Source of the DNA: Candidatus Wolfebacteria bacterium GW2011_GWA1_44_24
GTDB taxonomy: Bacteria; Patescibacteriota; Minisyncoccia; UBA6257; UBA9933
Assembly (NCBI GenBank): GCA_001001115.1
Contig: LCIO01000002.1
Coordinates: 2,848 to 66,847, forward strand
DNA length: 64,000 bases
Direction of reading: 5' to 3'
The notes beneath the pieces were generated by a model. That model worked only from the letters and a program-made list of their open reading frames with translations. It did not search any database and was not told where the DNA came from. Shown in pieces: positions 1 through 64,000 of this stretch (positions within the stretch are counted from its first letter, which is position 1; every line of letters begins with the position of its first letter). A program made the position numbers and the translations under genes.

Positions 1-1
1 C

Positions 2-1435
2 ATCCCAACCGCTCGGCACGGTTTCAATGATCGAAAAATTGGCGCCGTCTAATTCCGTGAATACATCAAAAAAACTTGAAATTTGATGTTCGGGCTGATT
101 TGTAGTGTCTAAATCAAAACCATTGTCTCCGCCAAGCCCGCTAAAATGAAATGTGCCGTCGTCTCCAATAGAAGTTTTAGTAACAGTAATACGCGCCGCT
201 TTTTTGTTAATAATAGTGCATGTCTTGGTTTCTCCTACGTTGATTTCTATATCAGCGCAATCATTACTCATATTTTGCCATAACGGCAAAGCCGATAAAT
301 CTTCCACTACGCCATATGTGCCGGGAGTAACTTCATAATCTTTGTCAGTCGCATCCGTTATTGTTCCCGCGCCTCCGTCGGTAATCGCGCCGCTACCGGA
401 CGCGGTAACGGGGAATTGAGTCGTATCGCCTTCGGGATACGTGGTTTTTTGAACTATTAAATGGCCCGTTGTCGCAATAACGCTCCCGGTAACAGCTACA
501 TCATCAACACGGAAATATTCATTATCATCACTGGAATCGTTGCGAAAACGCAGAAGAAACGAACCATCATTAACGCCGGAAACGAACGAGGAAAAAATCA
601 CTTGCGAACTCCAAGCAGAACCATCAAGATTATGCGAATTTATATTGGTCCACACCAAACCGTCAGAGCAACTGCCCGATGTTTTGTATTCTACAATACC
701 CTTATCGCTACTGCCATCTGCATCGGGGTCTTGTTTCCAGTAATAGCTTAATTGAATATTCTGATAACCGGAGGTATTAATGGTACGGCAAATATATTCA
801 TCGTCGCTGCCGTTATCATCTTCATTTCCTATTTTGGCGAATTTATTGGATAACAAAGTGTCCCGGGTTTGATCTTGCCCGGAACTGTTTGTTCCGGTAA
901 TAGAGGTATCTTCGGGGTCATTAGCGGGACCGCCTTCTGTCCAGCCGGCAACAACCTCGCTGTTTGAAGTTCCGAATGTGTCGGCAAACGGCAGAACAGC
1001 AATAGATTGTACCGTAACCGCGCCAGTCATTGTTCTTGTAGCGCTCGCGCCCACGGTGCATGAATCATCATTGTAAGCAATGAATTCAGCGTCATAGGTT
1101 CCCGCAGAGCCGGGCGCTGTGATAAGAAATGTCTCGCTGTTTGTACCGCCACTATTATGATTTCCATGATTAACACAGGTAAACGCGCCGGAGCCGATAC
1201 GCCATTGAGTCGCGCGCCAGTCGTTTGCGGAACCGCTCCCGGTACCCGTAACATTAACTGTCGCGATAATAGACGAACTCGGATCAACGCTTACGGCTGT
1301 TCCGCCGTTTAAATCCGTTCCCGAAACATTAACAGTAACGGTTGCGCTCACGAATGCCGGCTGTACCGCTACAAATAAAACAAACGCCCCAACTGCGGCA
1401 AATGCGATTATTTTGCCAAAGTATTTATAGTTCAT
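2..1435 (-). CDS. Secreted/cell-surface protein with complete N-terminus; the C-terminus runs off the window (478 codons visible). Signal/TM segment, Ig-like and jelly-roll-like modules, then prealbumin/Cna-B-like repeats
   Basis: Hand translation of the minus strand from ATG at 1435..1433 stays open to position 2. It is absent from the ORF track because it has no in-window stop. Sequence: MNYKYFGKIIAFAAVGAFVLFVAVQPAFVSATVTVNVSG...YFRVDDVAVTGSVIATTGHLIVQKTTYPEGDTTQFPVTASG...VTPGTYGVVE...GETKTCTIINKK...FSIIETVPSGWD. Hydrophobic N-terminus. Fold assignments are inference. Confidence 0.75.
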   Translation of the reverse strand, partial: MNYKYFGKIIAFAAVGAFVLFVAVQPAFVSATVTVNVSGTDLNGGTAVSVDPSSSIIATVNVTGTGSGSANDWRATQWRIGSGAFTCVNHGNHNSGGTNSETFLITAPGSAGTYDAEFIAYNDDSCTVGASATRTMTGAVTVQSIAVLPFADTFGTSNSEVVAGWTEGGPANDPEDTSITGTNSSGQDQTRDTLLSNKFAKIGNEDDNGSDDEYICRTINTSGYQNIQLSYYWKQDPDADGSSDKGIVEYKTSGSCSDGLVWTNINSHNLDGSAWSSQVIFSSFVSGVNDGSFLLRFRNDSSDDNEYFRVDDVAVTGSVIATTGHLIVQKTTYPEGDTTQFPVTASGSGAITDGGAGTITDATDKDYEVTPGTYGVVEDLSALPLWQNMSNDCADIEINVGETKTCTIINKKAARITVTKTSIGDDGTFHFSGLGGDNGFDLDTTNQPEHQISSFFDVFTELDGANFSIIETVPSGWD

Positions 1436-1442
1436 AATTACA

Positions 1443-1472
1443 ATAATAATAATATTTTTTTCATTTTGTCAA
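1443..1472 (-). promoter_or_regulatory. Sigma70-type promoter for the 2..1435 gene, at leaderless spacing
   Basis: The minus strand reads TTGACA (1472..1467), an 18-nt spacer, TATTAT (1448..1443), 7 nt (tgtaatt), then ATG at 1435. There is no Shine-Dalgarno. Confidence 0.6.
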
Positions 1473-1532
1473 GCAGTTGTATGAACAACCGAAACTTCCG
1501 ACAATTTATACCGGGCAAGCGGGTAAGGGTTA

Positions 1533-1604
1533 AGCGGGTAAGGGGAATCGAACCCCTGTCACCAGTTTGGAAAACTGGAGTAATAGCCATTATACGATAC
1601 CCGC
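1533..1604 (-). tRNA. tRNA-Gly (anticodon UCC)
   Basis: The minus strand reads GCGGGTATCGTATAATGGCTATTACTCCAGTTTTCCAAACTGGTGACAGGGGTTCGATTCCCCTTACCCGCT. Acceptor GCGGGTA/TACCCGC; anticodon stem CCAGT/ACTGG with loop TTTCCAA; T-arm AGGGG-TTCGATT-CCCCT; discriminator U. No CCA is encoded. Confidence 0.93.
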
Positions 1605-1684
1605 AATTTTTTTTATTATATCATTTTATACCCCAAATTGATAATTATTGAACATTCAATATAATATATGCTAAAATAATTTTA

Positions 1685-2296
1685 ATGTTATTTTCCGAAT
1701 TTTATCACAAAATTCCGCGGCGGGTCAAAATTTTCTGTGTTTTTATTTTGATTGTTCTGGCGGTTTATCTGTTGGTTTATTTTTTGACTCCCGTAGCGCA
1801 AAATGTGCCGGAAGAATTTTTAAGGGCGCGCCAGGAAGCGTCGCTGATTGCCAAAGACATTATTTTTATTTCGTCTCAAACAGCCGACAATATAAACAAA
1901 ATATCCGATTTGGACCGCGACAAAAATTACACCGAAGCGCTGAATTTGATTTCCGCCGAGCTGAACAATAATCGCGAGGCGCGGAACAAGGCCGTAAACC
2001 TTTCGGCTCAGCTGGAAATCATGACGAAAAACATTTCACAGATTTCTCCGCCCGTTGTTTCGCAGATTGCCCTGGAAGCGGTTGGTTCGGAAACCACCCT
2101 GATCAGCCGGCTGATCACTTACAACGATTATTTGGTCCAGCTTCTCGGAATTTTGCAGAAAAAATTTTTGGGGCAGGAAAAAAATAGCAATGAAAAAATA
2201 ACGGAATTGATAAGCAAAATAAACGAAGAGGCCAAAGCCATCAATAATTTAGACAAAAATTTCAACGATTTAATGAAGCAATTTGACGGTCAATGA
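1685..2296 (+). CDS. Hypothetical N-terminally membrane-anchored helical (coiled-coil-like) protein; first gene of the surface-protein island
   Basis: 203-aa ORF with one N-terminal TM (IFCVFILIVLAVYLLVYFLT) and a helical remainder rich in N/K/E/L. Its stop overlaps the next start (ATGA at 2293), suggesting co-translation with the 702-aa gene. Confidence 0.65.
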   Translation: MLFSEFYHKIPRRVKIFCVFILIVLAVYLLVYFLTPVAQNVPEEFLRARQEASLIAKDIIFISSQTADNINKISDLDRDKNYTEALNLISAELNNNREARNKAVNLSAQLEIMTKNISQISPPVVSQIALEAVGSETTLISRLITYNDYLVQLLGILQKKFLGQEKNSNEKITELISKINEEAKAINNLDKNFNDLMKQFDGQ

Positions 2297-4401
2297 AGAT
2301 AAAAAGGAAATTTATTTTTTCAGTAATTGTGTTTTTAGCGATGGTTGGCTGGATTTTTTCCGGCTGGCCGCAGATTTGGCAGAATCCTCCAGTGCCACCA
2401 GAAATTCAAAAAACCAAAGCTTCGCCCGCATTTACTGCCAGAACCGAGACCTATGCTAGGGGCTCTTCACTAAGTTCGCCCTATGATTTTACAATAAATA
2501 AGGCAGGTGGAACGGTAGATGGGGACATAATGTTTATGTTTCTGGCTATCTATGTTTCGTCTCCACCGACTGTTGACAGCGTGCCTTCTGGTTGGACGCT
2601 GGTAGCCACCAACACCACAACCAATAGTAGGTGGTATCTCTACTACAAGATAGCTTCGGGTGAAGGAACGAGTTACACTTGGAGTCTTACTGCCAGCGCT
2701 AGGTATTATGCTCTCAATATCGCTTATTCGTCAGGTGACTTTGATGTCCAAAGTATCAGCGACATAACAGCTATTTCCAACACTCTTTATGGCACGGGTA
2801 ATGCGAATGTCAGGGCAGCTTCAATGAATGTTCCCGCTGTAAATTCCCCACTGGTATATTTTGGAGCTATCTACAATACGACAGTCAGGACTTTCACCAA
2901 ACCTATTTTGCCTACTACAGATTGGGTTGAAGATGCTGACCAAGGACATACCATTCCAGACTTGTCCTTAACTATTGGCTCCATGATTTGGACTGGTTCG
3001 GGCGCTACTGGCGATATGGACATCACTTGTTCAGCCAGTATTACAACCTATAAGCATGCCTTTGCCGTAGCTCTTAAACCAGTTGTTGCTCCCACCGTCA
3101 GCACTCAAGCGGCGACACTTAAGGAGGCGACTACAGCGACTTGCAATGGAACTATTACGGTAACGGGCGGAGTAAATTCCACCAACGCCGGCTGTGAATG
3201 GGATATAGATACCGGCGCTCCTTACGCCAACACCGCGTCAACTGCCGGCGATTATGGCGCGGCGCCCTTTACCCAATCCCTTACCAGTTTGCCTTCAGGA
3301 ACAACTATTTACGCCAGGGCTTTTGCTACTAATTCTGCTGGAACGGGATATGGCGGCGAGGTCAGTTTTTTGACCAAACCGGCCGCTCCGACTAGCGTAG
3401 CGGCTACTGATGGTTCGGCCACCGATAAAGTAACTATAACATGGACAAAATCTACCGGTGCGACTGACTATCATGTCTGGCGCGATTCAACCGATTTGGG
3501 CGCGGCTGGGGATGTGGCAACATTTGACGATACGGGAGCGGATGCGCCGATTATCACTCCAGGAACTGCGGCTGCCAGCGACGGAACTTCTGCCGATTAT
3601 GTAGCGTTGAGCGTGTCCGGTCAGTCGGCCAATAATGGCACCACGCATACTTATAAAGTAGTTGCCTCCAATGCCACAGGCAACAGTGCTGACAGCGCCA
3701 CTGATACTGGTTACCGGGGCGTCGGCTCTCTTACTTACCAATGGCAAAGATCGGCCGCGGATAGCGACGCAAGCTATTCAAATATAGATGGCGCAACCAC
3801 TGCGAGCTACAACGATACCGGCGCCCCATCTGATGGAAGCGGGAGGTACTACAAAGTTGTTGAGAATGCCACCGGTGCAACCCAGCAAATTTCTGCTTCT
3901 GATAGAGGATATAGATTAACTACCACTATTTCCTGCTCCACAGATAATTCTTCAACTTCTTTTAGCGCCTGGACTGACACCTCCATAAAAACATCTTCGC
4001 CCAACGCTTCAACCACAATGTCCTGCTCCGGCACTTCTTCGGGCTGCGCTCTTTATGTCAAAAATGCGGGCGGCGGTGGGAATCCCGGTTTATGGAAAAG
4101 CGCCGCGCCGACGTATCTTATTGCTTCCGTTGACGCGGTTCTTTCCGCTGGCGTTGACGGTTACGGCATTCAAGCCACTTCGACAGCCAGTGGCTCAGGC
4201 GGCACATTAAGTTTTAATTCCAAATACAATCAAACCGGCAACAATGTCGGCGGCTTGACGCTCACCAATACCGTTCTGGCTTCGTCCACGGTTGATGTTT
4301 CCGGGCGCGAAGCGGTGGTAATCCATAAAGCGGCGGTCAGCGGCGTTGCGATTTCGGGAAGTTACTCGGATACGATTACTTACGAATGTACGGCAAATTA
4401 A
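2293..4401 (+). CDS. Large secreted surface protein: N-terminal anchor/signal, unknown ~250-aa domain, FN3/Ig-like repeats, C-terminal ~157-aa WxL-like module
   Basis: 702-aa ORF. N-terminal hydrophobic segment FIFSVIVFLAMVGWIFSGW. Repeats of the type VTITWTKSTGATDYHVWRD and LTYQWQRSA...YYKVV (FN3-like) and GCEWD...GTTIYARAFATNSAGTGYGGEVSF. The C-terminal module (3928-4398) is paralogous to the next gene and ends GSYSDTITYECTAN. Confidence 0.8.
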   Translation: MKIKRKFIFSVIVFLAMVGWIFSGWPQIWQNPPVPPEIQKTKASPAFTARTETYARGSSLSSPYDFTINKAGGTVDGDIMFMFLAIYVSSPPTVDSVPSGWTLVATNTTTNSRWYLYYKIASGEGTSYTWSLTASARYYALNIAYSSGDFDVQSISDITAISNTLYGTGNANVRAASMNVPAVNSPLVYFGAIYNTTVRTFTKPILPTTDWVEDADQGHTIPDLSLTIGSMIWTGSGATGDMDITCSASITTYKHAFAVALKPVVAPTVSTQAATLKEATTATCNGTITVTGGVNSTNAGCEWDIDTGAPYANTASTAGDYGAAPFTQSLTSLPSGTTIYARAFATNSAGTGYGGEVSFLTKPAAPTSVAATDGSATDKVTITWTKSTGATDYHVWRDSTDLGAAGDVATFDDTGADAPIITPGTAAASDGTSADYVALSVSGQSANNGTTHTYKVVASNATGNSADSATDTGYRGVGSLTYQWQRSAADSDASYSNIDGATTASYNDTGAPSDGSGRYYKVVENATGATQQISASDRGYRLTTTISCSTDNSSTSFSAWTDTSIKTSSPNASTTMSCSGTSSGCALYVKNAGGGGNPGLWKSAAPTYLIASVDAVLSAGVDGYGIQATSTASGSGGTLSFNSKYNQTGNNVGGLTLTNTVLASSTVDVSGREAVVIHKAAVSGVAISGSYSDTITYECTAN

Positions 4402-4507
4402 CAGCCGCGGTTATCCACAGAATTAAGTATTGCTTTAAAAATCTTTTGTCTTTATACTGAATATAATTAAACATATTAAAAGGTCGCGATAAAAAGAGAT
4501 ATTAAAA

Positions 4508-5161
4508 TTGAATAAAAATATTATGCGCGAAAACATATTGATGGAGGCAATAGGCGGCAGTATTATTATTGGGATTTTTCTTTTATTGAGCGGAGCATTT
4601 TTCCCGACTTATGAAATATTCGTTAATCCCGAATGGGCAACCGCGGCAACTACGAGCGCGGTAACGGTAAGCGCGAGCATTACGGCCAGTATCAGCTGCA
4701 GCACTAATAATGGCTCTACCGATTTCGGCACTTGGACTGACACATCTATAAAAACAGCTTCGCCGGACGCTTCCAGCACAATATCTTGCGCCAATTCATC
4801 GGCTGGCTGCACCCTTTATGTCAAAGACGCGGGCAATGCCGGGAATCCCGGTTTATGGAATTCCAGCGCTTCTAAATTGATTGCTTCCGCCAGCTCGACG
4901 CTTGCCAGCGGTACCGAAGGTTACGGTCTTCAAGCCACCAGCACCGTTACGGGAAACGGCGACACTCTTGATTTCAATTCAACCTATGTGAAGAGCGGCA
5001 ATGACGTGGGAGGGCTTTTGACCAGTAATATAACTTTAGCGAGCACCAACGCCACTTCGTCAAATCGCGAAGCAGTGGTAACCCATAAAGCCGCGATAGC
5101 GGGCAATACGCCATCCGGAAGTTATGCCGATACCATTACTTACGAATGCACCGCAAACTAA
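4508..5161 (+). CDS. Small secreted protein made almost entirely of the WxL-like C-terminal module shared with the 702-aa protein
   Basis: 217-aa ORF with a TTG start at 4508; an alternative ATG lies at 4523 (MRENILMEA...). Signal/TM segment GGSIIIGIFLLLSGAFF. Residues from ISCSTNNGSTDFGTWTDTSIKT to GSYADTITYECTAN align end-to-end with the C-terminus of the upstream protein. Confidence 0.75.
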   Translation: MNKNIMRENILMEAIGGSIIIGIFLLLSGAFFPTYEIFVNPEWATAATTSAVTVSASITASISCSTNNGSTDFGTWTDTSIKTASPDASSTISCANSSAGCTLYVKDAGNAGNPGLWNSSASKLIASASSTLASGTEGYGLQATSTVTGNGDTLDFNSTYVKSGNDVGGLLTSNITLASTNATSSNREAVVTHKAAIAGNTPSGSYADTITYECTAN

Positions 5162-5191
5162 TGGCGTTGAAACGTCTTTAGTTTCAAGCTT

Positions 5192-6097
5192 ATGAGCCGA
5201 AGCCGCTTGTTTTATTTCACTTTAATTTTGATTGCCACTTTTGTTGCGGCGTCGAATTTTGTTTCGGCGGTTACGGTTGGGCCGGCGAAGATAGAATATA
5301 AAGCCGACCCCGGAGAAATAATCACTGGCAAACTTTTTGTCGTCAATGATGGTCAGGAAGCGCAAACATTTTACGCGGCGTTTGAAAAATTCACTGAAGT
5401 GGATGGGCAAAAGAAATTTTTGCCGAGCGAACCGGCGGAGCTTAGCGAGTGGTTCAAAATGGAAAAGAGCGTTACTTTAAAGCCCGCTGAACAAAAAGAG
5501 ATTTCTTTTACCGTTGAAGTGCCGAAAAATGCGCCGCCCGGAGGCCATTTTGCCGTTATCTGGTGGGGTACGGCTTCGCCGGATGCCAAAGAGGTTGCCA
5601 TTGTTACCCGTGCCGGCATTTTGGTTTATCTTCAGGTTTCTGGAGAAGTGAATGAAAAGGGCGACATCGGCAAATTTTCCTTAACCAAAGGGAAATTCGC
5701 GTTCAAACTACCTGATGATTTTACTGTAAATTTCATAAACCAAGGCAACACTTACCTAAAGCCGCGGGGAGAGATAGCGATAAAAAATATTTTCGGTTCG
5801 ACAATCGCGAATTTCAAGGTCAACGCCAAAGAAAGAATTATCTTTCCGGAAAATGCTCAGATATTGGATGTGGCCAAGAAATTTGACAAACCGCCGTTCG
5901 TTTTCGGATTTTATAAGGCGGAACTGGCGCTTCAGTGGGGTGAAAAACAGAGCAATATTCTTAAAAGCGTTTGGTTTTTCGTTTTCCCGTGGAAAACGGT
6001 TCTTGTGGGGCTGATAATTCTCGCGGCGATTTTATTTATTGCCACAAAAGGAATTAAAAAATACAATCAGTGGATTCTTAAAAAATATTCCAACTAA
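5192..6097 (+). CDS. Signal peptide + two beta-sandwich-like halves + single C-terminal TM anchor; DUF916/DUF3324-like (CscA-like) surface protein (inference)
   Basis: 301 aa. Signal peptide LFYFTLILIATFVAASNFVSA. Contains VTVGPAKIEYKADPGEIITGKLFVVNDGQEAQTFYAAFEKF...SVTLKPAEQKEISFTVEVPKNAPPGGHFAVIWWG, then a second half ...FINQGNTYLKPRGEIAIKNIFG.... C-terminal TM WKTVLVGLIILAAILFIA followed by basic residues. Confidence 0.7.
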   Translation: MSRSRLFYFTLILIATFVAASNFVSAVTVGPAKIEYKADPGEIITGKLFVVNDGQEAQTFYAAFEKFTEVDGQKKFLPSEPAELSEWFKMEKSVTLKPAEQKEISFTVEVPKNAPPGGHFAVIWWGTASPDAKEVAIVTRAGILVYLQVSGEVNEKGDIGKFSLTKGKFAFKLPDDFTVNFINQGNTYLKPRGEIAIKNIFGSTIANFKVNAKERIIFPENAQILDVAKKFDKPPFVFGFYKAELALQWGEKQSNILKSVWFFVFPWKTVLVGLIILAAILFIATKGIKKYNQWILKKYSN

Positions 6098-6112
6098 TTT
6101 TTTTATCAATGA

Positions 6113-7159
6113 ATGAAAAATATTTTACAAAATTTCCTGTATTTGTTGTTATTCGTTGTCCTGTTCGTTTTTGTTAGTAGCGGATTATCTTATGCTACTT
6201 CGGTCAATGTTTCCGCCGATGTTCAAAATTTGTGTGGCAACGGAACGGTAAATTCAGGTGAGCAGTGCGACGGCTCGGCTTTGGGCGGGGGAAGCTGTAC
6301 GGGCCAAGGTTATGCCGGCGGCACTTTAAGCTGCAATTCCAACTGCACTTTTAATACTTCTGCTTGTACTTCCGGTGGCGGAGGAGGCGGAGGCGGTGGC
6401 GGAGGCGGATATGTCGCGCCAGCCACCGGCGTTATCCTCTCCGGCCGAGCTTATCCCAAGAGCACGATAACGGTTTTGAAAGACGCGCAAATTGCGGCAA
6501 CTACGGTTGCTGACGCAAATGCCAATTTTTCAATGAGCGTTACCGGCATTTCCAGCGGCAATTATATTTTTAGCGTTTATTCGGAAGATAGCAAAGGAAT
6601 CCGCTCATCTCTTTTAACTTTTCCTGTAAGTGTAAGTTCCGGCGCCACCACGAACATTGGCGGCATTTTTATCGCCCCCACCATCGCGGTTGATAAGAGC
6701 GAAGTTAAACGCGGCGACAACATCGCGATTTTTGGGCAAAGCGCGCCAAGCGGAGAGATTACCATTGCCGTTAGTTCTGGGGAAGAGTTTTTTGGAAAAA
6801 CTGCCGCTGATCCGAATGGCGCGTATCTTTACAACTTTGATACTACTCAACTGGATATGGGTCAGCATTTCACAAAATCAAAAGCGGCCAAAGAAGGCGC
6901 GATTAGTTCTTTTAGCAAGGCCATCAGTTTTCTCGTTGGCACAAAAAATATTGTAGCCGCGCCGCCAGCAAAATGTCCGGCCAAGGCAGATATAAACAGC
7001 GATTGCAAAGTCAATCTGGTGGATTTTTCCATTGCCGCGTATTGGTATAAGCGGACAATTAGCGCAGAATTCGCGGTTAAAGAAAAGGAGTGGTTAAACG
7101 GCGATGGCAAAGTAGATTTGGTGGATTTCAGCATTATGGCGTTTTATTGGACCGGGTAA
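6113..7159 (+). CDS. Secreted dockerin-containing protein: Cys-rich repeat, Gly12 linker, two Ig-like/carboxypeptidase-regulatory-like domains, C-terminal type-I-like dockerin
   Basis: 348 aa. Signal peptide LLFVVLFVFVSSGLSYA. CGNGTVNSGEQCDG...CNSNCTFNTSAC (myxococcal-type Cys-rich repeat pattern). Run of 12 Gly (6374-6409). The C-terminus has two Ca-binding-loop/helix segments, DINSDCKVNLVDFSIAAYWY and LNGDGKVDLVDFSIMAFYW, matching the dockerin duplicated-segment pattern. Confidence 0.8.
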   Translation: MKNILQNFLYLLLFVVLFVFVSSGLSYATSVNVSADVQNLCGNGTVNSGEQCDGSALGGGSCTGQGYAGGTLSCNSNCTFNTSACTSGGGGGGGGGGGGYVAPATGVILSGRAYPKSTITVLKDAQIAATTVADANANFSMSVTGISSGNYIFSVYSEDSKGIRSSLLTFPVSVSSGATTNIGGIFIAPTIAVDKSEVKRGDNIAIFGQSAPSGEITIAVSSGEEFFGKTAADPNGAYLYNFDTTQLDMGQHFTKSKAAKEGAISSFSKAISFLVGTKNIVAAPPAKCPAKADINSDCKVNLVDFSIAAYWYKRTISAEFAVKEKEWLNGDGKVDLVDFSIMAFYWTG

Positions 7160-7161
7160 TT

Positions 7162-8046
7162 ATGAATTCAAAGTCAAAAATTAAAAATTATTTTATTCCC
7201 GTTTTGGCGATATTTACATTGTTACCTTTGCTAACTTTTGCGGCGGAACTTCGCGTTGAAATAAAAAATCGGGAAATCAGCGTTGGCGAGCAGTTTAAAG
7301 TTGATGTTGTTTTGAACGCCAAAGGAGAAGAACTTAATGCCATAGAAGGAAGTATTTTGTTTCCCGACAATCTAATTTCGCTCAAAGAAATAAGAGACGG
7401 AAATTCCATAATTAATTTTTGGATTGAACGGCCTAAAATAACAAATGAAAGGAAAATTGATTTTTCCGGAATAATTCCGGGCGGATACAAAGAAGCAAAC
7501 GGATTTCTTTTTTCCGCGATATTCGTCGCTAAAAGCGAGGGGCAGGGAATAATAGAATTTCGGAATTTTAGGGCGCTTAAAAATGACGGCCTCGGCACGT
7601 CGGCTTCTTTGGCGGCTTCCAGTTTCCAATTTCTCGTTTCCAAACAAGTCCCGGTTTCTCAAATCCCAACTTCTGAAATTAAAGACAGCGATCCTCCGGA
7701 AAAATTTGGATCGGAAATTGCGAGCGATCCGACGCTTTTTGACGGTAAATGGTTTTTGGTTTTTGCGACGCAAGACAAAGGGTCGGGTATTGACCATTAT
7801 GAAGTCCGCGAGAATTTTTGGGGCGGATTTGTTATCGCAAAAAGTCCGTACATTTTGCAAAATCAGAATGTTGACAAAAAGATTTATGTAAAAGCAACAG
7901 ACAAAGCGGGCAACGAAAGAATTGAAGCGTTTTACCCGGTTCATTATAGGCCGTGGTATCAAAATTACCGGATAATCGCTATACTAATGATAGTGGCGGT
8001 AATTGTCGGCGTAATTTTGAAAAAATTCAATGGCAAAAATCGGTAA
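7162..8046 (+). CDS. Cohesin-like domain protein with C-terminal membrane anchor
   Basis: The track ORF starts at 7090 but overlaps the upstream gene. The in-frame ATG at 7162 gives MNSKSKIKNYFIPVLAIFTLLPLLTFA (signal peptide). Then ELRVEIKNREISVGEQFKVDVVLNAKGEELNAIEGSILFPDNLISLKEIRDGNSIINFW (cohesin-like pattern), an Ig-like ...VKATDKAGNERIE segment, and C-terminal TM IIAILMIVAVIVGVIL. Confidence 0.75.
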   Translation: MNSKSKIKNYFIPVLAIFTLLPLLTFAAELRVEIKNREISVGEQFKVDVVLNAKGEELNAIEGSILFPDNLISLKEIRDGNSIINFWIERPKITNERKIDFSGIIPGGYKEANGFLFSAIFVAKSEGQGIIEFRNFRALKNDGLGTSASLAASSFQFLVSKQVPVSQIPTSEIKDSDPPEKFGSEIASDPTLFDGKWFLVFATQDKGSGIDHYEVRENFWGGFVIAKSPYILQNQNVDKKIYVKATDKAGNERIEAFYPVHYRPWYQNYRIIAILMIVAVIVGVILKKFNGKNR

Positions 8047-15819: not shown

Positions 15820-16956
15820 ATGTATATTGAAATTGAACCCCGAGAAGAAGAGGAGTTAAAAAACGGATTAAAAAAAAGAAACGATTTTGAAGCCAAAAGA
15901 TTAAGCCGTTTTCTTGATTATCCGGATTTGACGCGCGATAAAAACAGCCCTTTATTTGAACTTGTCAGGCGCATTAAAAATATCGAACGTTTTTCCGATT
16001 TCGACGAAATCAAAATTCCGGAAATCGTTCGAGCCGATATTAGTTTTGATTTGTTTAATTTCCCCGCCGACCATCCCAGCCGGAGCCGTTCCGACACTTA
16101 TTACATTGACAACAACCACATTTTGCGAACCCACACCACGGTAATGTGGTATTACTATTTGAATCAGGAAATTATTAAAGAAAAAATTAAAAACAAGATG
16201 TCCATAGGAGCTCTTTCTTGCGGCAAAGTTTACCGCAAGGATGAAATAGACCGGAACCATATGAATGTTTTTCATCAGATTGACGGCTGGTATCTTTCTC
16301 CAAAATCAGAAAAAGTCGTCACCATCGACGATTTAAAAATAATTCTAACCGAAATCGCTCAAGCTATTTTCGGCAAAGACATAAAATTCAGGTTCAGCAT
16401 CGATAAGTTCCCTTACACCGACCCGAGCTGTGAGATGGAAATAGAAGTGGAAGGAAGGTGGGTGGAAGTTTTGGGTTCCGGCATTGTTCATCCGGTTGTT
16501 CTTAAAAATTTGGGAATTAATCCCGATGAATACAACGGTTGGGCGTTTGGTTTTGGATTGGAAAGATTGGCGATAATAAGCATGAGTCTTCCGGATATTC
16601 GTTTGCTTTGGTCCGATGATCCGAGGATTAAAAAACAGCTTATTTTAGGCAATAAATATGTCGCGGTCAGCAAATATCCGCCCATCACCAGAGATATATC
16701 GTTTGTGGTCGGCAAAGATTTCGTTCCCAATAATTATTTTGATTTAATAAGGGATATCGGCGGGAATTTGGCTGAAGAAGTGAAGCTGATTGATAAATAT
16801 GAAGATTTTGAAAAATTTGGAAAGAATAAAATCAGTTATACTTATCGTATAATTTATAGAAGCAATGACCGAACTTTGCTTTCAAGCGAAGTTGATAAAA
16901 TCCAAGAAGAAATATACACTGAAACAGCAAAACAATTTAACGCTGAATTGAGATAG
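15820..16956 (+). CDS. pheS: Phenylalanine--tRNA ligase, single-chain mitochondrial-type architecture (class IIc catalytic core + C-terminal FDX-ACB anticodon-binding domain)
   Basis: 378 aa. FPADHPSRSRSDTYYI..ILRTHTT, GKVYRKDEIDRNHMNVFHQIDG (motif 2), FPYTDPSCEMEIEVEGRWVEVLGSGI, GWAFGFGLERLAII (motif 3). Then SKYPPITRDISFVV...YFDLIRDIGGNLAEEVKLIDKYE...YRIIYRSNDRTLLSSEVDKIQEEI...AELR, the FDX-ACB pattern normally found at the PheT C-terminus or in mitochondrial FARS2. Confidence 0.85.
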   Translation: MYIEIEPREEEELKNGLKKRNDFEAKRLSRFLDYPDLTRDKNSPLFELVRRIKNIERFSDFDEIKIPEIVRADISFDLFNFPADHPSRSRSDTYYIDNNHILRTHTTVMWYYYLNQEIIKEKIKNKMSIGALSCGKVYRKDEIDRNHMNVFHQIDGWYLSPKSEKVVTIDDLKIILTEIAQAIFGKDIKFRFSIDKFPYTDPSCEMEIEVEGRWVEVLGSGIVHPVVLKNLGINPDEYNGWAFGFGLERLAIISMSLPDIRLLWSDDPRIKKQLILGNKYVAVSKYPPITRDISFVVGKDFVPNNYFDLIRDIGGNLAEEVKLIDKYEDFEKFGKNKISYTYRIIYRSNDRTLLSSEVDKIQEEIYTETAKQFNAELR

Positions 16957-17033
16957 CTCCTATCGTCTAGTCTGGTCCAGGACACATCCTTTTCAAGGAT
17001 AAAACTCGGGTTCAAATCCCGATGGGAGCACCA
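16956..17033 (+). tRNA. tRNA-Glu (anticodon UUC), CCA encoded
   Basis: GCTCCTATCGTCTAGTCTGGTCCAGGACACATCCTTTTCAAGGATAAAACTCGGGTTCAAATCCCGATGGGAGCACCA. Acceptor GCTCCTA/TGGGAGC, anticodon loop TTTTCAA, T-arm TCGGG-TTCAAAT-CCCGA. The first base is the last base of the pheS stop codon. Confidence 0.92.
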
Positions 17034-17046
17034 TTTTAATTTTTCA

Positions 17047-18090
17047 ATGAAAATTCTTGCTGTTGAAACAAGTTGCGATGAGACGGCAATTGCGCTTGTT
17101 GAGGCAAAAGGCAATTTGATAAAAAACCGCTCCGCCGGCTGGCGGATTAAAATTTTAAAAAATTTAGTGGCGTCTCAAATAAAAATTCACCGGCCTTACG
17201 GCGGCGTGGTGCCGAATTTGGCAAAAAGAGAACATCTCAAAAATTTACCGATTCTTTTTAAAAAGATTCAGGATTCAGGAGTTAAGATTCAAGACTTTGA
17301 TTTAATTGCCGTTACGGTTGGTCCAGGGCTTGAGCCGGCCTTATGGACCGGCATAAACTTTGCTAAAGAATTGGCAAAAAAATGGAAAAAACCGATAATC
17401 GGGGCGAGTCATTTGGACGGACACCTATACTCTTTTTTACTTCAGCGAAAAAGAGTAAATTTGCAAAAGATTTTTCCCGCAATTGCTTTGATTGTCAGCG
17501 GTGGGCATACGACTCTGCTTTTATTGAAAGATTTAACACATTTTAAAAAAATAGGGGAAACAAGAGATGACGCCGCTGGCGAAGCGTTTGATAAAGCGGC
17601 GAGATTGCTGGATTTGCCTTATCCGGGCGGTCCGGAAATTGAAAAATCGGCAAAATTCGGCAATCCGCAAGCGATTGATTTCCCCCGGCCCATGCTTAAC
17701 CAAAAAAATTACGATTTTAGTTTTTCCGGGCTTAAGACGGCGGTATTATATTATTTAAGAGACAATAAAAACGCAAAAAAAGAAGATATTGCCGCTTCTT
17801 TTCAGCAAGCCGCTTTTGACGTTCTGGTTTTGAAAACTTTGAGAGCCGCCAAAGAATTTAAAGCCAAATCAATTTTTGTTTCCGGCGGCGTGGCGGCGAA
17901 CAAAACTTTAATGAAGGAATTCAAAAAAGCCATTAAAAAATCACCCAATTATCCGGTTGCCCAATCGCCAAATTTATTTATCACGGAATTTCCGACCGAT
18001 AATGCCGCAATGATTGCGGCCGCAGCTTACATAAATTTTTTACGGGGAAAAAAAAGACGGTTGACAGCCCAAGGAAATCTTTCAATATGA
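17047..18090 (+). CDS. tsaD: tRNA N6-adenosine threonylcarbamoyltransferase TsaD (Kae1/Gcp family)
   Basis: 347 aa. MKILAVETSCDETAIALV N-terminus, ...GPGLEPALWTGINFAKELA..., HLDGH, ASKHA-fold pattern, ...SGGVAAN... Confidence 0.88.
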   Translation: MKILAVETSCDETAIALVEAKGNLIKNRSAGWRIKILKNLVASQIKIHRPYGGVVPNLAKREHLKNLPILFKKIQDSGVKIQDFDLIAVTVGPGLEPALWTGINFAKELAKKWKKPIIGASHLDGHLYSFLLQRKRVNLQKIFPAIALIVSGGHTTLLLLKDLTHFKKIGETRDDAAGEAFDKAARLLDLPYPGGPEIEKSAKFGNPQAIDFPRPMLNQKNYDFSFSGLKTAVLYYLRDNKNAKKEDIAASFQQAAFDVLVLKTLRAAKEFKAKSIFVSGGVAANKTLMKEFKKAIKKSPNYPVAQSPNLFITEFPTDNAAMIAAAAYINFLRGKKRRLTAQGNLSI

Positions 18091-19160
18091 ATTTTCAATT
18101 TCTAAAAAATCTTGACTGGAAACTGAATTTCGCCGTTTTATTTTTAACAACAACCGGTTTATTGTCTTTGGCCAGCGCTAAGCCGGAGTTGTTTTGGAAG
18201 CAGCTTCTTTTCTTCGGCATCGGCTTGATTTGCGTTTTTCTGACCGTTCAATTTGACTGGCGGCCGTTCATAAATTATAAAACCGTGATTTTAGGAATTT
18301 ATCTTTTTATAATTTTTCTTTTATTCATTACTTATTTTTTCGCGCCAACCGTTCGGGGGGTAAAAGGCTGGCTGCCCATCGGTCCTTTTCAATTTCAAGC
18401 ATCGGAATTCGCCAAAATAGTTTTAATCGTTCTTTTTGCCAATTTTTTCAAGAAAAGGCATATTAGCATCGCCAGGGTTTCCAATTTGCTTATTTCTTTC
18501 GTTTATTTCGCGGCACCCGCTTTTTTAGTTTTAATTCAGCCGGATTTGGGCTCGGTTTTGATTTTATTTTCTATTTGGTTCGGATTTCTTTTGGTTTCCG
18601 GAATAAAATGGCGTCATTTGGCGATTGCTTTGATTATTTTCTCGCTCGCCGGAATTTCAATGTGGTTTTACGGTTTGCATGATTATCAAAAAAACAGGAT
18701 TCTGGGAGTTTTCCTTCCGGAAAGAGACCCCTTGGGAGCGAATTACAACGTGATTCAGGCGAAAATTGCCATCGGTTCCGGAGGTTTTTTCGGCAAAGGA
18801 TTCGGACAGGGAACGCAAACTCAATTGGGATTTTTGCCTGAAGCCGGAACGGATTTTATTTTTGCGGCCATTGTCGAAGAATTCGGGTTTTTGGTCGGCC
18901 TTTTGATAATTTTTGCTTTTCTTGTTTTGGCATTCAGGATAATCGATATCGGTCTGGCCGCTGATAATAATTTCAGCCGTTTTATTTGTCTTGGGGCGGT
19001 AATTTTTTGGGGAGTGCAATTTATGCTTAACATCGGCTCTAATTTGGGACTGACGCCGGTTATCGGCGTCACTTTTCCGTTTTTAAGCTACGGCGGTTCC
19101 AGTCTCTTGACCAATTTGATTTTAATCGGTATGATTCAATCCATTGTTGCCAGAAAATGA
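18087..19160 (+). CDS. SEDS-family peptidoglycan glycosyltransferase (FtsW/RodA/SpoVE)
   Basis: 357 aa with about 10 TMs. FQFQASEFAKIVLIVLFANFF, ...IQPDLGS..., GFLPEAGTDFIFAAIVEEFG, FPFLSYGGSSLLTNLI. Confidence 0.88.
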   Translation: MNFQFLKNLDWKLNFAVLFLTTTGLLSLASAKPELFWKQLLFFGIGLICVFLTVQFDWRPFINYKTVILGIYLFIIFLLFITYFFAPTVRGVKGWLPIGPFQFQASEFAKIVLIVLFANFFKKRHISIARVSNLLISFVYFAAPAFLVLIQPDLGSVLILFSIWFGFLLVSGIKWRHLAIALIIFSLAGISMWFYGLHDYQKNRILGVFLPERDPLGANYNVIQAKIAIGSGGFFGKGFGQGTQTQLGFLPEAGTDFIFAAIVEEFGFLVGLLIIFAFLVLAFRIIDIGLAADNNFSRFICLGAVIFWGVQFMLNIGSNLGLTPVIGVTFPFLSYGGSSLLTNLILIGMIQSIVARK

Positions 19161-20149
19161 AAATCGCCATTTTATTGATTGTCGGCAGTTTGGTTGTCAG
19201 CGCTGTTTCCGGATTTTTTGTTGAAAATCTTCGGCCAGTTGAATATTTAAAAGACCCGCCCGTTGTCCTTGACATTCCCCAAGGCATCGGCTTTAATGAA
19301 ATAACAGAACGGATTAAAACCGCAGGTTTAATTCGTTCAAAAAAGATTTTTAAAACATACGCTGTTTTAAGCGGTAAAGCCAATCGTATTCAGGGAGGCG
19401 GTTACAGTTTTTCTGCGCCGGTTTCAGCGCTTGAATTGCTTAAAATTTTAACTGAAGGTCCAAGGGAAATTTCAATGACAATTTTTCCCGGAATGACTCT
19501 GAAAGAAATTGACGCCCGGCTTTCAGAATTAAGCATCGTCGTTAAAGGCAAACTGCTCGATTTCAATTTCGATAATTTGACAACTGAATATCCGTTTTTA
19601 AAAGGAGTCGATTCGCTTGAGGGATATTTGTTGCCGGACACATATTATTTTTACGAGAATACCCGACCCGAAACGCTGGTCAGAAAAATTTTGGACAATT
19701 TTAAAGAGCGGGCCTTGCCTTTTTTCCGGACAAATGATAACGTTGCGAATGTTTTAAAAATCGCTTCTTTTCTGGAAAAAGAAATTCCGGACAATGACGA
19801 ACGCCGGATTGCGGCCGGCATAATTGAGAAAAGGCTGAAGAACGGCATTTTTCTCCAAATTGACGCCACTGTTATTTATGCTAAATGTTCGGGAAGATTT
19901 TTGGATTGTCCCGAACTTTTCAAGGATGATTTCAAAATCAAGTCGCCGTATAACACTTATCTTCACGTCGGTTTGACGCCGACGCCGATAGGAAATCCTT
20001 CGGTTGAAGCCATTAAATCGGTTATTGAAAAGAAAAATTCGCCCTATTGGTATTATTTATCGGATCCCAAAACAAAAAAGACAATTTTTTCCAAGGATTT
20101 TGATGAGCATAATCGCAATCGTGTCAAATATTTATTAAATAACAGATAA
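19157..20149 (+). CDS. mltG: Endolytic murein transglycosylase MltG (YceG family)
   Basis: 330 aa. N-terminal TM, ...ASFLEKEIP...ERRIAAGIIEKRLKNGIFLQIDATVIY..., SPYNTYLHVGLTPTPIGNPSVEAIKSV. Confidence 0.88.
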   Translation: MKIAILLIVGSLVVSAVSGFFVENLRPVEYLKDPPVVLDIPQGIGFNEITERIKTAGLIRSKKIFKTYAVLSGKANRIQGGGYSFSAPVSALELLKILTEGPREISMTIFPGMTLKEIDARLSELSIVVKGKLLDFNFDNLTTEYPFLKGVDSLEGYLLPDTYYFYENTRPETLVRKILDNFKERALPFFRTNDNVANVLKIASFLEKEIPDNDERRIAAGIIEKRLKNGIFLQIDATVIYAKCSGRFLDCPELFKDDFKIKSPYNTYLHVGLTPTPIGNPSVEAIKSVIEKKNSPYWYYLSDPKTKKTIFSKDFDEHNRNRVKYLLNNR

Positions 20150-20159
20150 TTTTTTTCGG

Positions 20160-20194
20160 TCCCATTCAAATGGGAGGGTATTTTTTTGTTTTTT
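20160..20194 (+). terminator. Candidate intrinsic terminator after mltG
   Basis: TCCCATT..AATGGGA short hairpin with a tight loop, followed by tatttttttgtttttt. It overlaps the rpoB ribosome-binding region (GGGAGGG). Confidence 0.4.
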
Positions 20195-23100
20195 ATGAAA
20201 TTGCCAACTAAAATTTTTTCTTCCCACCCCAAGAGTTCGATTAGCCAACCGTTTCTGGCCGAAATCCAGCACTCATCCTGGGATTGGTTTATGAAACAAG
20301 GTATTCGGGAACTTTTTGAAGAAACTTCTCCGATTAAAGATCCCAGTGGCAAGGAAATGGAGATTCACTTTCTCGATTATTTTTTTGACGAGCCGAAATA
20401 CGACGAAGAAACGGCTTGGTCAAAAGATTTGACTTTTGAAGCGCCTTTAAGGGCTAAAACAAAATTTGTCGACAACCGGACCAAAAAAACCAAAGAGACC
20501 GAAATTTATCTCGGCGATTTTCCGATGATGACTTCCCGGGGAACTTTTATCATCAATGGCGTGGAAAGGGTGGTGGTTTCCCAATTGATTCGTTCCGCCG
20601 GTGTGTATTTTACAGCCGAATCTTACAAAGGGAGGAAGCTTTTCGGCGCTAAAATAATTCCGGATCGCGGTTCCTGGCTTGAGTTTACGGTTGACCCGGA
20701 CGGTTTTATCGGCGTTAAGATCGATCGTCATCGCAAAGCCGCCGTTACTGATTTAATTAGGATATTCGCCAATATGGCCGGCCAGAAAAATTTGGAAAGC
20801 AACGATGATATTTTGAAATTTTTCAAAAATGCGGATACCGGCCCGGTTAAATTTATTGAAGCGACCTTGAAGAAAAGCGAAGCCAAGACCTCGATGGATT
20901 CTTATACGGAGATTTATAAACGATTGCGTCCGGGCGACTTGGCGACTCCGGAAAACGCTAAACATTTAATTGACGCGATGTTTGAACGGAAAGATCGTTA
21001 TAGTTTGTCAAAACCCGGCCGGTTCAAATTTAATCAGCGGTTGGGCATTAAAAACAAAGATTCCCTTTTGCTTGATTTTGAAGACATCACTTTGATCATC
21101 AAGGAAATTATCCGGTTAAATAACGATTCCGCGGCTGAACCGGACGATATTGACCATCTTGGCAATCGTCGGGTAAGAGCCGTCGGTGAATTGCTTCAAA
21201 GTCGTTTGCGCATCGGCTTTCAGCGATTGCGCCGCAATGTTCATGACCGAATGTCCACTTTGGATGTTGCCACCCTTTCGCCGGCTCAATTGATTAACGC
21301 CAGGCCGTTGGTGGCAATCGTCAGGGAATTTTTTACCTCTTCGCAATTGTCTCAGTTCATGGATCAAGTCAATCCTTTGGCTGAGCTTGAACACAAGAGG
21401 CGCCTTTCCTCGATGGGTCCCGGAGGTTTAACCAGGGAACACGCCGGTTTTGAAGTCCGAGACGTTCATATATCTCATTATGGCCGAATTTGTCCGATTC
21501 AAACTCCGGAAGGCGCCAACATCGGTTTAATAAACCATTTGGCTAATTTCGCCCGATTGAACGATTTCGGATTTCTGGAAACTCCTTATCTTAAAGTTAA
21601 AAACGGTAAAATAACTTCGGAAATTATCTGGCTGGACGCCATTGAAGAAGCAAAATACAAAATTGTCCAGGGAAATTCCAAATTAGACAGCAACGGAAGA
21701 ATTAAAGAAAAAATAGTCGAGGGTCGCGTTAAAGGCAAGGCCGGAGTTTTTCCGACGGCAGAAGCCGAATTAATGGATGTTTCTCCTTATCAGATGACCA
21801 GCGTGGCAACGGCTTTAATTCCTTTTCTGGAACACGATGACGCTAATCGGGCGCTGATGGGCAGCAATATGCAGCGTCAAGCCGTGCCTTCAATAAAACC
21901 GTCGGCTCCTTTGGTTTCAACCGGCGTGGAGGAAAAAGCGGCTTTAGATTGCGGTCGGCTGATAATTTCCAAATCCGACGGAATAATAGTTGAAGTGGAC
22001 GCCACTAAAATCGTCGTCGAAAATAATTCCAAAGAAAAACAAATTTATATTCTGAATAAATTCAGGCGTTCCAATGATTTTACCTGCATTTCCCAAAAAT
22101 CTTTGGTGGATAAAGGACAAAAAATCAGGAAGGGCGAGGTTTTGGCCGATAGTTTTTCAACCGACGGCGGCGTTCTGGCTTTGGGACAGAATTTATTAGT
22201 CGCTTTTTTGTCTTGGGAAGGCGCCGATTTTGAAGACGCCATTATTTTATCCGAGCGGGTGGTTAGAGACGATATGTTCACTTCAATTCACATAGAAGAT
22301 TTTGACTGCGATGTCAGGGATACCAAGCTTGGACCGGAAATCACCACGCCGGATATTCCAAACGTGTCCGAGGAAAAATTGAAAAATCTCGACGAGGATG
22401 GAGTTATCAGAATCGGAGCCGAGGTTAAAGCCGGAGATATTTTGGTGGGAAAAATTTCTCCCAAGGGAGAAGCGGAGGTTTCCGCCGAAGAAAGATTATT
22501 AAGAGCGGTTTTCGGAGAGAAGGCCAGAGATATTAAAGACGCTTCTTTGGTTTTGCCTCACGGAAAATCCGGCCGAGTAATCGGCATTAAAGTTTTTTCG
22601 CGCGAAAGGGGAGACAAACTTGAGCCCGGGATAATAAAAAGAATTCGGGTGGAAGTGGCTCAATTAAGAAAAGTGCGGGCCGGAGATAAGCTGGCTGGCC
22701 GGCACGGTAATAAAGGCGTGATATCGCAAATTAGAGCCATGGAAGATATGCCCCATCTTGAAGACGGCACACCGGTTGACATTATTCTCAATCCTCTGGG
22801 TGTTGCTTCCAGAATGAATCTCGGTCAGATTTTAGAGACTCATCTTGGATTAACCGCCCAAAAATTGGGTTATCGGGCGGTTTCTCCGATTTTCGTCGGC
22901 GCCACCGAAGAAGATATTTCCGGTGAACTTAAGAAAGCCGGTTATCCGGAAAACGGCAAATTGAATCTTTTTGACGGCCGGACCGGCCAGCCGTTCCCTA
23001 AGCCGATTACAGTCGGTTACATCTATATAATGAAACTTAATCATTTGGTTGAAGATAAAATCCACATGCGTTCCATCGGGCCGTATTCGTTGATAACCCA

Positions 23101-23377
23101 ACAGCCGTTGGGCGGGAAAGCTCAATTTGGCGGACAGCGATTCGGAGAAATGGAAGTCTGGGCGCTTGAAGGACACGGAGCGGCTTACACTTTACAGGAA
23201 ATGCTTACCATAAAATCAGACGACGTGCTCGGTCGGACGGCGACTTTTGAATCGATTATCAGAAACGAAAAAATAAAAAATCCAGGCACGCCGGCGGCTT
23301 TCAACGTTTTAGTCAGCGAAATAAAAGCGTTGGGATTGGATATTGAAACAGCGAACAAAGACCAGAAATTAAAATGA
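20186..23377 (+). CDS. rpoB: DNA-directed RNA polymerase subunit beta
   Basis: 1063 aa. Motifs GDFPMMTSRGTFIINGVERVVVSQL, ...RRLSSMGPGGL..., GRHGNKGVIS, ...GGQRFGEMEVWALE.... Start is either TTG 20186 (8 nt after SD GGGAGGG) or ATG 20195. Confidence 0.97.
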   Translation: MFFMKLPTKIFSSHPKSSISQPFLAEIQHSSWDWFMKQGIRELFEETSPIKDPSGKEMEIHFLDYFFDEPKYDEETAWSKDLTFEAPLRAKTKFVDNRTKKTKETEIYLGDFPMMTSRGTFIINGVERVVVSQLIRSAGVYFTAESYKGRKLFGAKIIPDRGSWLEFTVDPDGFIGVKIDRHRKAAVTDLIRIFANMAGQKNLESNDDILKFFKNADTGPVKFIEATLKKSEAKTSMDSYTEIYKRLRPGDLATPENAKHLIDAMFERKDRYSLSKPGRFKFNQRLGIKNKDSLLLDFEDITLIIKEIIRLNNDSAAEPDDIDHLGNRRVRAVGELLQSRLRIGFQRLRRNVHDRMSTLDVATLSPAQLINARPLVAIVREFFTSSQLSQFMDQVNPLAELEHKRRLSSMGPGGLTREHAGFEVRDVHISHYGRICPIQTPEGANIGLINHLANFARLNDFGFLETPYLKVKNGKITSEIIWLDAIEEAKYKIVQGNSKLDSNGRIKEKIVEGRVKGKAGVFPTAEAELMDVSPYQMTSVATALIPFLEHDDANRALMGSNMQRQAVPSIKPSAPLVSTGVEEKAALDCGRLIISKSDGIIVEVDATKIVVENNSKEKQIYILNKFRRSNDFTCISQKSLVDKGQKIRKGEVLADSFSTDGGVLALGQNLLVAFLSWEGADFEDAIILSERVVRDDMFTSIHIEDFDCDVRDTKLGPEITTPDIPNVSEEKLKNLDEDGVIRIGAEVKAGDILVGKISPKGEAEVSAEERLLRAVFGEKARDIKDASLVLPHGKSGRVIGIKVFSRERGDKLEPGIIKRIRVEVAQLRKVRAGDKLAGRHGNKGVISQIRAMEDMPHLEDGTPVDIILNPLGVASRMNLGQILETHLGLTAQKLGYRAVSPIFVGATEEDISGELKKAGYPENGKLNLFDGRTGQPFPKPITVGYIYIMKLNHLVEDKIHMRSIGPYSLITQQPLGGKAQFGGQRFGEMEVWALEGHGAAYTLQEMLTIKSDDVLGRTATFESIIRNEKIKNPGTPAAFNVLVSEIKALGLDIETANKDQKLK

Positions 23378-26300
23378 TAGATTTCAATATATTAAAAATT
23401 AATATCGCTTCTCCGGAAAAAATTCTTTCCTGGTCGCATGGCGAAGTTATCAAACCGGAAACCATTAATTATCGGACGCAGCGGCCGGAACGCGACGGTC
23501 TTTTTTCCGAGCGGATTTTCGGTCCGACAAAAGATTACGAATGTTACTGCGGAAAATATAAAAAAATTCGCTACAAAGGCGTAGTTTGCGACAAATGCGG
23601 CGTGGAAATCACCCGTTCTTCGGTTCGTCGGGAACGAATGGGGCATATTTCTCTGGCCTCCCCGGTTGTTCATCTTTGGTTTTTGAGAAGCATGCCTTCG
23701 CGCATCGGTTTGTTTATTGACGCGCCGCTCCAGAAATTGGTGAAGGTTATTTATTACGCGGCTCACATCATTACCGAAATCAATGAAGAAAATAAGAAGA
23801 AAATTTTAGAGGAAGTAGAGAGAGAATTTAAATCGAGGAAAAAAGCGGTCAGCGGCAAAGAAGCGTCCAAAGAATTGGAAACAGCCGCTTCTAAGACCAA
23901 AGAATTTCTTAAGGAAATCAAAATCGGTCAAATTTTAACAGAGACAGAATATCATAATTTAAGCAAACGGTTTGCCGGCGTTTTTGAAGCCGGAAACGGA
24001 GCCGAGGCGATTTATAAAATTCTAAAAAATGTCGATTTAAAGCGAGAGGCGAAAAAAATAGAAGAAGAATTAAGCGAAGTTAAAGATGTCAGCCGGCGGA
24101 AGAAATTATTTTATAAACTTAAAATCATCCGTTCTTTCATTAAAAACGGATCAAGGCCGGAATGGATGATTTTAACGGTTTTGCCGGTTTTATCTCCGGA
24201 TATTAGACCGATGGTGGCGCTTGACGGCGGACAATACGCCACTTCCGACCTTAATGATTTGTATCGCCGGGTGATAAACCGCAATAATCGGCTGAAAAAA
24301 CTTTTGGAAATTCGGGCGCCGGAAGTCATTATTGTCAACGAAAAAAGGATGTTGCAGGAAGCCGTTGACGCTTTGATTGACAATTCGGCGCGTTTCGGTT
24401 CCCAGCAATTGAATTCTCAGCGCCGGCCGTTGAAATCATTGGCTGATATTTTGAAAGGCAAAGAAGGAAGATTCCGCCAAAATTTGCTTGGTAAAAGAGT
24501 TGACTATTCCGGACGTTCGGTGATTGTCGTCGGACCGGAATTGAAATTTGACGAAGTGGGTTTGCCCAAGAAGATGGCATTGGAGCTTTTCAAACCGTTC
24601 GTCATCGGTAAAGTCATTGAAAGAGGATTGGCTTACAACATTAGAAATGCCAATCGTTTGATCGAAGTTGCCGGTCCGGAGATATGGGAAATTTTGGAAG
24701 AAATCATTAAAAATAAAAAAGTTTTGCTTAATCGGGCGCCGACGCTTCACCGTTTGGGCATTCAGGCGTTTCGGCCGGTCTTGATAGAAGACATGGCTAT
24801 CAGAATTCCGCCGATGGTTTGCAGCGCTTTCAACGCGGATTTCGACGGCGACCAAATGGCGGTTTATGTGCCTTTATCGGAAGAAGCTCAAAAAGAGGCG
24901 GAAGAACGGATGCTGGCTTCTAAAAATATTTTAAAGCCGGCCACCGGCGATCCGATTGCCCAACCGACCCAGGATATTGTTTTGGGCTGTTATTATTTGA
25001 CTAAAATTGAAGAGAATAGTGAAGAAAAAAAGAACAAAAAGATTTTTGCTTCAAATGAAGAAGCGTTTATGGCTTATGATTTCGGCTACATTAATCTTGG
25101 TCAGCGGATAAAAATAAATATTAAGGGAGAGCTTATTGAAACAACCGTTGGCCGGGCGATTTTTAACCTTGCTTTACCGGAAGATTTCGATTTTATCAAT
25201 AAGTTGATGAATAAAAAAGAATTAAGCCGGATGATAGCCGCTTTAATTGATAAATACGGCATTGAGGGAATATGGGAGATTCTTGATGAAATAAGATATC
25301 TGGGCTTTAAATATGCCACTATTTCCGGCGTCAGTTGGGGGAAGGACGATTTGATGATTCCGGCCGGGAAGACAGAAATTATAAAAGCCGCTGAAAAAGA
25401 AGTCGAGGCGATTAAGCGGCAATACGAAGAAGGATTACTGACTGATTTTGAACGGCATGTGAGAATCGTTAATATTTGGGACAAGACCAAGGATAAAATC
25501 GCCGCGATTGTTCTAAACATAATTGATCCGTCCGGTTCGGTTTTCACCATCATTGATTCCGGCGCCAGGGGTTCTTGGTCCCAGCCGATGCAGATGATGG
25601 GAATGAAAGGATTGGTTCAAAATCCCCAGGGAGAAACGATTGAGTTGCCGATCAAATCTTCCTATAAAGAGGGTTTAAGCGTCTTGGAATTTTTCATTAA
25701 CACTCACGGCGCCCGAAAAGGATTGACTGATACGGCTTTAAAAACCGCTCAAGCCGGTTATCTTACAAGGCGTTTGGTTAATGTGGCTCAGGATTTAATC
25801 ATTACCGAGAAAGATTGTAGAACAGCGCAGGGAATAAAAATTATTCGCCGGGAAAGCGATGAATACGGCCATTCTTTTGCGGCAAGGGTTTTCGGCCGTA
25901 CCGTGCTTAAAGACATTAAAATCGGCAATAAAGTTTTAGTGGAAATGGGCGAGATAATTAATCGTCAAAATGCCGAGCTGATTGAAAATTCCAAAATTGA
26001 GGAAGTGGAAGTTCGCTCGCCGATAACTTGCAAAATCATTTACGGAATTTGTTCGAAATGCTATGGTTACGATTTGGGTAGAATTTCTCTCGTTGAAATC
26101 GGCGAGGCGGTTGGCGTGGTGGCGGCTCAATCAATCGGCGAACCGGGAACGCAATTGACTTTAAGGACATTTCATACCGGCGGCGTGGCTGGCGTTGACA
26201 TCACTCACGGCCTTCAGAGAGTCCAGGAATTGTTTGAAATTCATTCTCCCAAGGGCAAGGCCTATTTAGCCGAGGCTGACGGAATTATTGAAGACATCGA

Positions 26301-26946
26301 AGACGGTAAAGTATTCAAAATCATCAAATTGAAAATTAATAAAGCGACTGCCAAAGGCAAAAAAACCAAAATTATAGAATATTCCGTTTCTCGTTCGGCG
26401 ACCGTGCTTGTTAAATCGAAAGATAAAGTGGTAAAAGGAGACCAGCTTTCCGAAGGAAGCCTTGACCTTCAAGAACTTTTCCAACTGCGCGGCAAAGAAG
26501 CGGTTGAAAAATACATCATCAACGAGGTGCAGAAAATTTATGTTTCCGAAGGCAGCGGAATCAATGACAAGCATTTGGAGATAATCGTCAAGCAAATGTT
26601 CTCCCGGGTTCAGATTAAAGAGTCGGGAGATACCGATTTTGTCGCCGGCGAGACAGTGGAAAAATCAAAATTCTTTGAAACCAATCGGGAAATCAAGAAA
26701 AAGGGCAAAAAGCCGGCACTTGCCAAACAATTATTGATGGGCGTCAAAAGGGTTGGGCTTTCCACCGAGAGTTTTCTTTCCGCTGCCAGCTTCCAGGAGA
26801 CCGCTAAAGTTTTGGTTTCAGCGGCCAGCGAAGGGAAAGAAGACGAGTTGCGAGGGCTTAAAGAAAATGTCATTATCGGGCGGTTGATTCCGGCCGGCAC
26901 GGGCTATCAAAAAAGCGGAAAGAAGGAAAAGATTTTGACACCATAA
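23374..26946 (+). CDS. rpoC: DNA-directed RNA polymerase subunit beta'
   Basis: 1190 aa. Zn finger [33 protein letters not shown] catalytic motif, ...[16 protein letters not shown].... The start overlaps the rpoB stop (ATGA). Confidence 0.97.
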   Translation: [1190 protein letters not shown]

Positions 26947-26972
26947 CGGTTCTTATGATAATCTTCTAAAAC

Positions 26973-27416
26973 ATGGAAATAGAAAAAGAATTAAAAAATT
27001 ACGAAATCGGATTTTTGATAAAAGACGAGAATGACAGGCAGGAGATAGTGAAAGCTTTGAATAATTATCAGGCTGCGATTATCAATGAAGGAGAGATAAA
27101 CGGAATCAGATTGGCTTATCCCATTAAAAAAGAAACAGCCGCTTATTTTGGATACGTTCATTTTTCGGCTGAACCGGCTATAATAAAAAAATTGGAGGAC
27201 AGCTTGAGATTGAATCCGAAAATTTTAAGATTTTTAATCATTACGCCGCCGGCTGCCAAGACAAAATCGATTTTTTATCAGCCGAGAGCTGCTAAACCTT
27301 TCGTTCCAAGGACGGCAAGAACAGCTGTTTCAAAATCGGAAATCAGAAAAGCCGAGAGTCAGCCGGTTTTGACTAACGAAGCGCTTGAGAAAAAATTGGA
27401 AGAAATATTGAAATAA
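26973..27416 (+). CDS. rpsF: 30S ribosomal protein S6 (with C-terminal extension)
   Basis: 147 aa. YEIGFLIKDEN...GEINGIRLAYPIKKETAAYFGYVHFSAEP pattern, and the conserved rpsF-ssb-rpsR gene order. Confidence 0.8.
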   Translation: MEIEKELKNYEIGFLIKDENDRQEIVKALNNYQAAIINEGEINGIRLAYPIKKETAAYFGYVHFSAEPAIIKKLEDSLRLNPKILRFLIITPPAAKTKSIFYQPRAAKPFVPRTARTAVSKSEIRKAESQPVLTNEALEKKLEEILK

Positions 27417-27422
27417 AACGAT

Positions 27423-27860
27423 ATGAATTTAAATAAAGTTTTTATTCTCGGCCGATTAACCGCTGACCCGCAATTAAGGACTACCCAGACAGGCCAATCG
27501 GTGGCGAGTTTTGGAATTGCCACTAATCGGGTCTGGAACGATAAAAGCGGCGCCAAACAAACCGAGGTTGAATACCATAATGTTGTGGCTTGGGGGAGAC
27601 AGGCGGAAATCATCAATCAATTTCTGTCAAAAGGCAGTTTGGTTTTAATTGAAGGGAGATTGAAGACCAGAAGCTGGCAGGATGCGCAGGGTCAAAATCG
27701 CAAAACCACGGAAATCATCTGCGAAAGAATGCAGCTCGGGCCGCGAAGCGATAAAACCGGCAAAGCGGCGGGAGAGGAAACAGATGTTCTTTCAAAAGAA
27801 GAGCTTCCAGAAATCGACATCGGCGAAGGAGAAATAAAGGCGGAAGATTTGCCATTTTAA
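27423..27860 (+). CDS. ssb: Single-stranded DNA-binding protein
   Basis: 145 aa. MNLNKVFILGRLTADPQLRTTQTGQSVASFGIATNR...EVEYHNVVAWGRQAEI...LVLIEGRLKTRSW and an acidic C-terminal tip EDLPF. Confidence 0.93.
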   Translation: MNLNKVFILGRLTADPQLRTTQTGQSVASFGIATNRVWNDKSGAKQTEVEYHNVVAWGRQAEIINQFLSKGSLVLIEGRLKTRSWQDAQGQNRKTTEIICERMQLGPRSDKTGKAAGEETDVLSKEELPEIDIGEGEIKAEDLPF

Positions 27861-27861
27861 T

Positions 27862-28059
27862 ATGCAGTGTTTTTTTTGTTCCCAAAACCAAAAAGCGATT
27901 GATTATAAAGACACGGAAACTTTAAAAAAGTTTATTTCTTTGCAGGCGAAGATAGTCGACCCGAAATGGACCGGCATTTGCGCCAAACATCAGCGAATGC
28001 TTTCAAAAGCGATTAAGAGAGCAAGAATAATGGGGCTTTTGCCGTTTACCGGCAGATAA
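27862..28059 (+). CDS. rpsR: 30S ribosomal protein S18
   Basis: 65 aa. IDYKDTETLKKFIS...KI......GICAKHQRMLSKAIKRARIMGLLPF. Confidence 0.9.
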   Translation: MQCFFCSQNQKAIDYKDTETLKKFISLQAKIVDPKWTGICAKHQRMLSKAIKRARIMGLLPFTGR

Positions 28060-28628
28060 TGGATATCTCAATCTTTCGTTTCATCAACGGATTGGCCGGC
28101 AAATACTGGCTTTTTGATTATTTCGGCGTTTTTTCAGCCCAATACCTCGGTTATTTTTTGATTTTTATAACGCTGATTTTAATTTTTCAGGAAAAGAAAC
28201 GGAAAGAGAAAATTCACTTGGCGGTTTTAGTTTTATTGTCTTCAATTTTGTCGCGAGGAATTATCGCTGAAATATTAAAATTTTTTGTTTCCCGGCCGCG
28301 GCCATTTTCAGCTTTGGGAATAAAACCCTTAACGGAATACGGGGGATATGATATTAATATGTCTTTTCCCTCGGGCCACGCGGCGATTTATTTTGCTTTG
28401 GCGGTTTCTATAATTTTATTTTTTCGGTTTAGCGAAGACATATCAAAAAGAAAATGGGGCTGGCGGTTTTTGGGAGCGGCTTTTTTAATCGGAGTTGCCA
28501 GAATTTTTATCGGCTTTCACTGGCCTTCGGATATTCTGGCTGGCGCGATTATCGGTATCATCAGCGCCGTGGCAATAAAAAAGATTTTGGATTTTGAATT
28601 TAACAAGAAAATCGTGAAAGAAAATTAA
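28059..28628 (+). CDS. PAP2-family phosphatase (BcrC-type undecaprenyl-diphosphatase-like)
   Basis: 189 aa, multi-TM. RPRP, SFPSGHAA and GFHWPSDILAGAIIG match the three PAP2 acid-phosphatase motifs. Confidence 0.85.
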   Translation: MDISIFRFINGLAGKYWLFDYFGVFSAQYLGYFLIFITLILIFQEKKRKEKIHLAVLVLLSSILSRGIIAEILKFFVSRPRPFSALGIKPLTEYGGYDINMSFPSGHAAIYFALAVSIILFFRFSEDISKRKWGWRFLGAAFLIGVARIFIGFHWPSDILAGAIIGIISAVAIKKILDFEFNKKIVKEN

Positions 28629-28632
28629 TAAT

Positions 28633-28661
28633 AAAAAAACGTCTTTCCAGACGTTTTTTTC
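28633..28661 (+). terminator. Rho-independent terminator (bidirectional geometry)
   Basis: aaaaaaACGTCT ttcc AGACGTttttttt. Perfect 6-bp core stem extended by A/T pairs, 4-nt loop, T-run. Confidence 0.8.
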
Positions 28662-28810
28662 CTTTCTGGTGCAGTATTCTTGAATTAGTCCGAACGCATT
28701 TCGCCGCCTGCGGCGGCGAGGAAGTCCCCCCGCGAAAATTCGGAAAGACGGCGGAGCCGCACCGCTGACAATTTCAAGTTTTTCTTTGGCGGCAAATTCT
28801 TTTACAAACC
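28662..28810. other. GC-rich structured intergenic element of unknown function between convergent genes
   Basis: Contains hairpin CGCCGCC tgc GGCGGCG (28702-28718), nested complementary segments ccgaa...ttcgg and cttgaattagtc...gacaatttcaag, and one arm (28749-28766) of an 18-nt perfect inverted repeat whose partner is at 29587-29604. No ORF. Confidence 0.5.
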
Positions 28811-29470
28811 TTATTTTATGAATTTAAAGGTAGAAAGAATTTCCTTAAAAAACTTAATGTCATCCTCATTCAAAAGGAATGAGGGGGTCGAAGTCGAACT
28901 GATAAATAGAAACTCTAAACCATCGTCTGATCCTTCTTTCTCTCGCTTTACCATCACCTTAACAGCAAGTGGCATAAAATCTCTCTCAATCACAGTTTCG
29001 AAACCGCTCACGTAAAATGTTTTCTCGCCAGAAAGTTTTGCTTTATCTATCGAAGTATACCATCGATTTTCGTTGACATGATAAAGAAGTGCAAATACTC
29101 GCTGTTTGTCTACAGATAATATTTCTAAGCTCAATACTGTTTCTGCCTCTTTTGATTGCTTATCTATCTCTGGATATTCTTCTTTCACTTTCCAACCGTA
29201 TGGATAACTTAATTGAAAAAGGTATTTATTATTACGATAAGTTTTCCATGCTGATTTATTTGCTTGGGGTGGTACAGGAGTCGATGGTTTTAGTCCAGTA
29301 TCAGTTGTTGATGGCTGTGTGGGCGTTGGTGTAGGAGTGGGGGTAGGAGATGAACTTGGCATAGGAGTTGGCGATATAGTTTGTCTAGTTGAAACAAAAT
29401 AGGCTCCCGCACCAACGAGCGCAACAATAATTACAACCAGTATTATGTTTATAAATCCTTTTTGGTTCAT
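28811..29470 (-). CDS. Hypothetical membrane-anchored extracellular protein with Pro/Thr-rich linker
   Basis: The track ORF (to 29689) reads through tRNA-Leu. The credible start is ATG at 29470: MNQKGFINIILVVIIVALVGAGAYFV (TM), PTPMPSSSPTPTPTPTPTQPSTT linker, and a globular part starting WKTYRNNKYLFQLSYPYGW. TGcTATAAT lies 7 nt upstream of the ATG. Confidence 0.75.
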   Translation of the reverse strand: MNQKGFINIILVVIIVALVGAGAYFVSTRQTISPTPMPSSSPTPTPTPTPTQPSTTDTGLKPSTPVPPQANKSAWKTYRNNKYLFQLSYPYGWKVKEEYPEIDKQSKEAETVLSLEILSVDKQRVFALLYHVNENRWYTSIDKAKLSGEKTFYVSGFETVIERDFMPLAVKVMVKREKEGSDDGLEFLFISSTSTPSFLLNEDDIKFFKEILSTFKFIK

Positions 29471-29477
29471 ATGATTA

Positions 29478-29486
29478 ATTATAGCA
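29478..29486 (-). promoter_or_regulatory. Extended -10 element (TGcTATAAT) at leaderless spacing
   Basis: The minus strand reads TGC TATAAT taatcat ATG, with 7 nt between the hexamer and the start at 29470. Confidence 0.5.
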
Positions 29487-29611
29487 AAGTTAATAATTGA
29501 TTTTGACTTTCGGATTAAAAAATTTTCTTCCCCCAAAATTAAAATATGGTTCGAGCCGATGTTTTTCGGGTTCTTTTGCGGTTTTGAGCGGTGCGGCTCC
29601 GCCGCGTTTTC

Positions 29612-29695
29612 TGGTGCCCGGGGAGAGAGTCGAACTCTCATGCCTTGCGGCACACGATTTTGAGTCGTGCGTGTCTGCCATTCCACCACCCGGGC
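29612..29695 (-). tRNA. tRNA-Leu (anticodon CAA), CCA encoded
   Basis: The minus strand reads GCCCGGGTGGTGGAATGGCAGACACGCACGACTCAAAATCGTGTGCCGCAAGGCATGAGAGTTCGACTCTCTCCCCGGGCACCA. Anticodon stem CACGA/TCGTG, loop CTCAAAA, long variable arm (class II), T-arm GAGAG-TTCGACT-CTCTC. Confidence 0.93.
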
Positions 29696-29747
29696 AGACT
29701 AATTTATTGATAATATCACGGGAACATAGTACAGTAAATATATTATT

Positions 29748-30686
29748 ATGACAAACGAAGACAAAATTTTAGACAATCCGATTTCCGAGAATCAATCGCC
29801 TCAACCTAATTTTCTAGATAAAACCGTTGTTAATGATTTGCCGGAAAATCGTTATCCGGACGCGATTTTTCACCTTGAAGCCGACAAAATAAAACCCAAT
29901 CCTTATCAACCGCGGAAAAATTTTGACGAGGAATTATTAAAAGAATTGGCGGCGTCCATAAGAGAATTCGGCATTATTCAACCTTTGGTTGTTTCAAAAA
30001 TAGAAAAAGAAACCGAGACCGGCACGCAAGTGGAATACCAATTGATTGCCGGCGAAAGGCGATTGATGGCCGCCAAAATTCTCGGTTTGGAACGCGTGCC
30101 GGCGATTGTCCGGAGAATTTCTTCCGGCGCCGAACAGATGGAATTGGCGATTGTGGAAAATCTTCAGCGGGCTAATCTTAATCCCATTGAAACCGCCCGG
30201 GCTTACGCCAAACTCCAGGAAGAATTCCGATTGACTCAAAGAGAAATTGCTGTTCAGTTGAGCAAAAGCCGGGAAACCATCGCCAACACTTTAAGGTTGT
30301 TAAATCTCCCCAACGAAATTCAGGAGGCGGTAGGCAAGGGCCAAATAAACGAAAGCCAAGCCAGATTGCTTTTGGCGATTGAAGAGCCGGCTCAACAAAT
30401 CGCGATTTTTAAAGAATTGTTAACGAATAATTTAAGCGTTCGGGAACTCAAAAATCGCATTCGAAAAACGCTTGCGCCGGAACCGGTGAAAACGGAAATG
30501 CTTCCGGAAAATGCCGCCGGCGACTCGGAAATTATTCATTTACAGGAGCAATTGATTGAGATTTTAGGCGCTCCGGTAAAAATTGAAAAAACCACCGGCG
30601 CGGAAAAAGCCGGGAAAATCGTCATTACTTTTTATTCTCCGGAAGAAATAAGGGGAATTATCGATAAATTGACTTCCAATCCTTAA
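29748..30686 (+). CDS. parB: ParB/Spo0J-family partition (CTPase/DNA-binding) protein; no adjacent parA
   Basis: 312 aa. IKPNPYQPRKNFDEELLKELAASIREFGIIQPLVV, LIAGERRLMAAKILGLERVPAIV (GERR box), HTH ...LTQREIAVQLSKSRETIANTLRLLNLP.... Confidence 0.88.
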   Translation: MTNEDKILDNPISENQSPQPNFLDKTVVNDLPENRYPDAIFHLEADKIKPNPYQPRKNFDEELLKELAASIREFGIIQPLVVSKIEKETETGTQVEYQLIAGERRLMAAKILGLERVPAIVRRISSGAEQMELAIVENLQRANLNPIETARAYAKLQEEFRLTQREIAVQLSKSRETIANTLRLLNLPNEIQEAVGKGQINESQARLLLAIEEPAQQIAIFKELLTNNLSVRELKNRIRKTLAPEPVKTEMLPENAAGDSEIIHLQEQLIEILGAPVKIEKTTGAEKAGKIVITFYSPEEIRGIIDKLTSNP

Positions 30687-32446
30687 TTCAATTTATAATT
30701 TATTTCTTTTACTCCTTTTATTTTTTTTAATTTAAAAATTATTTTTTCTATTTTATTTTTATCATTAAGAGCGCAGCGGATTTTAACAATCGGATAACCG
30801 GCTTGGCGGATGACATTGATGGTTTGAATATTGACGCGATTTTGCGAGAATGTTGAGGAAATATCTTTTAACATCCCGAGCCGGTCCTCAACGATGATTT
30901 TTAATTCGGCTGTTTTCGGCTGGGATTTTATGATTGTCAAAGAATCTTTCAGGGCCGACTTGATTTTCTTTTTTGCCGTTTCGGTTTTGACGAACTTCAG
31001 CCAGGAATCCGAAGGTTTTTTGCTTTTTTGAGTCAGAATTTCCACTAAATCGCCTGATTGCAATTGATGGTCCAGAGGCACGATTTTATTGTTAATTTTA
31101 GCGCCAACGCAATTATCGCCGATTTGCGTATGAATGGTATAGGCAAAATCAACCGGCGTTGAACCGGCCGGCAAATCAATCACTTCGCCTTTGGGCGTAA
31201 CGGCAAAAATCCTGTCTTTAAAAAAATCGATTTTCAACGATTGGAGAAATTCCTCGGAACCGGAAAATTCCTTTTGCCAGTCCTTTAATTGCCTAATCCA
31301 GGCTAATTCTTTTTTTTCGGCGAAAATCGGTTTCTGTTCCAGATATTGTTTTGCGCCTTTGGATTGGGTATAAGCCCAATGAGCGGCAATTCCATTTTCC
31401 GCTTCGTCGTGCATTTCCATAGTGCGGATTTGAAATTCGGTCGGTCTGTTATCTATGCAAAAAACCGTGGTATGAAGGCTGCGATAGCCATTGGGCTTGG
31501 GAAGGGCGATGTAATCCTTGATTCTTCCGGGCAAAGGCGGCCAAAACTGATGAATAATGCCGAGCGTCATGTAGCAATCTTCAACGGTTTTGAGAATGAT
31601 TCTTAAAGCCACCAAATCGTAAATCTGCTCCAGATTCATATCATAGCGCAGCAGTTTTTTATACAAGCTGGAATAATATTTAGCGCGAAAATCAATTTTA
31701 ACCGGTTCAATTTTATTTTCCTTAAGCGTTTTTTCAATAACGGTTTTAACTTTTTCCAGATATTTTTGGCGTTCATCGTATTTTTCTTTCACGTTTTCAA
31801 TCAGCCAGTTATATTCGGTTGGATGCAAATAAGGGAAAGCTAAATCTTCAAGTTCGCCGGATAGATTCGCCATTCCCAAGCGATATGCCAGAGGCGCGTA
31901 AATTTCCGAAGTTTCCAAAGCGATTCTTTTTTGTTTTTGGGGCGGCAAAGCGGAAAGAGTTTTCATGTTGTGGAGCCGGTCGGCTAATTTTATCAAAACA
32001 ACTCTTATGTCCTGGCTTAAAGCCAAAATCATTTTGCGCAAATTTTCCGCGCGCATCGCCCCAAATTCTTCTTTCTTTGTTTTTAACGTTTGTTTTTTAT
32101 GAATTCCGTTTTGTTCGCGATATTTCAGGCGGCCGAGTTTGGTGACGCCGTTAACCAAAAAAGAGATTTCTTCGCCGAATTCTTTTTTAATGTCTTCAAT
32201 GGTGGATTTTGTGTCTTCGGCGATATCGTGAAGAAGGGCGGCGGCGATTGTTTTGCTGTCTAATCGCCATCCGGCGATTTTCAGGGCCGCTTCATAAGAA
32301 TGATTAAAATACGGCTCGCCGGATTTTCTTCTTTGGCCTTTGTGGGCTAATTGGCTGAAATTATAAGCTTTTTCAATAAGTTCAATATCCGCTTTTGCCA
32401 GCGGTTTCGTTTTTTGAATTTCGGATAAAAGTTCCTTGACATTCAT
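30683..32446 (-). CDS. rel: Bifunctional (p)ppGpp synthetase/hydrolase, RelA/SpoT homologue (HD + synthetase + TGS + ACT)
   Basis: 587 aa. HD domain (HSYEAA...LLHDIAEDT...DRLHNM), synthetase (YRSLHTTV), TGS (IFAVTPKGEVIDLPAGSTPVDFAYTIHTQIG...AKINNKIVPLDHQLQSGDLVEILT), C-terminal ACT-like. Its stop overlaps the parB stop. Confidence 0.9.
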   Translation of the reverse strand: MNVKELLSEIQKTKPLAKADIELIEKAYNFSQLAHKGQRRKSGEPYFNHSYEAALKIAGWRLDSKTIAAALLHDIAEDTKSTIEDIKKEFGEEISFLVNGVTKLGRLKYREQNGIHKKQTLKTKKEEFGAMRAENLRKMILALSQDIRVVLIKLADRLHNMKTLSALPPQKQKRIALETSEIYAPLAYRLGMANLSGELEDLAFPYLHPTEYNWLIENVKEKYDERQKYLEKVKTVIEKTLKENKIEPVKIDFRAKYYSSLYKKLLRYDMNLEQIYDLVALRIILKTVEDCYMTLGIIHQFWPPLPGRIKDYIALPKPNGYRSLHTTVFCIDNRPTEFQIRTMEMHDEAENGIAAHWAYTQSKGAKQYLEQKPIFAEKKELAWIRQLKDWQKEFSGSEEFLQSLKIDFFKDRIFAVTPKGEVIDLPAGSTPVDFAYTIHTQIGDNCVGAKINNKIVPLDHQLQSGDLVEILTQKSKKPSDSWLKFVKTETAKKKIKSALKDSLTIIKSQPKTAELKIIVEDRLGMLKDISSTFSQNRVNIQTINVIRQAGYPIVKIRCALNDKNKIEKIIFKLKKIKGVKEINYKLN

Positions 32447-32454
32447 ATTTATTC

Positions 32455-32483
32455 ATAGTATTCTTTTTTCAGATTTTTTTCAA
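32455..32483 (-). promoter_or_regulatory. Sigma70-type promoter for rel at leaderless spacing
   Basis: Minus strand: TTGAAA (32483..32478), 17 nt, TACTAT (32460..32455), 8 nt (gaataaat), ATG at 32446. Confidence 0.5.
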
Positions 32484-32510
32484 ATTTTGCTGGAGAAGGA
32501 GGCTTAAAAT

Positions 32511-32816
32511 ATGGAAAGAACGGTTAAGGTGATTAGAATCTCTATAATTCAGGAAGATGAGCAAACCGGAGAAAGGAGATGTTTTGAAATCTTTGGAAAT
32601 GCCGCGGAGAAAATAGTGATTTCTGCGTTCGGGAAAGGATGGATGCCCGATGACCATGAAGACGCGATGTTCAAAGTTTATTCCAATAATGGAAGAAATT
32701 ACGCCTGTAGTTATTGCGGCGCTCTTATTCCTTCTTCGTTTGAAAGAGACAAGTGTTCTGAGTGCGGCGAATTGCCGCCGCACATCGAAGTCGGCGTTAG
32801 AAAAATAGCCGGCTAA
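32511..32816 (+). CDS. Small hypothetical protein with C-terminal zinc ribbon (CxxC-x12-CxxC)
   Basis: 101 aa. Strong SD AAGGAGG 9 nt upstream of the ATG. YACSYCGALIPSSFERDKCSECGE. Followed by a hairpin terminator. The overlapping antisense 104-aa ORF has poorer composition. Confidence 0.65.
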   Translation: MERTVKVIRISIIQEDEQTGERRCFEIFGNAAEKIVISAFGKGWMPDDHEDAMFKVYSNNGRNYACSYCGALIPSSFERDKCSECGELPPHIEVGVRKIAG

Positions 32817-32827
32817 TCTTAGTTTTC

Positions 32828-32855
32828 AAAGGGTTTGTTTTACACAAGCCCTTTT
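32828..32855. terminator. Bidirectional stem-loop terminator between the zinc-ribbon gene and topA
   Basis: AAAGGGTTTGT ttt ACAAGCCCTTT (one G-U pair) flanked by A/T runs. Confidence 0.7.
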
Positions 32856-35051
32856 CTATTTTTTAATTTTATGTGGATTGTAATTCGGACAATTTTTGTT
32901 TGAACATCTTTCCGGAATCGTTTTCGTTCCTTCCATCATCAGCGAGCCGCAAAGGTTGCAGATATTGCCGGTGGGCTTGGCTTTGATGGCGAATTTACAT
33001 TTGGGATAATTGGAGCAGGAATAAAATAAGCCAAACCTTCCGCGGCGTTCAATAATTTCACCCTCCTTACACTCCGGACATTTTATTCCGGTTTTTTTCT
33101 TAGCTTCTTCTTCGGGACTTTGTTTGATAAATTTGCATTTTGGATAATTGGCGCAAGATATGAATTTTCCGAATCGGCCTTCGCGTTCTATCAGTTTTCC
33201 TCCGCATTTGGGGCAGATTTCTCCGGTTTCTTTCGGTCCCTCCATAATTGAGCCGTCTATTTTTCTTGCTCCTTGGCATTCGGGAAATTTAGCGCAGCTT
33301 AAAAATTTTCCGGTTTTTGATAATTTAATAATCATTGAACCGCCGCAAACAGGGCATTTAAATTCTTCCGGCGCTTCGCCGAGATTAGTCAGCTTTTTTG
33401 TTGTTTTGTCTTTTGCTTTTACTTCCTTTAAAAACGGGCCGTAAAAATTTTTAAGCATTTTTTCGTATTCTCTTTTTCCTTCGGCGATTTCATCCAATTT
33501 GTTTTCCATTTCAGCGGTAAAAGAATCGCTGATATACTCCGCAAAATTATTTTCCAAAAATGTGCTGACTACATCTCCGGTGTCGGTGGGGTGCAGCGTT
33601 TTGCCTTCTTTTAGGACATATCCGCGGTCGTTGATTGTTTTGATAATAGAGGCGTAGGTGCTTGGCCGGCCAATTTCTCTTTTTTCCAATTCTTTGACGA
33701 GTCCGGCTTCGGTATATCTGTCCGGCGGTTCGGTTTGTTTACCCTCACTATTGATATTTATTAAAGTAATAGATTCGTCTTTTGATAATTTTGGCAGCTC
33801 TAAATCTTCGCCGCGACTAATCGGGTCAGCTGAAAGCCAGCCCGGGAAAACGACAATACTGCCGCTGGCGGAAAAATCAGGAATTGCTTTTAACATCTGA
33901 CTTTTGACATCTGACATTTGACAAATATTTGCCGAAATTTTCGTCCTTAATATTTTAGCGTCGGCCATCTGGCTGGCAATTGTTCTTTCCCAGATGAGAT
34001 TATAAAGTTTTTTTTGTTCATCATTTGTTCCGCTGTGTTTTTGATCAATTTTTGTCGGTCGGATAGCTTCATGCGCTTCTTGGGCGCTTTTGCTTTTAGT
34101 GGCGTAAGCGCGCGGCTGAAGATAATTTTTGCCGAAAATTTTTTCGATTTCCGTATAAATTTTGCGAAGCGCTTCTTGGCTGACATTGACGCTGTCAGTT
34201 CTCATATAAGTTATCAATCCCTGTTCATATAGTCTTTGGGCGATAGACATGGTGCGCGACGGCGAAAAACCCATTCGCGAACTGGCCGTCTGTTGGATGG
34301 TTGAGGTGGTAAATGGCGGCCGGGGAGAGCGTTTAACTTCAGTTTGTTTTATCGTGACGATTTCCCAAGCTTTTGCTTTTTTGGCGATATCAATAATATT
34401 TTTCACTTCAGTTTCGTCGCGCGGCTCTTTGTCGCAGATAAGCAAAATAATATCTCCGTTTTTTGTTTTAAATTCTCCGGTAATTACCCAATAGTTTTCC
34501 GGGATAAAACTTCTAATTTCCCGTTCGCGCTCCATAATGATGCGCAAAGCCGGCGATTGCACTCGGCCGGCTGAAAGCCCGTATCTTACTTTTTTCCAGA
34601 TTAAGCCGCTTAAATCATAACCGACCAACCTATCCAAAACGCGGCGCGCTTCCTGGGCTTTGCGTAAATTTTCATCGATATTGCGCGGATGCTCCAACGC
34701 TTCTTTAACGGCGTTTTCGGTGATTTCGTGGAAAACAATTCGTTTGGGATTTTTAAGGCCGCAGGCCTCTTTAATATGCCAAGCGATGGCTTCGCCTTCG
34801 CGGTCGGGGTCGGTGGCGAGAATCGTTTCTTCGGCATTTTTGGAAAGTTTTTCCAATTCTTCCACTACTTTTTCTTTGCCTGGAGAAATTTCATAATGAG
34901 GAATAAATCCTTTTTCAATATCAATCGCTTTTTTATTGTTTTTCGGCAAATCGCGAATATGGCCGACACTGGCGCGGATTTCAAATTTTTTATCGAGATA
35001 TTTAGAAATGGTTTTTGCCTTGGTTGGCGATTCTACTATTATTAATTTCAT
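32856..35051 (-). CDS. topA: DNA topoisomerase I with multiple C-terminal zinc-ribbon repeats
   Basis: 731 aa. MKLIIVESPTKAKTISKYL (Toprim), DPDREGEAIAWH, ...GLITYMRTDS (catalytic Tyr region). Five CxxC...C..C zinc-ribbon repeats (CPVCGG..., CPKCGG..., CPECKEG..., ...). Confidence 0.96.
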   Translation of the reverse strand: MKLIIVESPTKAKTISKYLDKKFEIRASVGHIRDLPKNNKKAIDIEKGFIPHYEISPGKEKVVEELEKLSKNAEETILATDPDREGEAIAWHIKEACGLKNPKRIVFHEITENAVKEALEHPRNIDENLRKAQEARRVLDRLVGYDLSGLIWKKVRYGLSAGRVQSPALRIIMEREREIRSFIPENYWVITGEFKTKNGDIILLICDKEPRDETEVKNIIDIAKKAKAWEIVTIKQTEVKRSPRPPFTTSTIQQTASSRMGFSPSRTMSIAQRLYEQGLITYMRTDSVNVSQEALRKIYTEIEKIFGKNYLQPRAYATKSKSAQEAHEAIRPTKIDQKHSGTNDEQKKLYNLIWERTIASQMADAKILRTKISANICQMSDVKSQMLKAIPDFSASGSIVVFPGWLSADPISRGEDLELPKLSKDESITLININSEGKQTEPPDRYTEAGLVKELEKREIGRPSTYASIIKTINDRGYVLKEGKTLHPTDTGDVVSTFLENNFAEYISDSFTAEMENKLDEIAEGKREYEKMLKNFYGPFLKEVKAKDKTTKKLTNLGEAPEEFKCPVCGGSMIIKLSKTGKFLSCAKFPECQGARKIDGSIMEGPKETGEICPKCGGKLIEREGRFGKFISCANYPKCKFIKQSPEEEAKKKTGIKCPECKEGEIIERRGRFGLFYSCSNYPKCKFAIKAKPTGNICNLCGSLMMEGTKTIPERCSNKNCPNYNPHKIKK

Positions 35052-35947
35052 ATTAGGTATCCTTTTTCCGTTTCTTTTATTATTTCGGCAATCGTCAAAA
35101 AGGCAATCGCTTGATTGACGACCGGCGGTTCAAGTTTAGTCAGTTCGATGATTTTGTCAACATTCAGTGGCTTGCCCGTTTCTTGAAGCGTATTAATAAT
35201 TAACAACTGATTTTTATCGGTAATTATTCCTGTATTTGATTTTTTCGGCCCGCTAAAACTTTTTTTTTGGAAGATTTCAGCGGGTAAATCTTCAAGAAGA
35301 TCTTCAATTGAACCGATTAGCCTTGCGCCGTCTCTTATCAATTTATGCGAGCCTCGATAATTCGGATGGTCTATCGGTCCGGGAAAAACAAAAACTTCAC
35401 GGCCCTGTTCAACCGCCCAATTGGCTGTTGCCAACGAGCCGGAGCGTTCGGGCGCTTCTATTATAATAGTGGCGATGCTTAATCCGCTGATAATTCGGTT
35501 GCGTTCCAGAAATTGATTTGGAAAAGACGGGGTGTTGGTCGGATATTCAGAAATAATCGCGCCGTCAAGTTCCAAAATCTTTTTCGCTAAATTTTCATTT
35601 TGACGGGGATAGATTGTATCAAGTCCGTTTGCCAGAACCGCTATGGTTTGTCCGCCGGCTTTGACCGCGCCTTCATGAGCCGAAGTATCTATTCCCATTG
35701 CCAAACCGCTGACAATAATTACGCCTAATTCCGTTAATTTTCGGGCTATTTCTTTGGCAAGCAATCGGCCCTGCGCCGTGGCTTTTCTGGTTCCGACAAT
35801 GGCGATTTTTGGTCTGTTCGCCAACGGTTCCGACGGCAAATTTCCCAGAACATATAATTTTTCCGGCGGATTTTGAATTTCTTTAAGCAAGGAAGGATAT
35901 TCGGGATTTTTTTGAGAGATTATCTTGATTTGGCGGTCTTGATTCAT
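35048..35947 (-). CDS. dprA: DNA processing protein DprA (Smf)
   Basis: 299 aa. IAIVGTRKATAQG, VSGLAMGIDTSAHEGA, SGSLATANWAVEQGREVFVFPG and a C-terminal winged helix. Overlaps the topA start by 4 nt. TATAAT lies 8 nt upstream of the ATG. Confidence 0.9.
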   Translation of the reverse strand: MNQDRQIKIISQKNPEYPSLLKEIQNPPEKLYVLGNLPSEPLANRPKIAIVGTRKATAQGRLLAKEIARKLTELGVIIVSGLAMGIDTSAHEGAVKAGGQTIAVLANGLDTIYPRQNENLAKKILELDGAIISEYPTNTPSFPNQFLERNRIISGLSIATIIIEAPERSGSLATANWAVEQGREVFVFPGPIDHPNYRGSHKLIRDGARLIGSIEDLLEDLPAEIFQKKSFSGPKKSNTGIITDKNQLLIINTLQETGKPLNVDKIIELTKLEPPVVNQAIAFLTIAEIIKETEKGYLI

Positions 35948-35986
35948 TACAATACATTATATACGAAACAATGAACGAAAAATAAT

Positions 35987-36505
35987 ATGAGGAAAGAATT
36001 ATTGACGCATATCGGCATTGGCGCAATACTGGTTTTGGTTTTGGCGGCCGCTTTTGTTTATTTGAGTTTTGATATCGGCAAAAGAGTGGATAAAATAAAG
36101 GAATCGAGAAGCAGTCTTGATTTTCATTCTCAGATAGCCGAATTATTATTTGCTTTACGCGCGGATTTTAACGCCGTCAGTCCTTATATTCTCGGAATAG
36201 AGAACATTCTTCCTTCTCGGGACGAACTGGTAAATTTTTCCCGCGATTTAAGCGCGGCAGCCGGTCAGAATTCAGTCAGCTTCACCTCTAAATTTTCCGG
36301 AGAAAATTTAATCGGGAAAATTTCAGCGGATGATTTGAAATGGATAGGAGTTGATTTCACTCTCGGAGGAGGATTTGATAATATCGTTAATTTCCTTAAA
36401 ACCGTTGAAAATAGCCGTTATTCCATTAAACTGAACGCGCTTGATTTGAGCCGGAGAGACAACGATTACAGGGGATTGTTGAACGGCAAAGTATTCTATT
36501 TTTAA
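35987..36505 (+). CDS. PilO-like membrane protein (second copy, putative)
   Basis: 172 aa. N-terminal TM GIGAILVLVLAAAFVYLSF, a helical segment, then ...VDFTLGGGFDNIVNFLKTVENSRYSIKLNALDL..., which resembles the PilO ferredoxin-like core of the 42244 gene (inference). Confidence 0.45.
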   Translation: MRKELLTHIGIGAILVLVLAAAFVYLSFDIGKRVDKIKESRSSLDFHSQIAELLFALRADFNAVSPYILGIENILPSRDELVNFSRDLSAAAGQNSVSFTSKFSGENLIGKISADDLKWIGVDFTLGGGFDNIVNFLKTVENSRYSIKLNALDLSRRDNDYRGLLNGKVFYF

Positions 36506-36511
36506 AAAATC

Positions 36512-36697
36512 ATGAAAAAAAATTTTATTTTTATCGTCGGTTTTTTTCTGCTTGCGGGACTGATTGTTTTTGTGGTATATTCGTTGAGTTTTTTAGTCAG
36601 TAAGATTAATGCAGCGATGAATATTGAAAACGCCGGTAAACAGCCGATAATCAGAATTAATTTTGAAGGATTGAAAAAGATAGGAATAATAAAATAG
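36512..36697 (+). CDS. Small single-TM protein
   Basis: 61 aa. FIFIVGFFLLAGLIVFVVYSLSFL. Positioned like the 94-aa gene that follows pilO at 42799. Confidence 0.5.
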   Translation: MKKNFIFIVGFFLLAGLIVFVVYSLSFLVSKINAAMNIENAGKQPIIRINFEGLKKIGIIK

Positions 36698-36720
36698 AAT
36701 AAATGTCGCGTTGAAAACTT

Positions 36721-36795
36721 GGGCGGCTAGTTCAGTGGTAGAACGCTGTCCTGATAAGACAGAGGTCATAGGTTCGATTCCTATGCCGCCCACCA
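36721..36795 (+). tRNA. tRNA-Ile (anticodon GAU), CCA encoded
   Basis: GGGCGGCTAGTTCAGTGGTAGAACGCTGTCCTGATAAGACAGAGGTCATAGGTTCGATTCCTATGCCGCCCACCA. Anticodon stem CTGTC/GACAG, loop CTGATAA. Confidence 0.94.
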
Positions 36796-36798
36796 GTC

Positions 36799-36873
36799 GC
36801 GCGATTAGCTCAGTGGTAGAGCGTTTCATTGACATTGAAAAGGTCGGAGGTTCGATCCCTCCATCGCGCACCA
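36799..36873 (+). tRNA. tRNA-Val (anticodon GAC), CCA encoded
   Basis: GCGCGATTAGCTCAGTGGTAGAGCGTTTCATTGACATTGAAAAGGTCGGAGGTTCGATCCCTCCATCGCGCACCA. Anticodon stem TTTCA/TGAAA, loop TTGACAT. Confidence 0.94.
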
Positions 36874-36876
36874 AAG

Positions 36877-36905
36877 TTGACATTACGCTAAATAATATCT
36901 ACTAT
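36877..36905 (+). promoter_or_regulatory. Sigma70-type promoter for rplS at leaderless spacing
   Basis: TTGACA (36877-36882), 17-nt spacer, TACTAT (36900-36905), 8 nt, ATG at 36914. No SD. Confidence 0.6.
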
Positions 36906-36913
36906 TTATCATT

Positions 36914-37240
36914 ATGATAACCGAAGAAATTTTGAAACAAATCAAATCCGGCGCTATGGTGCGGGTTTGGGAAAAGATAAAAGAAGGAGACAAAGAAAGA
37001 ACCAGCGCGTTTAAGGGAGTTGTTATTGCCCGAAAGCACGGCAAGGAAACGGGCGCGACTTTTACGGTCCGGGCGGAAATGAGCGGTATTGGCGTTGAAA
37101 AAATTTATCCCATCAATTCGCCGCTTATCGACAAGGTTGAAGTTTTAAGTTCTCCAAAAAAAGTTCATCGGGCTAAATTGTATTTTTTGAGAAAAGTCTC
37201 CAAGAAAGTTTCAAGACGGAAGATTGGCGTGGCGGTGTAA
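36914..37240 (+). CDS. rplS: 50S ribosomal protein L19
   Basis: 108 aa. ...GAMVRVWEKIKEGDKERTSAFKGVVIARKHGKETGATFTVRA...GVEKIYPINSPLIDKVEVL... Confidence 0.9.
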   Translation: MITEEILKQIKSGAMVRVWEKIKEGDKERTSAFKGVVIARKHGKETGATFTVRAEMSGIGVEKIYPINSPLIDKVEVLSSPKKVHRAKLYFLRKVSKKVSRRKIGVAV

Positions 37241-37269
37241 AATTAGTAGTTAGGAATATAAGGAAATTT

Positions 37270-37354
37270 GCGCGGGTGGCGAAACCGGCAGACGCACTAC
37301 CTTGAGGTGGTAGCGCCGCAAGGCGTGGAGGTTCGAATCCTCTCCCGCGCACCA
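37270..37354 (+). tRNA. tRNA-Leu (anticodon GAG), CCA encoded
   Basis: GCGCGGGTGGCGAAACCGGCAGACGCACTACCTTGAGGTGGTAGCGCCGCAAGGCGTGGAGGTTCGAATCCTCTCCCGCGCACCA. Anticodon stem CTACC/GGTAG, loop TTGAGGT, long variable arm. Confidence 0.94.
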
Positions 37355-37378
37355 TAATCCCTTTTCAGAGATTTTTTG

Positions 37379-37412
37379 ATGGGCTTCCGCAACGGAAGCC
37401 CATTGTTTTTTT
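37379..37412 (+). terminator. Rho-independent terminator after rplS / tRNA-Leu
   Basis: ATGGGCTTCCG caa CGGAAGCCCAT followed by tgttttttt. 11-bp perfect stem. Confidence 0.88.
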
Positions 37413-37449
37413 AATGAATTTCGCGACATTTTGAGTTATAATTTTACGG

Positions 37450-39630
37450 ATGGACGAAATAAAACTTGAGACGCCTCTGGAAAAAATTAAAGGCATCGGG
37501 CCGAAATTTTTGGTTAAATTGAAACATTTTAACATTGCGACCGTCAAAGATTTGCTTTGGCATTTTCCGAACCGGTATGAAGATTTTTCCAATATCTTCA
37601 AAATCGTTGATTTGCAGATTAATCAACATGCGACCGTTCGCGGAGAAATCCAATCGATTAAAATGCGGCGGACTTGGAAGCGGAAAATGTTTATCATCGA
37701 GGCGCTGATAAGCGACGATACCGGCAGCATCCGCGCCATTTGGTTCAATCAGAAATTCCTGATAATGATGCTTAAAAAAGGAAAAATGGTGAATCTGGCC
37801 GGCAAAGTGGCTGAAGCGCCTAAAGGCGGGTTAATAATGAATCATCCCATCCATGAAATCATCACTTCCTCCAAAGAGAACGGCGATTTGCGGCACACGG
37901 GCCGGGTGGTGCCGATTTATCCGGAAACCAAGGGCATCACTTCGAAGGGCATCAGATATTTATTGAAGCCGCTGCTTGATAAAATCGGCAAAATCGAAGA
38001 ATCGCTGCCCGAAGAAATTTTAAAAAAATACGGAGTTTTGGGAATTGACAAGGCCATAAAACTCGTCCATTTTCCGGAGAAAATCGATGACGCGATTTTG
38101 GCGAAAAAAAGATTTGCCTTCGAAGATTTGTTTTTTTTGAGTTTGGCTAATATCCGCCAAAGAATAAAGCTTGATAAAGAAAAAGCTTATTCATCGGATT
38201 TTGAGCTTGATGACATTAAAGAATTGCTTGCAAAACTGCCTTTTGAGCTTACTTTCAGCCAGAAAAAATCGCTTTGGGAAATTTTGCAGGACATTAAAAA
38301 ATCCCACCCGATGAATCGGCTTTTACAGGGAGACGTTGGCAGCGGAAAAACGATTGTGGCGGTTTTAACGGCGCTGGTTTTGGCGAAAGACGGCAAGCAA
38401 TCGGCTTTTATGGCGCCGACGGAAGTTTTGGCGCGCCAGCATTTTGAAACTTTCAAGAAGTTTTTTGCCGACTTTGACAAAGGCGCCGGGTTAATGACCG
38501 GTTCAATGGCAAAAGTTTTTTATGGAGACGGATTGGAAAACGATTTTAAGAAAAACGATTTAACGAAAAAAGTCGGCAACAATGAAATTAAAATTGTTTT
38601 TGGCACTCACGCGCTTATTCAAAAATACGTTAAATTCAGCGATTTGGCTTTGGTGATTATCGATGAACAGCATCGTTTCGGCGTCCGCCAGCGGGCGGAG
38701 CTTTTTAAGAATCACGGCGCAAAAGAAATGCTTCCTCATTTATTGAGCATGAGCGCCACTCCGATTCCCCGCACTTTGACTTTGGCGGTTTTCGGCGACC
38801 TTGATTTGTCCATAATCGACGAGCTTCCGAAAAACAGAAAAGCGATTATCACAAAAATTGTTGACCCTAAAAATCGCGATAAGGCTTACGCTTTTATTCG
38901 CGGCCAGGTTAAAAAAGGCAGGCAGGTTTTTGTGATTTGTCCGAGAATAGAACCGACATCTGAAAGCCAGGAAATTGAAAATCAAAACACAACTGAATCA
39001 ATTAAAAAATCTTTTTTTCATAATTGGGATAATGTGAAAATGGTGAAAGAAGAATATGAAAAACTTTCCAAAAAAGTTTTTCCGGATTTGCGGGTTTTAA
39101 TGCTTCACGGAAAAATGAAAGCCAAGGAAAAAAACGAAACAATGACGCGCTTTAATAATCGCGAAACCGATATTTTAGTTTCCACTTCGGTCATAGAAGT
39201 CGGCGTCGACGTGCCTAACGCCACCATAATGATGATTGAAGACGCGGACAAATTCGGTTTAGCTCAGCTTTATCAATTTCGCGGCCGTGTCGGCAGGGGA
39301 GAGCATCAATCTTTTTGTTTTCTTCTTACGGAGTCGTCTTCAAAAATAACTCATGAGCGGCTTAAATCTTTAATTGACGCTAAAAATGGTTTTGAATTGG
39401 CCGAAAAAGATTTGGCAATCAGGGGACCGGGAGAATTTTTGGGAACATCGGCCGGCTGGGCGCAAACCGGCGTTCCGGATATGGCGATGAAAGCGATTAA
39501 AAATCCGACGCTGGTCAAAGATAGCCGGAAAGCGGCGGAAGAATTGCTTTCAAACGATTCCGAACTTGAAAGATATCCGATTGTCAGAAAAAGATTGGAA
39601 AGCTTCCAAGAAGAAATTCATTTGGAATAA
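37450..39630 (+). CDS. recG: ATP-dependent DNA helicase RecG
   Basis: 726 aa. Wedge/OB N-terminus, LLQGDVGSGKT (Walker A), IIDEQHRFG (DEQH), ...LSMSATPIPRTL..., ...QLYQFRGRVGRG.... TATAAT (37437-37442) lies 7 nt upstream of the ATG. Confidence 0.93.
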   Translation: MDEIKLETPLEKIKGIGPKFLVKLKHFNIATVKDLLWHFPNRYEDFSNIFKIVDLQINQHATVRGEIQSIKMRRTWKRKMFIIEALISDDTGSIRAIWFNQKFLIMMLKKGKMVNLAGKVAEAPKGGLIMNHPIHEIITSSKENGDLRHTGRVVPIYPETKGITSKGIRYLLKPLLDKIGKIEESLPEEILKKYGVLGIDKAIKLVHFPEKIDDAILAKKRFAFEDLFFLSLANIRQRIKLDKEKAYSSDFELDDIKELLAKLPFELTFSQKKSLWEILQDIKKSHPMNRLLQGDVGSGKTIVAVLTALVLAKDGKQSAFMAPTEVLARQHFETFKKFFADFDKGAGLMTGSMAKVFYGDGLENDFKKNDLTKKVGNNEIKIVFGTHALIQKYVKFSDLALVIIDEQHRFGVRQRAELFKNHGAKEMLPHLLSMSATPIPRTLTLAVFGDLDLSIIDELPKNRKAIITKIVDPKNRDKAYAFIRGQVKKGRQVFVICPRIEPTSESQEIENQNTTESIKKSFFHNWDNVKMVKEEYEKLSKKVFPDLRVLMLHGKMKAKEKNETMTRFNNRETDILVSTSVIEVGVDVPNATIMMIEDADKFGLAQLYQFRGRVGRGEHQSFCFLLTESSSKITHERLKSLIDAKNGFELAEKDLAIRGPGEFLGTSAGWAQTGVPDMAMKAIKNPTLVKDSRKAAEELLSNDSELERYPIVRKRLESFQEEIHLE

Positions 39631-39639
39631 TTTGGGGTA

Positions 39640-39870
39640 ATCTTTATTAAAAAATCTTTTCCAAGCGAATATTTTCCAGCAGATTGCCTTTCAGAACCAG
39701 AATATTTTTGTTCCAGCGACAAAAATTTCTTCCCCCTCGGCGCGCTGGCTCCGACTATTGTCGGAGACCCTAAACGGAAGCGCAGTCCGCCAGCTGGCGG
39801 ACGTGAGCGGGTTGAAAAAACTTTACATTTTCCGTTGCAAATGAGTGGGAAAAGATTTTTTAATAAAGAT
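39640..39870. repeat. 231-bp element bounded by a perfect 23-bp inverted repeat, with internal GC-rich perfect palindromes (candidate MITE or structured ncRNA)
   Basis: ATCTTTATTAAAAAATCTTTTCC (39640-39662) is the exact reverse complement of 39848-39870. Inside are CTCCGAC tatt GTCGGAG (39749-39766), GTCCGCCAGCTGGCGGAC (39785-39802), and AACGGAA...TTCCGTT. The element lies between convergent recG and comFC. Confidence 0.8.
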
Positions 39871-39886
39871 GAAAAATTCGATATTT

Positions 39887-40609
39887 TTACGCTTTCGCCA
39901 AAACCAGAGCGATAATTCTTCTCGCGCCGTTTTCTTTTAAAATTCTCACGGCTTCGTTCATTGTAGCGCCGGAAGTGAAAACGTCGTCAACCAGCAGAAT
40001 ATTTTTGTTTTTTATATTCTCGGCGTTTTGAACAGTAAAACAATTTTTAACATTTTTCGCTCTTTCTTCATTATCTTTCAATTTAGCTTGGGGCAAAGTA
40101 TTTTTCGTTCTTTTCAATCCGTTAATCATCGTCAAATTGAAATTGGCGGCGATAAATTCGGCAAGCGATTTTGACTGGTTAAATCCCCGCCGGCGCAAAC
40201 TCCGGGAAGAAAGGGGAACGGGAATTACGATATAATTTTCAATTTTCAATTTACAATTTTCAATATATTTTATCGTTAATTCTCCCAGAAGCGGCGATAG
40301 ATTTTCAAAACTTTCGTATTTAAAATAATGAATCAAGTTGCGGAGAATCGGGTCATCGTAATTTCCCGCGGCGGCCAAAAGATAAGAAAACGGCTGGTTT
40401 TTTTTGCCGTGATTGCAGATTTTTTTGTTATCCGCCAATCGCGCCCGGCAAACCGGACAGAATAAAGAGGTGTTGAGTTTAATGAGAGAAAAGCATTGAT
40501 TGCAAATCGGATTTTCGCCATTGGCGATATATTTTTGGCAATCCAAACAAATTAGCGGGAAAAGGACATCAAAAACGAGATTTTTTATTTTGATTAAAAA
40601 AAGAATCAT
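39887..40609 (-). CDS. comFC: ComF-family protein (ComFC-like phosphoribosyltransferase-fold competence protein)
   Basis: The track ORF extends to 40729, but the credible start is ATG 40609 (MILFLIKIKNLVFDVLFPLICLDCQKY...). Contains a double Cys zinc motif, and the PRTase motif ILLVDDVFTSGATMNEAVRIL at the C-terminus. Confidence 0.85.
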   Translation of the reverse strand: MILFLIKIKNLVFDVLFPLICLDCQKYIANGENPICNQCFSLIKLNTSLFCPVCRARLADNKKICNHGKKNQPFSYLLAAAGNYDDPILRNLIHYFKYESFENLSPLLGELTIKYIENCKLKIENYIVIPVPLSSRSLRRRGFNQSKSLAEFIAANFNLTMINGLKRTKNTLPQAKLKDNEERAKNVKNCFTVQNAENIKNKNILLVDDVFTSGATMNEAVRILKENGARRIIALVLAKA

Positions 40610-40622
40610 TGTTATAATTGTA
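40610..40622. promoter_or_regulatory. Overlapping divergent -10 elements in the 19-nt comFC/pilM intergenic gap
   Basis: Plus strand: TGtTATAAT (40610-40618), 10 nt before the pilM ATG at 40629. Minus strand: TACAAT (40622..40617), 7 nt before the comFC ATG at 40609. Confidence 0.5.
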
Positions 40623-40628
40623 GCAGAT

Positions 40629-41678
40629 ATGTTTGATTTTTTATCCCGTTCAACTCTTGGCGTTGATATCGGCACGGCTTCCATAAAAATCGTGGAAATC
40701 GCCAAATCTTTGCCAAAGCCGAAACTCAAAAATTACGGCATTCTCAGGTCTCGGACGTATTTGGAACGGCCCAACAGCGCCATTCAAACGAATAGTCTGA
40801 AAATCTTGGAAAAGGAAACCGCCGATTTGCTAAGAATTCTCGTTAAAAAAGCGAAATTCAAAAGTCGGAACGCGGTTGCTTCCATTCCTTCTTTTTCGGC
40901 TTTTACGACTCTTTTGGAAATGCCGATAATGTCAGGAGTCGATGTTTCAAAGACCATGCCGTTTCAGATTCGCCAGCACATTCCTTTGCCGGTTTCGGAA
41001 GTCGTCATTGATTGGAATAAAGTCGGCGAGCGGGAAGACGAAGAAGGATTGAAACAGCAGATTTTGATGATAGCCGTGCCGATTGAAATCAAAAACAAAT
41101 ACCAAAACATTTTTAAGCTGGCCGGTTTGAATTTAAAATCTTTGGAAACGGAAAGCGTCAGTTTGGTCAGAGCGCTGGCCGCGGCTGATCCCAGTCCGGC
41201 TTTAATAATCGACATCGGCGCCTATTCCACCAATATCGCGGTCAGCGAAAACGGATTTCTTAAAACCAATTTTTTCAGCGATTTTGCCGGAGCTTCGCTG
41301 ACAAAAGCGATTGCCAACGGCTTGAATATCGGCGTGAAAAGAGCCGAAGAACTAAAAAAGGAAAGGGGATTAATGGGTGGCGGAGGCGATTACGAGTTAT
41401 CCACATTGTCGGAGCCTCATTTGGATGTTATAATTGAAGAAACGAATAGGGCGAAAAACAATTATGAGAAGAGTTTCAGTCGGAAAATAGAGCGCGCCAT
41501 AATTGCCGGCGGCGGCGCCAATCTGCCTGGTATTGGAAATTATTTTGAAAAGCGGCTTGGAATGGCAACAACGATAGGCAGCGCTTTTTCTCGAATAAAT
41601 TATCCGCCGGAAATTGGATTATTCTCCAAAGAATTAGGCCCGGAATTCGCGGTTGCCGTCGGTCTGGGGCTTAAATAA
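40629..41678 (+). CDS. pilM: Type IV pilus assembly protein PilM (actin-like ATPase fold)
   Basis: The ATG at 40629 gives MFDFLSRSTLGVDIGTASIKIVEI... (349 aa). ...LIIDIGAYSTNIAV... and ...IIAGGGANLPGI.... Followed by PilN/PilO-like genes. Confidence 0.85.
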   Translation: MFDFLSRSTLGVDIGTASIKIVEIAKSLPKPKLKNYGILRSRTYLERPNSAIQTNSLKILEKETADLLRILVKKAKFKSRNAVASIPSFSAFTTLLEMPIMSGVDVSKTMPFQIRQHIPLPVSEVVIDWNKVGEREDEEGLKQQILMIAVPIEIKNKYQNIFKLAGLNLKSLETESVSLVRALAAADPSPALIIDIGAYSTNIAVSENGFLKTNFFSDFAGASLTKAIANGLNIGVKRAEELKKERGLMGGGGDYELSTLSEPHLDVIIEETNRAKNNYEKSFSRKIERAIIAGGGANLPGIGNYFEKRLGMATTIGSAFSRINYPPEIGLFSKELGPEFAVAVGLGLK

Positions 41679-41683
41679 TAGAT

Positions 41684-42247
41684 ATGCCTTATCAATCGGT
41701 TTTAGAAGAACAATTGAAAAAAGGAGAGTATTTGTCAATCGGCTGGCCGTGGCGGCTGTTTGTTTTTACGCTGATTATTTTTTTTCTTTTGGTTTTCATT
41801 TATTTCGGCGTGACTCTCGGCTTAAAGCCGTATTTGAAATCCCAAATCAGGAATTCTGAGCAAAAAATTTCCGATTTGAATCAATCGGTCGACGAATCCC
41901 AACAAAAGCAGCTGCTTGGTTTTTATTCCCAATTGGTCAATATCAAAGATATAATTAACAGCCGGAAAACCATTTCTCAGATTTTTGATTTTATCGAAAA
42001 AAACACTTATCAAACCGTCGGCTATAATATTTTAAATTTCAATCTCGCCGACAGAGAGGCGAAAATAGGGGGTTTGGCGCCTGATTATGAAACTTTAACC
42101 AAAGAAATAGCGTTGTTTGAAAAATCCGAAAGTGTTGAAAAAGTAATGCTGGAAAATTCATCAATTGGCGAGTCGATAAAAAGCAAAGCCGACGGAGTGA
42201 GATTTACGCTCAGATTGATTTTTAAACCGGGATTTTTCAATCAATGA
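41684..42247 (+). CDS. pilN: PilN-like pilus assembly membrane protein
   Basis: 187 aa. One TM (WRLFVFTLIIFFLLVFIYFGV), a coiled segment and a small alpha/beta C-terminal domain. Sits between pilM and pilO. Confidence 0.55.
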   Translation: MPYQSVLEEQLKKGEYLSIGWPWRLFVFTLIIFFLLVFIYFGVTLGLKPYLKSQIRNSEQKISDLNQSVDESQQKQLLGFYSQLVNIKDIINSRKTISQIFDFIEKNTYQTVGYNILNFNLADREAKIGGLAPDYETLTKEIALFEKSESVEKVMLENSSIGESIKSKADGVRFTLRLIFKPGFFNQ

Positions 42248-42795
42248 AAGCCACAACCAAAAGGACAATGAGTATTCTGGCGTCGATTATTCTTTTAATC
42301 GGCTCCGTATTCGTTTATGCGTCGTTTATCAAACCGGCCTACGAAGAAGTTTCAAATTTGAAAACCAAAAGCGTCAATTTGGAACAGAGCTTCAATTCTT
42401 ATCAGTCGTTAAACAATCAATTTCAGAATTTACTTAATGAGTATAAAAATCTGGGAGACTTGGCAAAGCAGATTTCGCTGATTCTGCCGTCGAATCTTGA
42501 CACGGCTTATGTTCTTTCTCAAATTACCGGCATTGCCGGATTGAATAATTTGGGAATTCAATCATTAAGCGTAAAACAGCTCGCCATCGAACCATCTTCG
42601 GAACCGTTTACCAGGGGGTTGGGAGTTCTCGGGATTGATTTAAGGGCCGGCGGTTCTTACGATAATTTCAAGGCATTTTTAAACGGATTGGAGACTAATG
42701 TGATGATTTCCAACCCAATTAATTTCAAGGTGGAAAAACAGGGAGATAATTTGGTATATACAATGACAATTGAAGCATATTATCAAGCGGAATAA
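42244..42795 (+). CDS. pilO: PilO-like pilus assembly membrane protein
   Basis: 183 aa. TM ILASIILLIGSVFVYASFI, coiled coil, ...IDLRAGGSYDNFKAFLNGLETNVMISNPINFKV.... Confidence 0.55.
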   Translation: MKATTKRTMSILASIILLIGSVFVYASFIKPAYEEVSNLKTKSVNLEQSFNSYQSLNNQFQNLLNEYKNLGDLAKQISLILPSNLDTAYVLSQITGIAGLNNLGIQSLSVKQLAIEPSSEPFTRGLGVLGIDLRAGGSYDNFKAFLNGLETNVMISNPINFKVEKQGDNLVYTMTIEAYYQAE

Positions 42796-42798
42796 ATT

Positions 42799-43083
42799 AT
42801 GGCCATTCTTATAGAAGAAGAAAAAAGAAAAATAAACTGGTTTGCGCTTATCGTTGTTTTGGCGATTGTAGCGGCGCTGACCGCGGCGGTTTATTATTTC
42901 TTTTTCACCAATCCGCCTTTGATTGAAGTGGTGGTTCCCGGCCGTTTGAAAATGCTTGAAGAAACTTCTCGGATAAAACTTAATCCGGCGGAAATCTTGG
43001 ATAGCCCCGCGCTTAAAAATTTGAAAATCCAGGTGCCCGAACTGGTTCCCGAATCCGCCTTTAATCCAAACCCGTTTAAATAA
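42799..43083 (+). CDS. Small single-TM protein of the pilus operon
   Basis: 94 aa. WFALIVVLAIVAALTAAVYYFFF. Tightly packed between pilO and pilB. Confidence 0.55.
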   Translation: MAILIEEEKRKINWFALIVVLAIVAALTAAVYYFFFTNPPLIEVVVPGRLKMLEETSRIKLNPAEILDSPALKNLKIQVPELVPESAFNPNPFK

Positions 43084-44829
43084 ATGGACAACAAGGTTTT
43101 GCTCCAAGAACTGGTTAAGCAGAATTTGATTTCCGAAGAAGCCGCCAAAAAACTTTTGAACGAAGCGTCACTCGTCAAGCGCGGCATTGAAGATTTGATT
43201 TATGAGCGCCGCCTCATTGACGAAGAAAAATTAGCAAGCGCCAAGAGTCAGATACTCAAGGTTCCTTACAAAAAAATCAAAGTTGAAGAAATTCCCGAAG
43301 ATGTATTGAAGCTGATTCCCGAAGAAACCGTCAGAAATTATAAAGCGGTTCCCGTCAGCCAGTCCGGCGATACGCTGATTGTCGGAATGCTTAATCCGGA
43401 CGACCCGAAAGCCCAAGACGCTTTGAAATTTATCGCTCGCCAGATAAAAACCAATTTGGGAGTTTATTTGATTTCTCCTTCTGCTTGGGAAGCGGCCTTG
43501 AGGCGTTATTCGCCCTATCGCAGCGAAGTGGAAGCGGCAGTGAAATCTTTGAATTTAATTTCAATGAAAGATTCGGCTGTCGGCCGGATAATCCAGCTTG
43601 AAGAAAGCGGAAAAACCGCGGCCAGTGAAGAAGCGCCGATTATTAAAATTGTGGCTTCCACCCTGAAGGAAGCGGTATGGCAAAAGGCCTCGGATATTCA
43701 TATTGAACCGCAGAGGAACCGTTTGCGGATTCGTTTTCGGATTGACGGAGAACTTCAAGAAGTTTCTTCCATGCCGCTTGAGCTTCATCAGCCGATAGTT
43801 TCCCGAATCAAAGTTTTGTCTAATTTGAAAATTGACGAGAATCGCATTCCGCAGGACGGTCGTTTCCGCACCGTGCTTTTCGGACGGGACATCGATTATC
43901 GGGTTGCGACTTTTCCCACGCCGGTCGGCGAAAAAGCGGCTGTCCGGGTGCTTGACCCGAGCGTGGGACTTAAGGGTTTGGAAGAATTGGGATTGGTGGG
44001 AAAAAATCTTGAAACGGTAAAAAATGGCATTAAAAAACCGTATGGCATGATTCTTATTACTGGTCCGACCGGCTCCGGAAAAACCACAACTTTGTACGCT
44101 GTTATGCGGGACTTGAACAAAGAAGCGGCAAATATCGTCAGCTTGGAAGACCCGGTTGAGTATTTTATAGACGGCTTGAATCAATCCCAAGTCAGGCCGG
44201 AAATCGGCTATGATTTTGCCAGCGGTTTGCGCCAGATTTTAAGGCAAGACCCGGATATCATTATGGTTGGTGAAATTCGCGACAATGAGACGGCTGGTTT
44301 GGCGATTCACGCGGCTTTAACCGGCCATATTGTGCTTTCAACACTTCACACCAATGATGCGGCAGGCGTCATTCCGAGGCTTATTGACATGAAAGTGGAG
44401 CCGTTTTTGTTGCCATCGTCTTTGAATTTGATGCTGGCCCAGCGTTTGGTTTCCCGACTTTGCCAGCAATGCAAAAAAGCGGAAAAAGCGCCGGCGGAAA
44501 TTTCCGAAATTATTAAGAAGGAATTGGAAAAGTTGCCTAAGGAAATTATTGAAAATTCAAAATTTAAAATTGAAGATTTGAATATTTATCATTCTTCGGG
44601 CTGTCCGGTTTGTAAAAATAAAGGAGTCAGCGGTCGGGTCGCTTTATTTGAAATTTTGGAAATGACGCCGCAATTGGAAAATATTGTCAGCGCGGGCTTG
44701 AGCGAATCAAAAATTTTGGAAGAAGCCAAACGGCAGGGGATGATTAGTTTGCGTCAGGACGGAATTCTTAAAGCTCTTCAGGGGCTGGTGTCAATTGAAG
44801 AAGTATTGAGGGAAACGACGGAAATTTGA
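43084..44829 (+). CDS. pilB: Type IV pilus assembly ATPase PilB (GspE family)
   Basis: 581 aa. GSPII N-terminal domain, ILITGPTGSGKTTTLYA (Walker A), ...IMVGEIRDNETA..., HIVLSTLHTNDA, and a tetracysteine motif CQQC...CPVC. Confidence 0.93.
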   Translation: MDNKVLLQELVKQNLISEEAAKKLLNEASLVKRGIEDLIYERRLIDEEKLASAKSQILKVPYKKIKVEEIPEDVLKLIPEETVRNYKAVPVSQSGDTLIVGMLNPDDPKAQDALKFIARQIKTNLGVYLISPSAWEAALRRYSPYRSEVEAAVKSLNLISMKDSAVGRIIQLEESGKTAASEEAPIIKIVASTLKEAVWQKASDIHIEPQRNRLRIRFRIDGELQEVSSMPLELHQPIVSRIKVLSNLKIDENRIPQDGRFRTVLFGRDIDYRVATFPTPVGEKAAVRVLDPSVGLKGLEELGLVGKNLETVKNGIKKPYGMILITGPTGSGKTTTLYAVMRDLNKEAANIVSLEDPVEYFIDGLNQSQVRPEIGYDFASGLRQILRQDPDIIMVGEIRDNETAGLAIHAALTGHIVLSTLHTNDAAGVIPRLIDMKVEPFLLPSSLNLMLAQRLVSRLCQQCKKAEKAPAEISEIIKKELEKLPKEIIENSKFKIEDLNIYHSSGCPVCKNKGVSGRVALFEILEMTPQLENIVSAGLSESKILEEAKRQGMISLRQDGILKALQGLVSIEEVLRETTEI

Positions 44830-44835
44830 TATAAT
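44827..44835 (+). promoter_or_regulatory. Extended -10 element (TGaTATAAT) 7 nt upstream of the pilT ATG
   Basis: tTGaTATAAT aataaaa ATG (44843). It lies in the 13-nt gap after the pilB stop and partly within the pilB 3' end. Confidence 0.4.
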
Positions 44836-44842
44836 AATAAAA

Positions 44843-45913
44843 ATGGATTACAAACAAAAATTAAATGATTTATTGTTGACCACGGCTCAGCAAAATGCTT
44901 CGGATTTGCATTTGGCGGTCGGCCGCCGGCCGACTTTAAGAATTGACGGAGCGCTGGTGCCGCTTCAAAAAGAGGCGATTCTGACACCGGAAGCGGCCAA
45001 GGAACTGGTTTTCGCTCTTTTGACGCCGGAACAAAAAGAAAATTTTTTAAGAGAAAGAGAGGTGGATTTCGCTTATGCTTTTGAAGACAAAGCCAGGTTC
45101 CGGATTAATGTTTTTTATCAGCGAGGTTATGAAGCGGCCGCTTTGCGTTATATTCCTTCTCAGATTAAAACCATCGAAGAATTAAATTTACCGCCCATTT
45201 TGCATGATTTTGTGAAATTATCGCAAGGATTTGTTTTGTTGGTCGGGCCGGCCGGACACGGTAAATCAACCACCTTGGCGGCGATGCTTGACGAAATCAA
45301 TCACGGCCAGATGGACCATATTATCACCGTCGAAGACCCGATTGAATACATATTCGCTCAGGATAAAAGCATTGTTTCTCAAAGAGAGGTGGGAATAGAC
45401 ACGCCGGAATTTCATAAAGCGCTTCGTTCGGTTTTGCGCCAAGACCCGGATGTGATTATGGTCGGCGAAATGAGGGACGCCGAGTCGATTGCCACGGCTT
45501 TGACCGCGTCGGAAACCGGACATTTGGTTTTTTCGACTCTCCACACCAATTCGGCTTCACAGACGGTTGACCGGATTATTGACAGTTTTCCGGCTGAACA
45601 GCAGCAGCAAGTGGCTTCTCAGCTGGCGGCGACTTTAGTCGGTATTATTTCCGAAAGATTGATTCCCAAAATAGGCGGCGGCCGAGTGCCGGTTTGCGAA
45701 ATTATGATTGTTAATCCGGCCATCCGCAATTTAATAAGAGAAAGGAAAGCGTATCAGATTGATTTGGTTATTGAAACCAGTTCTCAGGAAGGAATGATAA
45801 CCTTGAATCGTTCTCTGGTGAATTTGGTAAAAAACAGCGAAATTTCTTTGGAAAACGCGGAATTATATTCATTGAATCCAAGCGAGTTAAGAATATTAAT
45901 GGAGAGAAGTTAA
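44843..45913 (+). CDS. pilT: Type IV pilus retraction ATPase PilT
   Basis: 356 aa. ASDLHL, LLVGPAGHGKSTTLAA, IMVGEMRD, HLVFSTLHTNSA. Confidence 0.92.
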   Translation: MDYKQKLNDLLLTTAQQNASDLHLAVGRRPTLRIDGALVPLQKEAILTPEAAKELVFALLTPEQKENFLREREVDFAYAFEDKARFRINVFYQRGYEAAALRYIPSQIKTIEELNLPPILHDFVKLSQGFVLLVGPAGHGKSTTLAAMLDEINHGQMDHIITVEDPIEYIFAQDKSIVSQREVGIDTPEFHKALRSVLRQDPDVIMVGEMRDAESIATALTASETGHLVFSTLHTNSASQTVDRIIDSFPAEQQQQVASQLAATLVGIISERLIPKIGGGRVPVCEIMIVNPAIRNLIRERKAYQIDLVIETSSQEGMITLNRSLVNLVKNSEISLENAELYSLNPSELRILMERS

Positions 45914-45914
45914 A

Positions 45915-47129
45915 ATGAAATATAAATACACCGCCAGAACTAAAGAGGGGGAATTGCAAGCCGGTTCCGTGGAAGCGCCCTCCAATGAAGCGGCGGCCAA
46001 TATTTTAAACAGTCACGAACTTTTTGTTCTTTCTTTGGAAGGAGCGGAAGCCAAGCGTTGGCTTGACGGCGTTTTGGCGTTTGTTAATCGCGTTAAACTC
46101 GGCGATGTTATGGTTTTTACCCGGCAATTCGCCACCCTTTTGGAATCTCAAGTTCCTTTGGGAGAAAGCATCCGTAGTCTCCATCAACAGACCAGAAACC
46201 CCATTCTTAAAGAAGCGATTTACGAGATTGCTTCTGATATTGACGCGGGATTGTCGCTTTCCCAATCCTTAGAGCGACAGAACGCCGTTTTTTCCGATTT
46301 TTATATTAATATGGTGCGTTCAGCCGAGATCACCGGCCGTTTGGAAAATTCTCTGAGTTTTTTGGCCGATTATCTGGAAAAGGAAACTGTCTGGCATTTA
46401 AAAATCCGCAATGCTTTGATTTATCCGGCTTTTATTGTTTCCTTGTTTTTCGGCGTTGTCGTTATTCTTTTAACGGTTGTTTTTCCGAAACTCAGTTCAG
46501 TTTTTGAAGAATCCAACGTGAAACTTCCGTTAATCACCAAAATTTTGTTGAGTGGCGGCAATTTTATGCTTGAATGGTGGTGGCTGGTTATTTTATTGGC
46601 TATTTTGCTGATTGCGGTTTTCGTCAATTATTTTAAGTCTTTGGAGGGGGGAATTGTTTTGAGCGAATTGATTTTCCGAACGCCGGTTTTTGGAGAATTA
46701 TTCAAAAAAATTTATATCGCGCGTTTCACCGAATCGTTGAGCGTGCTTATCAAGGGCGGCGTCCCCATCACTCAAGCCATTGAAATTGCTTCGCATAACA
46801 TCGGCAATTTGATTTATCGCGACATTCTTCATGAAATCGGCGAACAAGTCAAAGCCGGCGAGTCGCTTTCCTCGCTTTTATTTCAAAATGAACATTATTT
46901 CCCGCCGCTGGTCGGCCAAATGGTTTCCGTGGGCGAAACCACCGGCCGGCTGGACCAGCTTCTGTCAAAAATTTCTTCTTTTTATACCAGAGAAGTTGAC
47001 GACATCATTGATAATTTAACGGAATTAATTCAACCGATGATTATCGCCGTCATTGGCATTTTTGTCGGCTTGCTGTTTGCGGCGGTGCTCATTCCGATAT
47101 ATAATTTAGCACAGGGGTTTAAAATATAA
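45915..47129 (+). CDS. pilC: Type IV pilus platform protein PilC (GspF family)
   Basis: 404 aa. Two GspF repeats (FTRQFATLLESQVPLGESI...; ARFTESLSVLIKGGVPITQAI...) and three TMs. Confidence 0.9.
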   Translation: MKYKYTARTKEGELQAGSVEAPSNEAAANILNSHELFVLSLEGAEAKRWLDGVLAFVNRVKLGDVMVFTRQFATLLESQVPLGESIRSLHQQTRNPILKEAIYEIASDIDAGLSLSQSLERQNAVFSDFYINMVRSAEITGRLENSLSFLADYLEKETVWHLKIRNALIYPAFIVSLFFGVVVILLTVVFPKLSSVFEESNVKLPLITKILLSGGNFMLEWWWLVILLAILLIAVFVNYFKSLEGGIVLSELIFRTPVFGELFKKIYIARFTESLSVLIKGGVPITQAIEIASHNIGNLIYRDILHEIGEQVKAGESLSSLLFQNEHYFPPLVGQMVSVGETTGRLDQLLSKISSFYTREVDDIIDNLTELIQPMIIAVIGIFVGLLFAAVLIPIYNLAQGFKI

Positions 47130-47201
47130 AAAATATCAGCGTATGACATTTTTAATCAAGGTCGAGAATTCACAAAAAATTCTAAAATTACCAATAAAAT
47201 C

Positions 47202-47636
47202 ATGAAAAAAGGTTTCACGTTAATAGAAATGCTCATCGTTATCGCCATTATCGCGATTTTAGCGTCGGTATTTTTGGTCGGACTCAGGGGTTTTCGGGGC
47301 AGCGCTTACGATTCAAGAAGAATCACCGACCTTCAAAAAGTTCAGGGATATCTGGAAGTTTATTACACCAAAAATCGACAATATCCCAATGTTTCCGCTT
47401 GGAGCGCGCTTCAGACAGAATTGGTAAATGCCCAAATGGGCATCACTGCCATTCCTAATGACCCATTGCCCGGAGGTGTTTATCATTACGGCGTTAATTC
47501 TACCGACAGACAAAGTTATGTTTTGGGCGCCAGATTTTCAACCAGCGACCATTCGGCTTTGAAAGAGCCGACCGAAGTCGACGGAACTGTTTTTGGCGTC
47601 AACTGCGACGACCCGGTATTCTGCATCCAATTTTAA
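47202..47636 (+). CDS. Type IV (major) pilin with class III signal peptide
   Basis: 144 aa. MKKG|FTLIEMLIVIAIIAILASV prepilin cleavage/methylation motif, and a C-terminal Cys pair (VNCDDPVFC). Confidence 0.9.
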   Translation: MKKGFTLIEMLIVIAIIAILASVFLVGLRGFRGSAYDSRRITDLQKVQGYLEVYYTKNRQYPNVSAWSALQTELVNAQMGITAIPNDPLPGGVYHYGVNSTDRQSYVLGARFSTSDHSALKEPTEVDGTVFGVNCDDPVFCIQF

Positions 47637-47644
47637 TCTAATAA

Positions 47645-48502
47645 ATGGCGCATATCATTCTTTTTATTTTTGGCCTGGCAATCGGCAGTTTTTTGAACGT
47701 TGTTTCTTTGCGTTATCAGCCCAGACAAAAACTTTTGGATTTAAAAATTATCAACGGCCGTTCGCGCTGTCCGCATTGTTCCAAAGAATTGAGATGGTTT
47801 GAACTGGCGCCGATTTTGAGTTATATAATTCAAAAAGGTCGATGCCGTTCTTGCGGCCGAAGAATTTCATTCCAATATCCTCTGGTGGAATTGTTAAGCG
47901 GGCTGATTTTTGTTTTTATCCCGTTAGTTTTTTTTAATGATAATTTTCAATCTTTCAATCTTTTATTTTTTCAATCCGTTGTCTGGATTTTGATTTTTAC
48001 GATTTTTCTTTTGCTTTCAATCATTGATTATTATCATTCGATTATTCCCGACTCAATAAATTTATTATTAGCGGCGCTGGGAGTCGTTTTAATTTTTATT
48101 CATAATTTATACTTCATGCTTCATAATTCATTTTTGGGGCATTATGCTTTGCTTTTCGGTTTTCAGGAAAACATCTGGATTAATCGCTTTTTTGCCGCCG
48201 CGATTTCAATGATTTTTATCGCGGCGGTGATTATTTTAAGCCGGGGACGGGGAATGGGTTGGGGAGATTTTAAGCTGGTCGGGGCTTTGGGCTTGATTTA
48301 CGGCTGGCCGGACATTTTAATGATTTTATTTCTGGCTTTCGTTATCGGCGCCGTCTTTGTCACTCCGCTTCTACTTAAAAAGCGGAAGACAATAAAAGAT
48401 GCTGTTCCTTTCGGACCTTTTTTAGTCATCGCGTCCGTTTTGGTTTTTTTCCTTGGTTATCAGATAATCGATGGCTACTTTAAGTTGTTTGGATTATACT
48501 GA
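47645..48502 (+). CDS. pilD: Prepilin peptidase / N-methyltransferase PilD (A24 family)
   Basis: 285 aa. CPHC...CRSC zinc motif in the first cytoplasmic loop, a multi-TM body, and GMGWGDFKL with the conserved Asp. Confidence 0.9.
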   Translation: MAHIILFIFGLAIGSFLNVVSLRYQPRQKLLDLKIINGRSRCPHCSKELRWFELAPILSYIIQKGRCRSCGRRISFQYPLVELLSGLIFVFIPLVFFNDNFQSFNLLFFQSVVWILIFTIFLLLSIIDYYHSIIPDSINLLLAALGVVLIFIHNLYFMLHNSFLGHYALLFGFQENIWINRFFAAAISMIFIAAVIILSRGRGMGWGDFKLVGALGLIYGWPDILMILFLAFVIGAVFVTPLLLKKRKTIKDAVPFGPFLVIASVLVFFLGYQIIDGYFKLFGLY

Positions 48503-48510
48503 ATTTATCC

Positions 48511-49086
48511 ATGAGGCGTTTAGTGGAGATATTTTTAAGACGGATCTTAAATAATTCCGAAAATGAGAGCGGCTTTACAATTGTGGAGTTGCTGGTGGTT
48601 TTCGGCGTTATTATGCTTTTGACAACGGGTTTTATTTTTTATAATCGCGCCTCTGAGCGTCAGTTAATTTTGTTCAAAGAACAGGTGAAAATAGTCGGCG
48701 TTTTGAATAAGGTTAAATCTTTGGCCATCGCCACTTATGGAGAAACAACGGTGCCTTGCGGTTACGGTGTTCATTTTGAAGCGCCGAATAAAATAATTAT
48801 TTTTAAAGAAATTCCGGCTCAAGCCGACGATTTAGCATGTCTTTCGGTTGACGGCGTTTATACGGCGGCCAATCTTGCCGAAAAACAAGAAGAAATTTTA
48901 TTGGATAAAACAATAAAATTTAAAGAACTTCAATTGAGAGATATTTTATTTATTCCGCCGAATCCTTTGGTTATTATAGATGCCGATTTTTCGAAAATCG
49001 AAGCTTTAATTAAAATTGAAACTCTTAATGGCGAATCGGAAAGAATAATTAAGGTAATAAACAGCGGGCAAATAACAATTCAATGA
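48511..49086 (+). CDS. Minor (pseudo)pilin with prepilin N-terminal motif
   Basis: 191 aa. ...ESG|FTIVELLVVFGVIMLLT.... Confidence 0.75.
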   Translation: MRRLVEIFLRRILNNSENESGFTIVELLVVFGVIMLLTTGFIFYNRASERQLILFKEQVKIVGVLNKVKSLAIATYGETTVPCGYGVHFEAPNKIIIFKEIPAQADDLACLSVDGVYTAANLAEKQEEILLDKTIKFKELQLRDILFIPPNPLVIIDADFSKIEALIKIETLNGESERIIKVINSGQITIQ

Positions 49087-49565
49087 CAAATTCCAATGAA
49101 AAAGGCTATTTATTGATTGAGGCGATGGTCGCCGCCACTCTTCTAATAGTCGGATTTTTGGGAGTTTTAGGACTAGTTTCCCAATCGCTCGGTTTAAGTC
49201 GTTTTGTTAGCGATGAATTTGCCGCTAATTATCTGGCGATGGAAGGCGTTGAAGTGGTGAAAAATTTGATTGACGCCAACACCATTAAAAATCAGCCGTG
49301 GAATCAGGGATTTTCCAGCGAAAAGTGCTATGAAATTGATTATAATACTTCTGACATCGGTTCGGCGACGGAAGTCAGATGTCCGGATGCCAGTTCTAAT
49401 TTTATTTCAATCAGCGGTAAAACCACTCCTTTCAAACGGACTGTCCACATTGTTCCGGTCAGCGCCGATGAAATTAAAGTCAATTCAATTGTTAAGTGGA
49501 GCGGCCGTGGCGGCGGAAAATTCGAGATAAATATGGAAGATCATTTTTTTAATTGGAGGCCATAA
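49083..49565 (+). CDS. Minor (pseudo)pilin with prepilin-like N-terminus
   Basis: 160 aa. ...NEKG|YLLIEAMVAATLLIVGFLG.... Confidence 0.7.
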   Translation: MTNSNEKGYLLIEAMVAATLLIVGFLGVLGLVSQSLGLSRFVSDEFAANYLAMEGVEVVKNLIDANTIKNQPWNQGFSSEKCYEIDYNTSDIGSATEVRCPDASSNFISISGKTTPFKRTVHIVPVSADEIKVNSIVKWSGRGGGKFEINMEDHFFNWRP

Positions 49566-49570
49566 TTTAT

Positions 49571-50110
49571 ATGAGAATTTTCAAAATCAAAAATGGTTTT
49601 ACCTTAGTTGAACTTATTGTTTCGATGGGATTATTTGTTGTCTTAACATCGATTGCCGTCGGCGGTTTTGTGAATGTTTTGAGAAATCAAAGAATAGCCG
49701 TGTCTCTGATAACGGTCAATGACAATACGGGTTTGACTTTGGAACAAATGGCGAGAGAAATCAGAACCGGTTATAATTTCAGTAAAATTTCCAATACCGA
49801 ATTGGAATTCGTTAATTCTTACAATTTTAAAGTGAAATATCGTTTAAATGGAGGAGCAATAGAAAAAGGAACGGAATTTTTCGGAACAACCAGTTATCAA
49901 AAAATCACGGCAGACAATGTTTTAATTTCCGTTTTTAATATCAATGTTTGTGGCAAAAACATTAACGGAACAACGCTTGGCAATTGCGGCAAAGGCGGCA
50001 ATCTTTATTTTCCGAGAATTACTTTGAATTTGTCTGTTACCAGCGCCGAACCGGATATCAAAAAATTAAATATTTTTACTGATATCCAAACGACTATCAG
50101 CGCCAGATAA
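49571..50110 (+). CDS. Minor (pseudo)pilin with prepilin N-terminal motif
   Basis: The ATG at 49571 gives MRIFKIKNG|FTLVELIVSMGLFVVLTS.... The track start at 49553 overlaps the upstream gene. Confidence 0.75.
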   Translation: MRIFKIKNGFTLVELIVSMGLFVVLTSIAVGGFVNVLRNQRIAVSLITVNDNTGLTLEQMAREIRTGYNFSKISNTELEFVNSYNFKVKYRLNGGAIEKGTEFFGTTSYQKITADNVLISVFNINVCGKNINGTTLGNCGKGGNLYFPRITLNLSVTSAEPDIKKLNIFTDIQTTISAR

Positions 50111-50121
50111 CAATCAAAGTT

Positions 50122-51489
50122 TCAATATTTAATTTCTCCGAAAAATACGGCGAAATTTTTATTTTGGTCGTTATAATCGATTAAATCTGTTTTTCCATCG
50201 GGCGCGATAATGCCGGCATAATCCCTTACGCCGCTCGCAATAATCGGCGTTTTCAGCCAAACCGCCTCGATTTTTCTTAAATTATTAGTCAGATACAGAA
50301 AGTGTTTTATTCCCATATCAAGCCAGCGGTTGCTTGTGGGATTGACGAAAAAGCGGACGCCCATTTTTTTATATTTTGCGAGAATTCCCGGATAATGGAT
50401 TTCCAGGCAGATTAGCGCGGCAAAAGGAATTTTCCCGTCAAGCATCAGAATTTTTTTCTCGCCAGAAGAATAAGCGTTTTGCGGATTAAAAACAACGTAA
50501 TTCTCGTATTGCGGCTTGTTTTTTTTAAGCCAATCAAAGAAAAACGGCCGCCATCTGCCAAAGGGCCAGTATTCGCCGATAAAAGTCAGCTGATTTTTAT
50601 TGTAAATATCCACAACTTCTCCGTTCTTATTCAACAAAAGAGTTGAATTGTATTTTTTATTGTTTTGAATGGTGTCAAAAGTAGCTAATAAATCGTTATT
50701 TAGATTTTTGGCTAGGTGTTGAAAATTAGCCGGAGAAAAATTTCCAGAATCGTCGTTAAAAATGTCTTCGGGAAAAATCAATAAATCAACCCGTTGAGCC
50801 GCCAATTCATTTTTAATTTGTTCGAATTGGGTTCTCTCAAATTTTTCACTAACGGAAACAACCGCGATTTTGAGAGAATTTTTAAGATTGCCGTAATCGG
50901 CTGAAATTTTTTTTAGTTGGTAATTTGAAAATCTCCAGGCGGCAATTATTAAAATAATTAAGAAGGCAGAATTAAGAATCAAGATTTTTTTGTTCAACGA
51001 GATTTTTAATATTAGAGCGACGATTAAAACGTTGATTATTGCCGTGAAAAAAATGAGAAGCGTTAATCCGCCGACAGCTGCCAGTCCCAAAAACGGCGAT
51101 GAACCGAAAATATTGCCGCTGGTCATAATAAAAGCCGGCAAAAAAGAATAACGGGCTTGGAGATAATCAAATAAAGTCCAGGCAAAAGGAAGAATAAAAA
51201 TTAACCGACCGGCCCCAGAAAGTTTTTTCATGATGAAAATCGTTATTGCTAGGCCGAGAAAAATTGAGAACGAGAAAAACCAAGTAATCGGTTCAAAAGT
51301 ATAATAGACGGTTCCGAGAGCAAAAATGAATCTAAAAATTAAAGTTCCGGCAACGAGCCGCCAGAATTTTTCTTCTTTAAGAAAGAAAATAAAAAGCGGC
51401 GCGAGAAAAACAAATCCCAAAATCCAAAAATAAGAGAACGGCAGAAAAGCCAAAATTCCCAAAAAAGCCGAAAAAACGGGCAAAATCAT
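50122..51489 (-). CDS. lnt: Apolipoprotein N-acyltransferase (Lnt): multi-TM N-terminus + CN-hydrolase domain
   Basis: 455 aa with about 7 N-terminal TMs. DLLIFPEDIF (Glu), YNKNQLTFIGEYWPFG (Lys...GEY.P), ALICLEIHYPG (Cys). Together these match the Lnt E-K-C triad pattern. TGaTATGAT lies 6 nt upstream of the ATG. Confidence 0.8.
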   Translation of the reverse strand: MILPVFSAFLGILAFLPFSYFWILGFVFLAPLFIFFLKEEKFWRLVAGTLIFRFIFALGTVYYTFEPITWFFSFSIFLGLAITIFIMKKLSGAGRLIFILPFAWTLFDYLQARYSFLPAFIMTSGNIFGSSPFLGLAAVGGLTLLIFFTAIINVLIVALILKISLNKKILILNSAFLIILIIAAWRFSNYQLKKISADYGNLKNSLKIAVVSVSEKFERTQFEQIKNELAAQRVDLLIFPEDIFNDDSGNFSPANFQHLAKNLNNDLLATFDTIQNNKKYNSTLLLNKNGEVVDIYNKNQLTFIGEYWPFGRWRPFFFDWLKKNKPQYENYVVFNPQNAYSSGEKKILMLDGKIPFAALICLEIHYPGILAKYKKMGVRFFVNPTSNRWLDMGIKHFLYLTNNLRKIEAVWLKTPIIASGVRDYAGIIAPDGKTDLIDYNDQNKNFAVFFGEIKY

Positions 51490-51526
51490 TTGATAATCAT
51501 ATCAAATTAAATCTTGCTCGACCATC

Positions 51527-51554
51527 TTGACATTTTTTAAATTAGGGATATAAT
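51527..51554 (+). promoter_or_regulatory. Consensus sigma70 promoter (TTGACA-16-TATAAT) for the 51611 gene
   Basis: TTGACAttttttaaattagggaTATAAT, then a ~55-nt leader with SD AAAGGAGG. It shares TTGACATTTTTTAAA and a downstream AGAATTA with the promoter at 52092. Confidence 0.75.
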
Positions 51555-51610
51555 TTCAATAGAATTATATTTTTTAACAACTTAATCCTAAACATAAAAA
51601 GGAGGCGAAA

Positions 51611-52066
51611 ATGAAAAAGATAGCGATTTTTTTGGTGATAATCACGGCGTTTTTTATCGGAATTTCTAACGCCGAGGCTACTAAGATGACGGTCGCAAGA
51701 TTGCCGGAACCCTTGATTGCCAATTTAATAATAGGCAAATGGAGTTTTATCGGGGAAACAAAAGAGGGAATCCTCGTAAAAGCCGTTATTGTTTTTGGAT
51801 TAGACGGGCAGGCGGAATTTTCAATTACTGCCTATAGTTTTGGTCTTCCGGTTTTAAACAGAAAGATATCCAGTCATTACAGTATCGGGGATGTAAACGG
51901 CAAATCCTATCTCTTTTTGAATCCAGGCGAAAGAGCATGGGTGACGGCGGAAATAATCAGTCTTGAGTTCGGAAGAATGAAACTCAGGGAAATAAGCAAC
52001 TCAAGCAATATCTTGGGGATTTCTTATCCGGCCTTGTGGGAAAGAATCGCGTCGCCGACGGAGTAA
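51611..52066 (+). CDS. Small secreted hypothetical protein
   Basis: 151 aa. Signal peptide MKKIAIFLVIITAFFIGISNAEA. Strong SD. The terminator hairpin includes the stop codon. Confidence 0.75.
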   Translation: MKKIAIFLVIITAFFIGISNAEATKMTVARLPEPLIANLIIGKWSFIGETKEGILVKAVIVFGLDGQAEFSITAYSFGLPVLNRKISSHYSIGDVNGKSYLFLNPGERAWVTAEIISLEFGRMKLREISNSSNILGISYPALWERIASPTE

Positions 52067-52086
52067 AATCCGTCGGTTTTTATTTT
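52055..52086 (+). terminator. Rho-independent terminator
   Basis: CCGACGGA gtaaaa TCCGTCGG ttttt. The stop codon TAA sits in the loop. Confidence 0.85.
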
Positions 52087-52091
52087 TATAT

Positions 52092-52119
52092 TTGACATTT
52101 TTTAAAAGACAAGTATAAT
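52092..52119 (+). promoter_or_regulatory. Consensus sigma70 promoter (TTGACA-16-TATAAT) for the 52181 gene
   Basis: TTGACAttttttaaaagacaagTATAAT, a ~60-nt leader, and SD GGAGGTGGGG. Confidence 0.75.
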
Positions 52120-52180
52120 ATAAACAGAATTACTTGAAATATAAATAAGAAAAAAATCCTTATATAAATGGAGGTGGGGA

Positions 52181-52693
52181 ATGAAGATAAAGATGATTTT
52201 AGCAGTTTTGATTTTAATAATGGTTTCAGGATGTTATTTGGTCCCCAGAAGCGAGATTAGGGCGGATAAATTTATCGCGCCCATCAAGATTGAAAGGGCG
52301 GCGCTTCTTGTTCAAACAACCGCTGATGCCACGGAAGAGGAAATGCAAATTCTGAGAGGATATTTAATCTCGGAATTAGAATCAATCCCCTTGGAAATAA
52401 CAAATGGGGATTATAATGATGAACAGGCGATAATTCTGGTTAATATCGCTGAAATAAAAAGAGTGGGTTTTTGGGAAAGATTTGGTGGAGGATTTACGGT
52501 TGCTCGTGCTTCTGTCAATATGAGGGTGAGCATAAACAGAGAGGGGAAAGAAATTGGAGTGTTCCATATTACCGGGGAATCTTCAAGAACCGGTCCAGGG
52601 GGAACAACACAAACTGCTTTGAAAATGGCTGCTAAGGCCATTAAAAAGCAGTTATTGGTCTTTATTGCGTCAAAAAAAGAGGCTCTTCAATAG
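52181..52693 (+). CDS. Predicted lipoprotein (hypothetical)
   Basis: 170 aa. MKIKMILAVLILIMVSG|C lipobox (VSGC). Confidence 0.75.
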   Translation: MKIKMILAVLILIMVSGCYLVPRSEIRADKFIAPIKIERAALLVQTTADATEEEMQILRGYLISELESIPLEITNGDYNDEQAIILVNIAEIKRVGFWERFGGGFTVARASVNMRVSINREGKEIGVFHITGESSRTGPGGTTQTALKMAAKAIKKQLLVFIASKKEALQ

Positions 52694-52706
52694 GCCTCTT
52701 TTTATT
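52677..52706 (+). terminator. Rho-independent terminator
   Basis: AAGAGGC tcttcaatag GCCTCTT tttattttt. Confidence 0.7.
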
Positions 52707-52756
52707 TTTATGTTTATCCACAGTTGTTATATAATTTATATGATATAATAAAAACA

Positions 52757-55066
52757 ATGAATAATTTTTTCCAAAATAAATTTTTTATAACTTTTTTAAT
52801 TTTGGCGATAGCGATTTACGGTTTTTCGACGAAAATGGCGCAAGCCAGCGGAGTTTTTAATTTTCTAACCTTTGTTTTTAGTATTGTTATTACGACGGTT
52901 CTTTGGAGTGTGGGCGTTCCAATACCGCCATTATGGTCTTTGGTTGGTATGAGTTCTCTTGGCGCGAGTATCGGCATTGGTCAAGCTATTTGTCTTCTCG
53001 GCGCTGATAACTCTTATTGGTCCGGTTGTAGCGGCGGCAACATCGGCGGCGTGGCAATTATCGCTCCCACTTTGATTCCTTCCATAGCCGGAGAATGCCG
53101 AGTGGGTTTGGTTCTACCTTCTTTTTATGAACCCTGGTCTGGGCAAAGCATTGGAACAGCAAGCGCGATAACATTGGGTTCTAAATTATTCGAACCCATC
53201 ACATACACCAACTATTTATCCAACGAAGTCAATAAACTCGGAGGAGAATATAAGGATTTGCCTTTGTCGGACGTTTCTCTCAGCGGTAATGTTTTTGCCG
53301 GTAGTTTCACTATAGAATACAATGTTTCAACTTCGACTAAAACCATTGTTCCCAAAACAATCGCGACCAATTCTTTAAAAACAATGAGCCAGTTCCGCCA
53401 GAGTTACGGCGATATTATATTAAAAGGAACATTTTCCGCGTTACAACAATCTCCAGGTCCTGGCGGCCCTCCCGGTTCTGAACAAACCTATTCTTCCACT
53501 TCCACTCCTGAGCAATTCATCAAAGACGGCAAATTCTTTTCCGCTTTTGCTTCCACAAACAGCGGTTATAAAGCAACTATTATTTCCGACATTGAAAATT
53601 GTTCAGCCGCCGGAGAATTCGATTCCAACTGCCAGCTTCTTTTCCAGCCCAAAGGCAAAACAATCCAATATCCGATAATCAACTTCGGTTCTTTTTTGGG
53701 GGACAGTCAGAGGGCCTCATATTCAAAACGGCCGACTTTCTCGGCTTTTCGGATAATTCCACCGCCGTTGGACGAATCGGAGTTTGACGCGGAATTGTAC
53801 CGGTTCGCTTTGCCCGACCCCAAAATCGCCAATCCCAATTTGACGGATAAACAGCTCAAAGATATCCTCACCGCCTGGTACTATAACGTTCCTTATCTCG
53901 GCGGCGATAAAGTTTTCAGCATAACCGCCGGCCCGGGAATTTATAATTTCAGTTTGGGTAGCCAAAATATTTTGATGAAAATCGCCACCACCACTTATCC
54001 CAATATGTCCCGTTATTGGACGCCACCCAATGACGGTCATTTCTATCGCTTTAAACAAGTAGGCGTCCCCGGCTATACCGAACCAACGGCAACTCCGGAA
54101 ATCCTTGACCGCGGCAACAACGTTGTTTATGAAAGAGTTAAAATTTCTTCCTATAAATACAAAAATGTTTGCGCTGTGGGCATTTGCAATCTGATAGACC
54201 ATGCTCCGCCGGAAGGCAAATATTTGATTTATATCGCCAAAATCAAAGGCAATTTTGGCCAAATTTATGAATATGTTTCTTTACCTTCTACGCTTATTCC
54301 AGTCGCTTCAAAATATCTCAATGTTAACAAACTCCAAAGCTCCTGGTTCTCCTGGTATTGGAATAACTGTGATGACGACGGCTGCGATTTATACAAAGGC
54401 GACAGCAACATCGCTTACGGCCCCTTGGCGCCCATTGTTTTGCCTTCCCAAGATTCCTGCGAAGTCGCGGCTGATGTCAGAATTACGGCTGTCAGTTGCG
54501 ATGCCGTTACTCTTTTGACAACGGTTCCTTTTGTGGACCAGGCCAAATTCGCCGGTTATGACGTCTACCGGGACAACAATCTCATTGCTTCCAATATCCC
54601 CATCAACCAGCCGGTTTTTGAAGACAAAGGGCTTTCCAAGAGAATGGAATATACCTACAAAGTCGTTGTCAAAACAACGGACGGCATGGCCCAAGATTTC
54701 AATCTGCCGGCTGTCAAAACAGTTTGCATTCCCGAGTGTTCCTTGTCGGCCAGTCCTAATTCTCTAGTTTATCCTTCAAGTCAAACCAAGGTTTCCTGGC
54801 AATGTCAGGAAGCGGATTCCTGCATTTTAACAAGCTCCAATTTGCCCGAGAATTATCCCACCGCTGATCAATTTTGTTCCAGTATCAACGGTTCAATCAA
54901 GGAAACTGGCTGCCAAGTCAACAATACCAGCTACGCTTCTCCTTCTTTGACTTTGGACCAAACCACCACTTTTATTCTGGCCTGTCAAAACATTGATGGC
55001 GCTTCTACCAACGCCGCCACCGTGGATTTTTTAAGGCCGAAGAGAATGGAAATAATACCGCGGTAG
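52757..55066 (+). CDS. Large membrane-associated/extracellular hypothetical protein (N-terminal TM cluster, C-terminal FN3/Ig-like modules)
   Basis: The ATG at 52757 (MNNFFQNKFFITFLILAIAIYGF...) is preceded by TGaTATAAT at 7 nt; the track start TTG 52724 is less likely. Several N-terminal hydrophobic segments. C-terminal ...AGYDVYRDNNLIASNIPINQPVFEDKGLSKRMEYTYKVVV... (FN3-like) and Cys-rich Ig-like ends. Confidence 0.75.
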   Translation: MNNFFQNKFFITFLILAIAIYGFSTKMAQASGVFNFLTFVFSIVITTVLWSVGVPIPPLWSLVGMSSLGASIGIGQAICLLGADNSYWSGCSGGNIGGVAIIAPTLIPSIAGECRVGLVLPSFYEPWSGQSIGTASAITLGSKLFEPITYTNYLSNEVNKLGGEYKDLPLSDVSLSGNVFAGSFTIEYNVSTSTKTIVPKTIATNSLKTMSQFRQSYGDIILKGTFSALQQSPGPGGPPGSEQTYSSTSTPEQFIKDGKFFSAFASTNSGYKATIISDIENCSAAGEFDSNCQLLFQPKGKTIQYPIINFGSFLGDSQRASYSKRPTFSAFRIIPPPLDESEFDAELYRFALPDPKIANPNLTDKQLKDILTAWYYNVPYLGGDKVFSITAGPGIYNFSLGSQNILMKIATTTYPNMSRYWTPPNDGHFYRFKQVGVPGYTEPTATPEILDRGNNVVYERVKISSYKYKNVCAVGICNLIDHAPPEGKYLIYIAKIKGNFGQIYEYVSLPSTLIPVASKYLNVNKLQSSWFSWYWNNCDDDGCDLYKGDSNIAYGPLAPIVLPSQDSCEVAADVRITAVSCDAVTLLTTVPFVDQAKFAGYDVYRDNNLIASNIPINQPVFEDKGLSKRMEYTYKVVVKTTDGMAQDFNLPAVKTVCIPECSLSASPNSLVYPSSQTKVSWQCQEADSCILTSSNLPENYPTADQFCSSINGSIKETGCQVNNTSYASPSLTLDQTTTFILACQNIDGASTNAATVDFLRPKRMEIIPR

Positions 55067-55109
55067 GAAAATTGAAAGGTCGCAATAATTTCAATATAGT
55101 TTTATAAAA

Positions 55110-55382
55110 ATGAACGGAGAATCAAATCAATTTAAGAAATGGTTTTGGGTCGGAATGGCAATGGGATTTTTCAATCTCGCGGCCGGTTTGGTTTACGGCA
55201 TTGTTTTGGCCTTGGAAAAAGAACATCGCCAAGAAGGCTTGATTATAATCGGTTGGACGATTGCTTGGACTTTAATCGGTTTCTTTTTAATCGGTCCTTG
55301 GCTGGTTAAATCGGGATATATGCCGAGATTTCAGATGATTAACAGAGAAGAAATGATGGGGGGAGGAATGATGGGATATTAA
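55110..55382 (+). CDS. Small 3-TM membrane protein with Met/Gly-rich tail
   Basis: 90 aa. WFWVGMAMGFFNLAAGLVYGIVLAL, LIIIGWTIAWTLIGFFLIGPWLV, and the tail EEMMGGGMMGY. Confidence 0.55.
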   Translation: MNGESNQFKKWFWVGMAMGFFNLAAGLVYGIVLALEKEHRQEGLIIIGWTIAWTLIGFFLIGPWLVKSGYMPRFQMINREEMMGGGMMGY

Positions 55383-55387
55383 TTTAG

Positions 55388-55759
55388 ATGACTATGGGCA
55401 ATAAAGGGCAGGCGATGCTTTTGGCCGTTTTGCTTATTGGCAGCGGTATTTTGACGATGACCGCTGTTTCCGGCTATTTAACTTTGCAGAGAGTCAGAAT
55501 GTCTTCGGACACCGTTAATTCCACAAAAGCGGTTTTTGCCGCTGACGCCGGAATTGAATGCGAGCTTTTTAATTATTTTAAAAGAGCGAGCGTTAATTGC
55601 GGAAAACTGTTTTTTGAAGACAATAAAGTAAGCATAAAAACATCCATTGTCGTTGATGCCAGCAGCACTCCCCGATATATTAAATCCATTGGTTCGGCCA
55701 GCAGAGCTTATCGGGCTTTTATGATGGGTTTTGGGGGAGCTACCTCAACTTTACCTTAA
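55388..55759 (+). CDS. PilX-like minor pilin / pilus assembly protein (putative)
   Basis: 123 aa. N-terminus NKG|QAMLLAVLLIGSGILTMTAVSGYL followed by ...AVFAADAGIECELF..., as in PilX N-terminal domains (inference). Confidence 0.5.
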   Translation: MTMGNKGQAMLLAVLLIGSGILTMTAVSGYLTLQRVRMSSDTVNSTKAVFAADAGIECELFNYFKRASVNCGKLFFEDNKVSIKTSIVVDASSTPRYIKSIGSASRAYRAFMMGFGGATSTLP

Positions 55760-55771
55760 TTTTTCGGTTAA

Positions 55772-57829
<2,058 letters not shown>

Positions 57830-57837
57830 TTTTAGCG

Positions 57838-57846
57838 TGATATAAT
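57838..57846 (+). promoter_or_regulatory. Extended -10 element (TGaTATAAT) 8 nt upstream of the trpS ATG
   Basis: gcgTGaTATAAT ttaaaatc ATG (57855). No SD. Confidence 0.5.
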
Positions 57847-57854
57847 TTAAAATC

Positions 57855-58841
57855 ATGAAAAGAGTTTTTTCGGGGGTGGCGCCAAGCGGTAATCTTCATA
57901 TTGGAAATTATTTGGGAGCTATCAGTCAGTGGCTGGAATTGCAAAAACATCATAATTGCGTTTTTTCCGTGGCTGATTATCACGCGATGACGATTTTTCA
58001 ACCAGCGGAAAAATTGCGCGAAAAAATTTTGGAAATCGCGATGATTTATCTGGCCGCCGGCATTGACCCGAAAAAATCCGTTATTTTTATCCAATCCGAC
58101 GTGTTGGAACACGCGGAATTAACCTGGATTTTGAATACTATCACTAAAATTCCGGAGTTGGAATTGATGACTCAATTCAAAGATAAAGCCAGAAGATTCA
58201 GAAATAAAGTCAATGTCGGGCTGTTTGATTATCCGGTTTTAATGGCGGCCGATATTTTGCTTTATAAAGCAGATTTTGTGCCGGTGGGAGAAGACCAAAA
58301 ACAGCACTTGGAATTTACAAGAACCATTGCTAGAAGATTTAACGGTTTATATGGCGAAACCTTTATTGTTCCGGAAGCGCTTATTATGAAAGAAAGCGCT
58401 AAAATTATGGGGCTTGACGATCCAAATAAGAAAATGTCTAAAAGCGCGGAAAATCCGCATAACTATCTCGGATTAACCGATGAGCCGGCGTTGATTAAAG
58501 AAAAAATAAAAAGGGCGGTTACCGATTCCGGAGATGGAATAATTTATGATAAAGAAAAGAAGCCGGGAATTTTCAATCTTTTGACGATTTATTCTTTACT
58601 CTCTGGAAAATCGATTCAAAAATTGGAAAAAGAGTATAAAAATAAAAACTACGGAGAATTTAAAAAAGATTTGGCAGATGTTGTGATCGGTTTTCTTTCG
58701 CCTTTCCAGAAAAAATTTGAAAAATTAGGAAAGAACAAAAATCATGTCAGGAGGATTTTAGCCGACGGTTCAAAAAAAGCTCGCTTGATTGCCCAAAAAA
58801 ATATAAAAGAAATTAAAAATAAAGTCGGATTAAATTATTAA
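57855..58841 (+). CDS. trpS: Tryptophan--tRNA ligase
   Basis: 328 aa. SGVAPSGNLHIGNYLGA (HIGH) and KMSKS (KKMSKSAENP). Confidence 0.95.
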   Translation: MKRVFSGVAPSGNLHIGNYLGAISQWLELQKHHNCVFSVADYHAMTIFQPAEKLREKILEIAMIYLAAGIDPKKSVIFIQSDVLEHAELTWILNTITKIPELELMTQFKDKARRFRNKVNVGLFDYPVLMAADILLYKADFVPVGEDQKQHLEFTRTIARRFNGLYGETFIVPEALIMKESAKIMGLDDPNKKMSKSAENPHNYLGLTDEPALIKEKIKRAVTDSGDGIIYDKEKKPGIFNLLTIYSLLSGKSIQKLEKEYKNKNYGEFKKDLADVVIGFLSPFQKKFEKLGKNKNHVRRILADGSKKARLIAQKNIKEIKNKVGLNY

Positions 58842-58855
58842 AGAAAACTAATTCA

Positions 58856-59257
58856 ATGACTCGCAAAATAATCAAATTTTTTGATAAATTAGAGGATAAA
58901 ATAAGGACAAAATTAAGCCACTGGCCCATAATTTACGCTCTTGTCGGCGGTGTTGGAATTGTGCTTTTTTGGCGGGGGGTCTGGCACACGGCCGATTTGT
59001 TTCCCTTCCTGAACGGACCGGTTTCGATTTTAATAAGTCTTATTTTGCTTTTATTAACCGGCCTTTTTGTCTCGTTTTTTATCGGCCACTACATTATTTT
59101 TTCCGGTCTTAAGCAGGAGAAAAAAATCGAAGAAAGAGAAGAAATGGAAATCGAAACTGAATTAGATTTGCAGCGGGCCCAGATGAATGTTTTGATTGAA
59201 ATTAAAAACAAACTTGAAAAAATCGAGAAAAAAATAAATGAAAAAGATAATAAATAA
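58856..59257 (+). CDS. Hypothetical 2-TM membrane protein with C-terminal coiled coil
   Basis: 133 aa. WPIIYALVGGVGIVLFWRGVW and VSILISLILLLLTGLFVSFFIG, with an E/K-rich tail. Overlaps gatC by 20 nt. Confidence 0.6.
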   Translation: MTRKIIKFFDKLEDKIRTKLSHWPIIYALVGGVGIVLFWRGVWHTADLFPFLNGPVSILISLILLLLTGLFVSFFIGHYIIFSGLKQEKKIEEREEMEIETELDLQRAQMNVLIEIKNKLEKIEKKINEKDNK

Positions 59258-59540
59258 AGAAATTTTGGAATATCTGGCGGAATTGGCGAGGATTGAATTG
59301 GACGAGAAAAAAGAGAAAAAAATGATTAAAGATTTGGAGGAGATTTTGGACTATTTTGAGGAAATAAAAAATGTGGATACAAGCAAAATCGCTTCGGCAT
59401 TAAGCGGCGCGGAGACGGTCAATGTGATTCGCAAAGATGAAACTTTGAATAAAGATTTGTGCGAGAAACGGGAGAAATTAACAAGCGTTTTTCCGGAAAA
59501 AGAAAACGGATTTTTGAAAGTGCCGGGAGTGTTTGAATAA
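59238..59540 (+). CDS. gatC: Asp/Glu-tRNA amidotransferase subunit C
   Basis: 100 aa. ...LEYLAELARIELDEKKEKKMIKDLEEILDYFEEIKNVD.... Immediately upstream of gatA. Confidence 0.88.
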   Translation: MKKIINKEILEYLAELARIELDEKKEKKMIKDLEEILDYFEEIKNVDTSKIASALSGAETVNVIRKDETLNKDLCEKREKLTSVFPEKENGFLKVPGVFE

Positions 59541-60977
59541 ATGGATTTGAATAATCTTACAATTAAAAAGTTTCACAAAGGTCTCTTGGGAAAACAATTC
59601 TCCGCTTTTGAAATCGCAAAAGCGTTTTTTGATTACATTGAAGAAAAAGATTCTGAAATCGGCGCTTACTTGCAGCTGACAAAAGATTTGGCATTGTTGC
59701 GGGCGAACAAAGTCGATATTGAATTGGCCGAAGGGAAAAAAATGGAAATTTTAACCGGCGTTCCGTTGGCGATAAAAGACAATATTTTAATTGAAAATGA
59801 GCCGGCAACCGCGGCTTCCAAAATTTTGGCCAATTACCGGGCAAGTTACGACGCCATTGTAATCAAGAAATTAAAAAAAAACAACGCGGTTTTTTTGGGC
59901 AAAACCAATTTAGACGAGTTTGCTATGGGCTCTTCAACGGAAAATTCCGCTTTCAAAATCACCAGAAATCCGATTGATTTAGAACGAGTTCCGGGCGGTT
60001 CTTCGGGCGGGTCGGCGGCGGCGGTGGCCGCCGATATGGCGGTGGCGGCTTTGGGTTCGGATACTGGTGGTTCAATCAGACAGCCGGCAAGTTTTTGCGG
60101 TGTAGTCGGATTAAAACCCACTTACGGCGCGGTGTCCCGCTTTGGTTTGATTGCCATGGCTTCAAGTTTGGACCAAATCGGCCCAATCGCCAAAACAGTT
60201 GAAGACGCGGCGATTTTATTCAAAGAAATCAGCGGCCGAGACAAACTCGATTCAACGAGCCGGGATATAGAATACGGCGACGAGCTTTTGAATCCCAAAT
60301 TGGAAAATGTCAGAAAATTGAGAATCGGCATTCCAAAAGAATACTTTATTGAAGGATTGGATAAACAAGTTTCGGAAGCGATTAATCTGGCGATTGATTC
60401 TTTAAAATCTTTGAAAATAGAGTTTAAGGAAATAAGTTTGCCCCACACGAAACACGCGTTATCCTGCTATTATATTATTATGCCCGCCGAAGTAAGCGCC
60501 AATCTTGCGCGCTTTGACGGCATCAGATACGGTCAGACGTCGGATGTTAATGGTAAAATGTCATTAAAAGATATTTATTTGAAAACCAGGGGAGAAGGTT
60601 TTGGAGAAGAAGTAAAACGCCGAATCATTTTGGGAACTTTTGTTTTGTCGAGCGGCTACTACGACGCTTATTACGCCAAAGCGCAGAAAGTGCGGCAATT
60701 GATAAAACAGGATTTCGATGAAGCCTTTGCGGAGATAGACGTCATTTTGACTCCGGTTTCGCCGACAGCGGCATTCAAAATCGGCGAAAAAATCGACGAC
60801 CCTCTGAAAATGTATTTGGGCGATATTTTTACTATTCCGGCGAATTTGGCGGATTTACCGGCTGTTTCAATTCCGGTTAAAAAAACCGGCGGATTGCCAA
60901 TCGGTTTCCAGCTGATCGGCAAGCCGTTCCGCGAAGCCGATATTTTGGGAATCGGGCAATTTTACGAAAAATTATGA
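59541..60977 (+). CDS. gatA: Asp/Glu-tRNA amidotransferase subunit A (amidase signature)
   Basis: 478 aa. GVPLAIKDNI and GGSSGGSAAAVAA...GSDTGGSIRQPASFCG (amidase signature). Confidence 0.95.
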   Translation: MDLNNLTIKKFHKGLLGKQFSAFEIAKAFFDYIEEKDSEIGAYLQLTKDLALLRANKVDIELAEGKKMEILTGVPLAIKDNILIENEPATAASKILANYRASYDAIVIKKLKKNNAVFLGKTNLDEFAMGSSTENSAFKITRNPIDLERVPGGSSGGSAAAVAADMAVAALGSDTGGSIRQPASFCGVVGLKPTYGAVSRFGLIAMASSLDQIGPIAKTVEDAAILFKEISGRDKLDSTSRDIEYGDELLNPKLENVRKLRIGIPKEYFIEGLDKQVSEAINLAIDSLKSLKIEFKEISLPHTKHALSCYYIIMPAEVSANLARFDGIRYGQTSDVNGKMSLKDIYLKTRGEGFGEEVKRRIILGTFVLSSGYYDAYYAKAQKVRQLIKQDFDEAFAEIDVILTPVSPTAAFKIGEKIDDPLKMYLGDIFTIPANLADLPAVSIPVKKTGGLPIGFQLIGKPFREADILGIGQFYEKL

Positions 60978-61471
60978 TTAGAATAATTTTTTATTGGATT
61001 AAAGAAAATCTATTGCTCCTTGAAATCGTTTCGCTGATTATCTCGGGGATTCTGCTTTGGCTGACTGTTTTTCTGATTTTAAAAACTCAATTTATCAGAG
61101 AAAAAACTCATTATTTTTTTGATGTTATCGGGGAAAAAAATCTTACGCGGCGGCGTTCTTTGAAGGCTTGGAAGCAAATTCAAAAAAGACTCGAGGCCAA
61201 TGACGAATCTAATTTGAAATTGGCGATTATCGAGGCCGATAAAATTCTGGATGAGATTTTGAAAATGAGCGGTTATCGGGGCGACACGATGGCCGACAGG
61301 TTAAAACAAATTAATCCAAGCCAACTTTCGAACATAGAAGAAATCTGGCAGGCTCACAAAATAAGAAATCGAATAGTTCACGAACCGGATTTCCATATTC
61401 CCCGGGGTGAAGCCTGGATGGTTGTTGAAATTTATAAAAAAGCTTTGCAGCAATTCGGGTTGATTGATTAA
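60974..61471 (+). CDS. Membrane-anchored hypothetical protein with DUF4145/HEPN-like C-terminal helical domain (putative)
   Basis: 165 aa. N-terminal TM LLLLEIVSLIISGILLWLTVFLIL. The C-terminus ...AIIEADKILDEILKMSG...IWQAHKIRNRIVHEP... contains an R-x4-H motif (RNRIVH). Confidence 0.55.
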   Translation: MIRIIFYWIKENLLLLEIVSLIISGILLWLTVFLILKTQFIREKTHYFFDVIGEKNLTRRRSLKAWKQIQKRLEANDESNLKLAIIEADKILDEILKMSGYRGDTMADRLKQINPSQLSNIEEIWQAHKIRNRIVHEPDFHIPRGEAWMVVEIYKKALQQFGLID

Positions 61472-61479
61472 CGAAAATC

Positions 61480-61557
61480 TGGCGGACCCGACCGGATTTG
61501 AACCGGCGATCTTCTCCGTGACAGGGAGACGTGTTAACCGGGCTACACTACGGGTCC
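61480..61557 (-). tRNA. tRNA-Asp (anticodon GUC), CCA encoded
   Basis: The minus strand reads GGACCCGTAGTGTAGCCCGGTTAACACGTCTCCCTGTCACGGAGAAGATCGCCGGTTCAAATCCGGTCGGGTCCGCCA. Anticodon stem TCTCC/GGAGA, loop CTGTCAC. Confidence 0.93.
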
Positions 61558-61587
61558 AATAATTTTGTATTATAATCGAAAAAATAT

Positions 61588-62832
61588 TTATTTCAACCAC
61601 TTAATAATCTTTTTGAATTTTTCGCCTCTGTCTTGATAATCTTTAAACATATCAAAACTGGCGGAAGTAGGGGAGAACAAAACATAGCTTTTAGTTTTTT
61701 GATATGCTAAATCAACGGCGTTTTTCAAATTTTTGACTAATTTTACGGGAACGCCGGATTTCTCAATCTTTTTTTTGATTTTTTTCTTGTTTTCGCCGAA
61801 TAAAATCACTAATTTTACATTGGATTTTTTAAGCGCGTCAGCGAGCGGAGAGTAGTTCAAATTTTTGTCCTTGCCGCCGGCGATGAGAATTTTTGGCTGG
61901 TCCGAAAAAGCGTGAATTGCCGCCGCGGCGGTATATGGGTTAGTGGAGGCGGAATCATTATAAAATTTAACGCCGTTGATTTTTCTGACGAATTCCAGCC
62001 GGTGTCGAAGACCGCGGAAATTTTTAACGGTTTTTTTGATAATTTCCAGTTTAACGCCGAGAAATCGCGCGACGCTTGCCGCCATCACGGCGTTTTTATA
62101 ATTGTGTTCGCCGGCGATTTTCAGATCCTCTAACTCAAATAATTCGAAATTTTTTGTTTGTACCGCTATTTTCTCACCCTTGCTTAATTTAGCGATATTT
62201 TTCGCGAATTTATCGGCTGCATCAAAAAAAATCTTTGAGCGGTTATTTTGATGCTTGGCAATTTGCGTTTTGGAGTCAAAATATTCTTTAAAATTTTTGT
62301 GAGTGTCCAAATGGTCTGGGAAAATATTGAGGACAACGGCAATATCGGGGGAAAAATTCAGGTCCTGGAGCTGAAAACTTGATAATTCCAAAATAACAAC
62401 GGAGTCTTTCCGCAATTTAGGCAAAATTTCAACCGCCGGCTTGCCGATGTTGCCGGCGAGATAAACGTTTTTTTTGGCGGCTTTCAGAATTTTACAAAGC
62501 AGAGTTGAGGTCGTGCCTTTGCCTTTGGTGCCGGTAATGCCGATTGTCAGACAGCCGATTTTTTCGGCACTTTCGAAGAATAATTGAGTGGCGCTGGAAA
62601 ATTTTACGCCTTTTTTGACGGCTTTCTGGATTTCTGGAAGGTTGTAAGGAACGCCCGGAGAACGAAAAACAATATCAAATTTATCAAGATTATTGAGATA
62701 ATCTTTGTTTAATTTTTTGTCTAAAATAGAAATATCCGCATTTTTGAATTGCGGAGTTTTGCGTAAAAATTTCAAAACCGCTTTTCCTTCGCGGCCAAAA
62801 CCCAAAATTGCAATTTCCACAGTTATATCCAT
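61588..62832 (-). CDS. murD: UDP-N-acetylmuramoylalanine--D-glutamate ligase MurD
   Basis: The start at ATG 62832 gives MDITVEIAILGFGREGKAVLKFL (Rossmann N-terminus). GITGTKGKGTT P-loop, a Mur ligase central domain and a C-terminal domain (...ILIAGGKDK...). Confidence 0.88.
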   Translation of the reverse strand: MDITVEIAILGFGREGKAVLKFLRKTPQFKNADISILDKKLNKDYLNNLDKFDIVFRSPGVPYNLPEIQKAVKKGVKFSSATQLFFESAEKIGCLTIGITGTKGKGTTSTLLCKILKAAKKNVYLAGNIGKPAVEILPKLRKDSVVILELSSFQLQDLNFSPDIAVVLNIFPDHLDTHKNFKEYFDSKTQIAKHQNNRSKIFFDAADKFAKNIAKLSKGEKIAVQTKNFELFELEDLKIAGEHNYKNAVMAASVARFLGVKLEIIKKTVKNFRGLRHRLEFVRKINGVKFYNDSASTNPYTAAAAIHAFSDQPKILIAGGKDKNLNYSPLADALKKSNVKLVILFGENKKKIKKKIEKSGVPVKLVKNLKNAVDLAYQKTKSYVLFSPTSASFDMFKDYQDRGEKFKKIIKWLK

Positions 62833-62844
62833 AATAATTAAATA

Positions 62845-63273
62845 ATGACAGATAAGCAAAAAAACATCATCAAGATAGCGAAAAGTTTAATCGGCGCGCC
62901 GTATAAATACGGAGCCATTATTGAAGAAGCGCCGGATTATTTCGATTGTTCGGGCTTTATTCAATATGTTTTTAAACAAACAGGCGTTGATCTGCCGCGC
63001 TCGTCAATTTTGCAGGCTAGTGAAGGAAAAGAAATTAAAAGCATTGATGATTTGGAAGCCGGCGATATTTTGTTTATGAGAAGCGATAGGGGCCATTATT
63101 ACGATAAACTTTTTAACGGTCGGAAAATTTATATCGGCCATTGTGTTTTGTACATCGGCGCCGGAGAAATTATCCATAGCCGTAAAGCCGCCGGCGGAGT
63201 GATTAAACAGCGATTAGAAGAACTTGTAAAAGAGCCGAACTACGAAATTATTTTAATAAAAAGAATATTATAA
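62845..63273 (+). CDS. NlpC/P60-family cell-wall peptidase
   Basis: 142 aa. YKYGA...FDCSGFIQYVFKQTGVDLPRSS (catalytic Cys) and ...GHCVLYIGAGEIIHS (His). Confidence 0.85.
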   Translation: MTDKQKNIIKIAKSLIGAPYKYGAIIEEAPDYFDCSGFIQYVFKQTGVDLPRSSILQASEGKEIKSIDDLEAGDILFMRSDRGHYYDKLFNGRKIYIGHCVLYIGAGEIIHSRKAAGGVIKQRLEELVKEPNYEIILIKRIL

Positions 63274-63299
63274 AAAGAGCCCCCGTGAGAGGCTCTTGA
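63273..63299. terminator. Stem-loop terminator between convergent genes (better geometry for the minus-strand gene)
   Basis: aaAAGAGCC cccgtgaga GGCTCTT. The A-run on the plus side becomes the T-run for the minus-strand transcript. Confidence 0.6.
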
Positions 63300-63308
63300 T
63301 TAAGAAAT

Positions 63309-63857
63309 TCAAGCAATCTTGGGCGGAAATTTTTCCGGAAGGTGAAGTACAATAAATCTTTTTTTCCACGCTTTTTGGAATGCTGGAAATGGCACCTTCT
63401 GCCATACTTTGTCCCTTATGACTGCGCCCGGGTCGTTGTAGAAAATCAAATTGCGCTTGGAATCGAATCCCGTAAGTACAACAAGATGGCCGCCGTTTTG
63501 TTGAATGGAATCCTTGTAAATGGAAGCTATCACCGGCTTTGTTTCTAATGCTTTAAATAGCTTTTTCAAACCTTCTTCCTCTGGCAGAGAATTTACATCA
63601 AATCTTTCCCCTTCAAATCCGAATCTTTTTGCTAGGCGGATGAGTCCGTCGTGTGTCCAGCCAACTCCGTCAATATAAGCTTTCTGATTATATCCCAGGC
63701 CTATCAGGTGAATTATCGCATTCTTGTTGAAATTCGGAATATAGTATTTAATGAGCATTACCAGGGATACGATGCCGCAGCTTTTATCCCTCCAACCTGA
63801 ATTTTTAGGGACATCAAGATACTGGGAAAGTTTCCGAACTTTGTACTTCCTTTCCAT
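63309..63857 (-). CDS. Papain-like cysteine peptidase, C39-like family (putative)
   Basis: 182 aa. ...DKSCGIVSLVMLIKYY... (Cys), ...NGGHLVVLTGFD... (His), ...FYNDPG.... SD GGAGG upstream. Confidence 0.65.
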   Translation of the reverse strand: MERKYKVRKLSQYLDVPKNSGWRDKSCGIVSLVMLIKYYIPNFNKNAIIHLIGLGYNQKAYIDGVGWTHDGLIRLAKRFGFEGERFDVNSLPEEEGLKKLFKALETKPVIASIYKDSIQQNGGHLVVLTGFDSKRNLIFYNDPGAVIRDKVWQKVPFPAFQKAWKKRFIVLHLPEKFPPKIA

Positions 63858-63911
63858 ATCATCAAACCTCCTCTGGATTTTTTTGTGCTATTTTTAGATT
63901 ATCTTAAAATC

Positions 63912-63939
63912 TTGCAAAAATCAAGGATTTCAATATAAT
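63912..63939 (+). promoter_or_regulatory. Sigma70-type promoter for the tRNA-Met gene
   Basis: TTGCAA (63912-63917), 16 nt, TATAAT (63934-63939). The tRNA 5' end lies 6 nt downstream. Confidence 0.65.
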
Positions 63940-63944
63940 AGTAC

Positions 63945-64000
63945 AGCGGGGTGGAGGAACGGTACCTCGGGGGGCTCATAATCCCCAGAAGCCGGTTCAA
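63945..64000 (+). tRNA. tRNA-Met (anticodon CAU), initiator-like; 3' part cut by the window edge
   Basis: AGCGGGGTGGAGGAACGGTACCTCGGGGGGCTCATAATCCCCAGAAGCCGGTTCAA. D-arm GAGG/CCTC, anticodon stem GGGGG/TCCCC, loop CTCATAA. The first 12 nt resemble bacterial initiator tRNA (CGCGGGGTGGAG). The tRNA-Ile2 alternative is not excluded. Confidence 0.8.

What the first reader, a model, noticed from the sequence alone, without database searches (positions are those of the whole stretch)
1433..57857. Recurrent -10 hexamer at fixed N6-N8 spacing from the start codon: many mRNAs appear leaderless, alongside a minority with long leaders and strong SD
Reading the 25 nt upstream of every gene that follows a gap shows the same geometry again and again.

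Perfect TATAAT, 7 or 8 nt before the ATG:
- pheS: 15807-15812, N7
- the 29470 gene: minus strand, TGcTATAAT, N7
- dprA: 35961..35956, N8
- recG: 37437-37442, N7
- pilT: TGaTATAAT 44827-44835, N7
- the 52757 gene: TGaTATAAT 52741-52749, N7
- trpS: TGaTATAAT 57838-57846, N8

Near-consensus hexamers at the same spacing:
- 1435 gene: TTGACA-18-TATTAT-N7
- 1685: TAAAAT-N7
- secD: TAAAAT-N8
- 12011: TTGACA-18-TATATT-N6
- rel: TTGAAA-17-TACTAT-N8
- rplS: TTGACA-17-TACTAT-N8
- comFC: TACAAT-N7
- lnt: TGaTATGAT-N6

None of these has a Shine-Dalgarno. Bacterial transcription usually starts about 7 nt after the -10 hexamer, so the A of the ATG would be the transcript 5' end.

A second class does have leaders and strong SDs: rpoB GGGAGGG, 32511 AAGGAGG, 51611 AAAGGAGG, 52181 GGAGGTGG, 63857 GGAGG. 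Seven perfect TATAAT boxes locked to one spacing are hard to attribute to AT-richness alone.
Basis: partly seen in the sequence, partly recalled or inferred. Interest (0 to 1): 0.6.

Follow-up and report, generated by a model that had tools for sequence, protein, structure and literature searches.

The report
Leaderless-gene promoters in a Wolfebacterium
In this ultra-small groundwater bacterium (Candidatus Wolfebacteria, candidate phyla radiation), about 40% of transcription units have the promoter's -10 box 6-8 bases before the ATG, so their mRNAs probably start at or next to the start codon with no ribosome-binding leader: a known bacterial strategy that I found no report of for this lineage.

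Summary

- **Window statistics:** 7 of 59 curated genes have a perfect TATAAT 6-8 nt before the ATG, against 0.28 expected (0 of 2000 shuffles). Eleven have a 5/6 or better TAnnnT, against 1.9. All lie before unit-first genes and none before 25 operon-internal genes.
- **Promoter evidence:** the 18 boxes at N6-N10 carry TGn extensions (8/18 against 5% background) and -35 boxes (4 perfect TTGACA).
- **Start codons:** family profiles and orthologues confirm them.
- **Relatives:** the same peak appears (13 of 130 first genes against 1.5 expected), including before orthologous recG and pilT.
- **Minority class:** six genes have GGAGG at SD spacing. Three have near-consensus or perfect promoters 40-55 nt upstream.

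This is the known leaderless-gene signature (GeneMarkS-2 "group C"), here in Candidatus Wolfebacteria GW2011_GWA2_42_10. It differs in that internal genes also lack SD, and one relative's 16S has lost the anti-SD. Transcript 5' ends are inferred, not mapped. Verdict: new member of a known kind, of moderate interest.

The parts
1433..1472 (-). TTGACA(1472-1467)-18-TATTAT(1448-1443)-N7-ATG(1435-1433). Gene for a 1353-aa SpaA/Big-like surface protein that runs off the window's left end.
1648..1687 (+). TTGAAC-18-TGcTAAAAT(1672-1677)-N7-ATG 1685 (orf203, first gene of a unit)
9781..9820 (+). TTGATT-17-TAAAAT(9804-9809)-N8-ATG 9818 (secD)
11975..12013 (+). TTGACA-18-TATATT(11999-12004)-N6-ATG 12011 (protein with sigma-70 region 4 plus a HARE-HTH domain)
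15807..15822 (+). TATAAT-N7-ATG 15820 (single-chain PheRS); no -35 box and no TGn
29468..29486 (-). TGcTATAAT(29483-29478)-N7-ATG 29470 (orf219, membrane-anchored Pro/Thr-rich protein)
32444..32483 (-). TTGAAA-17-TACTAT(32460-32455)-N8-ATG 32446 (rel). It overlaps the divergent leadered promoter of the 32511 gene.
35945..35961 (-). TATAAT(35961-35956)-N8-ATG 35947 (dprA-topA operon)
36877..36916 (+). TTGACA-17-TACTAT(36900-36905)-N8-ATG 36914 (rplS)
37377..37452 (+). 13-bp-stem intrinsic terminator (37377-37405) with its T-run, then TATAAT(37437-37442)-N7-ATG 37450 (recG)
40607..40631 (.). Bidirectional pair in a 19-bp intergenic region. comFC(-) has TGcTACAAT(40622-40617)-N7-ATG 40609. pilM(+) has TGtTATAAT(40613-40618)-N10-ATG 40629. 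The two -10 boxes overlap by 2 bp.
   Evidence: the same arrangement occurs in L167
44806..44845 (+). TTGAGG-18-TGaTATAAT(44830-44835)-N7-ATG 44843 (pilT). The TGA of the extended -10 is the stop codon of pilB.
51487..51504 (-). TGaTATGAT(51501-51496)-N6-ATG 51489 (lnt)
52674..52759 (+). Terminator 52674-52703, then TGaTATAAT(52744-52749)-N7-ATG 52757 (orf769, large membrane or surface protein)
57818..57857 (+). TTGTCT-17-TGaTATAAT(57841-57846)-N8-ATG 57855 (trpS)
26935..26975 (+). TTGACA-16-GATAAT-N10-ATG 26973 (rpsF). Near-leaderless: a leader of about 2-4 nt is expected, with no SD.
55072..55112 (+). TTGAAA-17-TATAGT-N9-ATG 55110 (orf90). Near-leaderless.
51527..52077 (+). Leadered, SD-led unit. 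Perfect TTGACA-16-TATAAT (51527-51554), leader of about 50 nt, AAAGGAGG, ATG 51611 (151-aa protein with a signal peptide), terminator 52054-52077.
52092..52703 (+). Leadered, SD-led unit. Perfect TTGACA-16-TATAAT (52092-52119), leader of about 55 nt, GGAGGTGG, ATG 52181 (170-aa predicted lipoprotein), terminator 52674-52703. The orthologue in L167 keeps the SD.
32436..32513 (+). TTGACA-17-TATTCT (32436-32464), leader of about 40 nt, AAGGAGG, ATG 32511 (orf101)
20160..20197 (+). rpoB leader. The SD GGGAGGG is partly inside hairpin 20160-20175. Its spacing (8 nt) fits TTG 20186 better than ATG 20195.
63855..63876 (-). GAGGAGG 9 nt before ATG 63857 (C39-peptidase-like orf182)
49555..49573 (+). 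GGAGG 11 nt before ATG 49571. This is the only operon-internal gene with a strong SD (pilin-like orf179).

Best explanation
These are sigma-70-type promoters placed so that RNA polymerase starts transcription at, or 1-2 nt before, the A of the ATG. Many are extended -10 (TGn) promoters and some have good -35 boxes.

The first gene of about 40% of transcription units (15 of about 36; 18 if N9-N10 is included) is therefore carried on an mRNA with no 5' leader and no Shine-Dalgarno. It would be translated by direct binding of the ribosome with initiator tRNA to the 5'-terminal AUG.

Operon-internal genes also lack SD. They sit behind A-rich, G-poor sequence or overlap the previous stop codon (ATGA). 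They presumably depend on coupling, re-initiation or unstructured-RNA initiation.

A handful of genes keep the classical arrangement of a strong promoter, a 40-55 nt leader and GGAGG. These include two small secreted or lipoprotein genes and rpoB.

Shown here: the geometry, its statistics, the promoter features, the correctness of the start codons, and conservation in relatives. Inferred: the exact 5' ends and the mode of ribosome recruitment.
For: - Positional peak at N7/N8 only. 7 perfect and 11 near-perfect -10 boxes at N6-8, against 0.28 and 1.9 in shuffles.
- Found only before unit-first genes: 0 of 25 internal genes in the window and 0 perfect of 52 internal genes in relatives.
- Promoter hallmarks among the 18 sites, compared with all 1991 TAnnnT sites of the window: TGn 8/18 against 5% (p about 1e-6); -35 at 4/6 or better 11/18 against 14% (p about 4e-6); perfect TTGACA 4/18 against 0.5%.
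- Terminators lie directly upstream of the recG and orf769 promoters.
- Start codons are confirmed by profile alignments: trpS residue 2 to profile position 3, recG 4 to 4, dprA 2 to 4, pilM 8 to 4, rel 14 to 13. PilT matches from residue 1. RecG N-termini align across 9 lineages.
- Relatives (RecG 63-87% identical, plus L001 and L002): 13 perfect boxes among 130 first genes against 1.5 expected (0 of 300 shuffles); 28 at 5/6 or better against 8.6.
- Orthologue-level conservation despite divergent spacers. recG has a -10 at N6/N7 in the window, L165, L166, L168, L169 and L170. pilT has one in the window (N7), L001 (N8), L002 (N6) and L167 (N6).
- The geometry matches published knowledge. Transcription starts are centred 7 bp after the -10 box and promoters are strongest at 7-8 bp (PMC12641261). 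The Pribnow box lies 6-8 nt from the start codon in leaderless 'group C' genomes (PMC6028130).
- There is no G-rich peak upstream of first or internal genes.
Against: - No transcript 5'-end data exist for this organism. With N8 (5 genes) or N9-N10 (3 genes) the transcription start may leave 1-4 nt of leader.
- Only 7 of the 18 sites have the favoured pyrimidine at -1.
- Several of these genes follow a same-strand gene by only 13-25 nt (pilT, pheS, trpS). Read-through polycistronic transcripts probably coexist, so the leaderless form may not be the main one.
- Three boxes (pheS, dprA, recG) have neither TGn nor a -35 box.
- The signal is weaker and shifted to N6 in more distant Patescibacteria, and was not seen in L003/L004.
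Confidence: 0.8

Rival explanations
1. The boxes are real promoters but secondary, internal ones. Most protein would come from longer polycistronic or leadered transcripts. The leaderless species would be minor or condition-specific.
For: pilT, pheS and trpS lie 13-25 nt behind same-strand genes with no terminator between them. Internal genes are evidently translated without SD in this organism, so a leader is not needed for translation either way.
Against: Many sites have no possible upstream same-strand transcript.
- Divergent pairs: dprA/orf172, rel/orf101, lnt/orf151, comFC/pilM.
- Sites that follow strong terminators: recG and orf769.

The geometry is conserved in relatives where gene order differs.
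Confidence: 0.12
2. UAUAAU-like sequence 6-8 nt before the AUG is an RNA-level, SD-independent ribosome-binding or enhancer element on leadered mRNAs. It could act through AU-rich sequence, protein S1, or in the manner of Bacteroidetes 'group B' sites. On this view it is not a promoter.
For: The organism uses SD rarely (6 of 59 genes). The region upstream of internal genes is A-rich and G-poor. One relative has lost the anti-SD, so some non-SD mechanism must exist.
Against: A translational signal should also precede internal genes, and it does not (0/25 in the window, 0/52 perfect in relatives). The TGn dinucleotide and TTGACA at 16-18 bp upstream are DNA-level promoter features with no role in ribosome binding. 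Two overlapping boxes on opposite strands serve divergent genes.
Confidence: 0.05
3. Chance co-occurrence in AT-rich intergenic DNA, or wrongly placed start codons.
For: The window is 58% A+T and holds 74 TATAAT. One TATAAT-N7-ATG (10630/10643) lies inside secD and looks like chance.
Against: 0 of 2000 dinucleotide shuffles reach the observed counts. The peak is confined to N7/N8. The starts are confirmed by profiles and orthologues. It is replicated in independent genomes.
Confidence: 0.01

Closest known systems
Leaderless-gene architecture of GeneMarkS-2 'group C' bacteria (Mycobacterium tuberculosis, Corynebacterium, Streptomyces, Deinococcus deserti)
   Same: A TANNNT/Pribnow box lies 6-8 nt before the start codon of first-in-operon genes. 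This applies to 25-50% of units, and the motif is absent before internal genes (PMC6028130). Here it applies to about 42% of units at N6-N8.
   Different: - Those genomes are nearly all high-GC Actinobacteria or Deinococcus-Thermus; this one is 42% GC Patescibacteria.
- In group C the remaining genes are modelled as SD-led. Here internal genes almost never have SD (1 of 25).
- Here the box is often the full TATAAT with a TGn extension rather than a bare TANNNT.
- In those organisms leaderless starts are experimentally mapped; here they are not.
Low-GC group C genomes with genetic code 4 (Mycoplasma)
   Same: A low-GC reduced genome, with 30-60% of transcripts predicted to be leaderless from a promoter motif at the start codon (MetaGeneMark-2 preprint).
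   Different: A different phylum and genetic code. TGA is a stop codon here; for example, pilB ends in the TGA that forms the TGn of the pilT promoter. According to that preprint, almost all group C genomes with code 11 are high-GC.
SD-poor initiation in Bacteroidetes and relatives (GeneMarkS-2 'group B')
   Same: Few SD sites, and A-rich, G-poor sequence just upstream of start codons, including internal genes.
   Different: In group B one non-SD motif precedes all genes and cannot be a promoter. Here the TATAAT motif is restricted to first genes and carries promoter features.
Anti-SD loss in Parcubacteria (Tsurumaki et al. 2022, RNA 28:1041; PMC9297842)
   Same: The same broad lineage. The anti-SD motif was detected in only 48% of Parcubacteria. 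I confirmed one case: the L171 16S ends GGAAUAACUAAAUU instead of GGAUCACCUCCUUU.
   Different: The passages of that paper I searched (SD, anti-SD, bS1 and initiation) describe the rRNA, not what replaces SD on the mRNA side. The window's own organism still has functional-looking SD sites before six genes, so its anti-SD is probably intact. This is inferred; its 16S could not be retrieved.

Membership tests
Leaderless-gene architecture (GeneMarkS-2 group C type) | A -10/TANNNT promoter motif sharply localised about 6-8 nt upstream of the start codon in a substantial fraction of first-in-operon genes | tested here: met
   15 of about 36 unit-first genes at N6-N8. 7 perfect boxes against 0.28 expected and 11 near-perfect against 1.9, with 0 of 2000 shuffles reaching either count.
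Leaderless-gene architecture (GeneMarkS-2 group C type) | The motif is absent upstream of operon-internal genes, which shows it is a promoter and not a ribosome-binding site | tested here: met
   0 of 25 internal genes in the window; 0 perfect and 3 near-perfect (2.1 expected) of 52 in relatives.
Leaderless-gene architecture (GeneMarkS-2 group C type) | The remaining genes (internal and leadered first genes) use SD-type ribosome-binding sites | tested here: not met
   Only 6 of 59 genes have a strong SD, and only 1 of 25 internal genes. There is no G peak upstream of internal genes. This lowers the fit to the group C model but not the leaderless reading.
Leaderless-gene architecture (GeneMarkS-2 group C type) | Primary transcript 5' ends mapped at the start codon (5'UTR of 0 to about 5 nt) | not testable with these tools
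   No RNA data are available. Inferred from the rule that the transcription start lies about 7-8 bp after the -10 box.
Sigma-70 extended -10 / canonical promoters | TGn immediately upstream of the -10 hexamer, or a TTGACA-like -35 box at 16-18 bp | tested here: met
   TGn in 8/18 against 5% background. A -35 box at 4/6 or better in 11/18 against 14%. Perfect TTGACA in 4/18 against 0.5%. Two perfect 12/12 promoters elsewhere in the window show the consensus is used.
Non-SD ribosome-binding-site genomes (group B, Bacteroidetes type) | The same non-SD motif upstream of both first and internal genes | tested here: not met
   The TATAAT-type motif precedes first genes only. Only a generic A-richness is shared.
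Canonical SD-led initiation | A GGAGG-type motif 5-10 nt upstream of the start, complementary to the 16S 3' tail | tested here: met
   Met for six genes. Five GGAGG lie 3-12 nt before starts against 0.28 expected, and rpoB has one. The organism's own 16S tail could not be read.

The most novel reading that the evidence does not exclude
Wolfebacteria and neighbouring Paceibacteria may run an almost SD-free translation-initiation regime.
- Leaderless mRNAs would be the default for unit-first genes.
- Internal genes would be translated by coupling or by initiation on A-rich, unstructured sequence.
- SD pairing would be retained only as a booster for a few very highly expressed genes.

This window would be an intermediate stage on the path to the complete loss of the anti-SD seen in a relative (L171) and reported for about half of Parcubacteria. 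That would give a mechanistic mRNA-side counterpart to the reduced ribosomes of the candidate phyla radiation.
Probability: 0.4. Interest if true: 0.6.

Novelty: new member of a known kind. Interest (0 to 1): 0.45.

Why it matters
[quoted passage not shown] How its mRNAs recruit ribosomes is essentially undescribed. I found no paper in the searchable library that links leaderless mRNAs to this group. This locus and its relatives give a concrete, testable picture: promoters fused to start codons, very little SD, and anti-SD loss in a relative.

2. **Annotation.** Gene finders that lean on SD motifs will misplace starts in these genomes. Two NCBI records call recG from an ATT codon, 1 and 6 codons after an ATG that sits 6 nt behind a perfect TATAAT. 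Using a -10-at-N6-8 model would improve start calls in Paceibacteria genomes assembled from metagenomes.

3. **Genetics and expression work.** For emerging work in Patescibacteria, these compact promoter/ATG cassettes and the two perfect-consensus promoter, leader and SD cassettes (51527-51610, 52092-52180) are ready-made native expression signals.

Tried and rejected
- **Metagenome scan with TrpS.** The best hit was 54% identical and there were no close relatives, so it was not used.
- **Start-agnostic histogram over all 36 Patescibacteria PilT loci.** The signal was diluted by in-frame internal ATGs (a 3-nt periodicity). I replaced it with gene-based profiles that separate first from internal genes.
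- **L003/L004 (PilT 73-77% identical).** No clear peak among 31 genes, so the trait is not uniform.
- **The window organism's own 16S.** It is not in the window, nor in the 5 kb beyond either end. I considered fishing for spurious ORFs inside the rRNA and dropped the idea as a long shot.
- **Nanosynbacter lyticus TSS paper (PMID 35975994).** This is the only transcription-start data set for the radiation that I found. It is not held in the library.
- **A repeat or mobile promoter cassette.** Rejected by eye: the seven TATAAT sites share nothing beyond the hexamer and TGn.
- **A motif complementary to the mutated 16S tail of L171 upstream of its genes.** None found, but only 16 genes were available.
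Full report
**Source and setting.** The window is 42% G+C and compact, with 7 tRNAs and no rRNA. Its RecG is 100% identical to that of 'Candidatus Wolfebacteria bacterium GW2011_GWA2_42_10'. The same sequence lies on a 105-kb ENA contig and, for the left part, in NCBI assembly GCA_000997755.1. PilT relatives are all Patescibacteria/Paceibacterota genomes assembled from metagenomes. Independent gene calls on those contigs agree with the starts I used.

**The observation.**
- One clarification: the '1435 gene' is on the minus strand. It encodes a 1353-aa surface protein that runs off the window, which is why it is missing from ORF lists. Its arrangement is TTGACA-18-TATTAT-N7-ATG.
- comFC is also on the minus strand, with its ATG at 40609.

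**Statistics in the window, without using annotation.** The window has 74 TATAAT on both strands. Eight are followed at N7 or N8 by an ATG that opens 80 or more codons. The other 39 spacings from 0 to 40 hold 6 such events in total. Seven of the eight are true gene starts. The eighth (10630/10643) is an in-frame internal Met of secD and is compatible with the chance rate.

**Statistics in the window, using 59 curated genes.**
- Perfect TATAAT at N6-8 occurs 7 times, against 0.28 +/- 0.54 in dinucleotide-preserving shuffles of the proximal 40 nt.
- 5/6 or better TAnnnT occurs 11 times, against 1.88. No shuffle of 2000 reaches either count.
- All lie before the 34 genes that start a unit (gap of 12 nt or more, or divergent). 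None lies before the 25 internal genes.
- Adding the 1435 gene, comFC, rel and rplS (TACTAT with good -35 boxes) gives 15 of about 36 unit-first genes at N6-N8 (N6: 2, N7: 8, N8: 5).
- Three more lie at N9-N10: rpsF, pilM and orf90.

**Are they promoters?** I compared the 18 sites with all 1991 TAnnnT sites in the window.

| Feature | 18 sites | Background | p |
|---|---|---|---|
| TGn extension | 8/18 | 5% | about 1e-6 |
| -35 box at 4/6 or better, 16-18 bp upstream | 11/18 | 14% | about 4e-6 |
| Perfect TTGACA | 4/18 | 0.5% | about 2e-6 |

- Only pheS, dprA and recG have neither feature.
- recG and the 52757 gene sit directly behind strong intrinsic terminators (37377-37405 and 52674-52703).
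- comFC and pilM diverge from a 19-bp intergenic region that holds two overlapping -10 boxes on opposite strands. The same design, with a 14-bp intergenic region, occurs in relative L167.
- These features belong to DNA-level promoter recognition. They argue against an RNA-level ribosome-binding role for the hexamer.

**Are the start codons right?** Profile alignments begin at the first residues: TrpS residue 2 to profile position 3, RecG 4 to 4, DprA 2 to 4, PilM 8 to 4, Rel 14 to 13, TopA 3 to 1. PilT matches relatives from residue 1. RecG N-termini of nine lineages align within 2-5 residues of the Met. For most of these genes the ATG is also the first possible start in the ORF.

**Relatives.** I fetched eight loci around RecG orthologues (63-87% identical). 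With L001 and L002 they give 130 unit-first and 52 internal genes.
- Perfect TATAAT at N6-8: 13 against 1.5 expected (0 of 300 shuffles), and against 0-1 at control spacings.
- 5/6 or better: 28 against 8.6.
- Internal genes: 0 perfect.
- The mode is N6-N7.
- At the orthologue level, recG has a -10 at N6/N7 in the window, L165, L166, L168, L169 and L170. pilT has one in the window (N7), L001 (N8), L002 (N6) and L167 (N6). The spacer sequences differ.
- More distant Patescibacteria (L005-L036) show a weaker N6 peak: 8 perfect against 2.0 expected. L003/L004 show none.

**The SD-bearing minority.** GGAGG occurs 60 times in the window. Five lie 3-12 nt before starts, against 0.28 expected. rpoB adds GGGAGGG, whose spacing suggests the real start is TTG 20186.
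- Genes 51611 and 52181 encode small proteins, one with a signal peptide and one with a lipoprotein signal.
- Each of these two genes has a perfect 12/12 TTGACA-16-TATAAT promoter, a leader of about 50-55 nt, a strong SD and a terminator.
- 32511 has a 10/12 promoter and a leader of about 40 nt. Its promoter overlaps the divergent leaderless-type rel promoter.
- The orthologue of 52181 in L167 keeps its SD.
- The organism therefore has a working SD/anti-SD interaction but uses it rarely. Only 6 of 59 genes have a strong SD, and only 1 of 25 internal genes.
- Upstream of internal genes the sequence is A-rich (45-57% A) and G-poor (3-11% G), with no SD peak. ATGA overlaps are the commonest junction.

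**A relative without an anti-SD.** L171 (RecG 65% identical) carries a complete 16S. Its 3' end reads GGAAUAACUAAAUU where the bacterial consensus is GGAUCACCUCCUUU. None of its 16 genes has an SD. This agrees with Tsurumaki et al. 2022, who detected the anti-SD in only 48% of Parcubacteria (PMC9297842).

**Mechanism.** Across 49 bacteria the transcription start is centred 7 bp downstream of the -10 box. Promoters are strongest when it is 7-8 bp downstream, and the start favours a purine followed by a pyrimidine (PMC12641261).
- With N6-N8 the A of the ATG is the 7th to 9th base, and A-T supplies the purine-pyrimidine step.
- The best-supported reading is therefore transcription starting at, or 1-2 nt before, the AUG. 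Translation would follow by direct ribosome and initiator-tRNA binding to the 5' AUG.
- This is exactly the signature used to define leaderless genes in 'group C' genomes, where the Pribnow box lies 6-8 nt from the start of first genes in operons (PMC6028130).
- Not shown: the real 5' ends, and how much of each protein comes from leaderless rather than read-through transcripts.

**Comparison with what is known, and novelty.** Leaderless architecture is well known in Actinobacteria, Deinococcus-Thermus, archaea and some Mycoplasma.
- Full-text searches combining 'leaderless' or 'Shine-Dalgarno' with names for the candidate phyla radiation, Patescibacteria and Parcubacteria found no description of leaderless genes in this group. 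They found only the rRNA-side anti-SD observation.
- The MetaGeneMark-2 preprint states that almost all group C genomes with genetic code 11 are high-GC, so a 42% GC example is atypical.
- The case also departs from the group C model because internal genes lack SD.
- I rate it a new member of a known kind. It gains some interest from the link to ribosome reduction and anti-SD loss in this radiation, and from its practical consequences for start-codon annotation.

Noticed in passing
window 15820-16956; L165 8606-9757; L166 8035-9186; L167 11600-12730: The 'pheS' here is a single-chain PheRS of 378 aa. It has the PheS catalytic core fused to a C-terminal FDX-ACB/PheT-like domain. It scores just under the cut-offs of the mitochondrial-type PheRS model (243 against 258 bits) and of the 'PheS-related mystery ligase SrmL' model (236 against 300). 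It is conserved in relatives. Its stop codon abuts tRNA-Glu (16956-17033), which is followed by tsaD.
   Followed up: partly
window 12011-13000: A 329-aa protein begins directly with sigma-70 region 4 (residues 2-64) and also carries a HARE-HTH/RNA-polymerase-delta-like domain (about 205-266). It has no sigma regions 1-3. It is expressed from a near-consensus promoter (TTGACA-18-TATATT-N6-ATG). The same architecture is called on three other contigs.
   Followed up: partly
L165 9998-10003; L166 9983-10003: NCBI gene calls for recG in two relatives start at ATT codons. An in-frame ATG lies 1 and 6 codons upstream respectively, and each is 6 nt after a perfect TATAAT. These are probably misplaced starts.
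   Followed up: partly
L171 17394-18872: This complete 16S rRNA has a 3' tail of GGAAUAACUAAAUU, so the CCUCC anti-Shine-Dalgarno is lost. The 23S and 5S genes lie on the other strand about 9 kb away, so the rRNA genes are unlinked.
   Followed up: yes
window 40607-40631; L167 15825-15840: Divergent comFC and pilM are separated by only 19 bp (14 bp in L167), with two -10 boxes on opposite strands that overlap each other. This is a minimal bidirectional promoter.
   Followed up: yes
window 20160-20197: The rpoB Shine-Dalgarno GGGAGGG is half buried in a small hairpin (TCCCATTCAAATGGGA). Its spacing points to TTG 20186, not ATG 20195, as the rpoB start.
   Followed up: no
window 51611-52066 and 52181-52693: Two small genes of unknown function, one with a signal peptide and one with a lipobox. 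Each has a perfect 12/12 consensus promoter, a strong SD and its own terminator, so they are probably among the most highly expressed genes of the region. No family matched either.
   Followed up: partly
proteins P0013, P0014, P0026, P0062, P0094, P0101, P0108: Some RecG homologues of this clade are 855-911 aa long and carry an inserted GxxExxY (PF13366) domain.
   Followed up: no
window 10630-10645: TATAAT-N7-ATG lies in frame inside secD (Met 276). This is probably chance, but it could give an internal leaderless start.
   Followed up: no
L172 5903-7265: A bAvd-like gene lies next to a reverse transcriptase (RVT_1). This looks like a diversity-generating retroelement in a relative.
   Followed up: no
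window 62830-62847: The divergent Mur-ligase (minus strand, ATG 62832) and NlpC/P60 (plus strand, ATG 62845) genes have start codons only 12 nt apart. Only weak -10 candidates are present (CATAAT N9 or AATAAT N6; CATTAT N9). The promoters must lie inside each other's coding region.
   Followed up: partly

What the first reader, a model, noticed from the sequence alone, without database searches (positions are those of the whole stretch)
15820..16956. Single-chain, mitochondrial-type (FARS2-like) phenylalanyl-tRNA synthetase in a bacterium
Bacterial PheRS is normally an (alpha-beta)2 enzyme. The FDX-ACB anticodon-binding domain and the editing site both sit on the beta subunit PheT.

Here one 378-aa ORF carries the class IIc catalytic core: FPADHPSR, YRKDEIDRNHMNVFHQIDG, GWAFGFGLERLAII. 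It continues directly into an FDX-ACB domain: SKYPPITRDISFVV...NNYFDLIRDIGGNLAEEVKLIDKYE...YRIIYRSNDRTLLSSEVDKIQEEI...AELR. That is the architecture of monomeric mitochondrial PheRS.

Several stretches also resemble my recollection of human FARS2 (PADHPSR, YR.D.ID..H...FHQ.., DISF, FYDL.R.IGG.L.E.V.LIDK). No pheT follows; the next genes are tRNA-Glu and tsaD.

If this is the only PheRS in the genome, the organism would lack PheRS editing. That would also bear on the origin of the organellar enzyme.
Basis: partly seen in the sequence, partly recalled or inferred. Interest (0 to 1): 0.62.

Follow-up and report, generated by a model that had tools for sequence, protein, structure and literature searches.

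The report
Single-chain PheRS replacing pheS–pheT in Parcubacteria
This Candidatus Wolfebacteria gene encodes a one-piece phenylalanyl-tRNA synthetase of the kind textbooks assign only to mitochondria, and indirect evidence suggests it has replaced the usual two-subunit, proofreading bacterial enzyme in a large group of ultra-small bacteria.

Summary
ORF 15820-16956 (+) encodes 378 aa with a class IIc PheRS core (Pfam 2e-60) fused to an FDX-ACB anticodon-binding domain (2e-22). The AF2 model (pLDDT 92) superposes full-length on human mitochondrial PheRS (TM 0.78-0.80). tRNA-Glu and tsaD follow, and the 64-kb window holds no pheT or second pheS.

The window comes from Candidatus Wolfebacteria (GCA_000996445.1). 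The gene belongs to a large, well-conserved Parcubacteria family (Wolfe-, Niyogi-, Ryan-, Wildermuth-, Staskawicz-, Nealson-, Portnoybacteria), mostly labelled "hypothetical protein" by NCBI.

In a rough rooted tree, the bacterial clade (with SrmL) is sister to the eukaryote plus giant-virus clade, not nested in it.

Whether it is the sole PheRS could not be tested on the whole genome. Three indirect lines support replacement:
- In four lineages the gene sits directly upstream of gyrB, where related Paceibacteria carry pheS-pheT.
- Published family counts show about 20% of CPR genomes lack both canonical subunits.
- Published single-copy tables count one PheS-like gene.

No literature description was found. 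I rate it a new bacterial member of a known enzyme kind, of moderate to high interest.

The parts
15820..16956 (+). Whole gene: single-chain PheRS, 378 aa plus the TAG stop codon
   Evidence: ORF call; Pfam PF01409 + PF03147; 100% identical to KKR88969.1/KKT56337.1, deposited as 'Phenylalanyl-tRNA synthetase' from Candidatus Wolfebacteria
15820..15930 (+). N-terminal extension, residues 1-37: two helices, no PheS-type coiled coil
   Evidence: AF2 secondary structure shows helices at 8-19 and 23-33. There is no PF02912 hit. Alignment to E. coli PheS starts at its residue 100, and alignment to compact Paceibacteria PheS starts at residue 7
15931..16638 (+). Class IIc catalytic core, residues 38-273
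   Evidence: PF01409 E 2.1e-60; aligns end-to-end with canonical PheS at 32-38% identity
16231..16287 (+). Motif 2, YRKDEIDRNHMNVFHQIDG (residues 138-156). R139, D141, D144, H147, F151, H152 and D155 are invariant in the family
   Evidence: Alignment and column counts. D155 stands where E. coli has E210, and this E-to-D change is common among fused PheRS
16408..16428 (+). Phe-pocket wall, FPYTDPS (residues 197-203). T200 corresponds to E. coli T251 and human T235. Y199 stands where canonical and mitochondrial enzymes have Phe
   Evidence: residue roles from PMC3275996
16537..16572 (+). Motif 3, GWAFGFGLERLA (residues 240-251). A242 corresponds to E. coli A294, the specificity alanine
   Evidence: role of A294 from PMC3275996
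16591..16611 (+). PDIRLLW (residues 258-264), a signature shared by fused PheRS (human PDIRLFW; canonical E. coli TDLRSFF)
   Evidence: Alignment; invariant P258, D259, I260, R261 and W264
16669..16953 (+). FDX-ACB (B8-type) anticodon-binding domain, residues 284-378, with conserved RDISF and YRIxYRSxxRTL
   Evidence: PF03147 E 2.2e-22; matches the last ~95 residues of PheT only; 39-43% identical to mitochondrial-type FDX-ACB, against 30-34% for Paceibacteria PheT and 24% for E. coli PheT
16956..17033 (+). tRNA-Glu(UUC). Its first base is the last base of the PheRS stop codon TAG
   Evidence: ARAGORN; sequence read
17047..18090 (+). tsaD, the downstream neighbour (not pheT)
   Evidence: Pfam PF00814 on the identical gene in L001
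14322..15797 (+). Upstream neighbour: VirD4/TraG-like coupling ATPase (context only)
   Evidence: PF02534, PF01935 and PF10412 on the identical gene in L001

Best explanation
The gene encodes a functional single-chain phenylalanyl-tRNA synthetase. One polypeptide carries the class IIc catalytic module, which activates Phe with ATP and transfers it to A76 of tRNA-Phe. The same chain carries a C-terminal FDX-ACB (B8) domain that reads the GAA anticodon. By analogy with human mitochondrial PheRS, the anticodon-binding domain is packed against the core in a resting 'closed' state and must swing open to bind tRNA. The protein has no B3/B4 editing domain, so accuracy would rest on the synthetic-site pocket alone. 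In this Wolfebacterium and a large clade of Parcubacteria it is most likely the only PheRS, having displaced the ancestral pheS-pheT operon. Shown here: domain composition, conservation of catalytic and pocket residues, fold, family distribution, the shared position upstream of gyrB, and the deficit of canonical PheS/PheT in CPR genomes. Inferred: enzymatic activity, monomeric state, the open/closed motion, absence of editing in vivo, and absence of pheS/pheT from the rest of this particular genome.
For: Domains: PF01409 plus PF03147 on one chain, with no B3_4 or B5 sequence in the gene or in 204 kb of monomer-bearing contexts.

Fold: AF2 pLDDT 92 and pTM 0.88. Foldseek TM is 0.78-0.80 over the full length to closed human mtPheRS (3cmq, 5mgh), but 0.59 to the open tRNA complex 3tup.

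Residues: DHPxR, DTYY, motif 2, FPxTxPS, T200 (= E. coli T251), A242 (= E. coli A294), motif 3 and the FDX-ACB RDISF/YRIxYRS..RTL motifs are invariant or nearly so in 32 family members. Their roles are taken from PMC3275996.

Conservation: more than 100 relatives at 68-84% identity across several candidate phyla, and further members at about 50% identity in Staskawicz-, Nealson- and Portnoybacteria.

Replacement, by position: the monomer lies directly upstream of gyrB on the same strand in L140 (4-bp gap), L138 (10 bp), L141 (127 bp) and L007 (1.4 kb). Canonical pheS-pheT lies directly upstream of gyrB in L142, L078, L087 and L088. The GyrB of L141 is 72% identical to a GyrB linked to canonical pheST.

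Replacement, by published counts: canonical PheS is in 1645 and PheT in 1642 of 2321 CPR genomes, against AlaRS 2118, HisRS 2053 and SerRS 2017. Non-CPR bacteria show no deficit (1011/1046 against 1039/1023/946).

Single-copy tables: 'PheRS alpha' is counted once in a 97.7%-complete Wolfebacteria genome and once in a Niyogibacteria genome.
Against: The rest of this genome (GCA_000996445.1) could not be scanned, so a pheS-pheT pair elsewhere is not excluded.

Other Parcubacteria do carry compact canonical pheS-pheT, so both systems exist within the class.

The family-count deficit is not broken down by lineage, and it could partly reflect divergent PheS/PheT being placed in other families.

In the window itself, and in 3 other monomer contexts, the gene is not linked to gyrB.

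Two pocket positions differ from canonical and human enzymes: Y199 for Phe and D155 for Glu. Y199 is shared with SrmL, a family of unknown function.

The protein scores below the curated cutoffs of all three NCBIfam models: pheS_mito, SrmL and pheS.

No biochemistry exists for this family.
Confidence: 0.75

Rival explanations
1. The gene is an extra paralogue. The genome keeps a canonical pheS-pheT pair elsewhere, and this gene is an accessory PheRS-like ligase, for example an inhibitor-resistant spare PheRS or a 'mystery ligase' like SrmL with another substrate.
For: SrmL (NF051887) has the same two-domain layout, and a true member sits on a Glutamicibacter plasmid next to a chloramphenicol-efflux gene, in an organism that must have canonical PheRS. 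The query scores 236 bits on the SrmL model, shares Y199 with SrmL, and groups with SrmL in the tree with 67% support. A relative in an Oligoflexia MAG (P0133) sits beside a beta-lactamase in an ordinary large-genome context. Canonical pheS-pheT exists in other Parcubacteria.
Against: The query is below the SrmL cutoff (236 against 300), while a true SrmL scores 524. SrmL has lost DHP, the D of DTYY, the first Phe of FPFT and GWAFG, and the query keeps all of these. The gene occupies the pheS-pheT slot upstream of gyrB in four lineages, with no pheT nearby. About 400 CPR genomes lack both canonical subunits. Single-copy tables count one PheS-like gene, not two. Redundant synthetases are unlikely in genomes this small, which is an inference.
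Confidence: 0.15
2. The gene was recently transferred horizontally from a eukaryote or giant virus. On this view it is a captured FARS2-type gene nested within eukaryotic diversity, with no bearing on the origin of the organellar enzyme.
For: Human mtPheRS is the best PDB match. Giant viruses carry many compact (~350 aa) single-chain PheRS genes that could act as vectors.
Against: In the rooted NJ tree the eukaryote plus giant-virus sequences form one clade (97.5%), and the CPR, 'near' and SrmL sequences fall outside it as a sister clade. The bacterial family is deep (down to 50% identity) and spread over many candidate phyla. It lacks the insertion that splits the core in eukaryotic sequences.
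Confidence: 0.05
3. The gene arose by a recent in-situ fusion in Parcubacteria. An internal deletion in the local pheS-pheT operon joined pheS to the last ~95 codons of pheT, independently of the mitochondrial fusion (convergence).
For: The protein equals a full compact PheS plus the PheT FDX-ACB domain, and in four lineages it lies exactly where pheS-pheT lies, upstream of gyrB.
Against: Neither domain is closest to Paceibacteria PheS or PheT, which rank 32nd-82nd of 82 for the core and mostly 35th-46th (best 11th) of 50-62 for the FDX-ACB domain. The best matches are Bacillota. Both domains are closer to mitochondrial and giant-virus fused enzymes. All fused enzymes form one clade against the canonical outgroup with 100% support and share the PDIR(L/Y)xW junction signature.
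Confidence: 0.05

Closest known systems
Mitochondrial phenylalanyl-tRNA synthetase (human FARS2, PDB 3CMQ/3TUP; yeast MSF1; NCBIfam TIGR00469)
   Same: It is a single chain made of a class IIc catalytic module plus a B8/FDX-ACB anticodon-binding domain, with no editing domain. The full-length structural match has TM 0.78-0.80 and 32% identity. The two share DHPSR, YRxDxID..H...FHQ, FPxT.PS.E, GWAFG.GLERLA, PDIRLxW, DISF and YRIxYR..RTL. The model is predicted in the closed conformation seen in apo human mtPheRS (PMC3275996).
   Different: The organism is a bacterium, and the protein has no targeting peptide. It is shorter (378 aa) and lacks the ~25-30 aa insertion that splits the core alignment in eukaryotic sequences. 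It has Y199 for Phe and D155 for Glu. It is below the TIGR00469 cutoff (243.3 against 258.35) and falls in a sister clade, not inside the eukaryotic clade.
SrmL, 'PheS-related mystery ligase' (NCBIfam NF051887), e.g. WP_005882727.1 on Glutamicibacter plasmid pGnB68
   Same: It has the same core plus FDX-ACB-like layout and a similar length. It shares Tyr at the FPYT position and Asp in HQxD. It is the nearest bacterial sister group in the tree.
   Different: Identity is only 27%, and the query is below the family cutoff (236 against 300). SrmL has lost several PheRS signatures (DHP, DTYY, the first Phe of FPFT, GWAFG) that the query keeps. SrmL occurs on a plasmid next to a resistance gene, in bacteria with normal PheRS.
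Canonical bacterial (alpha-beta)2 PheRS, including the compact pheS (242-246 aa) and pheT (596-612 aa) of other Paceibacteria
   Same: The catalytic core is homologous over its whole length (32-38% identity), and the FDX-ACB is homologous to the PheT C-terminus. The chromosomal position upstream of gyrB is the same in several lineages.
   Different: It is one gene instead of two. It has no B1, B3/B4 (editing), B5 or B6/B7 domains and no N-terminal coiled coil. It is below the TIGR00468 cutoff (180 against 237).
Giant-virus single-chain PheRS (about 340-370 aa; IMG/VR GVMAG contigs)
   Same: It is compact, single-chain and lacks a presequence, with the same two domains.
   Different: The viral genes group with eukaryotic mitochondrial sequences (97.5% clade), not with the CPR family. 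Identity to the query is about 35-39%.

Membership tests
Single-chain (mitochondrial-type) PheRS | Class IIc PheRS catalytic core and FDX-ACB/B8 anticodon-binding domain on one polypeptide | tested here: met
   PF01409 over residues 38-273 (2.1e-60) and PF03147 over residues 284-378 (2.2e-22)
Single-chain (mitochondrial-type) PheRS | No editing (B3/B4) or other beta-subunit domains | tested here: met
   No other Pfam hit; PheT matches only through its last ~95 residues
Single-chain (mitochondrial-type) PheRS | Full-length fold like human mtPheRS | tested here: met
   AF2 pLDDT 92; Foldseek TM 0.78-0.80 and E 3e-34 to 3cmq/5mgh
Single-chain (mitochondrial-type) PheRS | Phe-pocket and catalytic residues conserved (E. 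coli T251 and A294 equivalents, motifs 1-3) | tested here: met
   T200 and A242 are invariant and motifs 2 and 3 are kept. There are two conservative differences, Y199 for Phe and D155 for Glu
Single-chain (mitochondrial-type) PheRS | Scores above the curated cutoff of the equivalog model TIGR00469 (pheS_mito) | tested here: not met
   243.3 bits against a cutoff of 258.35. The protein is not an orthologue-level member of the eukaryotic family
Single-chain (mitochondrial-type) PheRS | Phylogenetic placement inside the eukaryotic mitochondrial clade | tested here: not met
   The bacterial clade is sister to the eukaryote plus giant-virus clade (97.5% support for the latter) in a rooted NJ tree, which is rough
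Single-chain (mitochondrial-type) PheRS | Active as a monomer; charges tRNA-Phe with Phe | not testable with these tools
   Needs biochemistry (aminoacylation assay, SEC-MALS)
SrmL (NF051887) | Score above the curated cutoff of 300 bits | tested here: not met
   236.1 bits, whereas a true member scores 524
SrmL (NF051887) | SrmL-type sequence signatures (HPYT, GLALG, loss of DHP and DTYY) | tested here: not met
   The query keeps ADHPSR, DTYY, FPYT and GWAFG
Canonical bacterial PheS (TIGR00468) | Score above the cutoff of 237.45; alpha-subunit architecture ending after motif 3; partner pheT adjacent | tested here: not met
   180.3 bits. The chain continues into FDX-ACB. The downstream genes are tRNA-Glu and tsaD
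Sole housekeeping PheRS of the organism | No pheS or pheT elsewhere in the same genome | tested here: inconclusive
Indirect support comes from the shared gyrB position, the CPR deficit of canonical PheS/PheT and the single-copy count of 1

The most novel reading that the evidence does not exclude
The single-chain PheRS was invented in bacteria, and the mitochondrial enzyme (FARS2/MSF1) descends from such a bacterial fused gene rather than from a eukaryote-specific fusion. The Parcubacteria clade, with its offshoot SrmL, is the surviving bacterial sister lineage. It includes free-living or episymbiotic bacteria that translate with an editing-free, one-polypeptide PheRS after displacing pheS-pheT at the same locus.
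Probability: 0.35. Interest if true: 0.75.

Novelty: new member of a known kind. Interest (0 to 1): 0.58.

Why it matters
Reviews state that prokaryotic PheRS is heterotetrameric "in all known species" and that mitochondrial PheRS is the only monomeric class II catalytic module (PMC3275996). A whole clade of bacteria that uses a single-chain PheRS as its housekeeping enzyme would have four consequences.

1. It would overturn that generalisation.
2. It would provide a bacterial sister group for rooting the origin of the mitochondrial enzyme.
3. It would mean these organisms lack PheRS proofreading of Tyr-tRNA-Phe and m-Tyr-tRNA-Phe. That is relevant to translational fidelity in minimal genomes.
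4. It would expose an annotation gap. NCBI labels most family members "hypothetical protein", and all three NCBIfam models miss them. Marker sets that use pheS/pheT models (from my memory, TIGR00468 and TIGR00472 are in GTDB bac120) would then systematically score these genomes as lacking two universal genes.

The enzyme is also a compact (378 aa) candidate for an orthogonal PheRS in synthetic biology.

Tried and rejected
**Literature.** Nine searches found no paper describing a bacterial single-chain PheRS. Terms included SrmL, 'mystery ligase', monomeric/mitochondrial-type PheRS, FARS2 with CPR terms, and FDX-ACB. Mukai 2017 only notes that CPR PheRS-beta lacks the B2 domain. Brown 2015 is not held. 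Tian 2020 and the Minisyncoccus paper do not mention PheRS.

**Structure libraries.** afdb50 was unavailable. BFVD gave only generic class II hits.

**Genome collection scan.** The first alignment was too diverse. The second was swamped by canonical PheS, though it yielded L007 and the L078 pheS-pheT seed.

**Cross-matching genomes by source names or locus tags.** Names of PheT hits were too generic to compare with monomer-bearing MAGs.

**Seeking CPR PheS among the representatives without a detected FDX-ACB domain.** Most proved to be truncated or atypical fused forms.

**First NJ tree.** An ill-defined 'canonical' set left it unresolved, and a Biopython bootstrap timed out.

**In-situ fusion.** This was rejected because the monomer domains are not closest to Paceibacteria PheS or PheT.

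**Wider shared synteny between L007 and canonical loci.** Only gyrB is shared.

**The unnamed ~350-aa monomers.** I first suspected other prokaryotes, but they turned out to be giant-virus genes.

**Long N-terminal fusions.** I checked them for an editing domain and found none.
Full report
**1. Observation**

The ORF at 15820..16956 (+) starts with ATG and encodes 378 aa.

- Pfam finds tRNA-synt_2d over residues 38-273 (E 2.1e-60) and FDX-ACB over residues 284-378 (E 2.2e-22, 79.7 bits against a gathering score of 31.1).
- The best PDB sequence matches are the human mitochondrial PheRS entries (E about 5e-58). Bacterial PheS chains follow at 1e-43 or weaker, and PheT chains match only through their C-terminal ~95 residues.
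- ARAGORN places tRNA-Glu(UUC) at 16956-17033. The next gene, 17047-18090, carries the TsaD domain.
- No other part of the 64-kb window matches the ORF's core, its FDX-ACB domain, or Paceibacteria PheS or PheT. The large ORFs of the window are LigA, RecG, TopA, RelA/SpoT, a T2SS/T4P ATPase, GatA, RpoB and RpoC.
- The identical protein is found on 14 contigs from NCBI, ENA and Logan assemblies.

**2. Source and family**

The window is part of LCAK01000003.1 (231 kb) in GCA_000996445.1. The protein is KKR88969.1/KKT56337.1 from Candidatus Wolfebacteria GW2011_GWA1_44_24 / GWB1_41_12. It was deposited as "Phenylalanyl-tRNA synthetase", and UniRef calls it "phenylalanine--tRNA ligase".

The 120 best relatives in the 5.8-billion-protein collection are 68-84% identical, 362-402 aa long, and all carry PF01409+PF03147. 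Named ones come from Niyogi-, Ryan- and Wildermuthbacteria and from "Patescibacteria/Parcubacteria group" MAGs. NCBI mostly names them "hypothetical protein", while JGI names them "phenylalanyl-tRNA synthetase alpha chain".

A second search, seeded with the more distant relative P0133, adds members at about 50% identity from Staskawicz-, Nealson-, Portnoy- and other Wolfebacteria. Some of these are on contigs up to 785 kb.

NCBIfam explains the "hypothetical" labels, because the protein falls below all three relevant curated cutoffs:

| Model | Score (bits) | Cutoff (bits) |
|---|---|---|
| pheS_mito TIGR00469 | 243.3 | 258.35 |
| SrmL NF051887 | 236.1 | 300 |
| pheS TIGR00468 | 180.3 | 237.45 |

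**3. Structure and residues**

An AlphaFold2 model built on 32 family members has mean pLDDT 92.1 and pTM 0.88. Foldseek against the PDB ranks human mtPheRS first, with E 3e-34, TM 0.78-0.80 over about 390 columns and 32% identity. The open, tRNA-bound form 3tup matches at TM 0.59 only. Bacterial PheS chains match the core only. The model therefore sits in the closed state described for apo human mtPheRS, whose anticodon-binding domain must move to accept tRNA (PMC3275996).

In alignments with E. coli PheS, human FARS2 fragments, SrmL and other groups, the family keeps these features:
- ADHPSR and DTYY;
- motif 2, YRKDEIDRNH..FHQ;
- FPYTDPS, with T200 = E. coli T251 = human T235;
- motif 3, GWAFGFGLERLA, with A242 = E. 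coli A294, the specificity alanine;
- the FDX-ACB motifs RDISF and YRIxYRS..RTL.

All of these positions are invariant or nearly so in 32 sequences.

There are two differences from canonical and human enzymes. D155 replaces Glu, which is common among fused PheRS of all groups. Y199 replaces the second Phe of FPFT, a change shared only with SrmL and two "near" sequences.

**4. The superfamily**

An exhaustive HMMER search of 1.84 billion cluster representatives finds 304 clusters at E<=1e-30. Local domain mapping and marker sequences resolve five groups:
- (a) This Parcubacteria family, essentially a handful of 50%-identity clusters.
- (b) A few "near" sequences. These are P0133 from an Oligoflexia MAG, whose neighbours look like an ordinary large-genome bacterium with a beta-lactamase directly upstream, plus P0135 and P0138, which are unnamed.
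- (c) SrmL. A true member (524 bits) is WP_005882727.1 on Glutamicibacter plasmid pGnB68, next to a Cmx/CmrA chloramphenicol exporter.
- (d) Eukaryote-like sequences of 420-530 aa with a split core.
- (e) Many proteins of ~340-370 aa that proved to be giant-virus genes, with 44 full-length hits on IMG/VR contigs, several named GVMAG and up to 1.47 Mb long. These were absent from GTDB prokaryote genomes in the capped scan.

I built a rooted NJ tree with 306 columns, Kimura distances and 200 bootstraps. The outgroup was canonical PheS core concatenated with PheT FDX-ACB from 15 loci. Support values were:

| Grouping | Bootstrap support |
|---|---|
| All fused enzymes against the outgroup | 100% |
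| Eukaryote + giant virus | 97.5% |
| CPR + near + SrmL | 67% |
| CPR + near | 77.5% |
| SrmL | 100% |

The method is rough, but the CPR family is clearly not nested among eukaryotic or viral sequences.

**5. Is it the only PheRS?**

A direct test, scanning the whole assembly, was not possible with these tools. Indirect evidence is as follows.

(i) Other Paceibacteria carry a compact canonical operon, with pheS of 242-246 aa immediately followed by pheT of 596-612 aa (B3_4, B5, FDX-ACB). This PheT family is large.

(ii) Position. In four canonical loci, pheS-pheT lies directly upstream of gyrB on the same strand. In L142 the gap is 95 bp, and in L078, L087 and L088 one or two small ORFs intervene. 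In four monomer-bearing Parcubacteria loci the single-chain gene lies directly upstream of gyrB on the same strand:
- L140, Nealsonbacteria: 4-bp gap;
- L138, Staskawiczbacteria: 10 bp;
- L141: 127 bp;
- L007: 1.4 kb.

The L141 GyrB is 72% identical to a GyrB linked to canonical pheST, against 78-80% among the canonical loci themselves. In the window and in L089, L139 and L143 the gene has other neighbours.

(iii) In 204 kb of monomer contexts, PheT matches only through the FDX-ACB domain inside the monomer gene.

(iv) Published family counts (Meheust et al. 2019, Supplementary Data 1; 2321 CPR and 1198 non-CPR bacterial genomes):

| Family | CPR genomes | Non-CPR bacterial genomes |
|---|---|---|
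| Canonical PheS | 1645 | 1011 |
| Canonical PheT | 1642 | 1046 |
| AlaRS | 2118 | 1039 |
| HisRS | 2053 | 1023 |
| SerRS | 2017 | 946 |
| GyrB | 1985 | 1057 |
| EF-Ts | 1983 | 1046 |
| S13 | 2167 | 1117 |

Roughly 400 CPR genomes therefore lack both canonical subunits in parallel. No such gap exists outside CPR.

(v) Anantharaman et al. 2016 count "Phenylalanyl tRNA synthetase alpha" once in a 97.7%-complete Wolfebacteria genome and once in a Niyogibacteria genome. [quoted passage not shown]

Together these favour displacement of pheS-pheT by the single-chain gene. I put this at about 0.8 for the clade. For this particular genome it remains an inference.

**6. Origin of the fused gene**

The protein equals a complete compact PheS plus the last ~95 residues of PheT. 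Even so, neither domain is closest to Paceibacteria PheS or PheT, even for the gyrB-linked members. The Paceibacteria sequences rank 32nd-82nd of 82 for the core and mostly 35th-46th (best 11th) of 50-62 for the FDX-ACB domain, and the best matches are Bacillota loci. Both domains are closer to other fused enzymes: the FDX-ACB domain is 39-43% identical to mitochondrial-type domains, against 30-34% to Paceibacteria PheT and 24% to E. coli PheT.

A recent in-situ fusion is therefore unlikely. The data fit a single old fusion, followed by displacement of pheS-pheT in a Parcubacteria clade.

**7. Mechanism**

Partly shown and partly inferred, the mechanism is as follows. The catalytic module activates Phe and transfers it to tRNA-Phe. 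The FDX-ACB domain reads the anticodon after an open/closed domain movement. There is no B3/B4 site, so Tyr-tRNA-Phe would not be hydrolysed, as reported for human mtPheRS, which "can stably attach Tyr to tRNAPhe" (PMC3275996).

**8. Comparison with what is known, and novelty**

The enzyme kind is well known: mitochondrial PheRS is a fusion of an alpha-subunit part with the beta-subunit C-terminal part and has lost editing (PMC6723311 citing Roy et al. 2005; PMC3275996). The same review states that heterotetrameric organisation is conserved in all known prokaryotes, and that mtPheRS is the only monomeric class II catalytic module.

Databases already call this protein a PheRS. I found no paper describing a bacterial single-chain PheRS, its distribution in Parcubacteria, or its position in the pheS-pheT slot. 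The search covered open-access literature only, so prior description elsewhere is possible.

I classify it as a new bacterial, sister-clade member of a known kind. Interest is 0.58.

Noticed in passing
window 16954-16956 / 16956-17033: The last base of the PheRS stop codon TAG is the first base of tRNA-Glu (acceptor stem GCTCCTA/TGGGAGC, with an encoded CCA). If the two are co-transcribed, RNase P cleavage would leave the mRNA ending in 'UA', which recalls mitochondrial tRNA punctuation. This may be coincidence.
   Followed up: partly
L090-L133 (IMG/VR contigs, e.g. IMGVR_UViG_2974536336_000001, 1.47 Mb): Giant viruses carry a widespread, compact (~340-370 aa) single-chain PheRS without a presequence. 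There are 44 full-length loci, and they group with eukaryotic mitochondrial PheRS in the tree.
   Followed up: partly
L005:7974-9092 (Glutamicibacter nicotianae plasmid pGnB68, NZ_CP142605.1): A genuine SrmL 'PheS-related mystery ligase' (524 bits) sits directly downstream of a Cmx/CmrA chloramphenicol-efflux gene on a plasmid. It keeps the core plus FDX-ACB layout but has lost several PheRS pocket signatures.
   Followed up: partly
L137:10001-11245 (GCA_019694465.1, Oligoflexia MAG): A 414-aa single-chain PheRS-like gene (41% identical to the query) lies in a non-CPR genomic context, directly downstream of a class A beta-lactamase-type gene. It may be an accessory paralogue, as SrmL appears to be.
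   Followed up: no
L078:9986-12555; L087, L088, L142: Canonical Paceibacteria PheRS is itself minimal. PheS is only 242-246 aa with no N-terminal coiled coil, and PheT is about 600 aa with no B2/tRNA_bind domain. In L088 a 99-aa PQ-loop/MtN3 ORF is called between pheS and pheT.
   Followed up: no
L089:13582-16972 and 2531-2863 (GCA_005239895.1): A row of seven small T4SS_pilin genes lies next to ThrRS and the monomeric PheRS. The same locus also has a free-standing 110-aa tRNA_bind (PF01588) protein, the domain that these lineages' PheRS lacks.
   Followed up: no
window 13022-15797: A DUF8128 protein (432 aa) and a VirD4/TraG-like coupling ATPase (491 aa) lie immediately upstream of the PheRS gene. 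The pair is conserved in all four contigs carrying the identical PheRS.
   Followed up: no
window 52724-55066 (+) and 2293-4401 (+): Two large ORFs (780 aa and 702 aa) have no Pfam hit at E<=1e-5.
   Followed up: no
P0264 (669 aa), P0158 (704 aa), P0259 (690 aa), P0175, P0177: Some single-chain PheRS relatives carry 170-380 aa N-terminal extensions. P0264 is a TACO1/YebC-PheRS fusion, and the others have no recognised domain. None has an editing domain.
   Followed up: partly
PMC5079060 Supplementary Data 4: A 95%-complete Nealsonbacteria genome (RIFCSPLOWO2_12_FULL_39_31) scores 0 for 'PheRS alpha', although Nealsonbacteria carry the single-chain gene. Annotation-based marker counting therefore seems to miss the fused enzyme in some cases.
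   Followed up: no

Follow-up and report, generated by a model that had tools for sequence, protein, structure and literature searches.

The 231-bp element that separates recG from a comF-family gene in the 64-kb window (the whole stretch of DNA analysed here) is incomplete: 97 nt have been deleted from it, and both of its modules are cut. Module 1 is the signature of a conserved family that is found, so far, in Paceibacteria (Wolfe-, Colwell- and Liptonbacteria and relatives), which are ultra-small bacteria of groundwater. On balance, we lean towards regarding the family as a new modular, dispersed and probably mobile structured repeat that is comparable to BOX, ERIC and BIME elements and would act through a folded single strand (RNA or DNA).

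The element in the window

A preliminary description of the locus had reported an inverted-repeat element between two convergent genes, and its basic features were recovered in our analysis (Table 1). The two 23-nt arms are exact reverse complements with 185 nt between them, and the flanking genes, which encode RecG and a ComF-family phosphoribosyltransferase, are indeed convergent. Both inner palindromes and the short direct repeat were found as described, the interior contains no open reading frame of 40 aa or more, and no target-site duplication flanks the window copy (GGGGTA before the element, GAAAAA after it). The arms form the sole long perfect inverted repeat of the 64-kb window; when up to three mismatches were allowed, the 23-mer matched at two sites only, its own arms, compared with 0.01 matches in shuffled sequences. 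The interior had been called atypically rich in G+C. Its G+C content is modestly elevated (0.53-0.56 at 39700-39849) and not unique locally, the recG end being equally high.

Table 1. Features of the recG-comF locus. Positions are those of the window.
Feature	Position	Strand	Remarks
recG, 726 aa	37450..39630	+	Flank; Pfam RecG_wedge, DEAD, Helicase_C
P0 5' arm, 23-bp perfect closing helix	39640..39662	+	ATCTTTATTAAAAAATCTTTTCC
Short direct repeat AATATTTT..TCCAGC	39668 and 39701		
Module 1, P1 5' strand TATTTTCCAGCAGATTG	39670..39686	+	Partner CAATCTGCCGGAAAATA deleted in window (comparison with L002)
Module 1 core, 5' two-thirds	39692..39769	+	Conserved blocks located; covariance model match; P1a 5' CAGAAC, then complete P2 hairpin AGAATATTTTTGT-TCCAGCG-ACAAAAATTTCT; P3a 5' TCCCCCTCGG; P3b 5' CGCGCTGG; ends with ACC, the first 3 nt of the conserved ACCAAGC bulge
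P3c hairpin of module 1, palindrome CTCCGAC-TATT-GTCGGAG	39749-39766		
Deletion junction	39769..39770		97 nt absent compared with L002:6321-6417; 1 nt microhomology
Module 2 remnant	39770..39838	+	5' partner of basal stem deleted; conserved 5' loop strand (C)CTAAACGGAAGCGCA
AACGGAA/TTCCGTT pair	39773-39779 and 39830-39836		Pairing product of the deletion
Module 2 apical palindrome GTCCGCC-AGCT-GGCGGAC	39785-39802		
Module 2 conserved 3' loop strand GTGAGCGGGTTGAA	39803-39816		
Module 2 basal stem 3' strand CTTTACATTTTCCGTTGC	39821-39838		
P0 3' arm, closing helix	39848..39870	+	Exact reverse complement of the 5' arm
comF-family gene, 240 aa in databases	39887..40609	-	Flank; Pfam Pribosyltran, DZR_2

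The stop codon of recG lies 9 nt ahead of the element and that of the comF-family gene 16 nt from it. The window's RecG and that of Candidatus Wolfebacteria GW2011_GWA2_42_10 are 100% identical. The exact ComF-family protein (P0121) occurs on 21 contigs; the exact 280-aa ComF open reading frame has no database record. A search for an empty recG-comF site through ComF synteny found none, the closest ComF relatives being at most 67% identical and thus too distant.

Three alleles at one locus

We surveyed all contigs encoding exactly the RecG or exactly the ComF of the window (about 30 contigs, same aquifer population). Over up to 10 kb, their flanks matched the window with 100% identity, and the recG-comF spacer occurred among them in three forms. 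Allele B, the full-length form, was found in most contigs (L002, L003, L005, L034 and L065-L074) and is 97 nt longer than the window form (L002:6321-6417). The NCBI assembly (L001) has allele C, from which another stretch, of about 119 nt, is missing. Allele A is that of the window and was present in no other contig surveyed. BLAST of L002, L003 and L005 against the window gave 100% identity on either side of the junction. Because allele B holds everything that is in A and C, these two are deletion derivatives. Their junctions share just 1-2 nt of microhomology, which is too little for a k-mer shortcut. The region is rich in hairpins, and assembly or amplification errors could partly account for the three alleles.

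Through the deletion in the window, module 1 has lost its 3' third and module 2 its 5' strand. TTCCGTT is, in the full-length allele, part of CTTTACATTTTCCGTTGC, whose partner GCAACGGAAAATGTAAAG is deleted in the window; because the deletion removes this strand, the AACGGAA/TTCCGTT pair is a by-product. The preliminary description had thus placed this pair correctly, but it is not an enclosing native helix. The same result bears on the proposed structured RNA of about 230 nt, which was not borne out with the fold as drawn, since that fold includes a helix created by the deletion. Folding of the window element was only moderately better than that of shuffled sequences (z -4.9 on the + strand, -5.2 on the - strand), and a covariance model of module 1 (R1, described below) matched the window copy at 39659-39825 with 61 bits, compared with 173 bits for the intact copy of L002. 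This was the one match of the model in the window, also with filters off. The window copy is probably decayed and non-functional.

Architecture of the intact element

Allele B measures 328 nt from inverted-repeat arm to inverted-repeat arm and consists of the 23-bp closing helix P0, module 1 and module 2. It folds far better than the window form on either strand (-150.7 kcal/mol, z -12.0 on the + strand; -161.3 kcal/mol, z -15.6 on the - strand). Module 1 is a three-way junction of about 140 nt closed by TATTTTCCAGCAGATTG / CAATCTGCCGGAAAATA, and module 2 forms an extended hairpin (GCAACGGAAAATGTAAAG... / ...CTTTACATTTTCCGTTGC) whose internal loop, CCUAAACGGAAGCGCA / GUGAGCGGGUUGAA, is conserved.

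The consensus of module 1, written on the + strand of the window, begins with a long variable P1, followed by P1a (GGAAC/GUUCC), which covaries too. P2 comprises AGAAUA, a variable stem, the loop UCCAGCG and UUUCU. P3 opens with UCYCCCUCGG, a variable P3b and a variable P3c hairpin, and returns through an invariant 7-nt bulge (ACCAAGC), P3b' and CCUGCGGGA. The invariant blocks are AGAAUA, the UCCAGCG loop, UUUCUUCYCCCUCGG, the ACCAAGC bulge and CCUGCGGGAUGUUC, and the stems P1, P2, P3b and P3c are free to vary, with compensation.

A covarying family in Paceibacteria

BLAST of the intact element yielded a first relative in another Wolfebacteria genome (L011), a stretch with 80% identity and in a different gene context, in which the stems were changed in sequence and the pairing was kept. 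We then scanned collections for the invariant blocks TTCCCCCTCGG and CCTGCGGGATG, 25-55 nt apart. With one genome per GTDB species, the scan returned 9 true matches, 2-3 per genome, from Wolfebacteria, Colwellbacteria, Liptonbacteria and unclassified Patescibacteria. A slightly looser pattern found 43 loci in metagenomes, with Rifle and Hainich groundwater among the sources. As the collection scans used exact patterns, these copy numbers and this taxonomic range are lower bounds. One GTDB-scan match, L014 ('Spirulina'), was rejected as a chance match, all other blocks of the motif being missing.

From ten copies we built a covariance model, which found 60 matches (47 distinct sequences) in 380 kb of fetched loci; these came from Wolfe-, Colwell- and Liptonbacteria genomes and from groundwater metagenomes. 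The preliminary description had named multiple copies as a sign of a miniature inverted-repeat transposable element (MITE), and at least 2-3 copies are present in related genomes, with one in the 64-kb window. It had also pointed to covariation among homologues, and this is extensive: double changes were found in 40 of 53 pairs among the 47 distinct sequences. Standard pairs filled 93.4% of the pair cells, compared with 70.6% when partners were shuffled, although this alignment was fitted to the covariance model, which inflates the pairing somewhat. Controls in which partners were slid by 1-3 columns were 39-50% paired, and none of 500 shuffles equalled the observed covariation. An independent alignment of ten sequences (MAFFT/RNAalifold) contained compensatory changes in 36 of 53 pairs. 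Across the family, all 16 pairs of P1 showed double changes. About 50 nt of the module 1 core are invariant and kept across Wolfe-, Colwell- and Liptonbacteria.

The preliminary description had found no resemblance to RNase P, SRP, tmRNA or 6S RNA by eye, and a scan of Rfam 15 on either strand agreed, with no family above noise. The window copy, the intact L002 copy and the L041 full form gave only noise at E values up to 10, and eleven related loci at gathering thresholds gave only tRNAs and one tmRNA elsewhere. No Rfam 15 model of a self-cleaving ribozyme or of OLE, ROOL, GOLLD, HEARO or raiA RNA reached its gathering threshold. ARAGORN predicted no tmRNA or tRNA at the locus, and a search of the published literature found no such motif described for Patescibacteria, Parcubacteria or Wolfebacteria. 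The reading as a structured element was thus sound in this respect: the core of the element belongs to a strongly covarying family without an Rfam match.

Modules occur in several combinations

Further examples of module 2 come from a Hainich genome (L021, L060 and two in L023); their basal stems differ but compensate. In L021 and in both L023 copies, module 1 is nested at the apex of module 2, where it replaces the GTCCGCC-AGCT-GGCGGAC palindrome. Other loci (L041, with two copies, L043, L044 and L024) carry, after module 1, a conserved, rod-like domain of about 200 nt, which we call domain 2. Its stems covary as well, with double changes in 23 of 71 pairs (five sequences). In elements with domain 2, an outer helix closes the whole; these full forms are about 410 nt (L043) and roughly 450-470 nt (L041) long, and the full L043 element folds with z -14.2.

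Read by eye, the sequences suggest that the apical part of domain 2 is the counterpart of module 2 in the window, the two having in common the string GGAAAAU...UUUGAAnCC / GGUUGA...AUUUUCCGUU. The inner end of P0 in the window (UCUUUUCC / GGAAAAGA) is similar to the closing helices of the full-length relatives L041 and L043 and, on the same kind of reading, would be the counterpart of the helix that closes domain 2.

A third conserved motif, GUAGCGAGUGCCGAGGAGCGAGCGGGCAUGGU-[hairpin]-GAGCGAGCGACGAAACAC, lies close to several copies, and in L032 and L047 its variable hairpin hosts module 1. Small G+C-rich perfect palindromes (CCTGCCTGCCGGCAGGCAGG, TCCGCCAGCTGGCGGA) occur inside and outside the modules at positions that vary among genomes; one such palindrome is the apex of module 2 in the window. 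Two copies within one genome (L041a and L041b) differ in P2 and P3b by compensatory changes, and P1 can be shared. Closing helices differ among copies and among genomes. A perfect 15-nt outer stem was read from the sequence in L011/L015; an automatic search for the outermost helix around each copy gave output too noisy for use.

Gene neighbourhood and dispersal

Genes around the copies were called as simple open reading frames. Relative to the flanking genes, the copies lie in all arrangements: 12 (+,+), 10 (+,-), 10 (-,+) and 5 (-,-). The neighbours comprise 79 distinct proteins with no recurrent family, the biggest cluster having 3 members; those read from their sequences are unrelated housekeeping proteins and would include DnaE, IleRS, GlyRS, PheS, CTP synthase, LepA, a PBP and HtrA. 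Downstream of genes that run in the same direction as the + form, the element begins 0-35 nt past the stop codon. Two copies in one Colwellbacteria genome have in common a sharply bounded block that starts from the TAG stop of two different genes.

L011 offers a presence/absence comparison. Its element lies inside a 199-nt insert between convergent genes whose stop codons overlap in L010, and the insert has TTAA/TAA on both sides when compared with the empty L010 site. RecG of L010 and L011 is just 74-87% identical, and TTAA/TAA could alternatively reflect the need of both genes for a stop codon. No target duplication was found at L013 or L018b.

Several contigs, coming from comF (L066, L072, L074) or from recG (L007), depart from the recG-comF locus within the element and run on into other genes. 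Either the population has other, nearly identical copies, or real rearrangements have taken place through such copies.

None of the copies was found to have a mobilising gene, such as one for a transposase, recombinase or reverse transcriptase, beside it, and reading by eye and neighbour clustering found no gene for a mobilising enzyme in about 430 kb of fetched loci. Both module patterns had 0 matches in IMG/VR, and 0 matches were found in INPHARED phages and PLSDB plasmids. The idea of a young MITE with conserved termini was not upheld by these results: the closing helices vary, the window copy has no target duplication, and no transposase or IS match was found. What stands of the MITE reading is a dispersed repeat, with its inverted repeat and copy number; conserved termini or a parent IS do not. 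The two alternatives of the preliminary description, a MITE and a novel structured RNA, are each partly right and name the same object.

Strand signals

Mismatch counts, minimum free energies and z-scores conflict as to which strand folds. In favour of the recG (+) strand, one P3a position is U.G in 27 of 47 sequences and C-G in 18, a U.G pair closes the P2 loop, and G.U exceeds A.C in domain 2. In favour of the opposite strand, the minimum free energy is lower in 39 of 42 copies and the z-score in 29 of 42 (p = 0.003), energy tests that are biased by the C-richness of the + strand; in P1, moreover, A.C mismatches number 56 and G.U 20. Over the whole family, A.C/C.A mismatches number 74 and G.U 100 (35 without two fixed positions). 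This near-parity fits many drifting copies and is atypical for RNAs of which all copies are selected.

Comparison with known elements

BOX of Streptococcus pneumoniae, ERIC/IRU, REP-BIME and Correia elements are short, intergenic repeats without open reading frames that occur in both orientations. Their modules are variously combined, and their paired ends form a long closing stem. Their proposed targets are the neighbouring transcripts, and mobilisation, if any, takes place in trans. The present family resembles BOX, ERIC and REP-BIME in being made of dispersed intergenic stem-loop repeats with interchangeable modules in either orientation, a resemblance that is functional only, as those families are defined by sequences of their own, which are unrelated. 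It differs from them in its host phylum (Patescibacteria/CPR), in its low copy number (a few to perhaps tens per genome of about 1 Mb), and in a deeply conserved three-way junction with about 50 invariant nt and abundant compensatory changes. Its full forms also differ, in their length of about 410 nt (L043) to roughly 450-470 nt (L041) and in their copy-specific closing helices.

With MITEs, the family shares a perfect terminal inverted repeat (23/23), small size, the lack of an open reading frame, several dispersed copies, and one presence/absence site with a possible TTAA/TAA duplication. Unlike in MITEs, it is the interior that is conserved and not the termini, and no parent IS or transposase was identified. 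Large ornate bacterial non-coding RNAs whose function is not known (OLE, ROOL, GOLLD, HEARO, raiA) are alike in their elaborate multi-domain fold, strong covariation, narrow phylogenetic range, sometimes multiple copies, and no obvious gene partner; in contrast to them, the family is smaller, its module order is variable, and many copies are degenerate or truncated.

Yeast mitochondrial GC clusters are mobile G+C-rich hairpin clusters of an A+T-rich organelle genome. The small palindromes CCTGCCTGCCGGCAGGCAGG and TCCGCCAGCTGGCGGA, and only these, can be likened to them as an analogy, which leaves the three-way junction unexplained. The repetitive hairpin-forming elements of sponge mitochondria are a second example of this kind (PMC2800124).

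Discussion

How might the family persist? By analogy with modular BOX, ERIC and REP-BIME elements, it would be a non-autonomous, dispersed, 'selfish' structured repeat. New copies would arise by insertion into short intergenic spacers, often directly at stop codons, and selection would act on the fold of one single strand. That strand would most likely be a transcript, and because the spacers are tiny, it would come from read-through of a neighbouring gene. The long perfect closing helix may serve as a putative signal for double-stranded RNA (dsRNA) processing or stability, and the invariant three-way junction as a putative binding platform for a trans-acting factor. Individual copies would later decay, the window copy being a decayed and probably non-functional example.

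Some observations sit less easily with a dispersed repeat. Unlike the termini of true transposons, the closing helices vary from one member of the family to another; no mobilising gene was found beside any copy, the window copy has no target duplication, and about 50 invariant nt over three candidate phylum-level lineages exceed what most simple palindromic repeats have. In view of these invariant nucleotides, a trans-acting functional RNA or a ribozyme is therefore equally suited. We consider a second reading, to which we give clearly less credence: a new Paceibacteria-specific class of large (about 330 to roughly 470 nt) modular functional RNA, of which the window locus would be a decayed member. 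Such an RNA, maintained as several copies although the genomes measure only about 1 Mb, would work as a ribozyme or in a ribonucleoprotein, or else would be a mobile element made of RNA alone that spreads by its own fold.

Another form of the RNA explanation is a family of genes for a trans-acting structured non-coding RNA, with several paralogues per genome that arose by ordinary duplication and not by transposition; the RNA would serve as the scaffold of a ribonucleoprotein, sequester a protein or act in regulation, and the window copy would be a pseudogenised paralogue. The strong covariation and the concentration of the roughly 50 invariant nt in loops, the bulge and irregular helices speak for such genes, as do the two L041 copies, which keep their fold through compensatory P2 and P3b changes, the large, ornate full forms (about 410 nt in L043 and roughly 450-470 nt in L041; z -14) and the lack of a mobilising gene near the copies. 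We nevertheless think it rather unlikely. The copies are in mixed orientation relative to their neighbours and are placed right at stop codons, with no room for promoters; at the window locus, no promoter or terminator signal stood above shuffled sequences. Presence/absence between relatives, the chimeric joins, the strand ambiguity and A.C mismatches as frequent as G.U also count against it.

The last of these points would suit an element that is maintained as DNA. REP elements with RAYT transposases and non-autonomous IS200/IS605 derivatives are parallels in which DNA is the acting molecule. Here, a fold of single-stranded DNA or a cruciform would be recognised by a transposase or recombinase encoded elsewhere, and RNA would have no role. 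The absence of a consistent strand signal, with G.U and A.C near parity, is in keeping with this, and so are the instability of the locus with its three deletion alleles, the occurrence of the element in both orientations, and the long and perfect outer helices (23/23 here, 15 nt in L011/L015), which are more typical of DNA-level maintenance. The 140-nt three-way junction and the second domain of about 200 nt are, however, far more elaborate than known recognition hairpins of single-stranded DNA; we know of none among those of REP/RAYT and IS200/IS605 that is as elaborate. In addition, reading by eye and neighbour clustering found no candidate enzyme gene in the roughly 430 kb of fetched loci. 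We judge this explanation unlikely.

Hammerhead and twister ribozymes have many copies, permuted or nested arrangements and no fixed gene neighbours. Module 1 could by the same token be modelled as a new class of self-cleaving or otherwise catalytic RNA, given that it is multi-copy without gene association, that its tight three-way junction has invariant nucleotides, and that the modules are nested or adjacent. This seems improbable to us, for there is no similarity to Rfam 15 ribozyme models at E values up to 10, and the conserved nucleotides lie mostly within helices and not in junction strands.

A perfect 23-bp inverted repeat around about 185 bp at this place could suggest an inverton, or a terminator that serves the convergent recG and comF genes in both directions, but both are effectively excluded: the interior has a single orientation in all of the roughly 30 contigs of the population, no recombinase lies within 10 kb, no intrinsic terminator (a G+C-rich stem with a U-run) was found at any site in 39400-40100, and other copies of the same structure lie between co-oriented and divergent genes.

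The preferred reading, a dispersed and probably mobile structured repeat, has consequences beyond the locus. Repeats of this kind break or mis-join metagenome assemblies, as the three alleles and several chimeric joins at one locus illustrate, and they are usable as markers of strain-level rearrangement. A covariance model and intact examples (L002:6185-6525 and L043:7120-7540) are now defined, so that tests of cleavage, structure probing and expression are directly feasible. To our knowledge, the tiny genomes of CPR/Patescibacteria are almost devoid of described non-coding elements, and our search of Rfam 15 and the literature found no non-coding RNA or repeat family reported from them. A family that is conserved, strongly covarying, modular and multi-copy in no fewer than three candidate phylum-level lineages must be one of two things: a functional RNA that has gone unrecognised, or the first interspersed mosaic repeat to be described from the CPR radiation.

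Genes and spacers around the structured repeat

In the nearest RecG relative (L010, 87% identity), the gene 3' of recG is ligA, unlike in the window. Here too, a long but imperfect inverted repeat (46 nt, 78%) closes the spacer after recG, which measures 275 nt in this relative; two A+T-rich hairpins are nested inside the repeat. The spacer also contains GGGGAAAAGA, which recalls P0, the 23-bp closing helix of the 231-bp element. This spacer and the window element may be related, the spacer being a degenerate form.

Several RecG homologues of related Patescibacteria carry an extra PF13366 domain (GxxExxY protein family). Their length (855-911 aa, compared with ~726 aa for the usual RecG), the presence of PF13366, and their split BLAST coverage suggest that an ORF or domain was inserted within recG in these bacteria.

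On the other side of the element, comF and pilM lie on opposite strands, and their longest ORFs (280 aa and 392 aa, respectively) overlap by 230 nt. The database lengths are 240 aa for comF and 349-362 aa for pilM; therefore, the true starts of both genes are internal to these ORFs. One arm of a 24-nt inverted repeat (88% complementary, 368 nt between the arms) falls in the region where comF and pilM overlap; its second arm lies inside pilM.

Motifs accompanying the modules

A third motif, GTAGCGAGTGCCGAGGAGCGAGCGGGCATGGT-[variable hairpin]-GAGCGAGCGACGAAACACAGCGAGG, is conserved near copies of module 1, the ~140-nt three-way junction, and had no Rfam match. In L032 and L047, module 1 itself occupies the hairpin position of this motif. 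One metagenome contig (L030) carries both a module 1 copy and a tmRNA gene (132 bits), about 470 nt apart.

Module 2, a hairpin, has as its apex the 16-bp palindrome TCCGCC(A/G)GCTGGCGGA. This palindrome recurs in the window with one mismatch, ~100 nt 3' of tRNA-Glu, and other loci have it at unrelated sites. The perfect 20-bp G+C-rich palindrome CCTGCCTGCCGGCAGGCAGG is repeated across different genomes with 0-1 mismatch in A+T-rich surroundings. In some cases it is inserted in module 1, between stems P2 and P3, or in domain 2, the ~200-nt covarying domain that follows module 1 in some relatives. Possible readings of this 20-bp palindrome are a separate, mobile mini-hairpin and a shared recognition site.

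Positions of the features and accessions of the long RecG homologues
Feature	Location or accession
Inverted-repeat region after recG in the nearest RecG relative	L010:6192-6440
Long RecG homologues with PF13366	P0013, P0014, P0026, P0062, P0067, P0093, P0094, P0099, P0101, P0108, P0109
comF, longest ORF	window 39887-40729
pilM, longest ORF	window 40500-41678
24-nt inverted repeat, arms	window 40668-40691 / 41060-41083
Third motif	L016:7035, L019 (about 6170-6260), L022:1573, L030:2018, L032:1232 and 12802, L047:8054 and 4507, L049:4569
tmRNA gene	L030:1015-1340
Module 1 copy near tmRNA	L030:1812-1968
16-bp palindrome, module 2 apex	window 39786-39801
16-bp palindrome, near tRNA-Glu	window 17131-17146
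16-bp palindrome, other loci	L010:6788, L016:1700, L021:5501, L063:1607
20-bp palindrome	L011:9495, L013:7341, L017:1713, L041:8024, L047:1, L049:4581 and 4738, L060:59
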